A DNA stretch of 63,982 nt, filler included, from Octopus bimaculoides (lineage: Eukaryota), in the NCBI RefSeq assembly GCF_001194135.2. It is 6 parts of 5 records of this genome, joined end to end, with 100 filler letters (N's around TTAATTAATTAA, not from the genome) between each part and the next. Parts side by side here need not be neighbours in the genome. Positions count along the whole stretch, not along the records: positions 1 to 25,259 come from NC_069006.1; 5 more parts are not named here. One strand, given 5' to 3'. Shown piece after piece: positions 1 through 63,982 of the stretch (positions are counted from its first letter, which is position 1; each line of letters starts with the position of its first letter). The notes under the pieces were generated by a model, which ran no database searches, was not told where the DNA came from, and saw only the letters and a program-made list of their open reading frames with translations. Position numbers and translations under genes: made by a program.

Positions 1-86
1 ATATATTATACTTAATGAATTAAAAACTGTTTAGTATGATCTTATAATCTTTATAACAACTTCCTAATCATGTTTAATATCAAATA

Positions 87-359
87 TTACAGACTCTCTA
101 ACCAGTCTATCTCCCAATTTTGAGCTGCAATTTTACGCTCATTTCTTGCTTTGCTTTTTTCCGCACTGCGACGTAACTTTTCTGCTGGGATTTTTGATAT
201 AGAGAAAGGGGTTACAGCAACCCGGCTAAAGCGAGGGCAAGTGCTGCTGCTCCATACATTCAACTTCCTTCTCAGAGATGCAGAAATCTTGGTTTCTGTC
301 ATATTCTTGCTGATATACAATTCAACGTTGTCTATTTTGTTGTTGTAAATCATCAGAAT
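87..359 (-). CDS. Exon 21 (terminal coding exon)
   Basis: ttgttttgcag|[18 protein letters not shown]...[30 protein letters not shown]; 273 nt, phase 0; the 3' UTR runs off the window start. Confidence 0.8.
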   Translation of the reverse strand: MLMIYNNKIDNVELYISKNMTETKISASLRRKLNVWSSSTCPRFSRVAVTPFSISKIPAEKLRRSAEKSKARNERKIAAQNWEIDWLESL

Positions 360-1020
360 CTGCAAAACAAGATGACATTTTTCTGTAATTAACCATTTAG
401 CATTTAAACAGACCACATGATTCAGGGTTCAGTCCCACTGTGTGGAACCTTGAGCAACTATTTTTTTTTACTATAGCCTCAAGCTGACCAAAGTCTTGTG
501 AGAGGATTTGGTTGAGGGAAACTGAAAGAAGCCTGAGGCACCAGTACCCCACCCTTACTTCACTGCTTGCTTTATATTCAGCTTTGCACTGCACACATAT
601 ATATCTTATATATAAAATAAATCTCTGTGTGTGTGTTTGTTTTTCACATGAAAACGGCTGCCCGAATTGGTCCCATACTTGGGGTGCATGAAGAGTTTGA
701 CTTGGAATACAATAAAATGGTCTTGGTTTATTTTTTTTTTATCAAAAATAAATAATATTGCTTTATATAAGATTAACTTCTTTAAAAAAGTTTTTCAATG
801 TTAATTTCTGGTACTGACGTAGTAACTGCAGCTAGCTCGACATACACATGTATGTCTGATGTAGCAACTGTGGCTAGCTACACACACATGGATGTCTGAT
901 GTAGCAGCTGCAGCTAGCTACACACACACATGGATGTCTGATGTAGCAACTGTGGCTAGCTACACACACACATAGATGGATAGATAGCTAGCTAGCTAGC
1001 TAGCTAGATAGATAGATAGG

Positions 1021-1051
<31 letters not shown>

Positions 1052-2309
1052 GATGGATAGATATATAGAGATAGATTGGATAGATAGATAGATAGATAGA
1101 TAAAGAGGTAGACAGACAGATTAGATAGATAGATAGATAGATAGATAGGCAGGCTGAGAGGTAGATAGATATAGATAGATATAGATAAATAAATATAGCT
1201 AGAGAGATAGATAGATTTAGATTTAAATAAAAGCGGTTAAAATGTAAATACTCATCAACAGTGTATTGTACACATTCATGTGTGTATGTGTAGCTAGCAT
1301 CCAAAATTCCTACAAATATACTTTACGAGTGATTCTCAACAAGAAGGGCAAGAGAGGTACAAGAACATTTCTGGCATCAGGATGACCATTGTAGTGTTTC
1401 CGTAAAAGATGCTGCACAACAACAAGAACAGTAAAAAGCCTGATTAGAAACTTCAAGACTGCACTTGAAACAATTCTACCTGACTCCAGCAAATACAAGG
1501 GAGTAAGAAAAGAGTACTGTGTTAAGTAAGTCTGAGTTTATAATCTGAATGAAACTGGGTCCTTCTGCTTATATATATATATCTCAAGAGGTCAAGAGTT
1601 CAATTCCTGAAGCAGCCAGTCTGTTGTGTCCTTGGGCAAGACTTCATTTTACATTGCTCCAAAGCACTGAAGTAAAAACGAGCGGGGATGGTGGTGGCAG
1701 TGATGGTGGCATTGGTGTTGCTGATAGTGCTGAAGGTGGTGGTGGTGGTGGTTGTGCTGGTGGTGGAGGTGGTGGTGATGGTGGAGGTGGTGATGGTGGA
1801 GGTGGTGGTGATGGTGGAGGTGGTGGTGGTTGTGATGGTGGTAATGATGGTGGCGGCAATGATGATGACGACGACGACAACGATGAAGAGTTGAACAAAC
1901 AAACAGAAGTAGCCATTTACCTTGAGGACATTTCGAAGAACATCAACATCTTTGTCCGTCTCCAGAAACACGATGACTTTACCCGAGGCTCTCATTGCAA
2001 GTTCTTGCTCCAAGAGTTCCATCAGAGGGGAAGGATTGTCATCTCCACCAAAGAGCAGTTCCTTTACCGTTTCACTCTCTTTAACATTGTACTTGGAGTC
2101 AAGAAGAGGCTCTGAAACAACAAAACCACTGCAGTTCATTCTCCTACAACTGTATTGATCTGTCTGTCTGTCTATGTATCTATCTACCTTATCTACATAT
2201 TTATCTATCTGTCTGTCTGTCTGTCTGTCTGTTCAACCATCCATCTGTCCACCTGTCTGTCTGCCTATGTATGTATGTATGTATGTATGTATGTATGTAT
2301 GTATGCATG

Positions 2310-2343
<34 letters not shown>

Positions 2344-5284
2344 TGTACATATGTATCTGTCTATAGATAGACAGATAGATAGTTACATACATACATATAT
2401 ATACACACACACATGTGTGTATGTATCTATGCATATATTAGTGTATGTATGTGGCTGTGTGCATATGTATGTATATATGTATATGTGAGTCTATGGCTGT
2501 GTTGCCATTAGGTCTGAAAATCGAATGGAAGTCTCAAAAGAACCTAACTGCAGTTCTTGGTGATCCAAAGCAGATATGCAATTTATGTGGGTGTCTTTTC
2601 AAAACAATGTCTGGTTTTAAAAGTCACATCAGACGCCATGATAGATCTAAGGTGTAAGTACAAGAGATGGTCAGAATTCTGCATAAAGAGCAGACAACCA
2701 CCATGGCTCTGTGTGTGTGTGTGTACATTTGAAAGAGAAAGACAGAGAATGTGTGAGATAATGTTAGAGATAAAGAAAGTGGAAAGCCAAGGAAGGAAAC
2801 CAATTTTCCTTGAGGAATGAAACCAATTTTCCTCCCACACCAGTCTCCTCCCACTAACACCCAACCGAATATAGATGCCTCACTTACAGCCTTCCCTCCT
2901 TCCCCTCCCCTAGCATTCCTACCTTCCTCCTTTCCCCTTCTTCCTCCTCCTCTTCTTCTTCTCATTCCTCCTATGCCCTTCTCTTTCCTCCTCTTCTTCA
3001 TCATCCTTCTCCTTCCCAGTTACATTCACAAAGTGTCCTCTCGCACTCTCTCTCTCTCTTCTGTATCTCTCTCTCTCTATTCTGTATCTCTCTCTCTCTC
3101 TTCTATATCTCTCTCTCTCTCTCTCTCTTCTCTATTTCTCTCTCCCTCTCTATTCCCATCTTTCACTCTCCCTCTGCCTCCCTCCCTCTCTCTCTTTCTC
3201 TCTTTCCTGCGAGGTGCTGATATTTACCAATGACCGCATAGAGAGGGATTGTCTCAATACAGATGTTGCCTTGTTCACAGGCCAAATGGTGGACCATGCT
3301 GTTGGTATTTGTGCTGCTGTAGAATGCGACGGTGTTGTGTAAGTTGGGAAAAGGCTTGCTGGCCTTATTCATGAATGTCCGTAGGAGCTGACTGCAAGCT
3401 TGAGTCTTTTGCAACCACACTGTCCCTGTAAAGGAAAGTATATATAGATATGTGTGTGTGTGTGTGTGTGTATTTGAAATTTATAGAAAAACAAAAGACA
3501 AAGACGGGTGTATGAACAATAAGCAGGTGTATTAGTTTGACGCTCGGAAAAAATGAAAAAGTTTTTTACGTTTCGAGCCTATGCTCTTCAACAGAAAGGA
3601 ATAAGAGAAAATAAACAGAGAGAGAATGAAAAAACTTGTACAGTTCAGCAGTCCAACATGGCAAATGATATATATATACATATATATATCTATATATTGT
3701 CATCATCATCATCATCATTTAACTGAGGACTGGCGAGCCAGAAGGCTGCACCAGGATCCAATCTGATCGGGCAAAATTTCTACTGCTGGATGCCCTTCCT
3801 AACGCCAACCATTCCGAGAGTGTAGTGGGTGCTTTTACATGCCACTGGCACGATGGCCAGTCAGGCAGTACTGGCAACGACCATGCTCAAAAGGTGTATT
3901 TTATGTGCCACCTGCACGGGAGCCAGTCCGGCGGCACTGGCAATGACCACACTCAAATGTAAGCCAATGTTCTCTTGTCATTTATTTAATTTCATATTAT
4001 GCTCTGTACTCAAGTAATGCTTTATTCTGAAGTATATATATATATTGAGTTTTTCTCCATTGAGGGTTCTTATGACGCAAGTTATTTGGTGACCTCACTG
4101 GTGCTGGTGGTACATAAAAAGCACCCAGTACACTCTGTAAAGTGGTTGGTATTAGGAAGGGCATCCAATTGCAGAAACCCTGTCAAAGCAAACAGCAGAG
4201 CTTGGTGTAGTCTTATGACTTGCCTATTCCTGTCAAACCTTCCAACCCATGCCAGCATGGAAAAGGGACATTAAAGGATGATGATGATGATGACACAATA
4301 CAAAATGATGCAAGGAGCTACTTTGATTGAAAAGTCAAAATAATTCAAAAACCAAATTAAACTCTACCTGATCCAGAACAACCACCGCAATTGTCAACCA
4401 AACATTTTCTGGTGTCTACCATTATGTCACTTGTATCCATAGCACTGGCACCGGCAGCAGAGATCAGCCGTTCTATAAATGTTGAGGTTTCTTTTTCACG
4501 TTGAGCCTGTGTAGATTTACACACGTCTTGCTCTTTGACATTGTTGTTGGTGCAGAAACTGCCAGAGAAGGAAAGTCTAGGATTACTTTCAATAAAATGA
4601 AGTCACTTTGAAAATAGTTCATGAAACTGTATCAGTGAGACAAACCTGAGAGTTTTTAACACTTTCATCACATTTGGCAAACAATGACTTCTTTGATTAC
4701 AGGGCCCCATGGAACTGATCATTAGCTTACTGTATTGCCATGGTGATAGGGACCAGGTCGTTAAAGGGAAACACAAGCAGAATAAATATCATGAAAATCA
4801 TTTGTTGGAATGCTCCAGTTTATTGCTTAAATATACATACATACAAACAAAACACCTTGTTGATGTTGAAATTCCAATGAAGGAGCCTTGAATCTAGGTT
4901 AGAAACCAACTCTTTCTCCATTGACAAGAAATCTTGAAATAAAACTGAACAATGACACACATACATACATACATTCATATATACATACGTACAGTAGTGG
5001 TCAAATGTTTGGAACATTTTTTTAGAAATTGAAATTCTTATGCTAAAGTACAATTCGATTCAAATATATAACTTTAGGCATTCAATATAAAAATTGTAAT
5101 TTTCAGATCTTTGTTTCAAACTTTTGGCCACAACAGTGTGCTAGTAATGTTAAGCAGAAGCAACAGAGTGACTCAAAGGCTGAGAGTTTCATGTGTTAAG
5201 GGCCAGCATACAAAACACTTTTCTGTTAAATCAGTCTGTTGCTTCTGCTAAATATCAATAAAAATATGCAAATACTCGTATTTT

Positions 5285-5338
<54 letters not shown>

Positions 5339-5902
5339 CATACACACACATGCAAACATATATATATGATATATTATATACAATGTATTGTTTGCCTTTT
5401 TTTGGTAGGATTGACAAAAAAAGGTAAATCCAGCAAGTGATAAATATTATTTAATAAATTCAGTATCTACATTTGAGCTACTGCAAGTTTCATGTTAAGA
5501 TACAGCAGTAACAAGGCATGTTTGTATAGCATACTCATCATTGATTTATTCTCCTTTTCTCTTTTTTTCTCAGGGAGTAGCCATGTTTATTGAACCTGAC
5601 TGATTGAAACTATTTGAATGGTTTCTGCTCTTTTAAGCCAGCTGGTCTCATCTATCTTCAGCCAAACGTTCCTCTTCCAAAATACAGTGACTCTGTCCCC
5701 ACTACAACCACCACCACTGCCATCACACCAAACCATTAGAAAGCATCTTTGAAACAACAGAGAAAAACTTACTCAGTTCCTTCTGAGTAGAGAGAAAGGT
5801 AATAAAAATCTTCCCCCAGAATGGGTTTCTTGCAAGCTTCTTCCAGGTCAGTCGATGATATCAAAGAACCACCTGTGATACGAACAATGATAGTAATAGA
5901 GC

Positions 5903-5946
<44 letters not shown>

Positions 5947-8049
5947 TCACAGTGGGTGCATTAGTTATGATATAAAGAATATTCAAATACATAACAAAAA
6001 TACCAGGACTAACAAGTGTATATAACATACAGAAAATAGCACTACTAGGCACCACACACATCCTTCGTAAAACACTTTCAATACAGTGAAAATAAGGACA
6101 CCACAACAAACCACAGCACATACCCAAGGCACACAGAGCTGTGCTCGGTAGTGCAGTGAAAGCACGTAATAATGACTATTGAATAATAATAATAATAATA
6201 ATAATATATATAACATACAGAAAATTGCACTACTGGGCACTGCACACATCCTACGCAAAACACTTTCAATACAGTAACCATAAGAGCATTACAGCAAACC
6301 ACAGCACATACCCAAGGCGCACAGAGCTGCGCTCGGTAGTGAAGTGAAAGCACGTTATAAAAATAAAACTACTGAACAACAATAATAATAATAATAATAA
6401 TAATAATAATTCTTTCTTCTACTATAGGCACATGATCTGAAGTTTTGGGGGAGGGGTAAGTCAAATATCTAATGGAGGCCTCAAAAGACATTTTAAGATC
6501 CACAAAGATCAGAACTTAACTAAAGCTTCTTGGTGGTCCAAATCGGATATTCAATCTATATGGGTGCCTTTTCAATACATTGTCTGGATTTTAAAAAACC
6601 ACATCAGACGCCATGATGAATCTAAGGTGTAAATATAAGAGGTGGTCAGACTCTATATAAGGAGTAGACAACCACCATGTGTATGTATAATATTTTGTGT
6701 ATGTATAATATTTTGTGTATGTATAATATTTTGTGTATGTATAATATTTTGTGTATGTATAATATTTTGTGTATGCTGCCCTTTGAGACACTAATCCTTC
6801 ATTTGTCAACACGTGAACCTGTCTGTCTGCTTATTCTTCCTTCCCTCTCTAACATCCCCAACTATTCATTTGTTAACCTGACACAGAACAGTCTTACATA
6901 CCAACCTCAATTCCAATCCATACCTGTGTGCGCAGCATCAGAAAATTTCTTGAGCTGTCTAAAAGTTTCATTGTTTCCTCCAGCATTCCATATTTTTATG
7001 AAATGTTTTCCATTTTGTGGCCTCAGATCCACATAGATGGAGCTGCTGTGAAGTCCAATTCCGAGAGACCAATCAACTGCCCGTAACGACGGACTGCATT
7101 GTCGGATGACTGTTTCTGCCAGAAGTAAAAGATGGTTTGAATCTTTGTCTTTTGTTGTCAATTCAACTGCTTTTCCTGCCTGGAATCGGTGAAGTTCTTC
7201 AATATGGCGGTGATTTAGGTTGAGGAGATTGGCTGTTGATGAACGATAAGCACCATTAGGTGTGATGTGGAATTTCTCTGGGAAAGCTTCCTTAACTCTT
7301 TCTAAACATGTCAAAATCTGTGGATCAAGTCGGAAATAACGCACATTGGAAAAGAGAAAGTCTTTTATTTTGAAATTCGGAGAGAGGTTTGTCATCTTGT
7401 TTGACCCATCAAATAACATACTTGCCCCAGATTCTGACTGGAGAGGTCTTGGATAATCATATTCTTGTGACTGAGAAAATGGTGGTTGAACCACTAGTAA
7501 ACTCTGGCTGAGAAAATCCACCTCGTTTGCTACCCAGCCAGCTTGTTTCTTAACAAATACTTCAATGAATGAATGGCTACTATAGGAGACATAGTCAAAA
7601 CTGGCACATATGGCCAATAAAGAAAGTTGCTGGAGGTATAATCCCGGGTTTGCTGTTGTTGTGAGCCGTAATCCTCTACAATAAAGATAAAATGAAATAA
7701 TGAAAAGAACTATATTCATTATATTTTGGTAAAAATGGTTACTAACTATTTTTAACTCAATATATAATGTTGGGTGTCTGGAAGTTTTTCGTTTTTGTTT
7801 TGATGGAGGCTTGAGTGTGAGTGTTTGTAGATTCTAGGTTTAAACATGTTGCTGGTTAACAACATCATAAACAATACCTAAAAGGAAAATTGTAATTGCT
7901 TACCTGCCTTCTGTGTACAAGGGATGAAATTGGTCAGGTTTGGGCTTGTATTCCGAAGCTTCTTTATGACTCATTAGGACTTTAATAACTGCAGATAGAT
8001 ATAACATTACTTTATCAGGATGTAACTGCACACACACATATATAGACAT

Positions 8050-8083
<34 letters not shown>

Positions 8084-8275
8084 GGACTGGTGAGTGTATT
8101 TATAACTAAGGTGAAAATCAAAATCAATACATAAGAAAAAGGGTATAAATTTGAAGATATTTTATGAGAAGCTGAAGCTTCTTGAATCAGAACTGGGTTC
8201 GATGGTGTCTATTATTGAAGTATTTGAACAAATGGAAGCCTGATACTTAAAGCTTTGGATTCAAGGATGAAGATG

Positions 8276-8314
<39 letters not shown>

Positions 8315-11300
8315 GTTTCAAATTTTGCCACAATGGCAGCAATTTTGGGGGAGGAGATGAATTGATTACATCGACCCCCAGTGTTTCACTGGTCCTTAAT
8401 TTATCGACTCTGAGAGGATGAAAGGCAAAGTCGACCTCGGCAGAATTTTACCTTTCATCCTTTCAGGGTTAATGATGATAATACACACACACACACACAC
8501 ACACACATTTACAACAACAAGAAATGATTTTCCTACCTGTTTTTAGAGCTGGTTTCTTTGCTGGAAAGTAATTAAAAATAATAATTATTTTTTGATCAAA
8601 GGTAATATTGGTGATTAGGGATCATTGACTAGCGGTTAGGGACTTATGATAGAAGTTGGGGATTAAGTATTAGGGATTAGAGTTGAAGATTATGCATTAG
8701 TTATTAGCAAATGGAAGAAAAGATTTACAATTTTCATAATTACAAACAGCAAGCTAAGGGAAATAACCCAAGTCCTGTAAATTTAGAATCTTCCAGCATT
8801 CCATAAAATAGCACCAAATGGTGTTTGCCTCTTAATTGGAGAATGAAAACAAACACCCAATGGCAACTCAGAAAGGAAAAGAGAGAGATAATTTCAGGAA
8901 AATAAAAATTAATTACATAGAAAATAAAAATTTTTTATGCTTAGAAGAGAAATATGATGTCCATTAGCAAGCAAGGGTACAATGACTTTCGACCTGTTCC
9001 CATCTTATTTGCCCTCATCAAGGAGACAATGCCAGATATATTTTGATCTTATTGCACCACTTGTAATTTTAGTTTAATTGAAAATATTTTGCAGCTTACC
9101 TCCAACTCAACCATCTCTATAGTAACTGTACTTAGCTGTATAGTTTTTATGGCAGAAGGTACCCACAGACTATATGTGTGCACACACATGTGGGTATGTG
9201 TATACATCATCATCAACATTATCATCATCACCATTTAATGTCTGCTTTCCATGCTGGCATGGGTTGGATGCATCAAGCTGCAATTGTCTGTTTTGACCTG
9301 GTTTCTATGGCTGGGTACCTTTCCTAATGTCCCCCATTTTGCAGAGCGCATTGGGTGCTCTGTATGTAGGCACAGCATTAGTAAGGTGACCAAGGAACTT
9401 ACAAGACGTGAAACCCTCAACTCTGTGGGGGTGGGGGGTTGTGTTTGGGGAGGTGACTTTGAGCCAGGTGATGAGAAGTTAAAGCATGATAAAGGGACAG
9501 AAACAGGTGTCTTGCTGTAGAAGAGATACATAGCTACCCCAGTTGGAAAAAGAGAGAGAAAATAGTTAAGAGGTGTTAGAGTATATTTGTACAGAACTTG
9601 AACTGTAAAAGAATTTTTTTTCTTTATCTTCTGTCATCTGGAAATTGCCATAATCCTTACCTGTTCTAAAATTATCACCTCCTCTAGAAATAGTCAGCAT
9701 CATTTTTATGTTATCAAAAATTGGCAAGGTTGTTTTACTCATATCATAGAATGCTTCTCCTTTCAGTGACGCCACCATTTCAATTCACCAATTTCATCTT
9801 GTAATAACTCACCTTGCAGCCAAATGTTCATTAAACGAGATAACTCTCGCAGACGACTTGCCAGACGTCGACTCATAACACGTCTATTGCACCATTCCCA
9901 AGGTTCATCTGTTGCACTTGCTCGACTGCAATCGTCTCTGCAACATCTTAGAGTGTTTCCACACCAATTCTTTGACGGTCCCTCTGACTCAAACTCGATA
10001 TCGTTAAAAGGGTACACGTATAAACTGTAAAAACACAACATAAAATAAAGAGATATAATAGGACCAGCGACAAGCTGGTGCTCCAGATTGACCACAGTCT
10101 AATGTTTGAAACTTGCAAAAGGTAAAAAAAAAAAAAAAAGGACGACGTCCACTGTTTTANNNNNNNNNNGACGACGTCCACTGTTTTAAATCAGAAGTGA
10201 CACACATTTATAATGTAGTCTAAGGTTTATCATGCCAGGGAAAAAGACAAGATGGCCAGACTTGTATGAAAAAGCAAACATTAACCTTTTTGGTACCAAT
10301 CCAAATGAGACTGCCCCTAGTCTAAGGTAGAACCACAAAGATTCCCATTAAAATGTTATATTAGTCTAAGTTTTAAACACCAGATTAATAATGAGAAAAT
10401 GGTTTTACTAAATTCTTGATTCATTTTAAGAATTAATTGAAACATAACAGTGTATTTCTGCAGAAATATGATAGCAAAAGGATTAAACTGATTAACGAAC
10501 AATACAGATCGTTAAATCCAAAATGATAAAAACAAAACGATTATCTTTGTTTTTCACAAAATAAATTTACTTCAAATTTTCTTCTCAACACTTGATTTTT
10601 TAAAATTATAATTACAAAAAATATGGTCATGTGGTAAGAAGTTTGTTTCTCAACCACATGGCTCTGGGTTCAGTCCCACTGTGTAGTACCTTGGGCAAGT
10701 GTCTTCTATTATAGTCACAGGCCAAACAAAGCCTTCGGAGTGGATTTGGTAGATGGAAACTAAAAGGAGTCCGTCGTATATATATGTCTTTGTGCTTTAC
10801 CCCTGTCACCACTGACAACAGGTGTTGGTTTGTTTATTTCTTTGGCAAAAACAGACCGACAGGGAAAATACTAAATTTGGGTCGGCAAAAATTGACTCTA
10901 ATTTCGTAATCTTTGTTCTTAACGCTCAAACTAGAGCAAGTAATGCAGGGGAGATAACTCCAGAAATGCAGTTTATTTAACCCCCCTCCATTCCCCACTA
11001 TTGCACCCTGTTATCATTAAATTCTCCTTTATCTTTTACTTCAGTCGTTAAACTGCGGCCATGGACATCTGCTTCGAAACCGCCAGCTACTATATCCAGA
11101 CTATGAATTCATATTCATACCAACAATAATCGGAGCACTAGGTTTTGTTAGTAAATGCTTAAAGGAGAATCTGGATAAACTGGGGTTTTCAGAAAGAGAA
11201 ATTGACCAAATAGTTCATACATTACAAGTGCAATCTGTGAGTGGAACAGTAAAAATATGCAAGACTTTTCTCAAGTTCCAAATGTGAATTTGTCTATGTT

Positions 11301-14300
11301 AACTACATCCCAAAGATGGAGCCTTGTTGGATACTGGTTCCCACCTCAGTGGAAGATTTCTAATAATTAAAAAATAGAAGAGACATACATACATACATAT
11401 AAACAGGCTTGGATAACCTTAACAAATGATTTAATAGCACTGTTAACACAGTAGAACACAGTATTGACGAATAAAAGTGTTTAATATACTTTGTTTTATA
11501 TTAGGGCTGCATAACAAAATACGGTCTCCCTACAAGCCATCAATGAAATATCTCATAGCTTTTAGAGATTGATGATTGTTATTCTTAGAATGACATTGTA
11601 AGATAGGTGTGAGAGGTCTGATCTGGCCAGTTCAAATATAAAACAGGAAAAATATTTTAGCTGGATGTGGCTGGTTTCGGTGCTAAAAAGTTAAGCTCTA
11701 ATCTACACTGAGCCCTTTTTGGTGCCACACGTTTACAAGGATTCTGTGAAGTTTCATGTTTTACAATTTCTCGCAGGGATTACTCACCTGGAATAGTCTT
11801 TGGTGTTGGTTCGGTCATTTGCAACATCAACAGGGCCACACACTTCATCTGCTGTCATATTTTCTGGGAATGTGAATCCAACACGGAACGGCTTGTTCAA
11901 CAGGTCATCACACATACTGATATCAGAGCCTGCAATACAAGGCAATTACAAAGTATATTCAAGATAATTTATATCATCATCATCATAATCATCATGTGGT
12001 GGTCAATGGTAAATATCAGTATGGGGCAGGGGAGAGTGAAAGAGAGAGAGAGAGAGAGAGGAGTGTCTCAGGGAGGGGTGGGGGTTATAAGTGGCATTTA
12101 CAGGAAAGCTAAAATTAACTGTAACGTTGATAACGCTTATAGGTGAGAGGATTATTTTGATGGTCTGAAACTCAAAACAGGTTTTTTCAATGAAATATCT
12201 TACTTGTGGCATTCATTGAAGTCATAAACATTTTCTTGTCCGATATTTCCTCCTCAGTCTCTGAACTGGAATCAGATTTTTCTGGGGGTTCCTCCATACA
12301 AACGGCCAGTTCTAAGTAAGCATCAGTTTTCACTTGTCGGACATATTGGAAGTCGGCACAGAGGGCGAGTTTTCCCAACACATCGAGTGTGGTGGGGCTT
12401 TTATCCAGCGACAACCCCTTGTTTGGATTGTTAGCATCAATGGGTTTACTTATTCCAATCTGTATTGCTCTGGCTTCACCATAGAACAAAGAATCCTTTT
12501 TATTATTTGGTAACTGAGGGGGATTTGCTGGTGGAGCTTCAGTCCAGGATTTCAGAACAATCAGCTTTCCTGCAAAAGACAAAATATTGTCATACATACA
12601 TACATACATATATATATATACACGAGTGAGATCGAAGGATTTTCGAGCGAGATTGAAGGATTTTCAAGCAAGATCGTTGCCAGTGCCCCTGGACTGGCTC
12701 TTGTGCAGGTGGCACATAAAATACACCATTTTGAGCGTGGCCGTTGCCAGTACCGCCTGACTGGCCTTTGTGCGGGTGACACATAAAAGCACCCACTACA
12801 CTCTCTGAGTGGTTAGCGTTAGGAAGGGCATCCAGCTGTAGAAACTCTGCCAAGTCAGATTGGAGCCTGGTGTAGCCATCTGGCTTCACCAGTCCTCAGT
12901 CAAATCGTCCAATCCATGCTAGCATGGAAAGCGGACGTTAAACGATGAACGGCAGAGGCACACACACACACATAGATACATATATATACAAGGTGCCTTC
13001 CAGAAGTTTGAAGATGATTTTTTAGGAGAGGCAGTTTTAACCATCCTAGATTATTGTATTTTTAGTCTCTCATTACTTTATATCATATCTAATAAGCTGA
13101 CCTGCCAACTTTTGATATTCTAGATGGAAGGAGATGGCTGTAGTAGCCCTCCAGATACACCCTGCTAAACTTTGCTTGTCATGGCTGACTAGTTTTGCAG
13201 CTCGCTAGTTTAGCAGCTTGCTGCCTTTACATTATTTCTGTTTACCAAATTCCATTACCAAGATATTGGTCAACGAAGGGTCTAGAAGCAGACATTTGCC
13301 CAAGGAATCATTTATGCGGACCAATTAAAACAAACATAAAAATAAGAGAAAAAAATATACTTATTGGTCTTACTGTTTGGCCAGGTAAGCCTGGACATGA
13401 GGACAAGTTTTGAGAGTTGCAAAGCCAATCTTGGTGTCACCATTCTATCAGGACATTGGTTTGTCTTGGAATTCTTCACTGAATGTTTGAAACAATCCTG
13501 ACACTTTCTTCCTTGTTGTTGGCACCAAGTTCCATTTGTTAGTTCTGACATGAAGACAATGTCATCTCCAAGAAGGTAAAGCAGACTGAAAATAAATAAG
13601 AACAAAGCAGTATGGGTAGTGATGCTGTTGTTGTTGTTGTTGTTGTTTAGGATCATAATTTCAGCTTAGGCATTGTGTACATTATCCAATGTAAGTTGAA
13701 TTGGCTACATTATCCAATGTGAGTTTAATTAATTAGGCATCATGTACCTTAGGCTATATTATGCAATGCATGTTTAATGAATTAAAGGTGACATATTTGG
13801 GGTTATAATAAGAGACAATTAGGAGTTATAATGAAGGTAATAAAGGGATATTAAAGGGGTATTGGGATTATAATAAGATGTTATTGGGGGTTATAATAAA
13901 GAGATATAAGGGGTTATTAAATGTTATAATAAGAGGCTATTAAAGATTGTAATAAAGGGGTACCAGGGGTTACAATAAGGGGGCATTTTTTTGTCTTTGA
14001 TCAGTAATTGTTGTTTCCTATTTGCTTCTATCTAGAAATCAAAGGAAATGTCTACCATTCCCTTCAAAGTTTGCTTTTGTAACCTGGACATCAATGTCTC
14101 GAAACTGATCCATTTTCCATTTCAGACAGATTCAGTGCTGAGTTGCTGAAGTATAAATATTGCTATAGCAAATATTCTGACCAGTACCACGGATTTGCTT
14201 GTCAGTTGCTTGACCACAACTACTTGAGCATGTCCCTTAGTGGCTGACGATATGTGCATCTCTGACCATGAACAGGCGTAGTGGTGGGGGGCATCATAGC

Positions 14301-15024
14301 CATGTGTTTAGAGAGATTCTTTAAAGTTTGAATGAATGTAACAAAGCAGAGTTTGAAGGAAATATTAGCCATTTTTCATACTTTCTAGGGGTCAGCAAAT
14401 AGGAAATAACAGTTGCTACCCAAGGACAAAATTTGTGTTATACAGGGTCATAACAAATCTGAGACAGAAAAGAGAATGAGAAATAATGAAGAATGGTATT
14501 TACTTTTTTAAATTACTTTTCTTGTTGGTATTTCTGCTATAGGTGGCAGCACATATATCTGTCATCTTCAATGATTGGTCAGTTTCAGTTTTACCATTGT
14601 GATGACATTCTGCTGTTTCCAAATGTAACAACATTTGTTCACCGATTGTCACTTCTTGAGATTCTATTTTTTGTTGTTCTCTGCAACAACAAAATATAAA
14701 ATATAACACCAAATATATACGTGCACCATGGAGGTGTGTGTGTATATACATGTTACTTACATGTTAGTTTCTGTAGAGTTATCGTCGTGTTGCGGAGTAA
14801 CCAATGTGGTTAATACTGATGCAGAAAGCTTTGATGTGATCTTTGTGGAGCGAACCGGCCCAGCGGCTTTAGATTCTACTTCAACATTAGGGTTAGAACT
14901 GTGGAAAAGAAAAGAAGGTTCTGTTAGCCATTCCTTGCAGGAAATGCCTTATATGCATAAAAATGCACAATAACACACACACAGAGATACACACACACAC
15001 ACACATATACATGCATATGATGGA

Positions 15025-15095
<71 letters not shown>

Positions 15096-15715
15096 TTAGG
15101 GAAAATAACCAATTTTCAAGAACTCATCGATGAAAATCCACTATCACATATAGAAAAATTAATAATTAAAAGCACAATAAATGAGTATAATATAAAGTAA
15201 AGTAAATATCATAAGATAAATATAATAAAAAGATTACACGTGTTTCATAACCAATTTTCAAATAGAAAAGAAATTTAAATCGATTAAAATCAATTGAAAT
15301 TATCGAAAATAAATTCTATTCAAAAATATAGCTACTCGTCAGATCGCAAGTATATATATATATATATATACATACATACACATATATATTACATATGAAT
15401 ATGTATATACACACACACACACACACACACATGCACACTCACATACATTTCTTGGAGTGATGACCCAAGAAATATAAAGATTTGTTGCAGATATTTACCT
15501 GATCTCTACCGGAAAGGTGTGAAGTGGGTACATCTTATCCATGAACAGACCAAGGTGAGCTGTGAATTTCAACTGGAAGTAACAAGCGAAAAATAACTTG
15601 TACACACACATATATATATATATGCACACATATATACATATGAGTGTGTGTGTTTGTGTGAGAGTGTACATGTGCGTCTGTGTATGTATGCATATATATA
15701 TATATATATATATAT

Positions 15716-15758
<43 letters not shown>

Positions 15759-17105
15759 TACATATATATATGTACGAGGGGGAAAAGAAAAGTTCTTGGT
15801 TTTGGATAAAAGAAAATACAGGATGATCAGTTAATTATCATTTTATTCAACATATTCCCTTCTCAGATTCACACGCTTATTGCAGCAATTCTTCAGTTTT
15901 TCTAAGCCTTGTAAAAGATCTCAGAAGGTTAGGCCTCCAACCAGGCCTTTTGTGATATCCTTAAAGCCAAAACCTTTTCAGTACCCTTATGTGTATATAT
16001 ACATATACATGTATGTATGTATGTATGTATGTATGTATGTATGTATATGTAGCTATGTCTGCATATATGTACACACACACACAGATATACTAACCTGATG
16101 TGAGAACTGCATTAGCATCTTCATGTCCTGTTGTGCATCAGCCTGTACACGAGTTTCGTTACTTAATTGCCAATCGGTAACTTTCACATCTTGTGTACTT
16201 CTGTTACCCTTCTCGTACTCCATCACTGCCATTAAAACAATCAGAAACTTAGAATAATTATTTCAGTTTTGTATTTAATTTTCAAGATTCTTGATCTGAA
16301 TTCATGTGTTGAAACAGATTTTGTTGTGTCTTGGGAGGGTCATCACGCTAATAATAATAAATACGCACACTGGTTCAATTTCACTTCTTTTAAAATTATT
16401 TGTCAATTGGTTAATCATTTAATCAATTAACTAATAGATTGTTCAATTAATCGCTTAGCTGATCAATTAATCAGTTGTGTTTATCAAAGGCCTTTTGCCA
16501 TAATCATAACTTCTTCAATGTCTTTCCCCTCTATTCTAGATCTACTTTTGTCAATGAAGACGTCATGAGGTTTTGACTGACACAACTGATTAATCAATAA
16601 ACTGAATGATTAATCAAACAATTTATTAGTTGCTTAAATAATTAGCCAATTGACTAATAATAATAAAGAAATGAATTTGAATCAGTGCATGTGTTATTGT
16701 TGGCATAATGATTGTCCGAAGATGCAACAAGATATTGGCTTCAAATTTTTGGTGCAAGGCCAATGAGTTCAGGGGAGGGACTAAGATGATTACATCGACC
16801 CCAGTACGCAACTGGTACTTATTTTATTGACCCCAAAAGGATGAATGACAAAGTCGACCTCAGCAGAATTTGAACTCACTCTGACTTACAGAATCTTGTC
16901 AAACTATCCAACCCATGCCAGCAGGGAAGATAGACACTAAAAGAGGGTAATGATGGTGATGATGACGATGACGATGATGACATGGCAATGATGGTAAATA
17001 ATAATAATGAGGATTTCAAATTTTTGCCACAAGGGTAGCTTGAGGGAGGGGATTAAGTTGATTACATCGACCTCAGTGCATAACTGGTACTTATTTATTC
17101 AACCC

Positions 17106-17151
<46 letters not shown>

Positions 17152-18800
17152 GTCCTGCTGCAATGACAGGCAGTGGCTCTCATGCTTCTGATCTTAACTA
17201 ATTGGAAGTGCTATGGCGTACATGCTTTGTCTTGGCATAAAAGATGGGCTACAGCAAATATTCTGCTCAATACCACAGATTTGCTTGTCGCCTGCATGAT
17301 TTTAACTAGTTGGGTATGTCCCTTCGTGGTTGATGATATGTTCATCTCTGATAACAAGCAGAAGTAGTGGAGGAGAATCATACCTATGTGTTGAGAGGAA
17401 TTCTTTGGGGTTTGAATAATTCACCCCAGGAAAGATGTGTTTTGTTCACCCTCGTTAAACAAACCTTATTCAGGGACCTTTTGAGTCGGATGGGCTACTC
17501 AACCTCCCCACCCCAAAATTGTAACTGGGCCTCACCTGCATGGTCATGTGCAGTTTATCTTGATATGTGGTCACCATGTCGTGCATACGTGGTTATGATG
17601 CATCTGCCTTGTGCACCCTTATCAGACGGGTAGTCAACATGGGTATATCGAGCTCCATATATTTGTACCCGTGTCACTTTGATGCTCTCTCACTCAATAA
17701 CAACCACAACAACAATAAACATGATGAATATATGTCCCCCACCCCACCCACCCCTTACCTGTTGTGTAATCTGCCATAGAGTTTACCACTGTAGTCACAT
17801 GACTTCTTCCAGGAGCAGCGAAAACATTGAAGTTGAGACTTGATTCTANNNNNNNNNNNNNNNNNNNNNNNNNNNNNNNNNNNNNNNNNNNNNNNNNNNN
17901 NNNNNNNNNNNNNNNNNNNNNNNNNNNNNNNNNNNNNNNNNCTTCACAGCAGTCTTGTTAAATATCTCTGTATTTAATTCCAGCAATGACTTCAAACTGA
18001 CATTCACCTGAGAAAATGGTTTTAAAAATCAAAAGAAATATTAACCATTTAGCATTCCGATTATTTCATTTAAATTTAATCTTTATTATTCACATTATTT
18101 TGGATTAATCATGTATTATCTTGTGGCTTTCAGATTTCAATCATGTGACTGTCTGTGTTTAAGATTATAAATGTTGGGTAGGTGTGAGAGGCTGGATCTG
18201 GCCAGTTTGAACATAAAACAGGAAGAATATTTGGGTGAGTCATGGCTAGATTGGAAACCAATTATGATTTGATGGTTAGAGTGGTAAGAGGCAGAGTCAA
18301 TGGTTAGATGGCTGTGGAGTCCAGTTATACCACGTGGAGCTGTGTGAGGTTGTTTGGTTAAGTACCTTGTGTTTTCTGATTTCATATTGAGTAGCACTTA
18401 CCTGATTATAAAAGGATTTGACACAACTTATTCCTTCCGGGTCTTTGGCAATGACCAGCTCCCTACAAAGAAATTATACTTACAAAGACGTATGTAGACT
18501 CATGCATACACATACATACAGTGGTGGACTGGGTCTAAAAATATTGGTTGCCAGGAGACTAAGGGGGCCCACCAGCAACTACAATGCTTTAATTTAATTT
18601 TTTTTGTTAAAAGTATTCTTTCCAACTGTCTACAAACACAGCCAGGCTGAAACAATTAATCCATTCTTCCAGGAGTGAATAAAAAATCCTCAAACTTGAG
18701 GGGATGGGCCCCTTAGATACTAATATGGATTCTAAAGATGCAGGGGCCTGCTTGCCATTGGGCAAGCTGGCAACCTGGCAACCTGGCCAGTCTGCCACTG

Positions 18801-18832
<32 letters not shown>

Positions 18833-20121
18833 CATACCCACATACATACATGCACACATGCCTACATATGTTAACTACTGGAATATGTAATACACAGCCT
18901 AAATGCCAATCTTGAGAAAGAAACCGGCTCTTTCTTTATTGGCAAGAAATCTTGAAATAGACTGAATAATGACATACATACATACACACATACATACATA
19001 CACACACTTGAGCAGTTGTAATGCATCTAAGCACTGTATACAAAGAACTCGTTATTATTATAAATAATTTTTAAATACAAGCAGAGAAAATTGCAAAGAG
19101 AGACGGTTGCCCCACCAACTTACATATCAAAAGATATATTGGATCTTGTTTCGCAGTTTGAAACCTTGACTGATAGATCCATACTTGCTCCAGAAATGTT
19201 GCTGTTGTTGTAGTCGTCATCAAGAATCTTAACTAAATCATCACTGTCCTTCAATTTGATCAGGTGGAATGGTCTGGTTGAAAATCGGTTGAGGAAAGTT
19301 ACCACATTTTGTGATGTGACAGAAGTGTTTTGGTGAGTTGTTGGTTGAATGGAAGCTGACTGTTTGGTGTTGGATGGTCTCAAATGGATGGAGAAGGTGG
19401 TGGTGTTTTCAAACAGACCCAAGGAACTTATTAAAAATAGTGCAAAGATTGAATTTATTGGAAAAATATATAAATAAATAAATAAATATATATATATATA
19501 TAAATAGAAATATTTATTTCTTTATTGCCCACAAGGGGCTAAACATAGAGGGGACAAACAAGGACAGATAAAGGGATTAAGTCGATTACATCAACCTCAG
19601 TGCATAACTGGTACTTATTTAATCAACCCCGAAAGGATGAAAGTCGACCTCAGTGGAATTTGAACTCAGAACGTAGCAGCAGACGAAATACTTGCTGCCT
19701 TAATAAATAGAAATACTAAATAGATAAGTGATTGTGTGCCACTTATATATATTTTCAAACAGATGTTTAGCAGCGCCACCTTAGCTGAACAGTTATTCTG
19801 TGCAGAGGAGGGGAAATAACCCAGAAACTACAGTGGCCTGCAGATATTGCTTTGTACTGATTGGGGATGCTGAACTCCCCTGTTTGAAAATATAAGGACA
19901 CAGATATTGTGTCTTATGGCCAGCTGGAGACGATGTTTACTGGAGTTAAACAATAGTAGCATTCGTCCCAACCAAGACTGCCATATTATGATGACAAATA
20001 GTCTTTACTTTAAATATATCATCATCATCATCATCATCGTTTAACGTCCGCTTTCCATGCTAGCATGGGTTGGACGATTTGACTGAGGACTGGTGAAACC
20101 GGATGGCTACACCAGGCTCTA

Positions 20122-20169
<48 letters not shown>

Positions 20170-21986
20170 TGTATGTAGGTATATAGATATGTATATATAT
20201 ATATGTGTGTGTGTGTGTATATCAATGCAAAATGAATGAAAATACATTTAACTTTAAAATTTCATATACCACCATTATCATCATCATTGTTGTTATTGTC
20301 ATTATCCTCATTATTTCATGATCATCATCAACATCGTCATTGTCATCATCATTGTTGTCATCATCATCATTGTTGTCATCATCATCATTGTTATTTTTCA
20401 TTGTAATTGTCATTCTCAGAGTTGTCATTATGAGTGATCTAATCATCGTTGTCATCACCACTGTCATTGTCATTGTTGTGGTGACCGTTCATCAATGTTG
20501 TCATCATCATCATCATCATCCCCATTCTCATTATCAATTATCATCATTGTCAGTTGTCATTACGATCATCATAGTCATCACCAGCACCATTGTCATCATT
20601 GTCATCATCATCATCATCATCGTCATTATCATCATCATCATCATCTGCCCCAGAATGATATGAAAAGTAAAAGTCAACCCTGCTGACATTTTGTCTTTAT
20701 AATACAAAGGGAGATAACTCAAAATGTGTCTTTACCTTATTTCCTTCATGAATACATTAATTCGACGATGATTAGCAAAGCTGACATGGGTCACTGCACC
20801 ATAGATCCCTTTCTGGTGAGGGTTCAAAGAATTTAGGAAACATTCCCATTTTGGTCCACCAACAACAATCTGCCCTGCGGTCCAGTTGCGGCCCAACGAA
20901 TCATCTTTTCCAATGAGAATTATCTTATTTTTCTCACATTTTAATTTCTAAGCAAAGCAAAAACCAAACAAAAACGAAAAAAGATAAAATCTATAAAATA
21001 AACAGCAAAATAACAAAGTAAATATTTCTCATTATACTTGATTGGGTAGACATGTCAACAGGGATTGGGACATTTGCGTTTAACCGCATGGATCTGGGTT
21101 CAAGCCTAATGCCCAAAACCATGAGTAAGTGTTTTCTGCCAGGGTTAAAGGTTAACTAAATGCCTCGTCTGTCTTCTTCTTCCATTAGATGCTTCTATAT
21201 GCAATGCATCTCTAAAAATTAAGATGAGTATCTTCCACCATAACCTTGAAATAGCAGCCAAGTTCCCCTCAAATCACACCATAGTATTTATTCAAAAAGA
21301 GGATGCACTGTATTATGATGACCAAGATGTAGCATGTCTGTAAAGAGGTAGGAAGGTCATGACTGGAAATCCTTTGATTATAGGTATGTGTGATCAAGGC
21401 TGACCTGCGATTCACCCTCAGAACATCATAAATTATTTCTCTCTCTACTCTCAACAGAAATGGGAGGAGGGAGAGCCATTTATGGATTAACACATCAAAA
21501 CAAAACGAACATACATTGATATGGTCGATATTGAGTCATGAGAAGGCGTGGTCATTACAGAGGCTGATTAGATAGAAAGTGGGTGTGTGCGACTGTGAAT
21601 CTATGTGTGTTTGTGTGTGAGTGTGCTTAGGAGAGTGTATATGTGTAAGAGATAGTTTGTTTGTATGTGTGTGAGACTGTATGTGTGTGTATGTAACTGT
21701 TTATGATATACTGTGTTTGTGTTTGTGTGTTTGACTGTGTATATGTGAGACCCAATGCATATCTGTATGTGTGTGTGTGTGTGTGTGATAAACCTGTTGA
21801 ACTCACCTTTATTGAAGAATAAACATCTAAATAAATGATGTCGGTCAGTCTTCCTGTGGTGGCCACCTCTACTTGCTGTCCACTGATTTCTTGGACTGAT
21901 GTTTGACCAATGTCCACCCCAGCATTAACAAAGGTCAACTTAGTCACACCAGCACACATTAACAACATTCCAATTAAAAGAGCCAT
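87..21986 (-). CDS. 21-exon gene, ~1,420-aa secreted protein: signal peptide + degenerate Hedge-like lobe + 2 Hedge (Hh-N)-like domains + peptidase M15A-like domain + novel Cys-containing C-terminus
   Basis: Exons 21807-21986, 20736-20947, 19124-19426, 18402-18462, 17759-18007 (gap), 16095-16225, 15499-15572, 14761-14898, 14504-14680, 13374-13585, 12204-12569, 11788-11929, 9813-10024, 8537-8560, 7904-7988, 6924-7675, 5773-5872, 4368-4558, 3228-3425, 1921-2111, 87-359. All have GT/AG boundaries and mutually compatible phases, giving one open frame. An in-frame TGA lies 15 nt upstream of the ATG; the TAA stop is at 87-89. Confidence 0.85.
409..537 (+). mobile_element. tRNA-like SINE family A, degenerate copy
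   Basis: gggttcagtcccactgtgtgg...gaaactgaaagaagcc, shared with copies at 10627, 24132 and 57908. Confidence 0.6.
820..975. repeat. ~40-bp minisatellite, ~4 copies
   Basis: gatgtagcaactgtggctagctacacacacatggatgtct repeated with variants. Confidence 0.8.
1921..2111 (-). CDS. Exon 20
   Basis: gttgtttcag|(E)PLLDSKYNV...[34 protein letters not shown]|gtaaat; 191 nt, phase 1->0. Confidence 0.85.
2490..2705 (+). mobile_element. 3' end of an RTE-like LINE (C-terminal C2H2 finger + 3' UTR)
   Basis: [21 protein letters not shown] (C-x2-C-x12-H-x3-H); a second copy lies at 6465-6677; both end in microsatellite or minisatellite tails. Confidence 0.6.
3228..3425 (-). CDS. Exon 19
   Basis: cctttacag|(G)[17 protein letters not shown]...[21 protein letters not shown]|gtaaat; 198 nt, phase 1->1. 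Confidence 0.85.
3485..3625 (-). mobile_element. Penelope-associated short repeat (terminal-repeat-like fragment)
   Basis: rc: tttctgttgaagagcataggctcgaaacgta...aaactaatacacc...ttgtcttttgttt; homologous to 57740-57860, which follows a Penelope ORF. Confidence 0.5.
3700..3960 (-). mobile_element. RTE-LINE 3'-UTR-derived repeat (family C) with (CAT)n tail
   Basis: tggatgcccttcctaacgccaacc motif. Other copies lie at about 4090-4290(+), 9205-9400(-), 12680-12945(+), 20022-20120(-), 26740-26900(+), 28850-29150(+), 30447-30590(+) and 62534-62676(-). The sequence matches the 3' UTR of the RTE at 32.4-32.8 kb. Confidence 0.75.
4368..4558 (-). CDS. Exon 18
   Basis: ctctggcag|[23 protein letters not shown]...[14 protein letters not shown]|gtagag; 191 nt, phase 2->1. 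Confidence 0.85.
5773..5872 (-). CDS. Exon 17
   Basis: tatcacag|(G)[32 protein letters not shown](D)|gtaagt; 100 nt, phase 1->2. Confidence 0.85.
5946..6375 (+). mobile_element. Two tandem 5'-truncated R4/Dong-like (RLE) non-LTR 3' ends inside a (TAA)n tract
   Basis: Encode ...[11 protein letters not shown](T/A)[10 protein letters not shown] plus the same 3' UTR as 22984-23345; (TAA)n lies at 5903-5945, 6182-6205 and 6380-6410. Confidence 0.7.
6465..6677 (+). mobile_element. Second RTE-like 3' fragment
   Basis: acatcagacgccatgat...tctaaggtgtaa...gacaaccaccatg, homologous to 2490-2705. Confidence 0.55.
6680..6775. repeat. 18-bp minisatellite, ~5 copies
   Basis: (gtgtatgtataatatttt)n; produces the spurious CMYNIL-repeat ORF. 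Confidence 0.9.
6924..7675 (-). CDS. Exon 16 (end of Hedge B + whole M15A-like domain)
   Basis: ctttattgtag|GLRLTTT...[26 protein letters not shown]...[11 protein letters not shown]...[31 protein letters not shown]...AGKAVEL...[16 protein letters not shown]...AAHT|gtatgg; 752 nt, phase 2->1. Confidence 0.92.
7904..7988 (-). CDS. Exon 15
   Basis: tatctgcag|(V)[27 protein letters not shown](R)|gtaagc; 85 nt, phase 1->2. Confidence 0.85.
8314..8452 (-). mobile_element. SINE family B with (TTA)n tail
   Basis: gtcgactttgcctttcatcct...gtcgatgtaatc...ccctcccccaaaatt on the minus strand; other copies at about 6410-6460, 16736-16880, 17030-17105, 19518-19696 (all -) and 26345-26510(+). Confidence 0.7.
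8537..8560 (-). CDS. Exon 14 (24-nt microexon)
   Basis: tttaattactttccag|CAAAGAAACCAGCTCTAAAAACAG|gtagga = (A)KKPALKT; phase 1->1. Confidence 0.6.
9813..10024 (-). CDS. Exon 13 (Hedge module B core with Cys insert)
   Basis: tttttacag|[70 protein letters not shown]|gtgagt; 212 nt, phase 2->1. Confidence 0.9.
10281..10486. mobile_element. piggyBac-like MITE (~200 bp)
   Basis: TTAA-cctttttggtacca ... atgatagcaaaagga-TTAA: imperfect TIRs with TTAA at both ends. Confidence 0.5.
10627..10790 (+). mobile_element. SINE family A
   Basis: gtggtaagaagtttg...ccaaccacatggctctgggttcagtccc (A/B-box-like head). Confidence 0.7.
11083..11300 (+). mobile_element. 3' end of a second RLE-type non-LTR family
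   Basis: [34 protein letters not shown]...[19 protein letters not shown]; the IPxIIGALG motif is shared with the R4/Dong-like copies. Confidence 0.55.
11788..11929 (-). CDS. Exon 12 (start of Hedge module B)
   Basis: tattgcag|[46 protein letters not shown](S)|gtgagt; 142 nt, phase 1->2. Confidence 0.9.
12204..12569 (-). CDS. Exon 11 (Hedge module A C-half + acidic linker)
   Basis: cttttgcag|[10 protein letters not shown]...[14 protein letters not shown]...[26 protein letters not shown]...MNAT|gtaaga; 366 nt, phase 1->1. Confidence 0.9.
13374..13585 (-). CDS. Exon 10 (Hedge module A core with Cys insert)
   Basis: ttattttcag|[70 protein letters not shown]|gtaaga; 212 nt, phase 2->1. Confidence 0.9.
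13770..13990. repeat. Degenerate ~22-bp minisatellite
   Basis: ggggttataataagaga-like units. Confidence 0.6.
14150..14330 (+). repeat. Unnamed interspersed repeat (two copies)
   Basis: agcaaatattctg...accac(g/a)gatttgcttgtc...tgtccctt(a/c)gtgg..gatatgt.catctctga, also at 17245-17440. Confidence 0.65.
14504..14680 (-). CDS. Exon 9 (start of Hedge module A)
   Basis: ttgttgcag|[15 protein letters not shown]...[18 protein letters not shown](N)|gtaaat; 177 nt, phase 2->2. Confidence 0.75.
14761..14898 (-). CDS. Exon 8
   Basis: ttttccacag|[24 protein letters not shown]...TETN(I)|gtaagt; 138 nt, phase 2->2. Confidence 0.8.
15499..15572 (-). CDS. Exon 7
   Basis: tacttccag|[24 protein letters not shown](S)|gtaaat; 74 nt, phase 0->2. 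Confidence 0.75.
16095..16225 (-). CDS. Exon 6
   Basis: aatggcag|(V)[43 protein letters not shown]|gttagt; 131 nt, phase 1->0. Confidence 0.75.
17759..18007 (-). CDS. Exon 5 (interrupted by N-gap 17849-17941)
   Basis: ttttctcag|[22 protein letters not shown]-(gap)[29 protein letters not shown]|gtaagg; phase 0->1 requires the gap length estimate to be off by 1-2 nt, or two exons. Confidence 0.65.
18402..18462 (-). CDS. Exon 4
   Basis: tttctttgtag|[20 protein letters not shown]|gtaagt; 61 nt, phase 2->0. Confidence 0.8.
19124..19426 (-). CDS. Exon 3
   Basis: [17 protein letters not shown]...SNISFD(M)|gtaagt; 303 nt, phase 2->2; matches the ORF track entry 19120-19422. Confidence 0.8.
20736..20947 (-). 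CDS. Exon 2
   Basis: ttgcttag|[13 protein letters not shown]...[18 protein letters not shown](S)|gtaaag; 212 nt, phase 0->2. Confidence 0.8.
21807..21986 (-). CDS. Exon 1 (start codon, signal peptide)
   Basis: [27 protein letters not shown]...YSSIK; hydrophobic N-terminus ending in VNA; donor AAG|GTGAGT, phase 0. Confidence 0.8.
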
Positions 21987-22202
21987 TCTTAGAATTCTTC
22001 AAATATTTCTTTGGAAGGAAACAAAACAAAAAAATTTAAATAAATTTGAGTTTTTTTGCATGGCATTTTTTGTTTTCTTTTTTCTTTTCTTTAACATAAC
22101 AAATGTGTGTGATCATTGATTGATTTTAAATTATTGACTTTTGTCTTGTATTTATATATGATGATGATAATAATAATAATTATAACAACAACAACAACAA
22201 TG

Positions 22203-22250
<48 letters not shown>

Positions 22251-22251
<1 letters not shown>

Positions 22252-22529
22252 GACTAAAACAATACCTATTGTCATAGGTGCCCTGGGAATGACAGCAAAA
22301 TGGGCTGATTACTACCTAGCTCAGATACCAGGAAACCCCAAAATGGCTGAAGTTCAAAAGATAGTGCTCATGGGAACTGCCCATATCCTACGTAAAATAC
22401 TGTCTATGTGATCTCAAATTTTAAAACAAACACATAATTTTCTTATGGTTTCTTAAACATTCTCTAGAACAACACTATGTACAAATCCAAATATATGGTA
22501 CCCTAGGCATAACACCTACATGAAGTTCT
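22251..22529 (+). mobile_element. 5'-truncated R4/Dong-like 3' end following (TAA)n
   Basis: KTKTIPIVIGALGMT...[20 protein letters not shown]; preceded by the (TAA)n tract at 22204-22250. Confidence 0.7.
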
Positions 22530-22983
22530 NNNNNNNNNNNNNNNNNNNNNNNNNNNNNNNNNNNNNNNNNNNNNNNNNNNNNNNNNNNNNNNNNNNNNNN
22601 NNNNNNNNNNNNNNNNNNNNNNNNNNNNNNNNNNNNNNNNNNNNNNNNNNNNNNNNNNNNNNNNNNNNNNNNNNNNNNNNNNNNNNNNNNNNNNNNNNNN
22701 NNNNNNNNNNNNNNNNNNNNNNNNNNNNNNNNNNNNNNNNNNNNNNNNNNNNNNNNNNNNNNNNNNNNNNNNNNNNNNNNNNNNNNNNNNNNNNNNNNNN
22801 NNNNNNNNNNNNNNNNNNNNNNNNNNNNNNNNNNNNNNNNNNNNNNNNNNNNNNNNNNNNNNNNNNNNNNNNNNNNNNNNNNNNNNNNNNNNNNNNNNNN
22901 NNNNNNNNNNNNNNNNNNNNNNNNNNNNNNNNNNNNNNNNNNNNNNNNNNNNNNNNNNNNNNNNNNNNNNNNNNNNNNNNNNN

Positions 22984-23345
22984 CAATACCAGCAGATGAC
23001 AACGTTTCCCTAAAAGAAATGGAAAAACTTTCAAAATACAAAGACCTGGAAATAGAGGCAACTCGAATGTGGAATCTAAAAACAGAAACAATTCCTATTA
23101 TAGTAGGTGCCTTAGGTATAATAAAAAAATATTCAGACAAATACATAACAAAAACACCAGGACTTAAAAATATATATAACATACAGAAAATTGCACTACT
23201 GGGCACTGCACACATCCTACGCAAAACACTTTCAATACAGTAACCATAAGAGCACCACAGCAAACCACAGCACATACCCAAGGGGCGCAGAGCTGTGCTC
23301 GGTCGTGAAGTGAAAGCACGATATAAAAATAAAACTACTGAACAA
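22984..23345 (+). mobile_element. R4/Dong-like RLE non-LTR 3' end
   Basis: IPADDNVSLKEMEKLSKYKDLEIEATRMWNLKTETIPIIVGALG...[14 protein letters not shown] (RLE C-terminus), 3' UTR, then (TAA)n. Confidence 0.8.
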
Positions 23346-23368
23346 TAATAATAATAATAATAATAATA

Positions 23369-23400
<32 letters not shown>

Positions 23401-24131
23401 AATAATAATTCCTGAAAGAATGAGATGTCACCTTTGAATGCTTTGAAGACAGATAATTGGTCCCTAAAGAAAGGAGTTACATCTGAAGCAAAGAGTTGGT
23501 GCCTCTTGAGATGAATTAAGTGCCGACTGTGGCCCAAGAAATGGCAGAAAGATCTGTGGATTTTTGGTTTCTTCTCCAGAAACACTTCAAAGTTGTTTGG
23601 TTATGTTTTGTTACTGAATAAATCAACAGGAAGAAGAATTATCACAGCAACACAAATATGTACCCGGTGGTCCTGTGTGTGTGTGTGTGTGTGTGTGTGC
23701 ATGAGACAATGTTTGATTGTGCGTTTGTGTGTATGTATATATGCATGTGTGTGGGGTGTAGTTGTGTGTATGTGTAGGGGTGGGCTATATTAAAAAAATA
23801 ACATAAAGACAACGCCATTCTGAATTATAATGATAATGACAATGATGATGATGATGATGTTGATAATGCCATGTACACAGTGCCAGATCAAGGGGGATTG
23901 GTGTAAGGAGTGATAGTCAAACTAGGAAGGCCTTCCTGTTTTCTTGTTTTATTTATTTTACATTAATATATTTCTAATCATATTTATATTTATTTTCATT
24001 TTTTATTTTATTCCTGGTCATTTCTAATCTTTGGTTTCAAGTTGAGATTAAATGAATGTTTACACAACTAATGAATTGGTTTTATCATTAATGTTGTTGT
24101 TAAGGCATTTGCGAGTTGGACAAAATACATA

Positions 24132-24285
24132 CAGGTATGGCTGTGAGGTAAGAAGCTTGCTTTCCAACCACATGGTTCCAGATTCAGTCCCACTGTGTGG
24201 CATCTCAGGCAAGTGTATTCTACTATAGCCACAGGTCAACCAAAGCCTTATGAGTGGATTTGGTAGATGGAAACCGAAAGAAGCC
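24132..24285 (+). mobile_element. SINE family A
   Basis: ggctgtgaggtaagaagcttgctttccaaccacatggttcc...gaaagaagcc. Confidence 0.7.
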
Positions 24286-25359
24286 TATCACAGAGACACA
24301 GACAAACTATTTACAGGGTTCAATAGAACCTAGGTTCATCAAGAAATAGGATGCCAGGACTGGCTAGGTACCATAGAAATGAGTTCCCAAAGAGGTCAAA
24401 ACAACCATTAGGTGTCATGTGTTGGTAGTGTACAGCATGTATGTGTGTATATATGTATCAATATGAGCGTTTGGAGGGATATATTATTATCCGGGCGGAT
24501 ACCGTATTAGCTCTCAGTTAAGTTCCAGTTAACGGCTAACCTCCACAAGGATTAATATCTAACGTCTGTGACTGCAATTAGCTGTTAGTCACTGTGGAGA
24601 GTATGGAGATTTGTACATCCTCAAAATTGATTTTATAATTATACACAGTGTATTATAATGATCTACACGTGTTTCCACTGTAGTGACTACTCACTATTGC
24701 ACCTGTGACCTTGCAATATTGTTGGTGCAGCTTCATTAGGGTCCATCCATTTGGTCATCCTTGAGGATGTAGGTCATTATAATATGCTACATATAACTAT
24801 AAAATATATTTTGTGGGTGTACAACTCATAATCTTTTTTATTATTAATATCAATATTTATAAAACACAAGATGTTTGTGTGTGTGTGTACGTGATGTGGG
24901 TTATGCACGTCCACAAAGTAGCACGCATGTCGCTCCAATTTTAGGAGGACATTGTTCATGACCCTATCTGTGTTTTTGTCAACTTTTTCTCACAGAGGCA
25001 CCCGCGTATAGCTGTAAAAATCGATAAACTTTTACCAATTTTGAAGTTTGTTGACATGGCGAAGTCAAATCTGTGCGTACGCGCGTGAAGGAGAGAGAGA
25101 GCAAGAGAGAGAGAAAGAAAGAAAGAGAGGGAGAAAGAAAGAAAGAGAGAGAAAGAAAGAAAGAGAGAGAGAAAGAAAAAAGAGAGAAAGAAAGAAATAG
25201 CGTATTTGTGACAAGGGGAGAAACAGAGTGTTTGCCAAGCGTCTAAAAAAAAAAAAATTNNNNNNNNNNNNNNNNNNNNNNNNNNNNNNNNNNNNNNNNN
25301 NNNTTAATTAATTAANNNNNNNNNNNNNNNNNNNNNNNNNNNNNNNNNNNNNNNNNNNN

Positions 25360-25420
<61 letters not shown>

Positions 25421-25785
25421 CACTCACATTATTATTTGTTCATGTATGTATGCATGTTTCCACACGCTCATGTGTCTGTGTATAAGTATCTATCTACTTA
25501 TCTATTTGTCTATCTATCTGTCTATCTCTGCAACTATCCACCTATCCGTCTCTGTCTCCATCTCTCTCTCTCCCATCTATCCATCCATCTGTTTCAATAC
25601 CTATCTATCTACCTCCTATCCACCTTTCTCTCTCCTTCTCACCCCTGTCTCTCTATTGTTATCTGTCCCTTATCCATCATCCATCTGTCTCTCTTTCTTT
25701 GTGCATTTATCTATCTGCCTAACTTTCTGTCCCTCTGTCAAACTAGCACTTTATCTCTTGGTATCTTTATCTATGTATCTGTCTA

Positions 25786-25829
<44 letters not shown>

Positions 25830-25879
25830 TCTATTCATCCCTCCATCCATCTCTCTATTTATCTCTCTCTCTCTCTATC

Positions 25880-25934
<55 letters not shown>

Positions 25935-27200
25935 GTCTGTCTATCTGTCATATATATATATATATATATATATCTAGCAAACTATCTCTCCCTCCCTCCC
26001 TCCATTCATCTACCTATTTTTTCATCCCTCCCTCCATCCGTCAGTCTGTCTGTCTGTCTGTCCTCCAACCATCTTTCCATCCATTCATCTATCTATCTAG
26101 CTAGCTATTTGCCTACCTGCCTGCCTGCCTGCCTGCTTACTTATCTACCTGTCTCCTTATCTACCTACGTATCTGTCTATCTACCTATCCATTCATCCAT
26201 CTATTTACCTATCCCTCCCCTCACACATACACAATTTGATTAAGTACCTGTTTCTCAACATTCTCATCTACTGAAAATCGTAAAATGCTCTAAATCTTTG
26301 CATCTTCTATCATTGAACAAAATGCATTGCAGTATTTGTCTCAATCCTTGATGTTGTGAGTTCAAATCCTGACAAAGTCAGTTTCTCCTTTCATCCTTTC
26401 AAAGTTAATAAACTAAAGAGTCACTTTAATACTGGGGTCAATGATAATCACTGACCATTTACCCTCCAAATTACTGGCCCTCTGCCCAAGTCAGAAACAA
26501 CTGTAGACACAGACATGGCTGTGTGGTAAGAAGTTTGCTTCCCAACCACATGGTTCTGGGTTCAGTCCTAAAGTACTAAAGAACAACTTTAGTATGCTGA
26601 ACCTTTCAGGCAAGATGACAAAGGAGCAAGATATTTGGGGCCTTGCTGTACCCAAGAAGACCTGTATCCCAAAGCAGAAGTGTTAAGACCAGTCCTTCTG
26701 ATGGTAAAATGCATTCATGGCAGTGCCATATAAAGGCAGCCATGCTGTTGCACATAAAAGCACTTGTGTGGTGCCATATAAAAGCACCCAGCACATTCTG
26801 TAAAGTGGTTGGCATTAGGAAGGGCATTCAGCCATAGAAACCCTGCCAAATAAAGACTGGAGTCTGGGGCAGCCTTCCATGCTTGCAAGTTCTAGTCAAG
26901 CCAGCAAGAATCCAACGGTGGGTGATTTGCCCTACTCTCTTCACCAGAGCCTTTGTTAACCTACTGGGAATTTGACCCAGTATTTCCACCTGTGGAACCG
27001 CATTGAGGTGAGAGTTGGGCTATGGCTTGTGCAGACGGTGAGCTGTCCCTCAATGGAATGCTTCTAGGGACTGAAGCTGGAAATGAGTGGGAAGCCTTAA
27101 TAAGCTATGTCTGTCAATCACTGACTCCACCCCTTTTTCTCACTATTATTCATATATTTCTTTGTTGAATTTTTAATAATCATATATCCATATATACATA

Positions 27201-27245
<45 letters not shown>

Positions 27246-27477
27246 GATATATACAATAATGCTAATGAAATACATATACATTTTATATACACATGTATGT
27301 GTCTGTATATATATACACATACATACATATATATTTACATATACATAAATACATATATGTATACATATGTATATGTATGTATATATGTATGTATAACATA
27401 ATGAAATGTAGACATAAACTACGAAATTGCTACGTATATTTGAACAACGATCTACTTCTTACAGCAATAATAATAAC

Positions 27478-27511
<34 letters not shown>

Positions 27512-29175
27512 TGAATGTCAATAACGATGATGATGGTAATAATAACAACAATAACGGGGGTCGGGTAGGGGGAAGTTTTTTGTTCTTTGTTTTCTCGCCT
27601 GACTCAGTTGTTGAGATGGTAGGTCTATGATGCACACGACCAGCCTCTTTTGGAAAACACAGTCAACGACATTGTATCCATTCTGATTATTTGTTCCTCC
27701 CCCCACCTTTCTCCTCCTCACCGTTTGATCACTCCATACCCACCCACCCCGCTTTTTTATTATTCAGTAATGTCCCCTATTTTATTTACCTCTTTCCTCT
27801 CTCCCCGGCATACCCTCCTACCCCCCCAGCGCCACCTCAAAACTTCATTCCTCTGAGCCTGCATCTATGGCGCTCATCAGTGCATGGCTGTGTTTGTGTT
27901 CGAAGTTCAATGATGCATGACCGACTGGATGGAGTTGGCTTTCTTTTCTCCAAATCTATTTGCAAAAAGCGGCATTTTTCTAAAGACTTTATGGCATTCC
28001 GCTGACTAATAACAGAAACATCATCATGGCAAATGAATTCCGAAAAGAACTAGGCCAAACAGCCGTAAAACGCTTTCTTCTTTTCTGCAAGTTCCTCCCT
28101 CAACCCCCTTTTATTTTCTATGTCCAAAATCTGGATTCCAGAGAAAAATCCAATCGTGCATGTTTGAGTCTCAACAGTTGATTTTACAAGAATTAACCAT
28201 GATGGAATGTCAACATTTTTTTTCTTTTGTTTCATCCTATTCTTTGGTTGTTTTATGTTTTGGCTTTTCATTTCTAAGTTCTTACCAAACCGTCTCTTCT
28301 CCATTCGATTCCAAAAATTCCTTGATTTTTGTTCAGATGCAATAAAATGTATTTGAAATCCATTTTTCTATTTTTTATGCTTTTTGAGATCAGATAAGAC
28401 CGAGTTTTTCTTTCTATAGTCTGACCAACTTATCTTATCTTCTAATCAAATCGAATTAGAATTCTTAGTCAAAGATATCTAAACTGATTTTCTTTGAATT
28501 CTTCTCACCATTCTCATGGTTTTTTGCCAATTGCAGCAGAGAAGAGAGACATCAGTTTTGAACATTTTTTTTATCATTATCTATCCAGATTTTTATTGGA
28601 GAAATTATATATACAGAGATATGCAGAAAGACAATATTGTTTAGACAAAAAAATTCTTTGGGAAAAAATAAAAAATAGGAAAGTGAATAAAAGTCTGGTT
28701 TTGTTGTATGGTTAAGAAGCTAGCTTTGCAATCACATGTTCTTCAGTTCAATCCTACCATGCAGAGTTTTGGACAAGTATCTTCTTCTCTAGCCTCAGAC
28801 TGAAAACTGCGTAGAAGCTCAGTATTTTTGCATTGGGCCCCATGGAGGTAAAGTGGCCGAGCTACTTCTGAGTATTGGGCCTCACAAAGGCAATGACCAA
28901 GGCCTTTGGCATTATGTCATGCTTGAGAAGAGTACCCATCAAACCAAGCAAAATCGCAGTCGTGGCTGATACAGGTGGCACGTAAAAGCACCCATTACAC
29001 TCTTGGAGTGGTCGGCGTTAGGAAGGGCATCCATCCATAGAAAATCATGCCAAATCAGACTGGAGCCTAGTGCAGCCTTTCAGCATGCCAGCCCAGTCAA
29101 ACCGTCCAACCCATGCCAGCGTGGATAACGGGCATTAAATGATGATGATGATGTATGTGTGTGTGTGTGTCTTTT

Positions 29176-29257
<82 letters not shown>

Positions 29258-29544
29258 TCCTAATTACCAAATATATATAAGTATATATATAAATATAGGG
29301 TAAAAGATAAAGGCTCTCTTCAATAGATAGACAGATAGATAGATAGATGGATGGATGGATGGACAGATAAACAGACAGACTGACAGGCAGGCAGACAAAC
29401 AGACAGACAGATAAATAGATTGAGATACAGTTAGTCTAATAAATGAATACACTGTTAGTTAGACAGGCACATATGTAGACAGACAGACAGACATAGACAG
29501 ATACAGACAGACAGATAGATAGATAGAAAGATAGTTAGACAGAG

Positions 29545-29584
<40 letters not shown>

Positions 29585-30012
29585 GGACAAACAAAGAGAA
29601 GTAAACAGATTCACAGTTAGATACATAGATATTTAGGCAATTATCTATCTATCTGGCAATAGGTAGAGAGAGACATAGGTAGATACCGACCAATCACCAT
29701 TATAAGCTGGTTCATTGCATCAATGAAATTATTTGCTGTGCTAGAATTAACAGCCAAGCCTTCTTGAAATCCCTCACTCCAGTCACTAAGAAAAGATGGA
29801 CATACTGGCTAAAGACATCTGAGATGCTCTGTGTTTGTGTATCAAGTTTGTAATTTAGTTTTCAGTTGGATGCTCTTGGTATCACTTAACACTCTAGTTA
29901 CATGAAGTAGGGAGCGAAACATGGGTCTTGTTTGTTCAGTCAGGCAAACTGGAGCAAGCAGATTATAAGTGCATTGTATAGGAGCACCATAAATTGGATG
30001 CAGGTGTTTGCA

Positions 30013-30043
<31 letters not shown>

Positions 30044-30589
30044 TTGTGTGATTGTGTGAATGTCCAGGACTGACCTTAAAGCTATTGTCAGACGGAAAAT
30101 AGATGCATAATCAGCCAGGAAGTGTGACAGGCACACATAGAAATGTTTAGGTAGTTAAATAGATTGACAGACAGGTGGATGCACAGAGAGATAGATGGTT
30201 GGAGGAATGAATAGATGGATAGATGGATAAGTAGGAAGGTGAAGAGGAAAATAGATAGATAGATAGATAGATAGATAGACATGTATTCATATTTATATTA
30301 TGGCACAATGAATTGCAGAAATTAGGGGAAATAAAAGACTACTCAATNNNNNNNNNNNNNNNNNNNNNNNNNNNNNNNNNNNNNNNNNNNNTTAATTAAT
30401 TAANNNNNNNNNNNNNNNNNNNNNNNNNNNNNNNNNNNNNNNNNNNNGGCGTTAGGAAGGGCATCCAGCTGTAGAAACTCTGCCAAATCAGACTGGAGCC
30501 TGGTGTTGCCATCCGGTTTCACCAGTCCTCAGTCAAATCGTCCAACCCATGCTAGCATGGAAAGCGGACGCTAAACGATGATGATGATG

Positions 30590-32790
30590 ATGAAGGGAAA
30601 AGCAGAAAAGAAGAAGTTTGCCAATGTTCAGTGATGTGAGGACCAAAGAACTGAAGTATTCCAGATTGCAAGACAGTGTGTGAGAGAAAATTGTGATGTC
30701 ACAGGAGAGAAATATGTCCGCATGGATGATGGTGCACTTGCTTTTAATGATTCAGAAAAGAAAGAGGCTTGGAGAAGCCATTATGAAAGCTGCTGAATGT
30801 GGAGAATCAATGAGTGGAGGAGAGCCTGCTAAATGTTGACACAGTAGAGGGATCAGCTACCCAAATAGATAGCACCTTATAGCCCAACTAATTAGGGAGA
30901 GAGCCTGCTTAGATGAAATGCAGTTCTGTTTTGTGCCAGGTAGAAGCATCACTGATACTATATTACTGGTATGGCAACTGCAGGAGAAACACTTAGCCAA
31001 ATATAAACCCCTATACTTGGCTTTTGTTGACTTGGAGAAAGCCTTTGACAAGGTCCCCCAATCCCTTATCTGGTGGTCAATGTGGAAACTGGGGATTGAC
31101 GAGTAGTTAATAAGAGCTGTACAAGGATACCATTAGTAAGGTATGGGTTAGCAATGAGTATCATGAAGAATTCCAAGTAGAAGTAGAGGTTCACCAAGGA
31201 TCAGCCCTCAGCCCCCTCTTATTCATCATAGTCCTCCAGGCAATAACAGAGGAATTCAAAACAGGTTACCCCTGGGAGTTCCTCTATGCTGATGACCTTG
31301 CTCTCATAGCGGAATCACTATCAGAACTAGAGAAGAAATTTCAAGTGTGGAAATAAGTTTTAGAATCAAGGGGCCTTAGAGTCAATGTTGCAAAAGCCAA
31401 AGCCCTAGTAAGTAGGAAGGTGAACACATCACAAATCCCTTCAGGTAGATGGCCCTGCACGATCTGTAGAAAAGGTGTAGGTAAAAACTCCATAAGATGT
31501 ACCCAGTGTAAGTTATGGACACATAAGAGGTGCAGCAACATCAAAAGAAGATTAACTGGGAAGACAGCTTTTGTGTGTGGCAGATGTACAGGGGCAATAA
31601 ACACTGCAGATGCTCAGAAAACTGATTCCATTACATGCCAGGGGGAAAAACTAGAAGTAGTTGATAGCTTCCGCTACCAAGGTGACCATGTCTGTAGGGG
31701 GGTGATGCTTGGAGTGCATTGCCACTAGAATAAGAATAGCCTGGGCAAAGTTCAGAAAGCTCTGAACTCTACTGGTGACAAAGGGCCTCTCACTCAGAGT
31801 GAAAGGTAGATTGTATGATGCATGTGTGCAAACTGTCATGCTACACAGCAGTGTAACATGGGCCATGACTGCTGAAGATGTGCATAGGCTTGAAAGAAAT
31901 GAAGCTAGTATGATCCACTGGATGTATAATGCCAGTGTGCACACATGACAGAGTGTAAGCACCCTGAGAGTAATGTTGGAGATAAGAAGCATCAGGTGTG
32001 GTGTGCAAGAGAGATGACTGCACTGGTATGGTCATGTGCTGTGTATGGAGAAGGAAAATTGTGAGAAGTGTCACTCCCTAACAGTGGAAGGAACCCGTGG
32101 AAGAGAGAGACCCAGGAAGACATGGGATGAAGTGGTAAAGCATGGCCTTTGAACATTGAGCCTCACAGAGGCAATGATGAAAGACCAAGACCTCTGGAGA
32201 TATGCTGTGAGTGAGAAGACCTGGCAATTAAAGTGAGATCATAGCCGTAACCTACACCAGTGTCACATAACTATCTCATTTAAAAAGTACCTTTGATTGG
32301 TTGGGTGACATGCTGTGCTTGAGGAGACCTATTGAGTCAAGTAAAATCAAAATCAAAATCAAATCAAATCACAATCAAATGGAAATTGTAGTTGTGGCCA
32401 ATGCCAGTGCCGCCTGACTGGCTCCCGTACTGGTGGCATGCAATAGCCACCATTCATGTGTGGGTCATTGCCAGTGCCACCTGACTGGCTCCCCATGCTG
32501 GTGGCACATAAGAAGTACCATCCGAATGGGGTCGATGCCAGCATGCTCCGACTGGCTCTTGTGGCAGTAGCATGTAAAAAGCACTGCCTGACTGGCTCCC
32601 ATGCCGGTGGCATGTAAAAAGTGCCCACTATACTTTCGGAGTGGTTGGCATTAGGAAGGGCATCCAGGTGTAGAAACATTGCCAGATCATAATGGAGCCT
32701 GGTGCAGCCTCCTGGCTTGCCAGTCCTCAGTCAAACTGCCCAACACATGCCAGCATGGAAAACGGATGTTAAACAATGATGATGATGATG
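30590..32790 (+). mobile_element. Decayed RTE-clade LINE (RT, PHD-like insert, 3' UTR, (GAT)n tail)
   Basis: QFCFVPGRSITD...AFVDLEKAFDKVP; GVHQGSALSPLLF; LYADDL; WPCTIC...CTQCKLWTHKRC...CGRC. Contains stops and frameshifts. The 3' UTR carries ~45-bp tandem units at 32400-32620. Confidence 0.9.
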
Positions 32791-33365
32791 ATATATGTGT
32801 GTATATATACGGATATATATATATGAGTATATATATGTGTGTGTGTATATATATAGATATATATACACATATAAATTAAAATTAATCAAAGGACTTACTA
32901 AGTATGTCTGCCTGCTGGAAATAACAGTCAAAACTCTTATTCAAATCCCCCAAATTACACTGATGATAACTACAGAAATTAACCGAAAGCAGATTAGGTT
33001 AATAAAATCTCTTAACATACATTAACGTCCACATGAGTCCTTATACTTATATGTACGTTAAGATATTTTATTAACCTAATCTGCTTGCAGTTGATTTCTG
33101 TAGTAATCATCAGTGTAATTTTGACAATTTAAATAAAAGTTTTGACTGTTATTTCCAGCAGGCAGACATACTTAGTATGTCCTTTGATTAATTTTAATTT
33201 TAATCCTTCAGCTATTTAATGCTTTTCTTGGCCCTGCAATCGCCTATATTATTAATTCTGTTATTATCATTTTTTAAAATAGTCATTCCAGATGATAACA
33301 AAATTAATAATATCTTAGCAAATTAATTTTCAAGAATTATATTTTTTCTCACAAATTATTTGCCC

Positions 33366-33406
<41 letters not shown>

Positions 33407-33407
<1 letters not shown>

Positions 33408-33520
33408 CTAGCAGAAATACCCGGCTTTGCCCGGGTTAAAGAGAATAATGAAATCTAAAAACGCCGTCTAGACTACGCAACCGTCAACTGTTAGTAGCTA
33501 CGATATCATATTTCTACATT
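33407..33520 (+). mobile_element. Helitron/HINE-like terminus
   Basis: actagcagaaatacccggctttgcccgggt (CTAG + subterminal hairpin) after a (TA)n tract; an inverted relative lies at 35262-35290. Confidence 0.45.
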
Positions 33521-34868
33521 AATAGCTCTCCAATCCATGCCAGCATGGAACATAGACATTAAGTGGAATGCCAGTCTCTCATCTAGGAGGGCCTTGAAAT
33601 CAATGTTACCAACTGGGGACTATGTGTGTCGTAGTGATAATAAAAAGACCCAAAGGAGGTCTGCAACGAAATAATTTTACTCAACACTTTGCAAGTGAAT
33701 CAGTGGAGGCAAAGATGCGTCTCATTTACTTGACAATTTATGCACCACNNNNNNNNNNNNNNNNNNNNNNNNNNNNNNNNNNNNNNNNNNNNNNNNNNNN
33801 NNNNNNNNNNNNNNNNNNNNNNNNNNNNNNNNNNNNNNNNNNNNNNNNNNNNNNNNNNNNNNNNNNNNNNNNNNNNNNNNNNNNNNNNNNNNNNNNNNNN
33901 NNNNNNNNNNNNNNNNNNNNNNNNNNNNNNNNNNNNNNNNNNNNNNNNNNNNNNNNNNNNNNNNNNNNNNNNNNNNNNNNNNNNNNNNNNNNNNNNNNNN
34001 NNNNNNNNNNNNNNNNNNNNNNNNNNNNNNNNNNNNNNNNNNNNNNNNNNNNNNNNNNNNNNNNNNNNNNNNNNNNNNNNNNNNNNNNNNNNNNNNNNNN
34101 NNNNNNNNNNNNNNNNNNNNNNNNNNNNNNNNNNNNNNNNNNNNNNNNNNNNNNNNNNNNNNNNNNNNNNNNNNNNNNNNNNNNNNNNNNNNNNNNNNNN
34201 NNNNNNNNNNNNNNNNNNNNNNNNNNNNNNNNNNNNNNNNNNNNNNNNNNNNNNNNNNNNNNNNNNNNNNNNNNNNNNNNNNNNNNNNNNNNNNNNNNNN
34301 NNNNNNNNNNNNNNNNNNNNNNNNNNNNNNNNNNNNNNNNNNNNNNNNNNNNNNNNNNNNNNNNNNNNNNNNNNNNNNNNNNNNNNNNNNNNNNNNNNNN
34401 NNNNNNNNNNNNNNNNNNNNNNNNNNNNNNNNNNNNNNNNNNNNNNNNNNNNNNNNNNNNNNNNNNNNNNNNNNNNNNNNNNNNNNNNNNNNNNNNNNNN
34501 NNNNNNNNNNNNNNNNNNNNNNNNNNNNNNNNNNNNNNNNNNNNNNNNNNNNNNNNNNNNNNNNNNNNNNNNNNNNNNNNNNNNNNNNNNNNNNNNNNNN
34601 NNNNNNNNNNNNNNNNNNNNNNNNNNNNNNNNNNNNNNNNNNNNNNNNNNNNAAGTAAGGCATCTGTAAAGTTTGAATGAAATTGGTTGCGTAGTTCTCG
34701 AGTTTTAGGGATTCACACAGACAGACAGACAGACAGACACACATTCTCATTTTTATATATATAGATTATAGTCTCAGGCCAACCATAGCCTTGTGAGTGG
34801 ATTTCATACACAGAAACTGAAAGAAGACTGTCATATATACATGTATATTTGTGTGTGTGAGTGTGCAT

Positions 34869-34914
<46 letters not shown>

Positions 34915-35339
34915 ATGTGTGTGTGTCTGTGTGTCTGTATTTGTGCCCCCACCATTGCCTGATAACCGATGTTGCTGTGTTTACATTCTCATAACTTAGC
35001 GGTTCAGCAAAAGACACTGATAGAATAAGTACTAGACTTACAAAGAATAAATCCTGTGATCAATTTTTTCGACCAAAGGCAGTGTTCCAATGGCNNNNNN
35101 NNNNACTTAGCGGTTCAGCAAAAGACACTGATAGAATAAGTACTAGACTTACAAAGAATAAATCCTGTGATCAATTTTTTCGACCAAAGGCAGTGTTCCA
35201 ATGGCTGCAGCCACATGGCTGAAACAAGTAAAACAAAAAAAAAAAAATATGCCATTTTAATCCTGAGTAAGTCCGGGTATCTCTGCTAGTATGCTAGTAT
35301 ATATATATCGCCTTTATTTTTTATATATATGTATATGTT

Positions 35340-38300
35340 TGATTAGTGAGAGAGACGGAAGATGGAAGATATGAGAATGTTTATTGATCACTACAATTGT
35401 TTTGATCCATTGATCCTTCATGGGTGGGATACTGAACTACTGGTTTAGGAGTATCCATTGGTGTAGATGTGATTCTTCAGGTGATTACAAAGTGTATCTC
35501 ATTAAAATAATATCTGTTCTGCAAGTTCTCTCCTTGGTATGTGTATACAAAAGCAGTAAATTAAGGGATACAGCTTCATTATTATAGAAGATCAATAAAA
35601 ATCAGATGCAAAAAGAAGCAAATACATGATGTAGTGAAAAATGTATTAGATATAACCATTACCAGATATGGATACATAAACACCCTTGCTTAGGTTGTAT
35701 GGTGCATGTACACTCACTCGTACAAACTTACACAAAGACATAAGCATACACATGTGTGGTTTGGCATACATATGCTCACACAGTGAATTAAATAGATACT
35801 TTGTATTTATAAGAACGGGGAGGTTACAGTTATTTCATCCATATGGTAAGGTAAATTATGGTTATTAATTTGGTTAACGACTACTCAAATTCATTCTCAC
35901 TGCATTGTGCAAAAGTGCATTTATAAGCATGTAAGCATCTTGACAGTCTTTCAGAAATCTTATTAATGATTTTCTCATTGATCCACAAAATAAACAGGGA
36001 TTCCTCATCTGCATCTCCTGGAAAAGATATTATACAATGGTATGTGCCTTATTACGGACTAAATTATATTATAAATAATTTTATCTCCCTTAAATCACCA
36101 CACAAAATCAGCCAAATATGTTGAATGCCACTTATTGATTTTCTTGAAGCTGGCAACATGGTTATGATAACGATTCATGAATGAATCAGCTGTTGCCCCA
36201 ATGTAAATGTACAGTCCTCCCTTTGTGTGTATGGTGCATTAAAATACAAGATTCATACTCATACAGAGGATCATCAACAGGCATTTTGTTTTTTCTCAGC
36301 AGCAGCATCTATTAGATTTAGTTGCATATGTAGCAGTGCTGACTTCATTTTTTCAACACTTTTACCACATTGACTATATCACTATTGTTGCTACTATCAT
36401 GATGTGGCCACTGGGTATTTTTCATTCTGGTTAGTATTTCCTTTCTTGACATTTTGATGTATATATTTGCTGTCTTTTCTATTTATTGAGCCGGAAGTAG
36501 TTTGCCCATCATAAGTTATAGTTCCAATAGGTGGGTTATTCAACAATTTGTTCATTTTACTGTTATCAATGCATTGTATATGCTGCTCTAAATTAATAGA
36601 GTTAGCATATGACACTGTGTATCTGTTAAAAGTAGCATGGCATCTATTAGATTTAGAGAAACATTTGTCTAAAGTGACAAAAAATTCCCTATCAATCTTC
36701 ATTGAAATGTGAACTGTGGATTGCATTGTATCAAAGGGCATCATGATTCTTATATTTGTTCGTTGGCTTATTTGTTCTGCTGTGTTGTACAGGGTTGGGA
36801 CAATTTATTGTGTTATGAGCAGTAATATGATTGTGTTGTGTATGTCTATGAGTTTTGGTTTGTAGTTTATTGCCTTGACCAATTCTTTTTGACCTGTGGT
36901 TTTGATCTAAGTCTGTTCGCTTATTGTAATATCGCGTTGGTGTGTAATGTGCAGTATTAGTGGAGGAATTGACAGAGTTGTGTATATCTGTGTCTTGTAT
37001 GTATTAAATTTTCTCTCAGTAACCAGCCCTGGCTAAAGCAGTAGTGTAGAATGGTGCATGTGATTCAAAAGCTTCTTTATTAGCAAATAACCTAGATATT
37101 CTTATTGAAATATTCTTAACTAATCCCCGTATTATTGAGTGTGGATAGTTGGATGCTACATTTATGTACTTGATATGATCATTTGGTTTATGAAAGGGTT
37201 CAAATAATCCAGTATCAAGACAGAACGTAGTGTCAAGGAAATGTACTCTACGGTAATCTTTTTCTATAGTAATGTTGAATCCTAAGTTCTTAAATAGGTA
37301 AAGAATTGTTTCCTATGTCTTTCCATTGTACTTTACTACTTCTGTCAAGGAAGAATAGAGCGTCATCCCTAAATAGATTTCCTGTGATTTTCAGAAAGGA
37401 AGACTGGATTAACAAAAGGATATATATTCTGACCAAGTCTGTGACTTGTGCAGAGTTGCATGATCTCATTGCTATATTGAAAGGATTCTCTCTATCTGAC
37501 ATATTCCATAATTTACCATCAAAATCTACTAAAGTGGCTTGCACGGCAAGTATAATGCTTGTTTTACATCAGGACATATCCTGAGTTTTTCTTTCTATAA
37601 ATCTTTAAATCCGGGCATTATTGAAGATGATTGGGCTAATAGTGATATAATAACTCTCTATGTCTAGTAACAATTTACTGGTTTTGTTAATTTCTGCTAT
37701 AGATGCTTAACCCATCTAATTACCTCTTACCAGAAGGCTAATCTAATTTTTGACTTAAGGGTGGGCAATACTCTATCAATGATCTTTTTACTAATTATCC
37801 CTATATCTGATTTAGATGGACAAATCAATCTGAGGGACCATTCAAAAAGTTAGGTTTATGGTCTTTAAGCATAATTTGGGGTTTTCTAGGGACACGAGGC
37901 TTAGTTCTATCATCTATGGCTAATCTCTGGTGATTTGTAATCCTCTACAGCTTATTTCTTTAATGTGTCATTATTAACATGTCTATATTTGCTGTGTAAT
38001 TCCTTCCTAACCATATCCTTATATAACACAATATTAACAATGTAAATGTTACTTGTTTTGTCTGATGATACAAGTATCCCTGGAGCTTATACAAAGCCAT
38101 CAAGTAATTTTCTAATTTCCTGTTGATGCTTATCTTCTAGTGTACTTTTTGAACTCCACATTCGTAACTATATTATAGAGTTCTTCTTCGAAGCTGGTCA
38201 GTGATTCTTTAAAAATCTAAATACTTTTCTTAATAAATCTCCATGCTTTTCACTGCATTCTTTGTATGAATTGGTTGATTTTCTCCAAGAGTTCTCTTGT

Positions 38301-38656
38301 ATAATCCTTCTTACTGGATATAGGTATATTTTCTAGCAAAACATCAAGTATTATTTTTTCCATCTTCGTGGCACACTGCCTTATAATACTTTTCTCCCAG
38401 GAATCGGATAGTGGTTGTAGTTATTAGATAATAAATCATATGGGATACACCTGGTAGCTTACAGGTAAAGCATGTTCACTTTCACAGTGTTCGTTGGGTA
38501 TTTGATTAATGAGAGAGATGGAAGATATAAGAATGTTTATCGGTCACTACAATTGTTTTGACCCAATTAGCATCGATCCCTCATGGGTGAAATACTGAGC
38601 AACTGGTTTAGGAGTATCCGCTGGTGCAGATGTATTTCTTCAGGTGATTACAAGAT

Positions 38657-38658
<2 letters not shown>
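35340..38658 (-). mobile_element. Decayed Penelope-like element bounded by ~155-bp direct repeats
   Basis: RT remnants FNIAMRSCNSAQVTDLVRIYIL (cf. FDVxMGSYDGAEVCELVGLYIL) and LDKCFSKSNRCHATFNRYTVS (cf. LDKHFPKxHxLHKIFNRNTVKVS); direct repeats at 35340-35497 and 38503-38658. Confidence 0.75.
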
Positions 38659-38688
<30 letters not shown>

Positions 38689-38959
38689 TAATAAACACAA
38701 CATATGTATTTATGTGCTATTATTAGTTTAGTTTCATGTGCCGAGAGCATGTCAAACAGTGTTTTTAACATGTCTGGTATCTTAGTACAATCATCAGACA
38801 CTACCCGCATAGTATAATGAACTAAAAATGGGAGAACAGGATGTGAGAAAAAGTGAGAAAAGGAAAGAAAAATGTAGATATAAAAGGTGGAAGGTTGAAA
38901 AACTAGAAAACGAAAAAGAAAACAGACAGAAGCAAAAGGCAGGGTGGATTAGAGTTATT

Positions 38960-39345
38960 TTACCTTAGAACATAAAATATCCTCAGAGCCCACCATATCA
39001 CATGGCGGGGTACTCTATTGAAGGCTTTCTCTAGATCAATGAATGCCAAGTATAATGGTCTATTCTTAGCCAAGTACTCCTCTTGCAGTTGTCTGACTAT
39101 GAAAATAGCATCAGTAGTGCTTCTTCCCTGGACAAAGCTGAACTGCATTTTGTCTAGCCTAATTCTGCTCCTAATTAATTGTGCTATAACTCTCTCTATA
39201 ATTTTCATTGCCTGGTCTAGCAGTTTGATGCCTCCATAATTGCTTCTATATAAAGCACCATCCTTACCCTTATAGCAGCTAACAATTATGCTGTTACACC
39301 AGTCACTGAGTATTACACCTTCCTGAATGACCTGATTAACTATGT
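38960..39345 (-). mobile_element. RTE-clade RT fragment
   Basis: YKGKDGAL...GIKLLDQAMKIIERVI...QFSFVQGRSTTDAIFIVRQLQEEY...AFIDLEKAFNRVP. Confidence 0.85.
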
Positions 39346-39960
39346 GGGTGACTAGCCTCTCGCTAGCTATGTGACACACAAACCCGTGTCCATTATTACC
39401 TTCAAACAAGGGAGGTTAGCAGCTTCCCCTCGCTGGTTTGAAGGTTTAGTTACCTAAATTCAGTGGAATACATCCATTGGAGCTAATCAATGGTAGCATT
39501 CGGCCTATTTCCCTGGACTGCCATGTTAGCTTGGCGATAACTATTAATATGCTGCTGTAGTCTCCTTTAGAGAGATTTAGAAATATTAATATTTCTAATT
39601 TTGAAAACCAGTGGATGTATTTCACTGAATTTAGGTAAATAAACATTCAAACAGATGGTCAGTAGCGACGCCTGCTGGGTTCAGCTACTCCACATCAGTA
39701 AGGGACAACTACCCCAAAACTAGTCTGTGGATGTCAAACCAGCAAGGAGAAGCTACTGACTTCCCCTGTTCGAAGGTTATAATGGACACAGGTTTGTGTG
39801 TCACATAGCTAGCTAGAGGCAATGACCTCTTGGATCTAATCAACAACAGCATTTGTCCTATTTTTCCTGGACTGCCATGTTAGCTTGGCGATAACTATTA
39901 ATATCCAGTACTGCTGCCATAGTCTCTTTTAGAGAGATTTAGAAATATTAATATTTCTAT
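39345..39960 (+). repeat. ~355-bp tandem repeat family containing a hammerhead-like motif (locus 1)
   Basis: ggactgccatgttagcttggcgataac recurs at 39515 and 39869 (period 354); an inverted partial copy lies at 39345-39480; the same family occurs at 49620-50105. Confidence 0.85.
39689..39731 (+). ncRNA. Degenerate type I hammerhead ribozyme motif
   Basis: TCCACA-tcagtaa-GGGA caacta CCCC-aaaa-CTAG-TC-TGTGGA: perfect 6-bp stem I, palindromic stem III and a GUC site, but a mutated core. Confidence 0.55.
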
Positions 39961-41849
39961 TATATATATANNNNNNNNNNNNNNNNNNNNNNNNNNNNNN
40001 NNNNNNNNNNNNNNTTAATTAATTAANNNNNNNNNNNNNNNNNNNNNNNNNNNNNNNNNNNNNNNNNNNNTATATATATATATATCTATATTCAAATGCT
40101 TGTATACATGTGTATGTGCGTGTGTAGGTGTATGCTTGCATACATATCTGTGTTTTTCAGTCGCTAAAGAGTACCATACATATCACGTGAAGTATAACTG
40201 TAATTCTTCCCTTGCTCTCTTCATGTGATAATATTAATTAGTATTACTGTCACAATCATCATAAGTATTTTATTTCTCTTCTTAGTTTTCTAATTTGGAA
40301 TAGGCTAATTTGGTGGGGTCCATAAATGAGCGTTCTTATCAAAGACTTTCAACATATTCAGCACCGAGAAAAATGCTGTATGTTCACAACATGGTAGAAT
40401 GTATATGATGTTTCGAATGTATTTCTGTCTGAACTAATCAGCTTTTACTATATCTGCTCCACAGTGTTGTGATGATGACGATAATGACCATCGCTATGAA
40501 AATGTTGATGAACATGATGCTGGTGGGATTAGTAATTGTGGTGCTGGTGTCAGCAGTGATAGCGGCGGTGCTAGGAAAGGCGATTATAGATGTTGGATTT
40601 AATAATACTGACGTTCGAAACAACTTACATAATCTTGCTTCATTTACATTTATATTGTAAAGCGAATTATGAATACAAAAAGCTGCCAAAACATATATAC
40701 GTATAATTGTATTAATATAGGCCAGGAATACATACCACAAGATTGTGTGATAAATATTCTATCAATATTATATGTATGAATGTGTGTTTACGTGTATATA
40801 NNNNNNNNNNNNNNNNNNNNNNNNNNNNNNNNNNNNNNNNNNNNNNNNNNNNNNNNNNNNNNNNNNNNNNNNNNNNNNNNNNNNNNNNNNNNNNNNNNNN
40901 NNNNNNNNNNNNNNNNATATATATATATATATATATATACCTATACATATATGCCTACATATGTCTGAATGTATATATATTAATATTAATATATATGTAT
41001 ACGTATGTACGTCTCATTTCTCTCCCAAAGAAAATCCAAGAGCACTGCTTTAACGTGTTCAATGAAACTAGTCATACTAATATTTTAGGTTTCCTGGGGC
41101 CTACGGGCATCTGAAAGCATATCAAACTATCGCAGGTCATTAAGCGTTTAGCTCAGGGAATGCAGCCGAACATAAATACGCACATATATGCATACATATA
41201 CGACGGTATTTCATGCCGTGCTCTTCAAACAATTTCACTTATATTGGTCGGTCTGAGGTCATAGTACATAGTACAAGACACTTGGTCAAGGTGACGCACG
41301 GTAGATCTGAATCTCAAACCTTGTTGCTGCAAAATGAGTTCTTAAAAACATTCCTGCCTAATGGATGTGTAAATGGTGCGTTACATTTCCAACGGGGACA
41401 AGCGTTTGAAAACGTGTGGAAAATTGGGAAAACGATACAATAATAGATGAGACAGAACGTTGAAAATTTTTGCGGAGGATTGTAGCGTTACTTTCGCTNN
41501 NNNNNNNNAAAAAAAAGAGGTTCGAAATATAGCGTAAATGTGACTTGTTCTAAAAGTGTGAAAGTCATAGTGAATAAGGAAGTATAAGGATTGAATTTTG
41601 GAAACATTGAGCTATAGTAATCGTTGACATTAGATGAAGTCAATGTAATGAAAACCTATTTACGGGAAATTTCGAGAGAAATATTATACTAAGTTAAAGA
41701 ATATGGAGATTTGTTTGTGCAAAAGATAAATAAATCATTTATAAGTTTTTAATAGTTTAATTGATACTACTACGTTGAAAAGCTAAACAGCAAACCGATT
41801 TTAGCCTCAAGGTTATAGAATTTAAGGTTATAGAATTATTGGTTTCGTT

Positions 41850-42260
41850 TGAAACAATGAAAGGATTAAATTCACTAGAATTATCAATGTTTTGTATTGA
41901 GAATGAACAGAAATTTAAAGTTCTCAATATCAATATTTCAAAACTGAAACGCGGTAGTAAGTTATTTCATGACAATTGTTAAGGTAAACATTAACTGAGA
42001 ATTTGAGGGTGAGACAAATATGTAGAGATATTAAAATAATGTAACAAAAAGTTGTAGATATACTAATTTACAACTTAACGTAGGTATAGTAAATTTCAAT
42101 CTAACAGTCAAGAAACTTTTTAGACCTAAATTTTTATCAAGAAAGCAGATCCCGGTAATAACAAAGAATAACCGGAGAAATTATTTAAAAAGGTATATAT
42201 ACAGAACACAAATTCCGTTAGAGAGTGTTAGCAATCGAAACACTGTGCTATATCCGGGAT
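41850..42260 (+). mobile_element. Possible highly decayed Penelope RT fragment
   Basis: Broken-frame remnants resembling GLYRDD and NFLDxxF-NL motifs (KLFHDNC; NFLDLNF; FNLTVKKLFRP). Confidence 0.3.
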
Positions 42261-42494
42261 AAAACGATAATTGTGTAATTGTTGATATTTGTTCATCTTA
42301 TGGTACTTTATGCGAATATATTTGAATATATTAGATTACATCCACTTAAGGATATTATGAATTTATGACTAAAGCATAAATATATGATATAATATAATGA
42401 TATACAATATCATATTCGATAATATGATACAATATAACTTCATATATATACAATATAATTCCATATGATATAACACCATATATATGTATATATA

Positions 42495-42555
<61 letters not shown>

Positions 42556-43746
42556 ATCTATGTATACCATGTGCTACGGTGTGCATGTGTGTGTGAATGT
42601 ATGTGAATGTATGTGAGGCTATGTAGAGTTAAGAATAAGAATTCTCTCAAGTATTCCCGTAGTATAGAAATTCTCATTCTCATTTATGCTCTTTCACTCC
42701 ACACTCTCATCGTTGAGTATACAATTTCTACAGGGAAATCATGTCCGATGTCATTTATTAATTAATTATCAAGTCAGGTCACGTTTCAATTGAATTCTAT
42801 GGCTGCAGCATAATGTTCGTCATATAAGTAACTACTCAGTAAAATTGACTTTTAAAGCAGTGATCAATTTGTTTCGAAACTACCAATTATGATGATATAA
42901 GAAACATACGTTTAGGACATTTCAAATCACTAGATATATTCATTCTGCATATGTTCTTCTAGGAAAAGAACTCTTATATGGCAGTTCTTCTGAATTATCC
43001 CAATAGAAAGCTAATTATATCTAGTTATTTCCAATGTTTTTATAATGTTTCTTCGTGAATGTTTTTTTCTATGACTATAGACTACACTGTTTTCTTACGT
43101 TGTCATTATTACAACGGTTACGTGTTATCAAATATACTTACTTGCATTTTCCGCCATGACTTTCAGTGCAAAGACGCGCCCATATCACACACACATTTAC
43201 ATAATACACGTAGAACATATTAAGTGGGATAATTTGCATCATCATTACACATCGTCTAAATGCTATGATATAGATGAAAATCAAGTTTTATTTGAGTAGC
43301 TGTAGTATTAAAATTGATCAAAAAGAATGTTAGATACCCTATTAAGGTATTAAAAAATAACTATAGCAAAGATTTGTTACTGCAAACATGCATAGCTGAA
43401 ATTTTCCAGTTATTAAGGCAAAACATCTGACATACCATTCGAAAATCAGAAATGTTATTAGATTGTTGTTACCAAAGAATATTCGACGTGTATATATATT
43501 TAATATGCTATGAAATTTGATGATTAGCTGCAGCTGCCATACGCAATTTTTCATAGATTCTCTTAAACAACAGGTGATAATGGCAATAAGAATGAAATCA
43601 AATTTCTGCCTGCGAATTAAGATAAGAATTGACGGTTCTCGCATAAAAAAATTCGATTCAAACATCGTACTGTCAGTAGATCCCTACCCAAAAGTACAGT
43701 GGACCTGAAATATTTAGAGAAGTTAACACTTACAAATGAGTCAATG

Positions 43747-43801
<55 letters not shown>

Positions 43802-43815
43802 CATAGAGATGCATA

Positions 43816-44632
43816 CAGGTTCTGATCAATAAGTATCTGGACTATTTCCATAGTTTTGAAGCTGAAGCACGCAGAGTAAAGCCGCTTCACACAAATTGAC
43901 CTTGACATCCGTTGTGATCGCGCAAAAACTTTTAACGTTCTAGCTCACTTCTAGCTATTTCCAGAAGTGCTTAGAAGGAACGTGTGTAGCGTGTGACCAT
44001 AAAAGAGAAAGTTGTCATGGTGATACGTGCTCACAGGAATACGCAATGTTGTAGAAAGTGTATAGAGAGGGGTGTATGAGTGATTCCTGACGTCTCAAAG
44101 ATGGCCGAAAAATGTCGATATTGACGAACGATCTGGGAGACCTGTAACCAGCAGAACTGAGGAAAACATCACATCACAGATGCAGCTGTGAGGGGAAATC
44201 GACGAAATACCACCCGTGAGTTATCAAAGGAGGTGCAGATTAGTTATGGTTTAGTTCAGTAAATTATCACTGAAGATTTGTGTATGAAACACATGTCTGC
44301 CAAGTTTGTGCCAAAACTCTGGTTTCAGGTGCACAAGATCTCCTTGACTGTGACGAAAACGATGAAAACTTTGCGATGGACCATGAGCTGGTATCGGTAA
44401 GCTTTTGGCAAAATTTCACGCAGATTCTCTGCTCAACGTAGTCAATGCGAGGATCAAACGTTACACACCTTCATTCCAAGAACTACTGTAAACAGTGGAA
44501 ATGAGGTAGGACGTTAAAACTTAGTGCAAATGCACATCAGCGTTCACTGTCAACCTGTGCGAATGGACTTCACTCTGCGTGCTTTAGTGTCGTTAATATA
44601 GCAACGGTCCTGATACTCATTGATCAGACTAC

Positions 44633-44633
<1 letters not shown>
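43816..44633 (+). mobile_element. Non-autonomous mariner with ~180-bp imperfect TIRs
   Basis: TA flanks at 43814-15 and 44634-35; arms 43816-43998 and 44452-44633 align as inverted repeats; internal remnants DERSGRPVTS...TRELSKEVQISYG...KHMSAKFVPKL. Confidence 0.8.
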
Positions 44634-44689
<56 letters not shown>

Positions 44690-44699
44690 NNNNNNNNNN

Positions 44700-44748
<49 letters not shown>

Positions 44749-44749
<1 letters not shown>

Positions 44750-45657
44750 TAGGTCATCACATAAATAATGCAGTTTTTCATTTTGTTGAAATAAAAGTTG
44801 GAGGGGCACGGGATAAACTACCTGTATCAACTTGCTGTAAAAGCAGGTAGTAATTGTAGCTTATCCTTATCTTTTATGTAAGTTTTGAAGAATGCTGCTC
44901 GATTTTAACACTTATTATTTCAAAGCTACAATGATGGTGACAAAGGAGCATATTCGGCATATTTTGCTTTATGAGTTCAATAAAGGCAACAACCCAACGG
45001 AAAGTGCGAAGAATATTAATGCAGTATATGGGGGTAAGTCAATACGCGTATGCCAGTGTCAGCTGTGGTTCCAGAAATTTCGAGCTGAAAACCACAGCCT
45101 AGAAGACGAGCCTCGCCCTGAAAGATCTGTAGAGCTCGAGAAGGACATCCTGCGCACCCTGGTGGAACAAAACCCCATCGTAACTGTTGAGGAACTAGCA
45201 GAGAAGCTTGGATTTGGTAAATCATACTTTCATTCAAATCAGTTCGAGAATGAAAACGTCAATGTTTGGATTCAAGACGAAAGGTGTTCTTCAATCAGAA
45301 TGATGCTCGGCCAAATACAGCGAGGATGACATTCCAACGGCTTAAGCAGTTTAAATGGGAAACAATGCCCCAATCACAATATTCGCCTGACATTGCCCCA
45401 TCTGATTATCATTTGTACCGCAATCTTCAAAATAACTTAGACAGAAAAAATATGAATTCTGTAGACGAGTACTGGAGTAGTATGTTTCGTCACGGACAAG
45501 GGAATTTTGGAAGAGGAGCCTTGGAATTCTACCTAATAGATGGAAGAGCATTGTAGAAGCTGAAAGAGTGTATATTTTAGATTTTAAAAAAAATGTGTAT
45601 CTTAATTTTCAAAAATAAAAGAATTATAAAAAAAAACCGTATTTACAGGTGACCCAA
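44749..45657 (+). mobile_element. Internally deleted mariner (Tc1/mariner DD34D family)
   Basis: N-terminal HTH KEHIRHILLYEFNKG...WFQKFRAENHSLEDEPR fused to C-terminal QNDARPNTA...YSPDIAPSDYHL; degenerate TIRs ttaggtcatcacataaata / tatttacaggtgacccaa. Confidence 0.85.
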
Positions 45658-45677
45658 CACACACACACACACACACA

Positions 45678-45710
<33 letters not shown>

Positions 45711-46859
45711 NNNNNNNNNNNNNNNNNNNNNNNNNNNNNNNNNNNNNNNNNNNNNNNNNNNNNNNNNNNNNNNNNNNNNNNNNNNNNNNNNNNNNNNNNN
45801 NNNNNNNNNNNNNNNNNNNNNNNNNNNNNNNNNNNNNNNNNNNNNNNNNNNNNNNNNNNNNNNNNNNNNNNNNNNNNNNNNNNNNNNNNNNNNATATATA
45901 TATATATATATATATACACGCACACACATACACGTAAAAGTTTATAAATGAACACAGGTTCACACACATATAAGGTTTTACATCGGTTTATGCATATTAC
46001 ATTCTTTTTGTTTTCCGGAGTATTATATGCATTATGCAGATCTCGACCGGTTTGCCACTCACGACAACTTGACAGCTTCTAATTTTATTCCACTATCAGA
46101 TTTCAAATCAACGAAAGAAACTGTAATGTTCTCGCCAAGAAGTAGACATTTGGAAAATCTATCCAAACATGTTGCTTAAATTATGAATAAATTACATAAA
46201 ATTAAATTGCCGTACATTGAATTTTGCACGCAATTTTCGTGAATATATAGATTTGTTTCGTACAACATTAAGTCTCTTGTGACATCTATTCTACTTTCAT
46301 ATAACTACTTGCTTTTGTCCATCCATCATATACGCAATGCGTGTTCGCATTTTACCTTTGTATATCTACTTACACACATTCAACCCCTCCTAGACCCATA
46401 CACAAACTCACCCCCTTCCACACGCATACACATACGCATGCCTCTCATACCCACAGATATCAGTAAATAAGGATATATACAAATATATATGAAAATTTAA
46501 ATATATATATTTGTATACACACACACATACACACACATATATGAAAGGAACGAACGAGACTATATGTGTGCATGTACATGCGCGTAGTTGTAATAATTTC
46601 AGCATGCCATTTGCTTTAATAAGCGCATTGCCAATTTTCATGTATTTACTTCTTTACCGATAAGTTACTTTCATGGTCCCGATACGATAGAAGGAAGCTT
46701 TGACTTCGTTGTTTCTTGAACGCAGACTGTAAACTGGTAAATGATTGTTAAAAACTATTTTTTGAGACATTCTAACGATACTCGCAGGTCTCTGCCCCAT
46801 GATTCGTAATCCGATTTTTGTACAAGTGTATATGGATGCATGAATTATTGCGCAATTTA

Positions 46860-46915
<56 letters not shown>

Positions 46916-46959
46916 CGTGTGTGTGTGTGTGCGTGTGTGTGTGTGTGTGTGTGTGGGTG

Positions 46960-47011
<52 letters not shown>

Positions 47012-47098
47012 NNNNNNNNNNCGCAGGTCTCTGCCCCATGATTCGTAATCCGATTTTTGTACAAGTGTATATGGATGCATGAATTATTGCGCAATTTA

Positions 47099-47136
<38 letters not shown>

Positions 47137-48344
47137 TGTAGTTAATGTAGTTAATGTAGTTATTTTATTTGTTTTGTTTAAAGCTTTATAGTCATACCGA
47201 TGCCATATAGCTAGCTGTAATTAGATTTCGGATCAGTTTATAATCAACCTGCTAAATATCGTAAAGAATTTAGTAAACCTCTTTCCTGTCTCCTCCTCTA
47301 GCCGCAATATTTTAGATATAGAGAAATGCAGTTTGGCAATTCGGTTTTTATAATTCTATATGTCACGCGTGCATATGCACTTGCGCGTGGCATCTTTGTT
47401 TCAGTTTTTTAACTTGATATATCCCGGTATCGTAGATATGAAAGGAATCAACATTAAATATCTTAAACTTTTATATCTGCTAATGTATATGGTATAGTCC
47501 CTGTTTTTCAGTTATATAGGTTGTGATGTGCCAATCGCGTAGGAGATTTCTTTTATGTAGAGGTAGAATGCCTACGCGGTGATATCAAAAAGGATGAGTG
47601 CATGGTTATGCATGCGTTGTCAATTGCATCAAATTCTCACTGTATGTTTTGCTTTGTAATTTTGTAGATATCTAGCCTAACTTCAAATGCATTCTATCAA
47701 CAATATAGCTTCTTTTTTTAAGAATTGCAGAAATAAAACCTGCCTAATATTTTGGAAGATGCGGTTTTCTAAATGGTTTGTGTAAGATTTAGACAATCAC
47801 GTCAGAGGATCTCTGGGATCGTGATAACGTTAATGATCCGAATTGAACGCAAGATTAGGGCTACTACCTCAGACCGGCTTCTCACACATTATGACACATT
47901 ACTCAAAAAAGGAAAAACAAAAAAAGAAGAAAAAGTCAATACGAGTGTTTTGTAGTGCTATGCATTGGAATAAAATTCGGATTGAAGTGCAATATATTAA
48001 TACCACACCAATCTGTACAGTTAATATATTGCGTGCGTGACCGTAGTTTCATATGTGGCTTTCGTCGTACGAGTCCTCATATTGTGAAGTTTTACTATAA
48101 GACAAAAGTAATACGGGAATGAGGGAAGGGAGAATGATAAATAATTATCTAGGGTATAGTTACACTCCCCTTTGAAGTAGCACAGGATGTTATTTTATTT
48201 TGCATGCACGTCAAAGTGTAAACATATAGAATTTGTAACATATGTGATCTGAGATATCAAAAGATTAGATGGAAAACTCGGTTTCTAACATGATTCAAAA
48301 ACATTTCCCTCTTGTTATACGCAGCCTAGTAGGCTAGAAACAAA

Positions 48345-48402
48345 TAGCAACCGGTTTCACAGAGTATCTTTTTATGTATTCTGCGAAAACCGGTCGCTAC
48401 TT
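48345..48402. repeat. Imperfect palindrome (~55 bp hairpin)
   Basis: tagcaaccggtttcacagagtat ... gtattctgcgaaaaccggtcgcta. Confidence 0.6.
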
Positions 48403-49852
48403 GCTGAATGACGTAAAATGATTATTTACAGGAAATCACAACTGCAGAGAATTTGCATCCATTAAAAGGTGAATTCTATTTCTGCATCACTCTGAACTGC
48501 TTCTTATAGAATATTGACTAGTAATTTAATAATTTATGAATTAGAGATATGGTAACTATGCATGAGCATGCTAAGTAATTTCATAAGATCTTTACTGTGG
48601 GCATTATCTGACACATCATAATTTTCTATGACCTCTATGGCCCCCAGAGTTTTGCTAAACAATAAATCAATAGTAATTTACTGCTGTCCTTGGACAAAAC
48701 TCTGCACAAAATACTATGAGTGAGACAGTATCATATTGCCGCATTTGGAAGCAATATTCCTTCACATGAGTTTACTAAATCGCTTGCTGAACAATGCATG
48801 AGGGATAACAAATGATTAATTATAAAGTATTCTACTAAAACAAATATACAATTCTGTATGCTTAAACATGATCTAATATTTTAAAAATACATGTCGGCAA
48901 TAACGTATTTTTTTTATTATACACATGTCGTAACAAGTGGAGGTTTATAAATTCAAGCGGGGTATCAGCATGAACCAAAATGATTTGACAGACTCAACAG
49001 TGAATCTCTCTCAAATTAAACATTTCTATCAAAAGCCTACGAAGGAACATATGATTATATACGGCTAGGAATGCTATATCTGAAAGTACACCAATATGAT
49101 CACGGTGGAGAAACATTTATCAAGAGGCCACCTTCATTTAGCTCTCCTTTTGTAAATAGATGCGAAATTTCTTTGGACATGAAGTTTTACTAGAAGCCTT
49201 AGGATACAAAAAAGGCGTCGTGTTACAGAAATGTGCCAAAACCAATATGTTAAGGTATTTATTTCAACGAGTCAATAAAAATAATGCCAATATATTTATA
49301 AATGAATTTCACTCAAATAGTTTTTCCCTACTGGAATATGTGTAGGTATTTGTTTTTTTTTTATATTTGAAGTACATCTTCTTTACCTCACCTCTATATT
49401 CATTATCGGCATTGCCATCGTCATCGCTGTCGCTGTCGTCATTGTCAAGCTTGTCATAAATCAGCGATGCCTTCGTTGATATTGGAGCTCCCCCCTCCTG
49501 TTCATATCCTCCTTATTATCATTATACATTTACAATTCGTACCTATGCATATAGGAATTGTCCAATGCAATTATATATATTGTTACACTATATTGTAACA
49601 TACATTTAAGAATAGGTTTAACAAAAATAGAAATATTTTTATTTCTAAGTCTCTCCAAGAGAGACAACGGCAGCGGTATTGAATATTAATAGTTATCGCG
49701 AAGCCAACATGGCAGTCCCAAAAATAGGACAATAATGCCGTTGATTAGCTCCAAAAGGCCATCGCCTCTAGCTAGCTATGTGACACACGAACCTGTGTCC
49801 ATTATAACCTTCGAACTGGGGAGGTCAGCTGCTTTCCCTTGCTGGTCTGGCA

Positions 49853-49895
49853 TCTCCAGACTAGTTTCGGAGTATTGCCCCTTATCAAAGGGAAG
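49853..49895 (-). ncRNA. Minimal type I hammerhead motif, U3-A8 core variant
   Basis: rc: TTGATAA-GGGG caata CTCC-GAAA-CTAG-TC; stem I is degraded. Confidence 0.65.
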
Positions 49896-50050
49896 CGGCC
49901 GAACCCAGCAGGCGTCGCTACTGGCCGTCTGTACGAAGGTTTATTTAACTAAATTCAGTGGAATACATCCACTTGTTTTCAAAAATAGAAATATTAATAT
50001 TTCTAAGTCTCTCCTTCGAACAGGGGAGGTCAGTCGCTTCCATTTGATGA

Positions 50051-50088
50051 TACATAGATAAGGGGCAATACTCCGAAACTAGTCTGTA
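50051..50088 (+). ncRNA. Minimal type I hammerhead motif (inverted copy)
   Basis: TACA-tagataa-GGGG caata CTCC-GAAA-CTAG-TC-TGTA; 4-bp stem I. Confidence 0.6.
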
Positions 50089-50413
50089 GATGCCAGATCA
50101 GCAAGATAAGAAATGTAACTTAGTGCCATGTATGTATGTATGTATGTATGTATGTATGTACGTATGTATGTATATACAGACACATATAGTCTTATTCTTC
50201 TTTCTTTTACATGATTCAGTTATTTGACAGCGGCGATGAGGGAGCACTGCCTTTAGTCGAACAAATCGTCTCCAGAACTTATTCTCTGTAAGCCTAGTAT
50301 TTATTATGTCGGTTATGTTTGCAGAACCGCTATGTTACGAGGATTTAAACACACCGACATCGGTTGTCAAGCGATGGAGGGGATACAAACACAGACACAA
50401 ACGAATATACACA

Positions 50414-50462
<49 letters not shown>

Positions 50463-50514
50463 ATCTATCTATCTATCTGAAGTAACCACATCGGGTCGTC
50501 CAGATCGTAGTTAG

Positions 50515-51579
50515 ATAGTGTATTCTGTAGGACAGTGGATAAGGATAGAGTAGGTTGTCCACAATCCCACATAGTCAGCTACACAGACCACAAATTTGTC
50601 ACTTGTACGCTTGACTTAGATAAGGCACATAGACAGGGTTGCTGGAAGCTGAACGCGTCGTTCACGGCACGCCAGGCTTACAGGGACCGGATTAGCACTT
50701 TAGTTAAGAGAGCATCAACGGGTGCCATCATCAACAACAGATGGTGGTATGCCCTCAAAAAAGCAATCAAGTCAGAATCGGTTAGGTACAGTAAGGCCCT
50801 AGCGTTAGACCGAAATAGAATAGAGGGAGACCTAGTTAAGAAATTAGAAGAGGCACTTAGTACTGACATCGCGTCCAACGTAGTGGCGGCGAGGTTGGCC
50901 CTCGACCAACATTTCAACGCCAAACACGAAGGATGCGTTGTCAGAGCTAAGATGCGTGCTCTGAGGGACGAGGGAGTTGGAGCGGCCCGTGAGGCCCGAG
51001 AGGCCCGAGTAGCGGAGGCGCATCGAGGCAACAAAGCCACCATTAGGTCTCTGACAGATGAAGAAGGGCGCGAATTACTTGAGCCTGAAAGGATGTGCGA
51101 GGCCTTTCAACAGCACTTTGCCCGACTGTTCGGGACAACTGGTGGGTCAGAACGCAGAGTAGACTTTAGTGCCTTCTTGCATGGCCTGCCACGACTCTCA
51201 GCAAGAGAGGCGGCGTGTTGTGAAAGACCAATCACAGCCGCGGACGTACGGGATGCGATGGCAGGCTGCAAGGGAGACAAGTCGCCAGGGTTGGATGGTC
51301 TGCCCTACGAACTTTATTGTAGACCATCACTACTTGGAAGCCGTCCTCATAACGGCTGGTTTCGGTCCCGTCTTCCGTGGTTGGATCGCTGCCTTATACA
51401 GCGGCATCCGCTCGGTAGTTCGCGTAAACGGTTATCTATCCAGACCCTTCGGCATCATGCGTTCGGTTCGTCAAGGATGCCCCCTCTCGGCCCTTCTGTA
51501 TGTATTGACTCTTGAGCCTCTACTGCGGACGCTGGTGACGCTGAGGGGCATTCCACGAGAGCTGGGATGTGGGACGAGC
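50515..51579 (+). mobile_element. L1/Tx1-clade LINE ORF2 fragment
   Basis: End of the APE domain (YTDHKFV...WKLNAS), linker, KSPGLDGLPYELY, then after a deletion DHHYLEAVL...RSVRQGCPLSALLYVLTLEPLL; runs into a gap. Confidence 0.85.
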
Positions 51580-51704
51580 NNNNNNNNNNNNNNNNNNNNN
51601 NNNNNNNNNNNNNNNNNNNNNNNTTAATTAATTAANNNNNNNNNNNNNNNNNNNNNNNNNNNNNNNNNNNNNNNNNNNNATATATATATATATATGTATG
51701 TGTA

Positions 51705-51737
<33 letters not shown>

Positions 51738-52108
51738 TCCTACCTGTACCGACATGCGTGCACGTGCGTGCGAATCGATGTGTATGGTTGTATTTCTATA
51801 GATTTCCATGCATCTTGCTGGCATTCTAACCCTACGTTATATATATGCCTAAATATGCCTGCACTCACATACCCACCCACAAACACGTACACACACGTGC
51901 GGTTGTACAAATACATACGCATCTACCCAGTTAAGCAGTCGATTGATTAACCAATACATTGAACAAACGATCGATTTGTTGGTTAAATATTTAGCCGAGT
52001 GACTAAAAGTAAAGAAGTGTTATTGAACCAGTGCATGTGTTTATTCTTGTCGGCGTAATGACCCTCCAAAAGCACAAGATATATGTATATGTGTGTGTAT
52101 ACATACAT

Positions 52109-52143
<35 letters not shown>

Positions 52144-53601
52144 TACATATATATATACACACATGTATGTATGTGTGCGTGTATACATACGCATACATGA
52201 TCTTAATTAAAACACATCACGTCTATAGAAGGCACAGAATAAATGTGAAAATATGAGAACAAAATAATAATTACCCCGAGTCAAACAACGGTTCCTCGTT
52301 GCGATCACTTGGCAGTCTAGTAACCAATTAAACTTCAAACTTAAATCTACTATTTAAAAAGGAAGGACACATACAATATAGTCGTTGATTACATTTGGTC
52401 ATATTTTTGTATGTTCATCGTTGACAATAACAACAATACTTACCTGTACCGACAATTGATTAACCAGCTCAGTCAAGCAATCACTGGCCTTTCTTAAGTG
52501 GCAGTAGTGCATACCATCTGATGGTGGAGTTTCTTTAGAACACGCCTCTGGATAAGGACAGGGTTTTTCAAAACACAAAGCATGAGCACACAGAACTTCA
52601 TATTCTCTTTGCTTATAATTCTTGAGCAGTACAGAATATATACTGAGTGGTTTATACAATGACATCACAGCCGACTGCAATTAAGATTTATCATATAAAT
52701 TTCAAAAATATATGAACCTTTTATATAATACATCATCAATTCTATGTAAAAATAAAAGAAATATTTTATGACAGACAAAAAATGTTTTATATATATACTA
52801 ACCCGGAGTGTGAAAGTTTTAGTCAAATTATCTGCGTAAAAGTACAATTTCGGAAATATTGCGTTCCATTTATTTGACATAGATTTAGTAAAGTGACGGC
52901 AGTTTATAGTGGGCAACGATACATTTTTTTTACACTGTGCAAAAACATAAGAAACAATTACTAACAGATTTTGTGATTTTCATATGATGACTTTATACAT
53001 GACATAGAGATATTAATTAAAAAGTGAATTACTTTATTTTACACAATTCCGTTTCTGAAAATATTCGTCGATATCAGAACTTAATTTGTGGTATACAAAT
53101 ATTCATTATATAATAAGAAACTAAACATGAAGGAATAAAGAATTTAGTGATTACTCACATAATATTCCAATGTCTCGTTTGCAGCTTTTCCGGCTTCTTG
53201 TGTAATACACAGTGCCAAGTTGACGCGAACTCGTTGATTAAGTGATGTAGTGGATTGTATAGGTGATACATTAATCAGTGCAATCCATATCGCTAAACAT
53301 AAGGCTAATATAAAATAACAATCTAAAGTAAGGAGCACATAGCTAAGAAATATCAATTTAAATATGTAAATTACGAAATCCTAATGTTTGAACAAAATCT
53401 GATAAATATTTCAATATCAACAGATTACGTATATCTTAGTTCTTATTTGTGCACTTTTGAAAATGAATGAGCTTTTTGCTCACAAGTGACTTATCCTAAA
53501 TATTACTAATGTATTGTTTAATACTGTATTTATATCATACTTAATTGGCATCACATTCGCACACACGCACGCACGCACACACGCACGCACACACACACAC
53601 G

Positions 53602-53650
<49 letters not shown>

Positions 53651-54350
53651 TGGTATGATAAACAAATGTAATTGAATATGATACTTACAAATGCCCATAT
53701 CTTCTTGAGATTTTCTAGAAAATACAAGATAAGATAAAATTCGAAATACAGGAGTTGTACACTTCAGTACACACCAGGTGAACAGTGTACATTTATGAAA
53801 CGTTTGTAGCAGACATTTGGTTTAGATGCACAAGCTCAGTGACTGACGTCAATGCAATTAACATGGGTATGTAACTGAGTGTATGTGATAAATTACGAGA
53901 TTTCAGTTGTATTCTCAGCACTAATTCATTCTTTTTGCATTAAAGATGTATGAATTAAATAATAAAACAAAATAAAATATTTTATTTTACTTCTAGTAGG
54001 TCGCGTGTTATCCTAATTATTAAAAATGTGAAGAATATCGGTTGGAAGTAACAGAAAACAATATTTATTATATTGAACAAATATGTTTAACGTGCTTTTT
54101 ATACAATAGCCAGCAAGTGATAAATTTAAGTGATACACATTTAGTTTACACAAGTATGAAATATATGTCACTATGGTATGCAATCGATTAATTATGTAAA
54201 TGTTAAGTATCTACGATTTCCAGCAGCTGTTAATTCACATAAGTCTTCAATGTCATAAAAGCTGTCAAGACGTTCACAGACCTCTTCTAAGAATCTTCTC
54301 ACCGCTGACAGAGTCTAACATCTGTTGTTGCTGCTATTGCTGCTGCTGCT

Positions 54351-54381
<31 letters not shown>

Positions 54382-54894
54382 CTGCTGCTGCTACTGATGA
54401 TGATGATGATGATGATGATGATGACTATGATGATGATCATGATCATGATGATGACCATTAATGTCAAGAACCATATTCTTGGTTAAAACCAAGAATATGG
54501 TTTCAAAGCTATTATACTGCCTCTTTTGCTTGTTGAATTACTGATGTTTCATTCAGGAAATATAAGCTTAATAAAATTTACAGCCGCTAGCTGCTAAAGC
54601 TGTAGTGAACAAACACTACTTCTTTTCTTTTGGGCATTCCTCCGTCAAATTCTTTAAGCCACGTATATGGTAAATAATACCTTAGCTGTGTAAGTGTTAT
54701 TGATATTGTTTTAGATTACTGAAAGCTGCTGAGATTTTTACTTTTCCCGATCATTAGTAATTTTTCTGTTTTCGCTTATTGATATGCCAACATCTACCTT
54801 AATTACAACTCTATGCACTCTTTTTTCCGCTTTTCTTTCTCATCTATCCCTTAATACTCTACCTCGTTCATCACCAATCACACATACACTGCCA

Positions 54895-55030
54895 GTGGGA
54901 AATTATCTCCAACTGCTCAAGAGCAAGATGGTTCTTGGCCCTGCAAATGTACTTTCTACTATCTCCAAACAATGTTCCCCAGAGTTATCTTTGGTACTCA
55001 CCAAAACCTTCACTCTCTCTTTCGTTATCC
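54895..55030 (+). mobile_element. CR1/Jockey-group RT N-terminal fragment
   Basis: LQLLKSKMVLGPANV...KQCSPELSLVLTKTFTLS resembles the K-x2-GPD...C-x-PEL...LxxLFxxS motif. Confidence 0.45.
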
Positions 55031-55239
55031 CACTCTCTCTCACACACAGACACACACCGAAAAGACAAGAGGAACAAAGGGCGGAGTCACTAAGGAGAAA
55101 GCCATCTTAATGTCCAAATAAAAGAAAGAAGAAAAAGACAAACTTACAGACCCATAAAATGGCTTCCAACAACTGACAAAGTGAGCTGTAACACAATAAA
55201 GTTACATCACTAAAAAAATTAATTACAAGAGTGTAAGGC

Positions 55240-57120
55240 GTCTTGGCGCGCGGACCTCTACAAGGCGGAAGCTCTCCGCCAACTTCAAGACACCTTCTAC
55301 TGCCCTCTGCCCTCCGACCCCACACCCAGCTACCAACAGACCGTGTTCTCCACTATCCATGACTTCATCTCCTCCTCCTGTCTCACCCACCGCCTCCAAC
55401 CTCACTGTCCGCACCCCTTGCACCCCCACAATTTACTTCCTCCCCAAATCCACAAGCCTAACAATCCTGGCCGCCCCATCGTCTCCACCTGCAACTGCCC
55501 CACCGAACTCATCTCCAGATATCTTGACCGTGTCTTTGCCCTCCAGTAGCTTCCCTCCCCTCTCACATCCATGACACCAACCATGTGCTTCGTTTGTTCA
55601 GCTCTTTCGCCTTCCCTCCGGCCTCTCTAAACTTCTCTTCACTCTCGACATCCAGAGACTTTACACAGTGATCTCTCATCACGAGGGGCTGCGTGCACTC
55701 CAACATTTCCTTGACCTTCGACCCAAACCCCAATCTGACACATCCACACTCGTTCGTCTGGCCGAACTTGTCCTCTCACTCAACTGCTTCTCGTTCGCTG
55801 ATGATTTTTACCAGCATCTCTCGAAAGTGGCTATGGGAACGAGAATGGGTCCCAACTATGCGAACCTGTTTGTTGGCTATGTTGAGGACCAAATATTCTC
55901 AAGTTTCACTGGTCCCACTCCCGAGCTATAGGGCCGTTATATTGACGACTGTATCGGTGAGACCTCACTCTCCCGCGAACATCTAGACTCCTTCCTCTCT
56001 TTTGTCAAATCCTGCCCTCCACTTCTCCTGTACTGTCTCTGACACTTCTGCCTCCTTTCGTGACATTTCGGTCAGCATTCATCACTCCACTCTCACCACC
56101 TCCATCCACTACAAACACACTGACTCACACTCATACCTCAACTTCTCCTTCTCCCACCTAAACACACCAAGCTCTCCATCTCCTATTCCCAATTCCTCCG
56201 TCTACGCAGGCTCTGCAGTGACAACCATGACTTTGAGACTCAGTCTCAACTCATGGCTCACCACTTCATCCAACGTGGATATCCTCTCACCACTATCCAC
56301 ACCGCCATTGCAAGAGCACGTGCCGTGAACCGTGCATCTACTCTCTCCCCCGCACTCGCCCCGCCGTCTCACGTCNNNNNNNNNNNNNNNNNNNNNNNNN
56401 NNNNNNNNNNNNNNNNNNNNNNNNNNNNNNNNNNNNNNNNNNNNNNNNNNNNNNNNNNNNNNNNNNNNNNNNNNNNNNNNNNNNNNNNNNNNNNNNNNNN
56501 NNNNNNNNNNNNNNNNNNNNNNNNNNNNNNNNNNNNNNNNNNNNNNNNNNNNNNNNNNNNNNNNNNNNNNNNNNNNNNNNNNNNNNNNNNNNNNNNNNNN
56601 NNNNNNNNNNNNNNNNNNNNNNNNNNNNNNNNNNNNNNNNNNNNNNNNNNNNNNNNNNNNNNNNNNNNNNNNNNNNNNNNNNNNNNNNNNNNNNNNNNNN
56701 NNNNNNNNNNNNNNNNNNNNNNNNNNNNNNNNNNNNNNNNNNNNNNNNNNNNNNNNNNNNNNNNNNNNNNNNNNNNNNNNNNNNNNNNNNNNNNNNNNNN
56801 NNNNNNNNNNNNNNNNNNNNNNNNNNNNNNNNNNNNNNNNNNNNNNNNNNNNNNNNNNNNNNNNNNNNNNNNNNNNNNNNNNNNNNNNNNNNNNNNNNNN
56901 NNNNNNNNNNNNNNNNNNNNNNNNNNNNNNNNNNNNNNNNNNNNNNNNNCTCGCACCATTTCCGTTCTATCGGTCACTCTTTGCAACACTTGTCTGTGTT
57001 CGGATTGTCCTTGCACAGGGGGGCTATCCGGACTCCCGTCTTCGCCGTGAACGGGAATTAATCTTCTCTCTTCACTCCTTTGCACTATATGGGCTCAACT
57101 CTCCTCTCCTCTCCATCTAA
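55240..57120 (+). mobile_element. Penelope-like element (RT + GIY-YIG C-terminus), frameshifted and gapped
   Basis: LPQIHKPNNPGRPIVS; TLDIQRLYT; VAMGTRMGPNYANLFVG; RYIDDCIG; C-terminal RLRRERELIFSLHSFALYGLN. Confidence 0.9.
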
Positions 57121-57739
57121 ACCTCCTCCCCAATTCATCTAACCCTCCTCCCCTCTCCTCTCTTCCTCTCACACCTACTTCCTCCCACTCACCTCTCCTC
57201 TCTTGCTCCGACTCTTACTTTTTCTCTTCACTCCTACCCTTCTCTCTCTTCTCTTCACTCCTACCCTTCTTCTCTCTTCTCTTCACTCCTACCCACCTTC
57301 CCCCTTCCCTATCCATCTCATCCCACCCCCACTCCGTCCATTACATCCACTCTCACATACCCCACCTCTACCCCCACCCTCAGCCTAACCTACACCCCGC
57401 CCTTGCTTTCCCCACTCTCGCCTCCCCACATCCCAATACCGCCACACCACACACCAACATACCACACAACACCAGATAACATTACACCACCATGCACACA
57501 CTAGCACTGACCACTTCCCAGCCCCATACCATCATCCACACACCTACACACGCACACGTCAAGGTCATCAGTCCTCTTCCATACGCACATACATGCTCTC
57601 TTATACACACGCACGCGCACCTTCATTTTGGGATCACCTACTACTTTATTATCTCTCCTTCCTAGCTCTCCTGTGTGATCCCTCTCTCCGGCATTCGCCA
57701 TGATAGATCGCTAGCCACTACACATTCTTTATTTTCTCT

Positions 57740-57853
57740 CCCTGTTTCTTTCTGTGTTACTCTCTGTGGAAGAGCGTAGGTTCGAAACGTTGAAGACTTT
57801 TTCATTAAACTAATACATTTGGTTGTTGTCTACACCACTTGTCTTCGTCTTTT

Positions 57854-57860
<7 letters not shown>
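57740..57860 (+). mobile_element. Penelope terminal-repeat-like tail
   Basis: ctctgtggaagagcgtaggttcgaaacgtt...aaactaatacatttgg...; homologous to 3485-3625. Confidence 0.55.
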
Positions 57861-57904
<44 letters not shown>

Positions 57905-57907
57905 TAT

Positions 57908-58073
57908 ACGACGGGCTTCTTTCAGTTTCCGTCTACCAAATCTACTCACAAGGCTTTGGTCAGCCCGAGGCTATAGTAGAAGACACTTGCCCAAGGTGCC
58001 ACGCAGTGTGACTGAACCCGGAGCCATGTGGTTGGTAAGCAAGCTACTTACCACACAGCCACTCCTGCGCCTA
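57908..58073 (-). mobile_element. SINE family A (CpG-retaining copy)
   Basis: rc: taggcgcaggagtggctgtgtggtaagtagcttgcttaccaaccacatggctccgggttcagtcac...gaaagaagcccgtcgt. Confidence 0.8.
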
Positions 58074-58076
58074 TAT

Positions 58077-58345
58077 AATATTCTCCTATACGCTGGATAT
58101 ACAGATTTTACGAAGCGGGGATAGATACAACTGTCATCGCACGATGTACTTCAATACGACTCTTCAATAAATACGACACTTCAATAAATACAAACTCTCA
58201 AAGGTCTCAATTACTTCCTACGGCTTCCATGAACTCTCAACGACCCCTGCGACCTTTTTACCTCTCAACCAATACGCTACTCTTTATAAGAGTTCGGCTA
58301 GTCCATTCTTCCAATTCCACAGGGGTGTCAATGACTCTCGCCACA
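58077..58345 (-). repeat. 3' LTR (~270 bp)
   Basis: Direct repeat of 62249-62514; begins TGTGGCGA on the minus strand. Confidence 0.85.
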
Positions 58346-61300
58346 TCTCACCCTTTGAGATTTATTTCCTAGGGAAGTTTAGTATTTCTTTCGTTTGGGT
58401 ACTACTTCCAACCGTTCTACTTGTTTCTTCTTTCTTGTGCTGTTACGCCTAGCTTCGACTTCTTGTGGCGTTGGAACATCAAAGGTGTCATAGAGCACTT
58501 CCATGGGTATCTCTTTTCTTTTTTCCGTATATTTATATTTTAGCTACTTTAAATGTCATTTGTGTTTCCAATTTTCGCCTCTTATCATACACGTCACCTT
58601 GCCTATTCGTCTTGTTACTACTCCGTCTTCCCAACTTTCTCTTCCATTTTTATATATTTTGAAAAACACCTTGTCACCGATATTAAAATACGTTGTCGTA
58701 TTTTTAGTGTTTTCCCTTGGTAATAACTTGTCAAAAATTGACTTTATTTTTCGTGCAAACATTAGTTCAGCAGGCGACTTGCCTGAAGTGTTTGGGTTTG
58801 GTGTTATCCTATAAACTCTCAAGAATCGTGTCAATGCTGCGTCATCGACTAGCTCGTTTCTTGATTTCTTTAATGCTCTTTTAAATGTATCCACGAACCA
58901 TTCCGCTTGCCCGTTTGATCTTGGGTGATATGGCGGAATAGAGATGTGTTCAACTGCGTACATTTTGCAGAAACTTTTAAACTCATATGCCGTAAACTGT
59001 GTACCATTATCGGATACTATGGTGTCCGGGACATCATATCTTGCAAAGAGTTCATGAAAAAATTCTATTGTCACCGTATTTCCGGCCATTTAATATAACT
59101 ATCTACCACAATCAAGTAATACGCGCCATTTATTGGTCCAGCAAAATCTATATGAAGCCTGGTTCATGGACTGTCAGTTTTAGGCCACGGCTGGAATTTT
59201 ATCAGTGGTGACTTGGCTGCAAGGGCACAACCTCTGCAGGATTTCACCGACTCTTCAATGTCATGGTCCATTGTAGGCCAATATACGTAACTTCTCATTA
59301 GTGGTTTCATTCTCGAAATCCCTGGGTGATCAATATAAAATTCCTTTAATAGATGCTTTTGTAGTGCGGCTGGTACTGCGACTCTTTGTACATACATCAA
59401 CACATTATTGCACAGTGAGAAATGGTTCGCATTTGTGTTGCGCATATTTTTATTTTATTTAGCCTTCAGTGTTTCTTTCATTTTTATAATGAATTTATCG
59501 TTCTCCGATTTTGATTTTATGCCTGGTAACGTAACTGGCAATCCACGAATGCCGTTACACAAAAGATTTTTAATTTAATTTTCCGCTCGCAAAGCGGCAA
59601 TCACAGTATCTTCAAATGGTTCCGCGTGTTTTGAAATCAGTCTTGATAGATAATCCGCGTGGCCTAATTTCTTGGATGGTATATACTCCATCTTAAAATC
59701 GTAGATTTATAATATCGTAGCCCAGCGTTGTAACCTATTAGCAGTACAGGTAGAAATTCCTTTTTTCGACCCAAATATCGATAATACCTACCGTGCAAAA
59801 ATCTGTGAAATTTTTTCACGGCAAAAGCAATCGATAGAGCTTCTTTTTCGATTTGGTTATAATATTTCTCTGCTAATATCAGAGAACGTGAGACATGAAC
59901 CACCACTGTCATGTCACCATCTTTATATTTATGTAGTATTACTGCTCTTATACCGTACTCAGAAGCGTCTGAAGCTACAACAATCTCCGCTGCAGGATCG
60001 AAGTGATCTAACTACAAATCAGATATTAATATTTTTTAATTTTGTCAAACACCTTTTGGCAATTTTCATATCTTTCTCCATTTCATATCTTTTTCCAGTA
60101 AATTATTCAGTGGCGCCCTAACCTTATGCATATTTAGGATGTAATTTTGGTAATAATTTGCCAGTCCTAAAATGCTTGTAAGATCGCTAAATTTGTCGGA
60201 GGAGGCATATTTTTAATTGCGTCTGCCCTCGACGGTCGTCATCCATTTCTCTCAATGATTTGTCCTAAATATCTTATTTCCGCCAAGAATAATTCACATT
60301 TTTCTTCACTCAAGGTAAAGCCGTAATCCTTAATTTTTTCAAATACATAATTTACGTGCTCGACGTGTTGATCCCTGAATTTCGAATTTACAGTCCGCTA
60401 ACATTGCATCCATAATCTGTTGAAAAACCGCTGGTGCGACTTTTAAACCAAATAGTTTACTGTTGTATTTATGCAATCCTTTATGTATGTTAACTTTAAG
60501 GTATTTCGAGCATTCATCGTCTACTCTAATTTGTAGGTACGCGTCAGAGAAAGCCAATTTAGAAAATATCTTTTCACTGTTTAATTTCGCAAAAATATCC
60601 TCTGGAGTAGGTAGCGCATAGTAGACCGTTTTAAGACATTCGTTTAAACCAGTGGAAAGATCAGCGCACACTCTGATTTTTCTATTCTTTTTCTTAACAT
60701 ACACAGTTGGTGCTGCCCATTTAGAATATTCTAAATAACTTCAATTTTTTTCTAGTCTCTTCAGTTCATTGACTTACTTTATTGCTGCAAAGGGTGCTAT
60801 TAGTTTAAATACTGGTTTCTTTATTTATACGTTTTCTTTCATTTGCAAACACGCCTTTGTCTTGTTACACAGACCTAATTTATCGGACAGAACTTCAGGA
60901 AAAATATTTTTTACTTTTTGTTTCAATTCATCTGACGACTTGTTTTTACTGGAGGAAAAAAAACCATTTATATTTTCACAGAACAGATTTATGGGGCGGT
61001 CCCATAAATCAAACAATTCAATCCAGTCAGCACCGAATAAATTTGTTGCATTATTTAACACAAAAACTTTTGCTTTCAAGGTTTCACTCCGAAATGTAAC
61101 CTCAGTTATTCCGCCCCAAAAATGTAATTTTTTTTCCTGAGACCCCTTTTGCAATTTTTTAAAGTTTCCATTAATGCAGGCTTTCCTATTTTTCAGCATT
61201 AATGATTGTAATGTCTCTGCCTGTATCTAGCAGTAACTTCACGTTCACATTATTAATTTTTATGTACACCATCTTTCTTTTTTGAGCATCGCCTAGACTT

Positions 61301-62248
61301 TCTGTTGAGAAAACCTTTCCAGAATTTTTTTCGTTCAACCTTTTTTAAAACTCTGCCAGGTGAGCTTTTACGTTCGATTTTTTGACAGTTGAAATATTTA
61401 AAATTTTTAAACGGACAGTTATTTTTAAAATGTAGACCTTCGCACCCATAGCATGGATTGGGTCTTGATCTTTGTTTTTTCTTATCCGTTACAGGTCGAC
61501 ACGCAAGAATGTGAGAGAAGTCCTTTTCTTCAATTTTATTTGCCTCATGTCGTAGATTAATAATTCTCTGACATTCCTCTGCCACTGCCTGCAGAGTCAA
61601 ATTCTGCTCCTGTTCTAATTTTGTCAATATCCGGGCACGTATCTCTGCATCTTCGCTTGCAGTTAACCCTTGAACAAAAATTAGACATTTGGACACGTCC
61701 GTGGTTAATTCTTTTAGTTTGAATTTTTCGCGTTCTCTGCTGACGACTCCGGTATAGGTGACGAAATCTTTATCATTTCCTTTTTAATAAATTCAGACAC
61801 TCCCAGCGAGTATTGAACAGGGAACTATTCAATTGTTTTTTTTTTTTCTTTTTTTTTTGCAGAATGTAGTTATGATATTTTTTGTGTTTCGCAGAGGATA
61901 ATTTTCTTAAAAGTATTAGTACCTTTCAAATTGTCTGTCCAATTTTTGCATTCCTCTTTGAAGATTTCTGTATATTTTCGGAAATATGCAGAAAAAGTAA
62001 TACTTTCTCTTCAAGGGTTAAATTCTGAAATTGCGTTTGCTACGCCGTCTGGTGAGAACGAATCTGAAGTATTTTTGGATTTCAACATTAATTCCAGCAA
62101 CTGTTGGTATTGTTGTTGTAATTGCTGCTGTAACTGTTGTTGCTGTTGCAACTGCACCACAGAGGCTATCTGAACTAATTTTTTTGATTTGTATCAAAAG
62201 AAAATGTTACCGTCCGACGTAAGCTTCGAATAAGTTAGTCGCCACTTT

Positions 62249-62514
62249 TATATCCTTCTATATGTTGGATATACAGATTTCACGAAGCGGAGATAGATAC
62301 AACTGTCTTCACACGACGTACTTCAAATTACTCCACTAAACACGATACCTCAGTAAATACCGACTCTCAACGATCTCAACGACTTTCTACGCCTTCCACG
62401 AACTCTCAACGATTCCTACTACCTTTTGTCGTTTCAACCTGTACGCCACTCTCTGTAAGAGTTCGGCTAGTTCATTCTTCCAATCCCACAGGGGTTCCAA
62501 TGACTTTCGCCACA
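62249..62514 (-). repeat. 5' LTR (~265 bp)
   Basis: Direct repeat of 58077-58345, with many substitutions and indels. Confidence 0.85.
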
Positions 62515-62776
62515 ATGACATATATATATATATCATCATCATCATCATCATCGTTTAACGTCCGCTTTCCATGCTAGCATGGGTTGGACGATTTGACTGA
62601 GGACTGGTGCAACCGGATGGCTACACCAGGCTCCAATCTAATTTGGCAGAGTTTCTACAGCTGGATGCCCTTCCTANNNNNNNNNNNNNNNNNNNNNNNN
62701 NNNNNNNNNNNNNNNNNNNNTTAATTAATTAANNNNNNNNNNNNNNNNNNNNNNNNNNNNNNNNNNNNNNNNNNNN

Positions 62777-62829
<53 letters not shown>

Positions 62830-63948
62830 TACACACACAAACACACACACACACACACACAAGGGCGCGCAGAAAAACCTAAGCAGCATGTGATGGAAAA
62901 CTCATTTGGCAATCAGTCATTTTGTAACCACAACCTGCAGACGTGAGCTTTTTTGCACTATGCTTATTAGAAGAGCGGTCTTCCTGCTTTTCGGTATTTG
63001 CGATTGTATAGAAGCTCCACTGTGGGCTGCTGTGTTGCATATTATGGTTTGATTTTTACTGTTACGGAAGGTATACTCATACACAGGTGCCTATCTATCT
63101 ATCTATCTATCTGTCTATCTATCTATCTATCTATCTANNNNNNNNNNNNNNNNNNNNNNNNNNNNNNNNNNNNNNNNNNNNNNNNNNNNNNNNNNNNNNN
63201 NNNNNNNNNNNNNNNNNNNNNNNNNNNNNNNNNNNNNTACGTTAAGGGTACACGTGTCTGTGGAGTGCTCAGCCACTTGCACGTAAACTTCACGATCAGG
63301 CTGTTCCGTTGATCGGATCAACTGGAGCCCTCGTCGACGTGACCAACGGAGTGCCACTTATACATACATATATATATATATAGTAGTATGCATGTATTCT
63401 ATTTACACTTCAGGTTGACAGCTTAAATGTTCTCTGGGGAGATGGTGGCAAAGGGTTAAGACATTGATTGAGCAGTTGTTGGTATTTCATCGTTTGTTTG
63501 TGATTTATTCTAAGCATATTCAGAAATTAGCCTTTTGTATATCAATATTTTTTATTCTCTTGATAGACTGCAAGTCATTGACATCAAATCCTGCTGCTGC
63601 TGCTGCTACTGCTGCTGTACATGTTATTGTTTAACCCGAAGTCAAACCAGACCGAACGGGTCTATGATTCAGGATGTTCCAGGTTTGATTATTTATATAT
63701 TTATTTTTCTAATTTTTTATTTGCTTCAGTAATTGGACTGCGGCCATGCTGGGACACCGCCTTAAAGAGCTTAGTCGAATAAATTGACCCAGATACTTAT
63801 TTTTTATTTAAAATCTGGTAATAATTTTATTGGTTAATTTTGCCGAACAGCTAAGTTATGGTGGGGACATAAACAAACCAGTACCCGGTGTTAGGCAGTG
63901 TGTGGACTAGCTCACACACAGACACACACACACACACACACACACGCA

Positions 63949-63982
<34 letters not shown>

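Follow-up and report, generated by a model that had tools for sequence, protein, structure and literature searches.

Octopus bimaculoides encodes a protein in which an N-terminal region of ~400 aa is followed by two Hedge modules, related to the N-terminal signalling domain of Hedgehog (Hh-N), one M15A-like module, and a 10-cysteine CD38-like domain. It belongs to a family built around the core cassette M15A-like, Hedge, M15A-like, CD38-like; homologue comparison traces this family from bilaterians to a sponge and a choanoflagellate. Our preferred interpretation, held with moderate confidence, is that the protein is a secreted multidomain binder or scaffold built from dead enzyme folds, and not a lipid-modified Hedgehog ligand.

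The gene lies on the minus strand of the window, the 63,982-nucleotide stretch of O. bimaculoides DNA that was analysed, and all exons below are on that strand. A first model of 11 exons was derived from splice sites alone and the 22-exon RefSeq model was mapped afterwards; the resulting 1390-aa open reading frame (21986 to 87) is an exact match to XP_014775101.1 (labelled P0073 here), the product of LOC106872581, which RefSeq names "uncharacterized protein". At twenty of the 21 junctions exactly one GT-AG choice preserves the frame, so that the 21-junction model proposed earlier stands except at junction 5 (17944|17845), which lacks GT-AG and is an artefact of the assembly gap that it spans. 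Here exon 4 (18462-18402, within the part 17759..18462) is followed by a gap-split exon consisting of 18007-17944, a run of Ns at 17849-17941, and 17845-17759. Because the reading frames on either side remain open up to the gap, and the Argonauta orthologue (P0003) has 37 additional residues exactly at this position, the gap appears to interrupt one coding exon and to hide about 37 codons, and the true length is therefore probably ~1430 aa as against a readable length of about 1390 aa. A second gap (10160-10169) is located within the 1763-nt intron separating exon 13 from exon 14, where a duplicated 19-mer (TAAAACAGTGGACGTCGTC) on both sides indicates an assembly join; being intronic, it leaves the reading frame unaffected.

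Hedge module A is encoded by exons 10-12 (14680-14504, 13585-13374, and 12569-12204), as delimited by Pfam HH_signal and splice sites, and module B by exons 13-16 (11929-11788, 10024-9813, 8560-8537, and 7988-7904) together with the first ~45 codons of exon 17, within the part 7540..11929 identified by Pfam HH_signal and phmmer against the PDB. The 8560-8537 segment is a micro-exon. The motifs previously quoted for module B are all present on the minus strand and in the places given for them, with the 'PLYTEGRGLRLTT' motif crossing the splice junction 7904|7675. In Pfam, both modules scored above the HH_signal gathering score of 22.1 bits, module A alone with 24.5 bits (E 2.4e-5) and module B alone with 36.0 bits (E 7.3e-9), bearing out the prediction of two Hh-N-like modules; whole-protein scores were 60.7 bits (E 1.8e-16) for the 931-aa model built here and 52.3 bits (E 6.8e-14) for full P0073. 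The best 25 PDB matches of module B by phmmer are all Hh-N. The two modules align with each other by hhalign at E 1.6e-70, and exons 11 and 14, which are 212 nt each with identical phases, indicate that the modules arose by tandem duplication.

A profile built from the Hedge modules of the family matches ShhN (1vhh) with E 1.9e-24 and is collinear across nearly all of it, with a 26-residue, four-cysteine insertion. For the octopus modules alone the significant match is limited to the C-terminal ~90 residues, so that of the proposed likeness to Shh-N along the whole length the C-terminal portion is significant, and the N-terminal half is plausible but not significant by itself. The Zn ligands of ShhN (H140/D147/H182) are Y/Q/E in module A and Y/R/E in module B, and only one or two of the six Ca ligands are kept in these modules, four or five being replaced. 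Judged from these alignments, both modules are true homologues of Hh-N that are degenerate at the metal sites.

The linker and the M15A-like module (domC; 6924..7539) share exon 17 (7675-6924) with the end of Hedge module B. Although octopus domC itself falls below the Pfam threshold, phmmer gives direct matches, with full-length alignments, to proteins carrying Pfam Peptidase_M15_3, with the motifs 'LS.NF.v.DF', 'YFRL.P.L..CL', 'YR', 'G.A', and 'IG.GL...Y.D.R' in common. An AF2 model of domC (pLDDT 92.4) was compared with the PDB using Foldseek, and the best 29 matches are all Hh-N, with moderate scores (top E 0.035, TM 0.36-0.45); hhalign of domC with Hedge gives E 2e-4 to 4e-5. The third module is thus a true relative of Peptidase_M15_3 with the same LAS fold as Hedge, as the original prediction of an M15A-like domain on the Hh/DD-peptidase fold had it. 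The LAS-fold Zn D,D-peptidases (M15A / Peptidase_M15_3) include bacterial 'Hh/DD-peptidases' (Roelink 2018, PMC6027127). The octopus module differs from them in that the H-x6-D...H triad is replaced by F/E/Y and its host is a eukaryotic secreted multidomain protein. Comparison of domC with a related cephalopod contig gives a dN/dS of 0.16, a value that points to purifying selection.

The last ~315 aa, encoded by exons 18-22 (5872-5773, 4558-4368, 3425-3228, 2111-1921, and 359-87, stop included), were missed by the original prediction, which recognized the Hedge and M15A-like parts and also left the ~416-aa N-terminal region unaccounted for. The AF2 model of this C-terminal domain (pLDDT 90, pTM 0.89) has 65 PDB matches by Foldseek at E<=1e-3, and CD38 or Aplysia cyclase accounts for every one of the 50 that were listed (best E 4.5e-6, probability 1.0, TM 0.5-0.59, ~260 aligned columns). 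No likeness to CD38 was detected at the sequence level by Pfam or PDB profile searches, Rib_hydrolays membership was likewise not found there, and hhalign gives E 0.55. The domain has 10 conserved cysteines, nine invariant and one present in at least 90% of members. Its predicted fold is like that of CD38, BST-1, and Aplysia ADP-ribosyl cyclase, also extracellular domains, among the matches listed; unlike that group it has neither detectable sequence similarity nor an invariant catalytic Glu or Trp, and it carries a helical extension at its C-terminus, with a conserved dibasic site ahead of the closing 'NWExxW'.

The region ahead of Hedge module A spans about 400-416 aa. Exon 1 (21807..21986) supplies the start Met at 21986, a signal-like hydrophobic N-terminus, and the start of a segment designated N0, and has the donor AAG|GTGAGT; exons 2 and 3 (20947-20736 and 19426-19124) encode the remainder of N0 (protein residues ~61-232), which is homologous to the N-termini of the Argonauta, Sinanodonta, and Batillaria proteins, more weakly to that of Haliotis, and has no match in Pfam or the PDB. 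The octopus N-terminus is also conserved in Argonauta P0003, as is the 'mid' region (residues ~303-416) encoded by exons 7-9 (16225-16095, 15572-15499, and 14898-14761). A hydropathy scan of the whole protein found neither a transmembrane segment nor a GPI-type tail; strong hydrophobicity is confined to the N-terminal signal-like segment, and the C-terminus is hydrophilic. The protein, which contains 17 N-glycosylation sequons, is most likely secreted, its signal-like N-terminus being read from the same scan.

Orthologues with collinear, octopus-type architecture are found in Argonauta, Haliotis, Sinanodonta, Batillaria, Saccostrea, and Pecten. The core cassette occurs in molluscs, an annelid, echinoderms, a sponge, and a choanoflagellate, in a short form in Asterias, Anneissia, and Owenia and within larger proteins in Oscarella and the choanoflagellate. 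A complete Zn triad is present in no module of the family members examined. In members from outside the molluscs the first Zn ligand is retained, along with most Ca ligands, and metal binding may therefore survive elsewhere in the family. No published description of the family was found in the literature. The RefSeq entry exists, and UniProt already lists the orthologues under the automatic name 'Hedgehog N-terminal signalling domain-containing protein'.

The octopus protein shares with the Hedgehog proteins (Hh, Shh, Ihh, Dhh) the homologous signalling domain and a secretory route. It differs from them in lacking both the Hog/Hint domain and the GCF cleavage motif by Pfam and motif-level scans, as anticipated for a Hog-less, anchor-less protein, and without Hog there would be no cholesterol addition. 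Its Hedge modules are internal, so that there is no N-terminal Cys for palmitoylation; the four-Cys insertion of 26 aa is added, and two Hedge modules are joined with M15A-like and CD38-like domains. In Hedgling, Hedge is N-terminal and adjoins VWA, after which come cadherin repeats, EGF repeats, and a transmembrane segment (Adamska 2007; Fairclough 2013, PMC4054682). Hedgling and Hh-VWA proteins of choanoflagellates, sponges, and cnidarians resemble the octopus protein in having a Hog-less Hedge, an incomplete DD-peptidase motif, and a pre-metazoan origin, but VWA, cadherin, and EGF domains were not detected in the octopus protein, in which Hedge is flanked by M15A-like modules with a CD38-like domain after, and whose family has also survived in bilaterians. 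Hog proteins with non-Hedge N-termini, namely Lophohog, nematode Warthog and Groundhog, and cnidarian Hint genes (Bürglin 2008, PMC2362128), belong to the wider discussion on how Hedge and Hog combined; relatives of the M15A-like module are fused to LDLa plus Hint (P0051, P0057, P0058), whereas the octopus protein is entirely without Hint. The earlier view that this protein is neither Hedgehog nor Hedgling is upheld by the different cassette and its recurrence from molluscs to a choanoflagellate.

It is highly improbable that the 22 exons represent two or more adjoining genes fused by gene prediction. The newest RefSeq models do divide the locus at the 17849-17941 gap into LOC128250892 and LOC106872581, and junction 5 is no real splice, but Argonauta P0003 is collinear over its full length, gap position included, and the remaining junctions are canonical. 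The identical domain order also recurs across many phyla, including an Oscarella ORF labelled complete by its source and ~918-aa ORFs on 3-4 kb contigs. An active enzyme, either a LAS peptidase acting on cell-wall or matrix substrates or a C-terminal NAD glycohydrolase or ADP-ribosyl cyclase, is unlikely. Relatives P0055, P0066, and P0057 have intact M15A motifs, the listed structural matches of the C-terminal model are confined to CD38 and cyclase, an octopus Glu occupies the column tentatively aligned with the catalytic E226 of CD38, and Trp and Asp/Glu are common among members at the columns matched to W125 and E146. Against this, none of the three octopus LAS modules retains a full Zn triad, the candidate column is Glu in only nine of 26 members by that tentative alignment, and no acidic or Trp residue in the domain is invariant among the members compared.

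Quite unlikely, too, is a Hedgehog-pathway decoy or alternative ligand, in which a soluble Hedge array would bind Patched, Ihog/CDO/BOC, or HHIP-type partners and modulate signalling. The true homology to Hh-N and apparent secretion favor such a role, as does retention of 'SLHYEGRA' and acidic Ca-site residues in echinoderm and annelid members. The Zn and Ca sites of ShhN mediate binding to HHIP, Ptch, and CDO/BOC/Ihog, and the replacement of all three Zn and most Ca ligands in both octopus modules weakens the role suggested originally; canonical contact with Hedgehog receptors through this surface is probably absent. The lack of both lipidation features argues in the same direction, as does the presence of the cassette in a choanoflagellate and a sponge, lineages that are not known to have canonical Hh ligand signalling.

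We therefore return to a secreted binder or scaffold, and infer that the protein is not a lipid-modified Hedgehog ligand. Since no complete Zn-binding triad is seen in the members examined, the octopus LAS modules are most likely binding modules and not peptidases, and the protein would serve outside the cell as a multivalent, soluble binder or scaffold. Its ligands may be polymers of peptide or glycan type, with matrix proteoglycans and microbial cell-wall fragments among the candidates. The C-terminal domain could either have a nucleotide-like ligand or play a purely structural part, and the conserved dibasic site suggests proprotein convertase processing near the C-terminus. Derivation from Hedgehog after loss of Hog was rejected, as the family is already present in a sponge and a choanoflagellate, a distribution that makes it, as far as these comparisons reach, an older lineage parallel to Hedgehog. 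A family reaching back to choanoflagellates bears on the origin of the Hedgehog signalling domain itself.

The motifs on which the original prediction was based were all found on the minus strand of the first part of the window (positions 1-25259), which has a G+C content of 36.7% and abundant microsatellites, and which contains three runs of N (10160-10169, 17849-17941, and 22530-22983). An independent model was built by three-frame reading around the open stretches; its 11 exons, all with GT-AG boundaries and mutually compatible phases, give an unbroken 931-aa open reading frame that starts with the Met at 21986 and closes with a TGA (6909-6907). The nearest match to the large exon (7674-6910) is XP_014775101.2, an O. 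bimaculoides 'uncharacterized protein' of 1094 aa (LOC106872581) with 100% identity. XP_014775101.1 (1390 aa) is an older version of this entry within the same cluster and fits exactly onto 22 minus-strand exons running from 21986 to 87. The 21-junction model proposed originally is the same as this mapping, in which junction 5 (17944|17845) lacks GT-AG and merely spans an N gap. Relative to the 11-exon model, the RefSeq model has five additional small exons in 18462-15499, a 24-nt micro-exon (8560-8537), and five further C-terminal exons that are reached through a donor, CAG|GTATGG at 6924, lying just upstream of the TGA. We rejected the TGA as the stop because the orthologues and the RefSeq model splice at this donor instead. 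In a related cephalopod, a 1041-bp contig (SRR11869385) carries CAA where octopus has the TGA and retains the donor, and comparison of octopus with the same contig gives a dN/dS of 0.16 for the exon carrying domC, the third module. Two other open reading frames (21273-21148 and 21155-20994) were discarded as exons as their splice phases are incompatible, and the latter bears a peptide motif repeated elsewhere in the window; an optional micro-exon near 14459-14419, which would keep the frame, is missing from the RefSeq model and was also set aside.

Two of the assembly gaps lie within the gene. The 10-N gap (10160-10169) is in the intron separating exons 13 and 14 (1763 nt); the duplicated 19-mer on its flanks is the usual mark of an assembly join, and the gap does no harm to the gene. 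At the 93-N gap (17849-17941), open reading frames enter from both sides, and at exactly this position the orthologue from Argonauta hians is longer by 37 residues, so that a single exon is probably interrupted here with about 37 codons absent from the assembly. The older 1390-aa model bridges this gap with a non-canonical pseudo-intron, and the present RefSeq annotation cuts the gene at it, giving LOC128250892 (288 aa) and LOC106872581 (1094 aa, beginning MADYTT). Because the Argonauta protein is collinear throughout, the current division into two loci appears to be an artefact of the gap.

The introns and flanks also carry several interspersed repeat families (412-528, 10630-10766, and 24144-24274, as well as 2539-2705/6511-6679, 3717-3946/12674-12905, and 5945-6406/23096-23370). 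Translation of one family gives '[11 protein letters not shown]', a peptide that recurs, and the microsatellite-rich stretches give rise to many spurious open reading frames. No tRNA gene was found with ARAGORN.

The 1390-aa protein contains two Hedge modules, A and B, which begin near residues 417 and 666. Pfam HH_signal (PF01085) matches the 931-aa model with 60.7 bits and the full protein with 52.3 bits, and each module singly exceeds the gathering score of 22.1 bits (24.5 bits for A and 36.0 bits for B). The best 25 matches of a phmmer search with module B against the PDB are all Hedgehog N-domains. The modules align with each other in hhalign with an E-value of 1.6e-70, and their middle exons are each 212 nt with identical phases; A and B are thus evident duplicates. 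A profile built from 18 Hedge modules of the family matches the vertebrate Sonic hedgehog N-domain (ShhN, 1vhh) with an E-value of 1.9e-24, in two collinear segments covering residues 9-157 of the 162-residue chain. The proposal of a whole-length likeness to ShhN thus holds at the level of the family, whereas for the octopus sequence alone significance is reached only in the C-terminal ~90 residues. The two ShhN-matching segments are separated by a family-specific insertion of about 26 residues with four conserved Cys ('WCG...R.C.DC......RC'), which Hedgehog proteins lack. In the family alignment it sits between the Hh-N motifs 'FxxEE' and 'DRVM', corresponding to 9982-9870 on the minus strand and to the matching stretch of exon 11. 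The ShhN zinc positions H140/D147/H182 are Y/Q/E in module A and Y/R/E in module B, and just 2/6 calcium ligands are retained in A and 1/6 in B. Echinoderm and annelid members retain 'SLHYEGRA' and acidic calcium residues, with D147 and H182 lost.

The third module, domC, was proposed to be M15A-like, and this is borne out by its relatives. Octopus domC itself has no Pfam M15 match, only HH_signal below threshold (21.2 bits). However, when the large exon was used as a phmmer query against a library of 1.8e9 proteins, it matched four proteins of the search set, P0055 (E 7.5e-8), P0060 (2.5e-6), the foraminiferal P0062 (6.7e-5), and P0066 (3.4e-4), all of which pass Pfam Peptidase_M15_3 (E 1.5e-15 for P0055 and 3.7e-16 for P0066). 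These four are small, secreted-type proteins, and domC can be aligned with them over its whole length. The peptidase zinc triad (H-x6-D ... H) is replaced by F, E, and Y at the aligned octopus positions. Profile-profile comparison of domC with the family Hedge modules gives E-values of 2e-4 to 4e-5. An AlphaFold model of the domC exon (pLDDT 92.4, from a 35-sequence alignment) has Hh-N structures as its leading 29 Foldseek matches, with moderate scores (best E 0.035, TM 0.36-0.45), and the M15B peptidase LdcB appears at rank 47. We conclude that domC is an M15A-type module of the Hh/DD-peptidase (LAS) superfold, and that it would be catalytically dead.

The original prediction overlooked the final ~315 residues, encoded by exons 18-22, as a domain. 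This region is conserved throughout the family, with nine invariant Cys and a tenth in at least 90% of members, together with an 'NP.P' motif, a dibasic site, and 'NWExxW' at the very end. Its AlphaFold model (26 sequences) has a pLDDT of 90 and a pTM of 0.89, and a Foldseek search of the PDB gives 65 matches at E<=1e-3, the best 50 of the 65 all being CD38 or Aplysia ADP-ribosyl cyclase; their best E-value is 4.5e-6, with a probability of 1.0, about 260 aligned columns, and TM to target of 0.49-0.59. The domain is thus predicted from the model to have the two-subdomain CD38 fold. At the sequence level, Pfam gives no match for the domain, Rib_hydrolays (PF02267) has none in the 26 members even at E<=10, the C-terminal profile finds nothing among PDB sequences, and hhalign of the family against CD38 (using a CD38 sequence checked against the PDB) is collinear and non-significant (E 0.55). 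In CD38 the catalytic Glu is E226, and W125, E146, and W189 position the substrate. In this tentative, non-significant alignment, Glu occupies the E226 column in 9/26 members, including octopus, with Trp at the W125 column in 15/26 and Asp or Glu at the E146 column in 20/26. Enzymatic activity of the domain seems doubtful, since so few members have Glu at the E226 column. Within the last exon (359-87, minus strand), the dibasic site is 'KLRRS' in octopus and K/R-R-S in most members, and precedes a helical tail ending in 'NWExxW'; its conservation suggests that it may be cleaved by a proprotein convertase.

For the N-terminal ~416 residues (N0 and mid), no relatives were detected beyond the molluscs, and no fold match was obtained by Pfam, PDB profile, or profile-profile searches. 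Two identities for N0 were considered. Exon 2 contains '[13 protein letters not shown]', which resembled '[13 protein letters not shown]' and raised a fourth LAS module as a candidate, and this was rejected when profile-profile comparison by hhalign showed no relationship of N0 to either domC or Hedge (E 0.14-0.56). A degenerate Hint domain was also entertained: when two Hint domains were compared with the window by tblastn, the sole result was a weak match of 69 aa in exon 2 (20947-20744, minus strand; 32% identity, E 0.014), and this exon weakly recalls the C-terminal Hint motif 'G.Y.P.T..GTI.V.....SCY...H..FAP.R'. This reading is not supported, as hhalign gives an E-value of 0.18 and the N0 profile has no PDB or Pfam matches, and it stands as a lead at most. 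The proposal that the protein has neither a Hog domain nor a membrane anchor agrees with our data. Pfam detects no Hint/Hog in XP_014775101.1 (P0073) or in P0002, another protein of the search set, and the octopus protein has no GCF motif; only the N-terminal signal-like stretch exceeds the hydropathy threshold, with no transmembrane-like stretch beyond it and a hydrophilic C-terminus. VWA and cadherin domains were likewise absent by Pfam from P0073, P0028, the Oscarella pearsei protein (P0039), and the choanoflagellate protein (P0048). The octopus protein has 17 N-glycosylation sequons and 33 Cys.

Exon 7674-6910, used as query in an exhaustive HMMER search, identified 70 relatives among 1.84 billion representatives; in databases the family goes only by 'uncharacterized' or an automatic domain name. 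The phmmer domain map of these relatives reveals proteins of about 900-970 aa whose core is a cassette of M15A-like, Hedge, M15A-like, and C-terminal domains, with named members in sea stars (Asterias), a crinoid (Anneissia), an annelid (Owenia), and bivalves. The two M15A-like positions of the cassette are paralogous (E 2e-30). A longer mollusc form (N0, mid, Hedge A, Hedge B, M15A-like, and the C-terminal domain) is present in Octopus, Argonauta, Haliotis, Sinanodonta, Batillaria, and Pecten, and the octopus protein fits this collinear arrangement ending in the 10-Cys domain. In a 2253-aa protein of the sponge Oscarella pearsei, the cassette is preceded by Trypsin and two PLAT domains, and in the choanoflagellate Craspedida sp. 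UC1 a 2145-aa protein combines the cassette with C2, Peptidase_M15_4 (VanY-like), and HH_signal (27.9 bits). Its presence in these two proteins, where it is joined to other domains, makes the cassette older than animals.

Three further proteins that contain relatives of the M15A-like module (P0051, P0057, and P0058, the last with P0093 in its cluster) have a signal-like N-terminus followed by M15A-like and LDLa domains, a Pro/Thr linker, and a Hint/Hog domain starting 'W|CFP', which is a Hedgehog-like 'peptidase + Hog' architecture. P0057 and P0051 retain the H and D with HVN as the last motif, and P0058 retains HVD. P0057 is encoded at L002:6001-7587 on a 120-kb ENA metagenome contig, and since spectrin-repeat and IRS-domain genes adjoin it, the contig comes from a eukaryote, and probably from a holozoan.

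The octopus protein is a new architectural variant among Hh/DD-peptidase proteins. It shares the HH_signal domain with Hedgehog, but differs in having no Hog/Hint autoprocessing domain and no G|CF cleavage site, in that Hedge does not directly follow the signal peptide and the N-terminal palmitoylation Cys arrangement is not found, and in the loss of the ShhN zinc site and most calcium ligands. Unlike Hedgling, with its N-terminal Hedge, VWA, cadherin, and transmembrane segments, it has none of the last three. Its homology to Peptidase M15A is seen through relatives, without the zinc triad in octopus domC, and its likeness to CD38 is in predicted fold and not in sequence-profile membership. 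In the accounts of Bürglin 2008 (PMC2362128), Roelink 2018 (PMC6027127), and Fairclough 2013 (PMC4054682), Hedge is described for Hedgehog, Hedgling, and the Hh-VWA proteins of choanoflagellates alone, and a 2022 annelid survey (PMC9695228) reported only Hh, with Lophohog absent. The sequence is already deposited, and within the literature searchable here, by locus identifiers, Hedge-domain architectures, and CD38 plus Hedgehog combinations, no paper describes the protein or its family.

The firm part of this picture comprises a secretory-type N-terminus, several LAS modules whose metal sites are broken, an end domain resembling CD38, and evidence that the sequence is under purifying selection and deeply conserved. 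The original prediction identified the domains correctly and its observation is confirmed, but the architecture was incomplete and treating the protein as a Hedgehog derivative was wrong. We infer a soluble, multivalent extracellular protein that would act by binding rather than catalysis, possibly after processing at the conserved dibasic site. HHIP, Ptch, and CDO/Ihog engage Hedgehog through its zinc/calcium surface, and because that surface is gone, a role as a canonical Hedgehog-receptor decoy is unlikely in octopus. Two ideas compete to explain where the Hedgehog signalling domain came from, a Hedgling-first route and transfer of a bacterial DD-peptidase. A different scenario, to which we give only a small chance of being correct, is that the cassette is a third, pre-metazoan Hedge class surviving in bilaterians, and that Hedge was born in eukaryotes by duplication and divergence of adjacent M15A-like modules, not from Hedgling or late bacterial transfer; Hedgehog would then be such a module plus Hog, with P0051, P0057, and P0058, from metagenomic eukaryotic contigs, as living 'peptidase + Hog' intermediates.

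The occurrence of bona fide Hedge beside M15A-like paralogues, from a choanoflagellate and a sponge to several bilaterian phyla, provides a data set for a phylogeny of the LAS fold in Holozoa, and an HH_signal match in a mollusc, annelid, or echinoderm genome need not mean a Hedgehog gene. The family unites Hh/DD-peptidase and CD38-like folds, a combination never reported in the literature searched, and if the CD38 assignment holds, that fold would be older than animals. Some taxa with members of the family (sea stars, Owenia, and oysters) offer laboratory species in which its function could be tested.

What the first reader, a model, noticed from the sequence alone, without database searches (positions are those of the whole stretch)
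7018..12480. All canonical Zn ligands are replaced in every module: a triple pseudo-peptidase
Shh-N binds Zn through SLH-YEGRAVD and HIH; M15A peptidases use H-x6-D and a distal H (SxHxxGxAxD...HVD). Here module A has [11 protein letters not shown]...YLE, module B has PLYTEGRGLR...FIE, and the M15A-like domain has [10 protein letters not shown]...IYVD. Both Hedge modules place Glu at the third-ligand His and Cys in LA(L/I)CA(D/S)F. This shared pattern suggests a selected non-catalytic surface rather than random decay. Inference: the protein binds rather than cleaves, and it probably lacks the Zn-dependent HHIP/PTCH interaction mode of Hh.
Basis: partly seen in the sequence, partly recalled or inferred. 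Interest (0 to 1): 0.7.

Follow-up and report, generated by a model that had tools for sequence, protein, structure and literature searches.

The report
Octopus protein with three dead peptidase-like domains
The window holds one large octopus gene for a secreted protein with three hedgehog/peptidase-like domains in a row that have all lost their zinc-binding residues, followed by a CD38-like domain; it belongs to an old, unstudied family found from choanoflagellates to molluscs and starfish.

Summary
On the minus strand, all nine zinc-ligand positions (His/Asp/His in three modules) hold other residues: F/Q/E in module A, Y/R/E in B and F/E/Y in C. The catalytic Glu is also lost in A and B.

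Modules A and B are clear Hedge domains (profile vs Shh-N, E 2e-15 and 7e-14). Module C belongs to an M15A-like branch whose protist and metagenome relatives still carry SxHxxGxAxD...HxD.

The assembly gap at 10160-10169 is intronic and harmless.

The finding covers only part of the gene. The gene is Octopus bimaculoides LOC106872581, about 1390 aa, and runs from 21986 to 87. It encodes a signal peptide, a beta-rich N-terminal region, Hedge A, Hedge B, module C and a roughly 310-aa C-terminal domain. An AlphaFold model of that last domain matches only CD38/ADP-ribosyl cyclase in Foldseek, at fold level with no sequence signal.

Orthologues exist across molluscs. A related cassette (C-like, Hedge, C-like, CD38-like) occurs in starfish, sponge and choanoflagellate proteins. 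No Hedge domain in the family has a full zinc triad.

The substitutions in B (R+E) and C (F/E/Y) are conserved; those in A drift.

Best reading: non-catalytic binding modules in a secreted protein. The ligand is unknown.

The parts
87..21986 (-). Coding span of Octopus bimaculoides LOC106872581. The 1390-aa model is XP_014775101.1; the newer model XP_014775101.2 starts inside it. There are at least 22 exons.
   Evidence: Exhaustive HMMER search gave a 100% identical hit, P0001. tblastn and the exact spliced map are.
12289..14574 (-). Module A (residues 453-640), a Hedge domain with a Cys-rich insert. Exons: part of 14680-14504, 13585-13374 and 12569-12204.
   Evidence: Pfam HH_signal. Profile vs Shh-N E 1.8e-15. 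hhalign A vs B E 4.7e-33.
7537..12231 (-). Module B (residues 660-869), a second Hedge domain. Exons: end of 12569-12204, 11929-11788, 10024-9813, the 24-nt micro-exon 8560-8537, 7988-7904 and the start of 7675-6924.
   Evidence: Pfam HH_signal E 8e-8. Profile vs Shh-N E 7.3e-14. Exon map.
6976..7419 (-). Module C (residues 909-1056), an M15A-like/Hedge-like domain lying within exon 7675-6924.
   Evidence: Exhaustive search and jackhmmer alignment with relatives that keep the canonical motif. HH_signal 21.7 bits against a cut-off of 22.1. Dhh in the PDB at E 0.006.
12484..12486 (-). Module A, His140 position: Phe575.
12460..12462 (-). Module A, Asp147 position: Gln583.
12310..12312 (-). Module A, His182 position: Glu633. 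The Glu176 position is Val626, at 12331-12333.
7915..7917 (-). Module B, His140 position: Tyr819.
7666..7668 (-). Module B, Asp147 position: Arg826.
7561..7563 (-). Module B, His182 position: Glu861. The Glu176 position is Ser855, at 7579-7581.
7183..7185 (-). Module C, first His position: Phe987.
7162..7164 (-). Module C, Asp position: Glu994.
7033..7035 (-). Module C, last His position: Tyr1037.
10160..10169 (.). Assembly gap (10 N) inside the intron 11787-10025, flanked by a 19-nt duplicate. It has no effect on coding.
90..5870 (-). C-terminal domain (residues 1075-1390) with a CD38/ADP-ribosyl-cyclase-like fold. Exons: 5872-5773, 4558-4368, 3425-3228, 2111-1921 and 359-87. A conserved dibasic site, KLRR|S, lies at 179-165.
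   Evidence: AlphaFold2 pLDDT 83, pTM 0.85. The top 50 Foldseek PDB hits are all CD38 or Aplysia cyclase. Conservation.
14575..21986 (-). Signal peptide and beta-rich N-terminal region (residues 1-452). One exon is interrupted by the N gap at 17849-17941.

Best explanation
The region is the middle of one intact, conserved gene, Octopus bimaculoides LOC106872581. The gene encodes a secreted, Cys-rich glycoprotein of about 1390 aa.

Its order of parts is: signal peptide, a beta-rich N-terminal region, Hedge module A, Hedge module B, an M15A-like module C, a C-terminal domain with a CD38/ADP-ribosyl-cyclase-like fold, and a conserved dibasic (furin-type) site about 25 residues before the C-terminus.

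The three middle modules descend from zinc DD-peptidase-type domains but cannot work as such. Every zinc ligand is replaced, and in A and B the general-base Glu is replaced too.

I infer that they act as non-catalytic recognition or scaffold modules, with the old active-site cleft kept as a binding groove. In module B the former metal site would be filled by an Arg826-Glu861 pair. In module C it would be filled by a conserved Phe/Glu/Tyr set. The modules would position or target the C-terminal domain.

Shown here: the gene structure, the domain homologies, the substitutions and their conservation pattern, the fold match of the C-terminal domain, and the phyletic spread.

Inferred only: loss of metal binding and catalysis, ligand binding (the ligand is unknown; candidates are a peptide stem such as that of peptidoglycan, or an extracellular-matrix component), the Arg-Glu pairing, secretion and cleavage.
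For: Gene and reading frame:
- An exhaustive HMMER search found a 100% identical RefSeq protein.
- The window reproduces it exactly across GT-AG introns.

Hedge identity of A and B:
-.

Ligand mapping:
-.

This is not decay of a dead gene:
- Full-length orthologues of 1327-1490 aa occur in cephalopods, gastropods and bivalves.
- Identity between octopus and Argonauta is 51% for module A, 61% for B, 71% for C and 57% for the C-terminal domain.

Conserved substitutes:
- Module B has R/K at the Asp position in 7 of 9 orthologues and E/D at the third His in at least 7 of 9.
- Module C has an aromatic residue at His1 and Tyr at His3 in all molluscan orthologues. F-E-Y is the commonest triad in 94 domain copies, against 7 canonical H-D-H.

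No conserved replacement set of His/Asp/Glu appears in any module.

Secreted nature:
- The only hydrophobic stretch is N-terminal. There are 33 Cys and 17 N-glycosylation sequons.

C-terminal fold:
-.

Family-wide linkage of these domains in starfish, sponge and choanoflagellate proteins:
-.

Precedent for Hedge domains without the zinc motif:
- Drosophila Hh and Hedgling (PMC6027127, read).
Against: - No coordinates were available, so the geometry of the former metal sites, the Arg-Glu pairing and the disulfide pattern were not checked.
- Glu, Tyr and Cys can bind metals. Octopus module C also has a nearby His985, although it is not conserved.
- Module A's substitutions are not conserved, so its groove may be functionless.
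- The CD38 match is at fold level only: TM 0.43-0.58, rmsd about 6 A, 11-14% identity.
- There is no sequence support for it, and the Cys pattern differs from that of the cyclases.
- No expression, protein or binding data exist.
Confidence: 0.62

Rival explanations
1. The modules are only structural spacers. The old cleft has no ligand, and the protein's activity sits entirely in the N- and C-terminal domains.
For: Module A's ligand-equivalent positions vary freely among orthologues. Only Cys, Arg, Gly and hydrophobic core positions are invariant.
Against: Module C is the best conserved part of the protein: 71% identity between octopus and Argonauta. Its substituted triad F/E/Y is itself conserved. 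Module B keeps a charge-complementary R/E pair. The cassette of these domains has been kept since before animals.
Confidence: 0.17
2. One or more modules are still hydrolases, using a different metal or a rebuilt site. Examples would be Glu/Tyr/Asp in module C, or Glu/Cys in modules A and B.
For: Asp to Glu in module C is conservative, and the Asp of the HxD motif is retained as IYVD. Octopus also has His985 two residues upstream.
Against: His985 is not conserved. The general-base Glu is Val in module A and Ser in module B. No alternative His/Asp/Glu column is invariant. Seven relatives do keep the full canonical motif, so the canonical solution was available to the lineage.
Confidence: 0.08
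3. The protein, or fragments released from it, is a hedgehog-type signal acting through Patched.
For: There are two clear Hedge domains. Drosophila Hh signals without the zinc motif (PMC6027127). Conserved dibasic sites could release fragments.
Against: There is no Hog/Hint domain and no GCF autoprocessing site. There is no N-terminal CGPG palmitoylation peptide at either module. The calcium-site residues are mostly replaced in octopus. Each module carries a Cys-rich insert that Hh lacks.
Confidence: 0.06
4. The triple module is an annotation or assembly artefact, or a decaying pseudogene.
For: There are two N gaps in the gene region, and RefSeq changed the model between versions.
Against: All exons from residue 275 on are in frame with GT-AG introns. 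The same domain order occurs in at least eight other mollusc genomes. The gap inside the finding is intronic.
Confidence: 0.02

Closest known systems
Hedgehog N-terminal signalling domain (Hedge; Pfam PF01085; the 'Hh/DD-peptidase' group of Roelink 2018)
   Same: Modules A and B align over about 100-120 residues of Shh-N, including the WP..L.V.E.W, SL.YEGRA and LA..AGFD.V motifs. Module C aligns more weakly.
   Different: There is no zinc triad and no catalytic Glu. Most calcium ligands are replaced in octopus. There is no palmitoylation peptide, no Hog/Hint domain and no cholesterol-type autoprocessing. There are three copies inside a 1390-aa protein, and A and B carry a Cys-rich insert of 25 to 26 residues.
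Drosophila Hedgehog and Hedgling N-domains (Hedge domains that have lost the zinc motif)
   Same: They show the same kind of loss. Drosophila Hh has H-x6-T, H-x-Y and Glu177 to Val (PMC6027127). Octopus module A also has Val at the Glu position, and module C has Tyr at the last His.
   Different: Those domains are single and N-terminal, in a signalling protein (Hh) or a cadherin-type adhesion protein (Hedgling). Here all three ligands are lost in each of three tandem internal modules, and the partner domains are different.
Peptidase family M15, subfamily A type domains (SxHxxGxAxD...HxD; Pfam PF08291 and relatives)
   Same: Module C shares the LS.NF..(D/E)F, CL(E/Q), (S/A)YR, G.A, G(I/L)G and (V/I)D.R motifs with relatives that keep the full zinc motif.
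   Different: Octopus has Phe, Glu and Tyr at the three ligand positions. No Pfam M15 model scores significantly on it. It has two invariant Cys.
CD38 / BST1 / Aplysia ADP-ribosyl cyclase (Pfam PF02267)
   Same: The predicted fold of the C-terminal domain matches over about 265-280 aligned columns. All of the top 50 PDB hits belong to this family.
   Different: There is no detectable sequence similarity. The Cys pattern differs. The equivalents of the catalytic Glu and Trp residues could not be identified. The family's invariant polar residues are Lys, Asn and Arg.
Non-catalytic peptidoglycan-recognition proteins (PGRPs derived from zinc amidases)
   Same: Analogy only, from general knowledge. 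A zinc hydrolase fold that acts on cell-wall peptides lost a metal ligand and was kept as a binding module in secreted animal proteins.
   Different: The fold is unrelated. No binding data exist for the octopus protein.

Membership tests
Hedgehog N-terminal domain (PF01085) | Sequence match above Pfam's gathering score | tested here: met
   Module A scores 23.8 bits and module B 32.6 bits against a cut-off of 22.1. The whole protein scores 53.9 bits. Module C alone scores 21.7 bits, just under the cut-off.
Hedgehog N-terminal domain (PF01085) | Zinc triad H-x6-D ... H-x-H (Shh His140, Asp147, His182) | tested here: not met
   F/Q/E in module A and Y/R/E in module B. No Hedge domain of the whole family has the full triad.
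Hedgehog N-terminal domain (PF01085) | General-base Glu (Shh Glu176, Glu177 in mouse) | tested here: not met
   Val626 in module A and Ser855 in module B.
Hedgehog proteins (true Hh) | C-terminal Hog/Hint autoprocessing domain with a GCF site, and an N-terminal CGPG lipidation peptide | tested here: not met
   No Hint family appears in the Pfam scan of the full proteins. The sequences around the modules lack these motifs.
Hedgling | N-terminal Hedge domain followed by VWA, cadherin and EGF domains and a membrane anchor | tested here: not met
   The Hedge modules are internal. No VWA or cadherin hits were found. There is no transmembrane stretch.
Peptidase M15A-type zinc peptidase | SxHxxGxAxD and a distal H(x)D/HxH forming the zinc site | tested here: not met
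   Module C has [10 protein letters not shown]...IYVD. Seven relatives in the same alignment meet the feature.
Peptidase M15A-type zinc peptidase | Peptidase activity or metal content | not testable with these tools
   This needs recombinant protein, ICP-MS and substrate assays.
ADP-ribosyl cyclase / CD38 (PF02267) | Two-lobed CD38 fold | tested here: met
   The AF2 model has pLDDT 83. Foldseek gives E 2e-5 to 8e-4, probability 1.0 and target-normalised TM 0.47-0.58 (TMt at or above 0.50 for all but three hits). All top 50 hits are from this family.
ADP-ribosyl cyclase / CD38 (PF02267) | Sequence match to the family | tested here: not met
   There is no Pfam hit and no PDB sequence or profile hit. 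hhalign against the Aplysia cyclase gives probability below 1%.
ADP-ribosyl cyclase / CD38 (PF02267) | Catalytic Glu (Aplysia Glu179) and the TLEDTL Glu/Trp set | tested here: inconclusive
   A C-x-E-(N/D)-T-x-(L/I/V)-(Y/F) motif resembles TLEDTL by eye, but its Glu is not invariant across the family. No structural alignment output was available.

The most novel reading that the evidence does not exclude
The octopus gene is one member of an undescribed holozoan protein family built on a conserved cassette. In starfish, sponge and choanoflagellate proteins the cassette is M15A-like, Hedge, M15A-like, CD38-like. In molluscs it is Hedge, Hedge, M15A-like, CD38-like.

If real, this cassette is an ancient eukaryotic home of the Hedge domain, independent of Hedgehog and Hedgling. 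It may couple recognition of a peptide or glycan ligand by dead peptidase domains to an NAD-using or nucleotide-binding CD38-like domain.

That would bear directly on where the Hedge domain of Hedgehog came from: an inherited eukaryotic lineage, as opposed to late transfer from bacteria.
Probability: 0.25. Interest if true: 0.85.

Novelty: new variant of a known kind. Interest (0 to 1): 0.6.

Why it matters
Hedge domains without a zinc site are already known from Drosophila Hh and Hedgling, so the loss itself is not new.

Three things are new as far as the searched literature shows:

- Three tandem dead modules sit in one secreted protein.
- They are linked throughout the family to a domain with a CD38-like fold.
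- The same cassette occurs in choanoflagellate, sponge, echinoderm, brachiopod and mollusc proteins, next to protist and metagenome relatives that still have the canonical zinc motif.

This gives a natural series from active-looking to dead domains for asking what the Hedge/M15A cleft does when it no longer cleaves. It also adds a third Hedge-bearing protein family to the debate on the origin of Hedgehog.

For genome annotation, these 'uncharacterized proteins' can now be given a domain description.

Tried and rejected
1. I first read the ATG at 13656 with a hydrophobic stretch as the start and signal peptide. This was wrong. The exon starts at an acceptor at 13585, and the gene begins at 21986.

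2. The word-indexed protein search with a concatenated exon translation found nothing.

3. The pairwise HMMER register that keeps a His in module C ('ELH' = 'SLH') was rejected. That His is not conserved, and canonical relatives fix the register two residues downstream.

4. NCBIfam gave no hit on exon 7675-6924, the exon that carries module C. The module C profile found only weak M15C hits in the PDB.

5. Sequence-level tests of the CD38 link all failed, so I claim fold similarity only. My by-eye match of C-x-E-N-T to TLEDTL is not supported statistically.

6. The N-terminal domain model (Argonauta orthologue, pLDDT 61.6) has long beta-hairpins, but Foldseek gave no significant match. The pore-forming proteins in that hit list have E above 0.05 and TM below 0.2, and I do not rely on them.

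7. Rusticalin, an ascidian M15C-type domain (PMC6339383), was considered and set aside as a different subfamily.

8. Searches for the locus names in the literature found nothing.
Full report
**What is in the window.**
The sequence is AT-rich, full of microsatellites and dispersed repeats, and clearly eukaryotic.

An exhaustive HMMER search with the largest exon (window 7674-6910) found a 100% identical protein, P0001. Cluster look-up names it XP_014775101.2, 'uncharacterized protein LOC106872581' of Octopus bimaculoides. An older 1390-aa model, XP_014775101.1 (P0072), sits in the same cluster.

tblastn and an exact splice-aware mapping place the coding sequence on the minus strand from 21986 (ATG) to 87 (TAA). 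From residue 275 to the stop, 17 exons with GT-AG introns reproduce the protein exactly.

**The assembly gap.**
The Ns at 10160-10169 lie in the intron between exons 11929-11788 and 10024-9813, 135 nt upstream of the acceptor. The same 19 bases stand on both sides. This looks like an unmerged contig overlap. No reading frame crosses the gap, so continuity across it does not matter for the finding.

**Check of the observation.**
- [11 protein letters not shown] at 12492-12460
- AYLE at 12321-12310
- LALCADF at 12369-12349
- PLYTEGRGLR at 7923-7666, spliced across the intron 7903-7676
- SFIE at 7572-7561
- LAICASF at 7617-7597
- [10 protein letters not shown] at 7191-7162
- IYVD at 7038-7027

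Orthologue profiles of modules A and B hit Shh-N in the PDB with E 1.8e-15 and 7.3e-14. The printed alignments put Phe/Tyr on His140, Gln/Arg on Asp147 and Glu on His182. They put Val (A) and Ser (B) on the catalytic Glu176. A and B are close paralogues (hhalign E 4.7e-33).

For module C two registers were possible. A pairwise alignment to Desert hedgehog kept a His ('ELH' on 'SLH'). That His is Q, L, F, W or I in orthologues. Relatives that still have SRHLSGTAAD...IHID fix the register so that octopus Phe987, Glu994 and Tyr1037 stand at the three ligand positions. hhalign of C against B agrees.

All nine ligand positions are substituted.

**Is it decay or a maintained state?**
The gene is conserved. 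Proteins of 1327-1490 aa with the same domain order occur in Argonauta, Haliotis, Batillaria, Sinanodonta, Pecten and Saccostrea; a 1197-aa Solemya protein also aligns.

Identity between octopus and Argonauta by region:

| Region | Identity |
|---|---|
| Module A | 51% |
| Module B | 61% |
| Module C | 71% |
| C-terminal domain | 57% |
| N-terminal region | 48% |

At the ligand positions the three modules behave differently.
- In module A they drift: F/H/Y, then Q/Y/T/K/R, then E/H/Q/S/D. Haliotis and Sinanodonta still have the first His, and Sinanodonta also has the last.
- In module B the Asp position is Arg or Lys in seven of nine orthologues, and the last His is Glu or Asp in at least seven of nine. 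Because Asp147 and His182 touch the same zinc in Shh, an Arg-Glu pair there could fill the old metal site. This is an inference and was not measured.
- In module C the first position is always Phe or Tyr and the last is always Tyr.

Over 94 copies of this domain type in the retrieved proteins, F-E-Y is the commonest triad (16 copies) and the canonical H-D-H occurs seven times.

No other His, Asp or Glu column is invariant in any module. The invariant columns are Cys, Arg, Gly and core hydrophobic residues.

**The rest of the protein.**
The only hydrophobic stretch is at the N-terminus, which fits a signal peptide. There are 33 Cys and 17 N-glycosylation sequons.

The first ~450 residues have no Pfam match. 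They were modelled on the complete Argonauta orthologue, because the octopus sequence has a gap there. The model is all-beta with very long hairpins but of only moderate confidence (pLDDT 61.6). It has no significant structural neighbour.

The last ~315 residues are well conserved, with ten conserved Cys, a [11 protein letters not shown] motif and NP.P. They have no Pfam or PDB sequence match. They gave a confident AlphaFold2 model (pLDDT 83, pTM 0.85).

Foldseek against the PDB returned only CD38 and Aplysia ADP-ribosyl cyclase among the top 50 hits. These had E 2e-5 to 8e-4, probability 1.0, target-normalised TM 0.47-0.58 and about 265-280 aligned columns.

Sequence-level tests of this link failed. 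The Aplysia sequence used for them was verified against 1LBE. I therefore claim a CD38-like fold only. I make no claim about activity.

A dibasic site (KLRR|S in octopus; RRRR|S, MKR|S and HRR|S in others) followed by a conserved NWE.(D/E)W helix lies near the C-terminus.

**The wider family.**
Domain profiles searched against all retrieved proteins show a recurring cassette: module-C-like, Hedge, module-C-like, CD38-like. It occurs in:
- ~900-970-aa proteins of starfish (Asterias) and bivalves
- a 2253-aa Oscarella (sponge) protein that also has trypsin and PLAT domains
- a 2145-aa choanoflagellate protein that also has C2 and Peptidase_M15_4 domains
- unnamed metagenome proteins

A Salpingoeca protein has the C-like and CD38-like domains only. 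A Lingula (brachiopod) fragment has the Hedge and C-like domains.

No Hedge domain of this family carries the full zinc triad. Short unnamed metagenome proteins keep the canonical M15A motif in the C-type domain, and a foraminiferan protein keeps both His.

**Comparison with what is known.**
Loss of the zinc motif in a Hedge domain is known from Drosophila Hh (H-x6-T, H-x-Y, Glu177 to Val) and from Hedgling (PMC6027127). The octopus protein is neither. It has no Hog/Hint domain, no lipidation peptide, and no VWA or cadherin domains.

I found no paper on this family or on a Hedge-CD38 combination. Databases call its members 'uncharacterized' or 'Hedgehog N-terminal signalling domain-containing protein'.

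**Verdict.**
The finding is real and its core reading, three dead peptidase-type modules, is well supported at the sequence level. The mechanism remains an inference: binding modules in a secreted protein that also carries a CD38-like domain.

Two things give the finding its interest. One is the architecture. The other is the age of the family, which offers a third Hedge-bearing lineage besides Hedgehog and Hedgling.

Noticed in passing
window 17849-17941 (N gap) with flanks 18007-17942 and 17843-17759, minus strand: This second assembly gap interrupts a coding exon of the same gene. The octopus model lacks about 37 residues that Argonauta and other molluscs have here, including a conserved IP....LPP motif. 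RefSeq's newer annotation splits the gene at this point into LOC128250892 (288 aa) and LOC106872581 (1094 aa).
   Followed up: partly
window 8560-8537, minus strand: A 24-nt micro-exon (AKKPALKT) lies inside a loop of Hedge module B. It is supported only by the gene model and by a similar KKKPATNKPA stretch in Argonauta. Other molluscs have no such insert.
   Followed up: partly
window 179-165 (KLRRS) and 119-90 ([10 protein letters not shown]), minus strand: A dibasic furin-type site is followed by a conserved amphipathic C-terminal helix. Both are kept from molluscs to starfish-type relatives. This suggests a cleaved C-terminal peptide or propeptide.
   Followed up: partly
window 13527-13453 and 9966-9889, minus strand: Modules A and B each carry a Cys-rich insert (WC...C..C......C) at the place of the short 'TGA' loop of Shh. 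Hedgehog proteins lack it. Its role and disulfide pattern are unknown.
   Followed up: no
window 5945-6410 vs 23096-23376; 3717-3946 vs 12905-12674; 10622-10769 vs 24136-24283 vs 412-534: The introns and flanks hold several families of dispersed repeats at 75-95% identity, including a tandem pair at 6019-6399. They are probably SINE-like or other mobile elements of the octopus genome.
   Followed up: no
Argonauta P0002 residues 223-485, equivalent to octopus exons between about 19124 and 14504: The predicted N-terminal region consists of about nine beta-strands of roughly 20 residues each, arranged as long hairpins. There was no significant structural match. The weak, non-significant Foldseek list was dominated by pore-forming proteins in their pore state.
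   Followed up: partly
window 22530-22983 (N gap): A 454-N gap lies about 550 nt upstream of the start codon at 21986, so the promoter and 5' region of the gene is incomplete in this assembly.
   Followed up: no
proteins P0038 (Oscarella) and P0047 (choanoflagellate): In these relatives the same cassette is fused to other domains: trypsin plus PLAT in the sponge, and C2 plus a Peptidase_M15_4 domain in the choanoflagellate. This hints that the cassette is a portable unit.
   Followed up: partly
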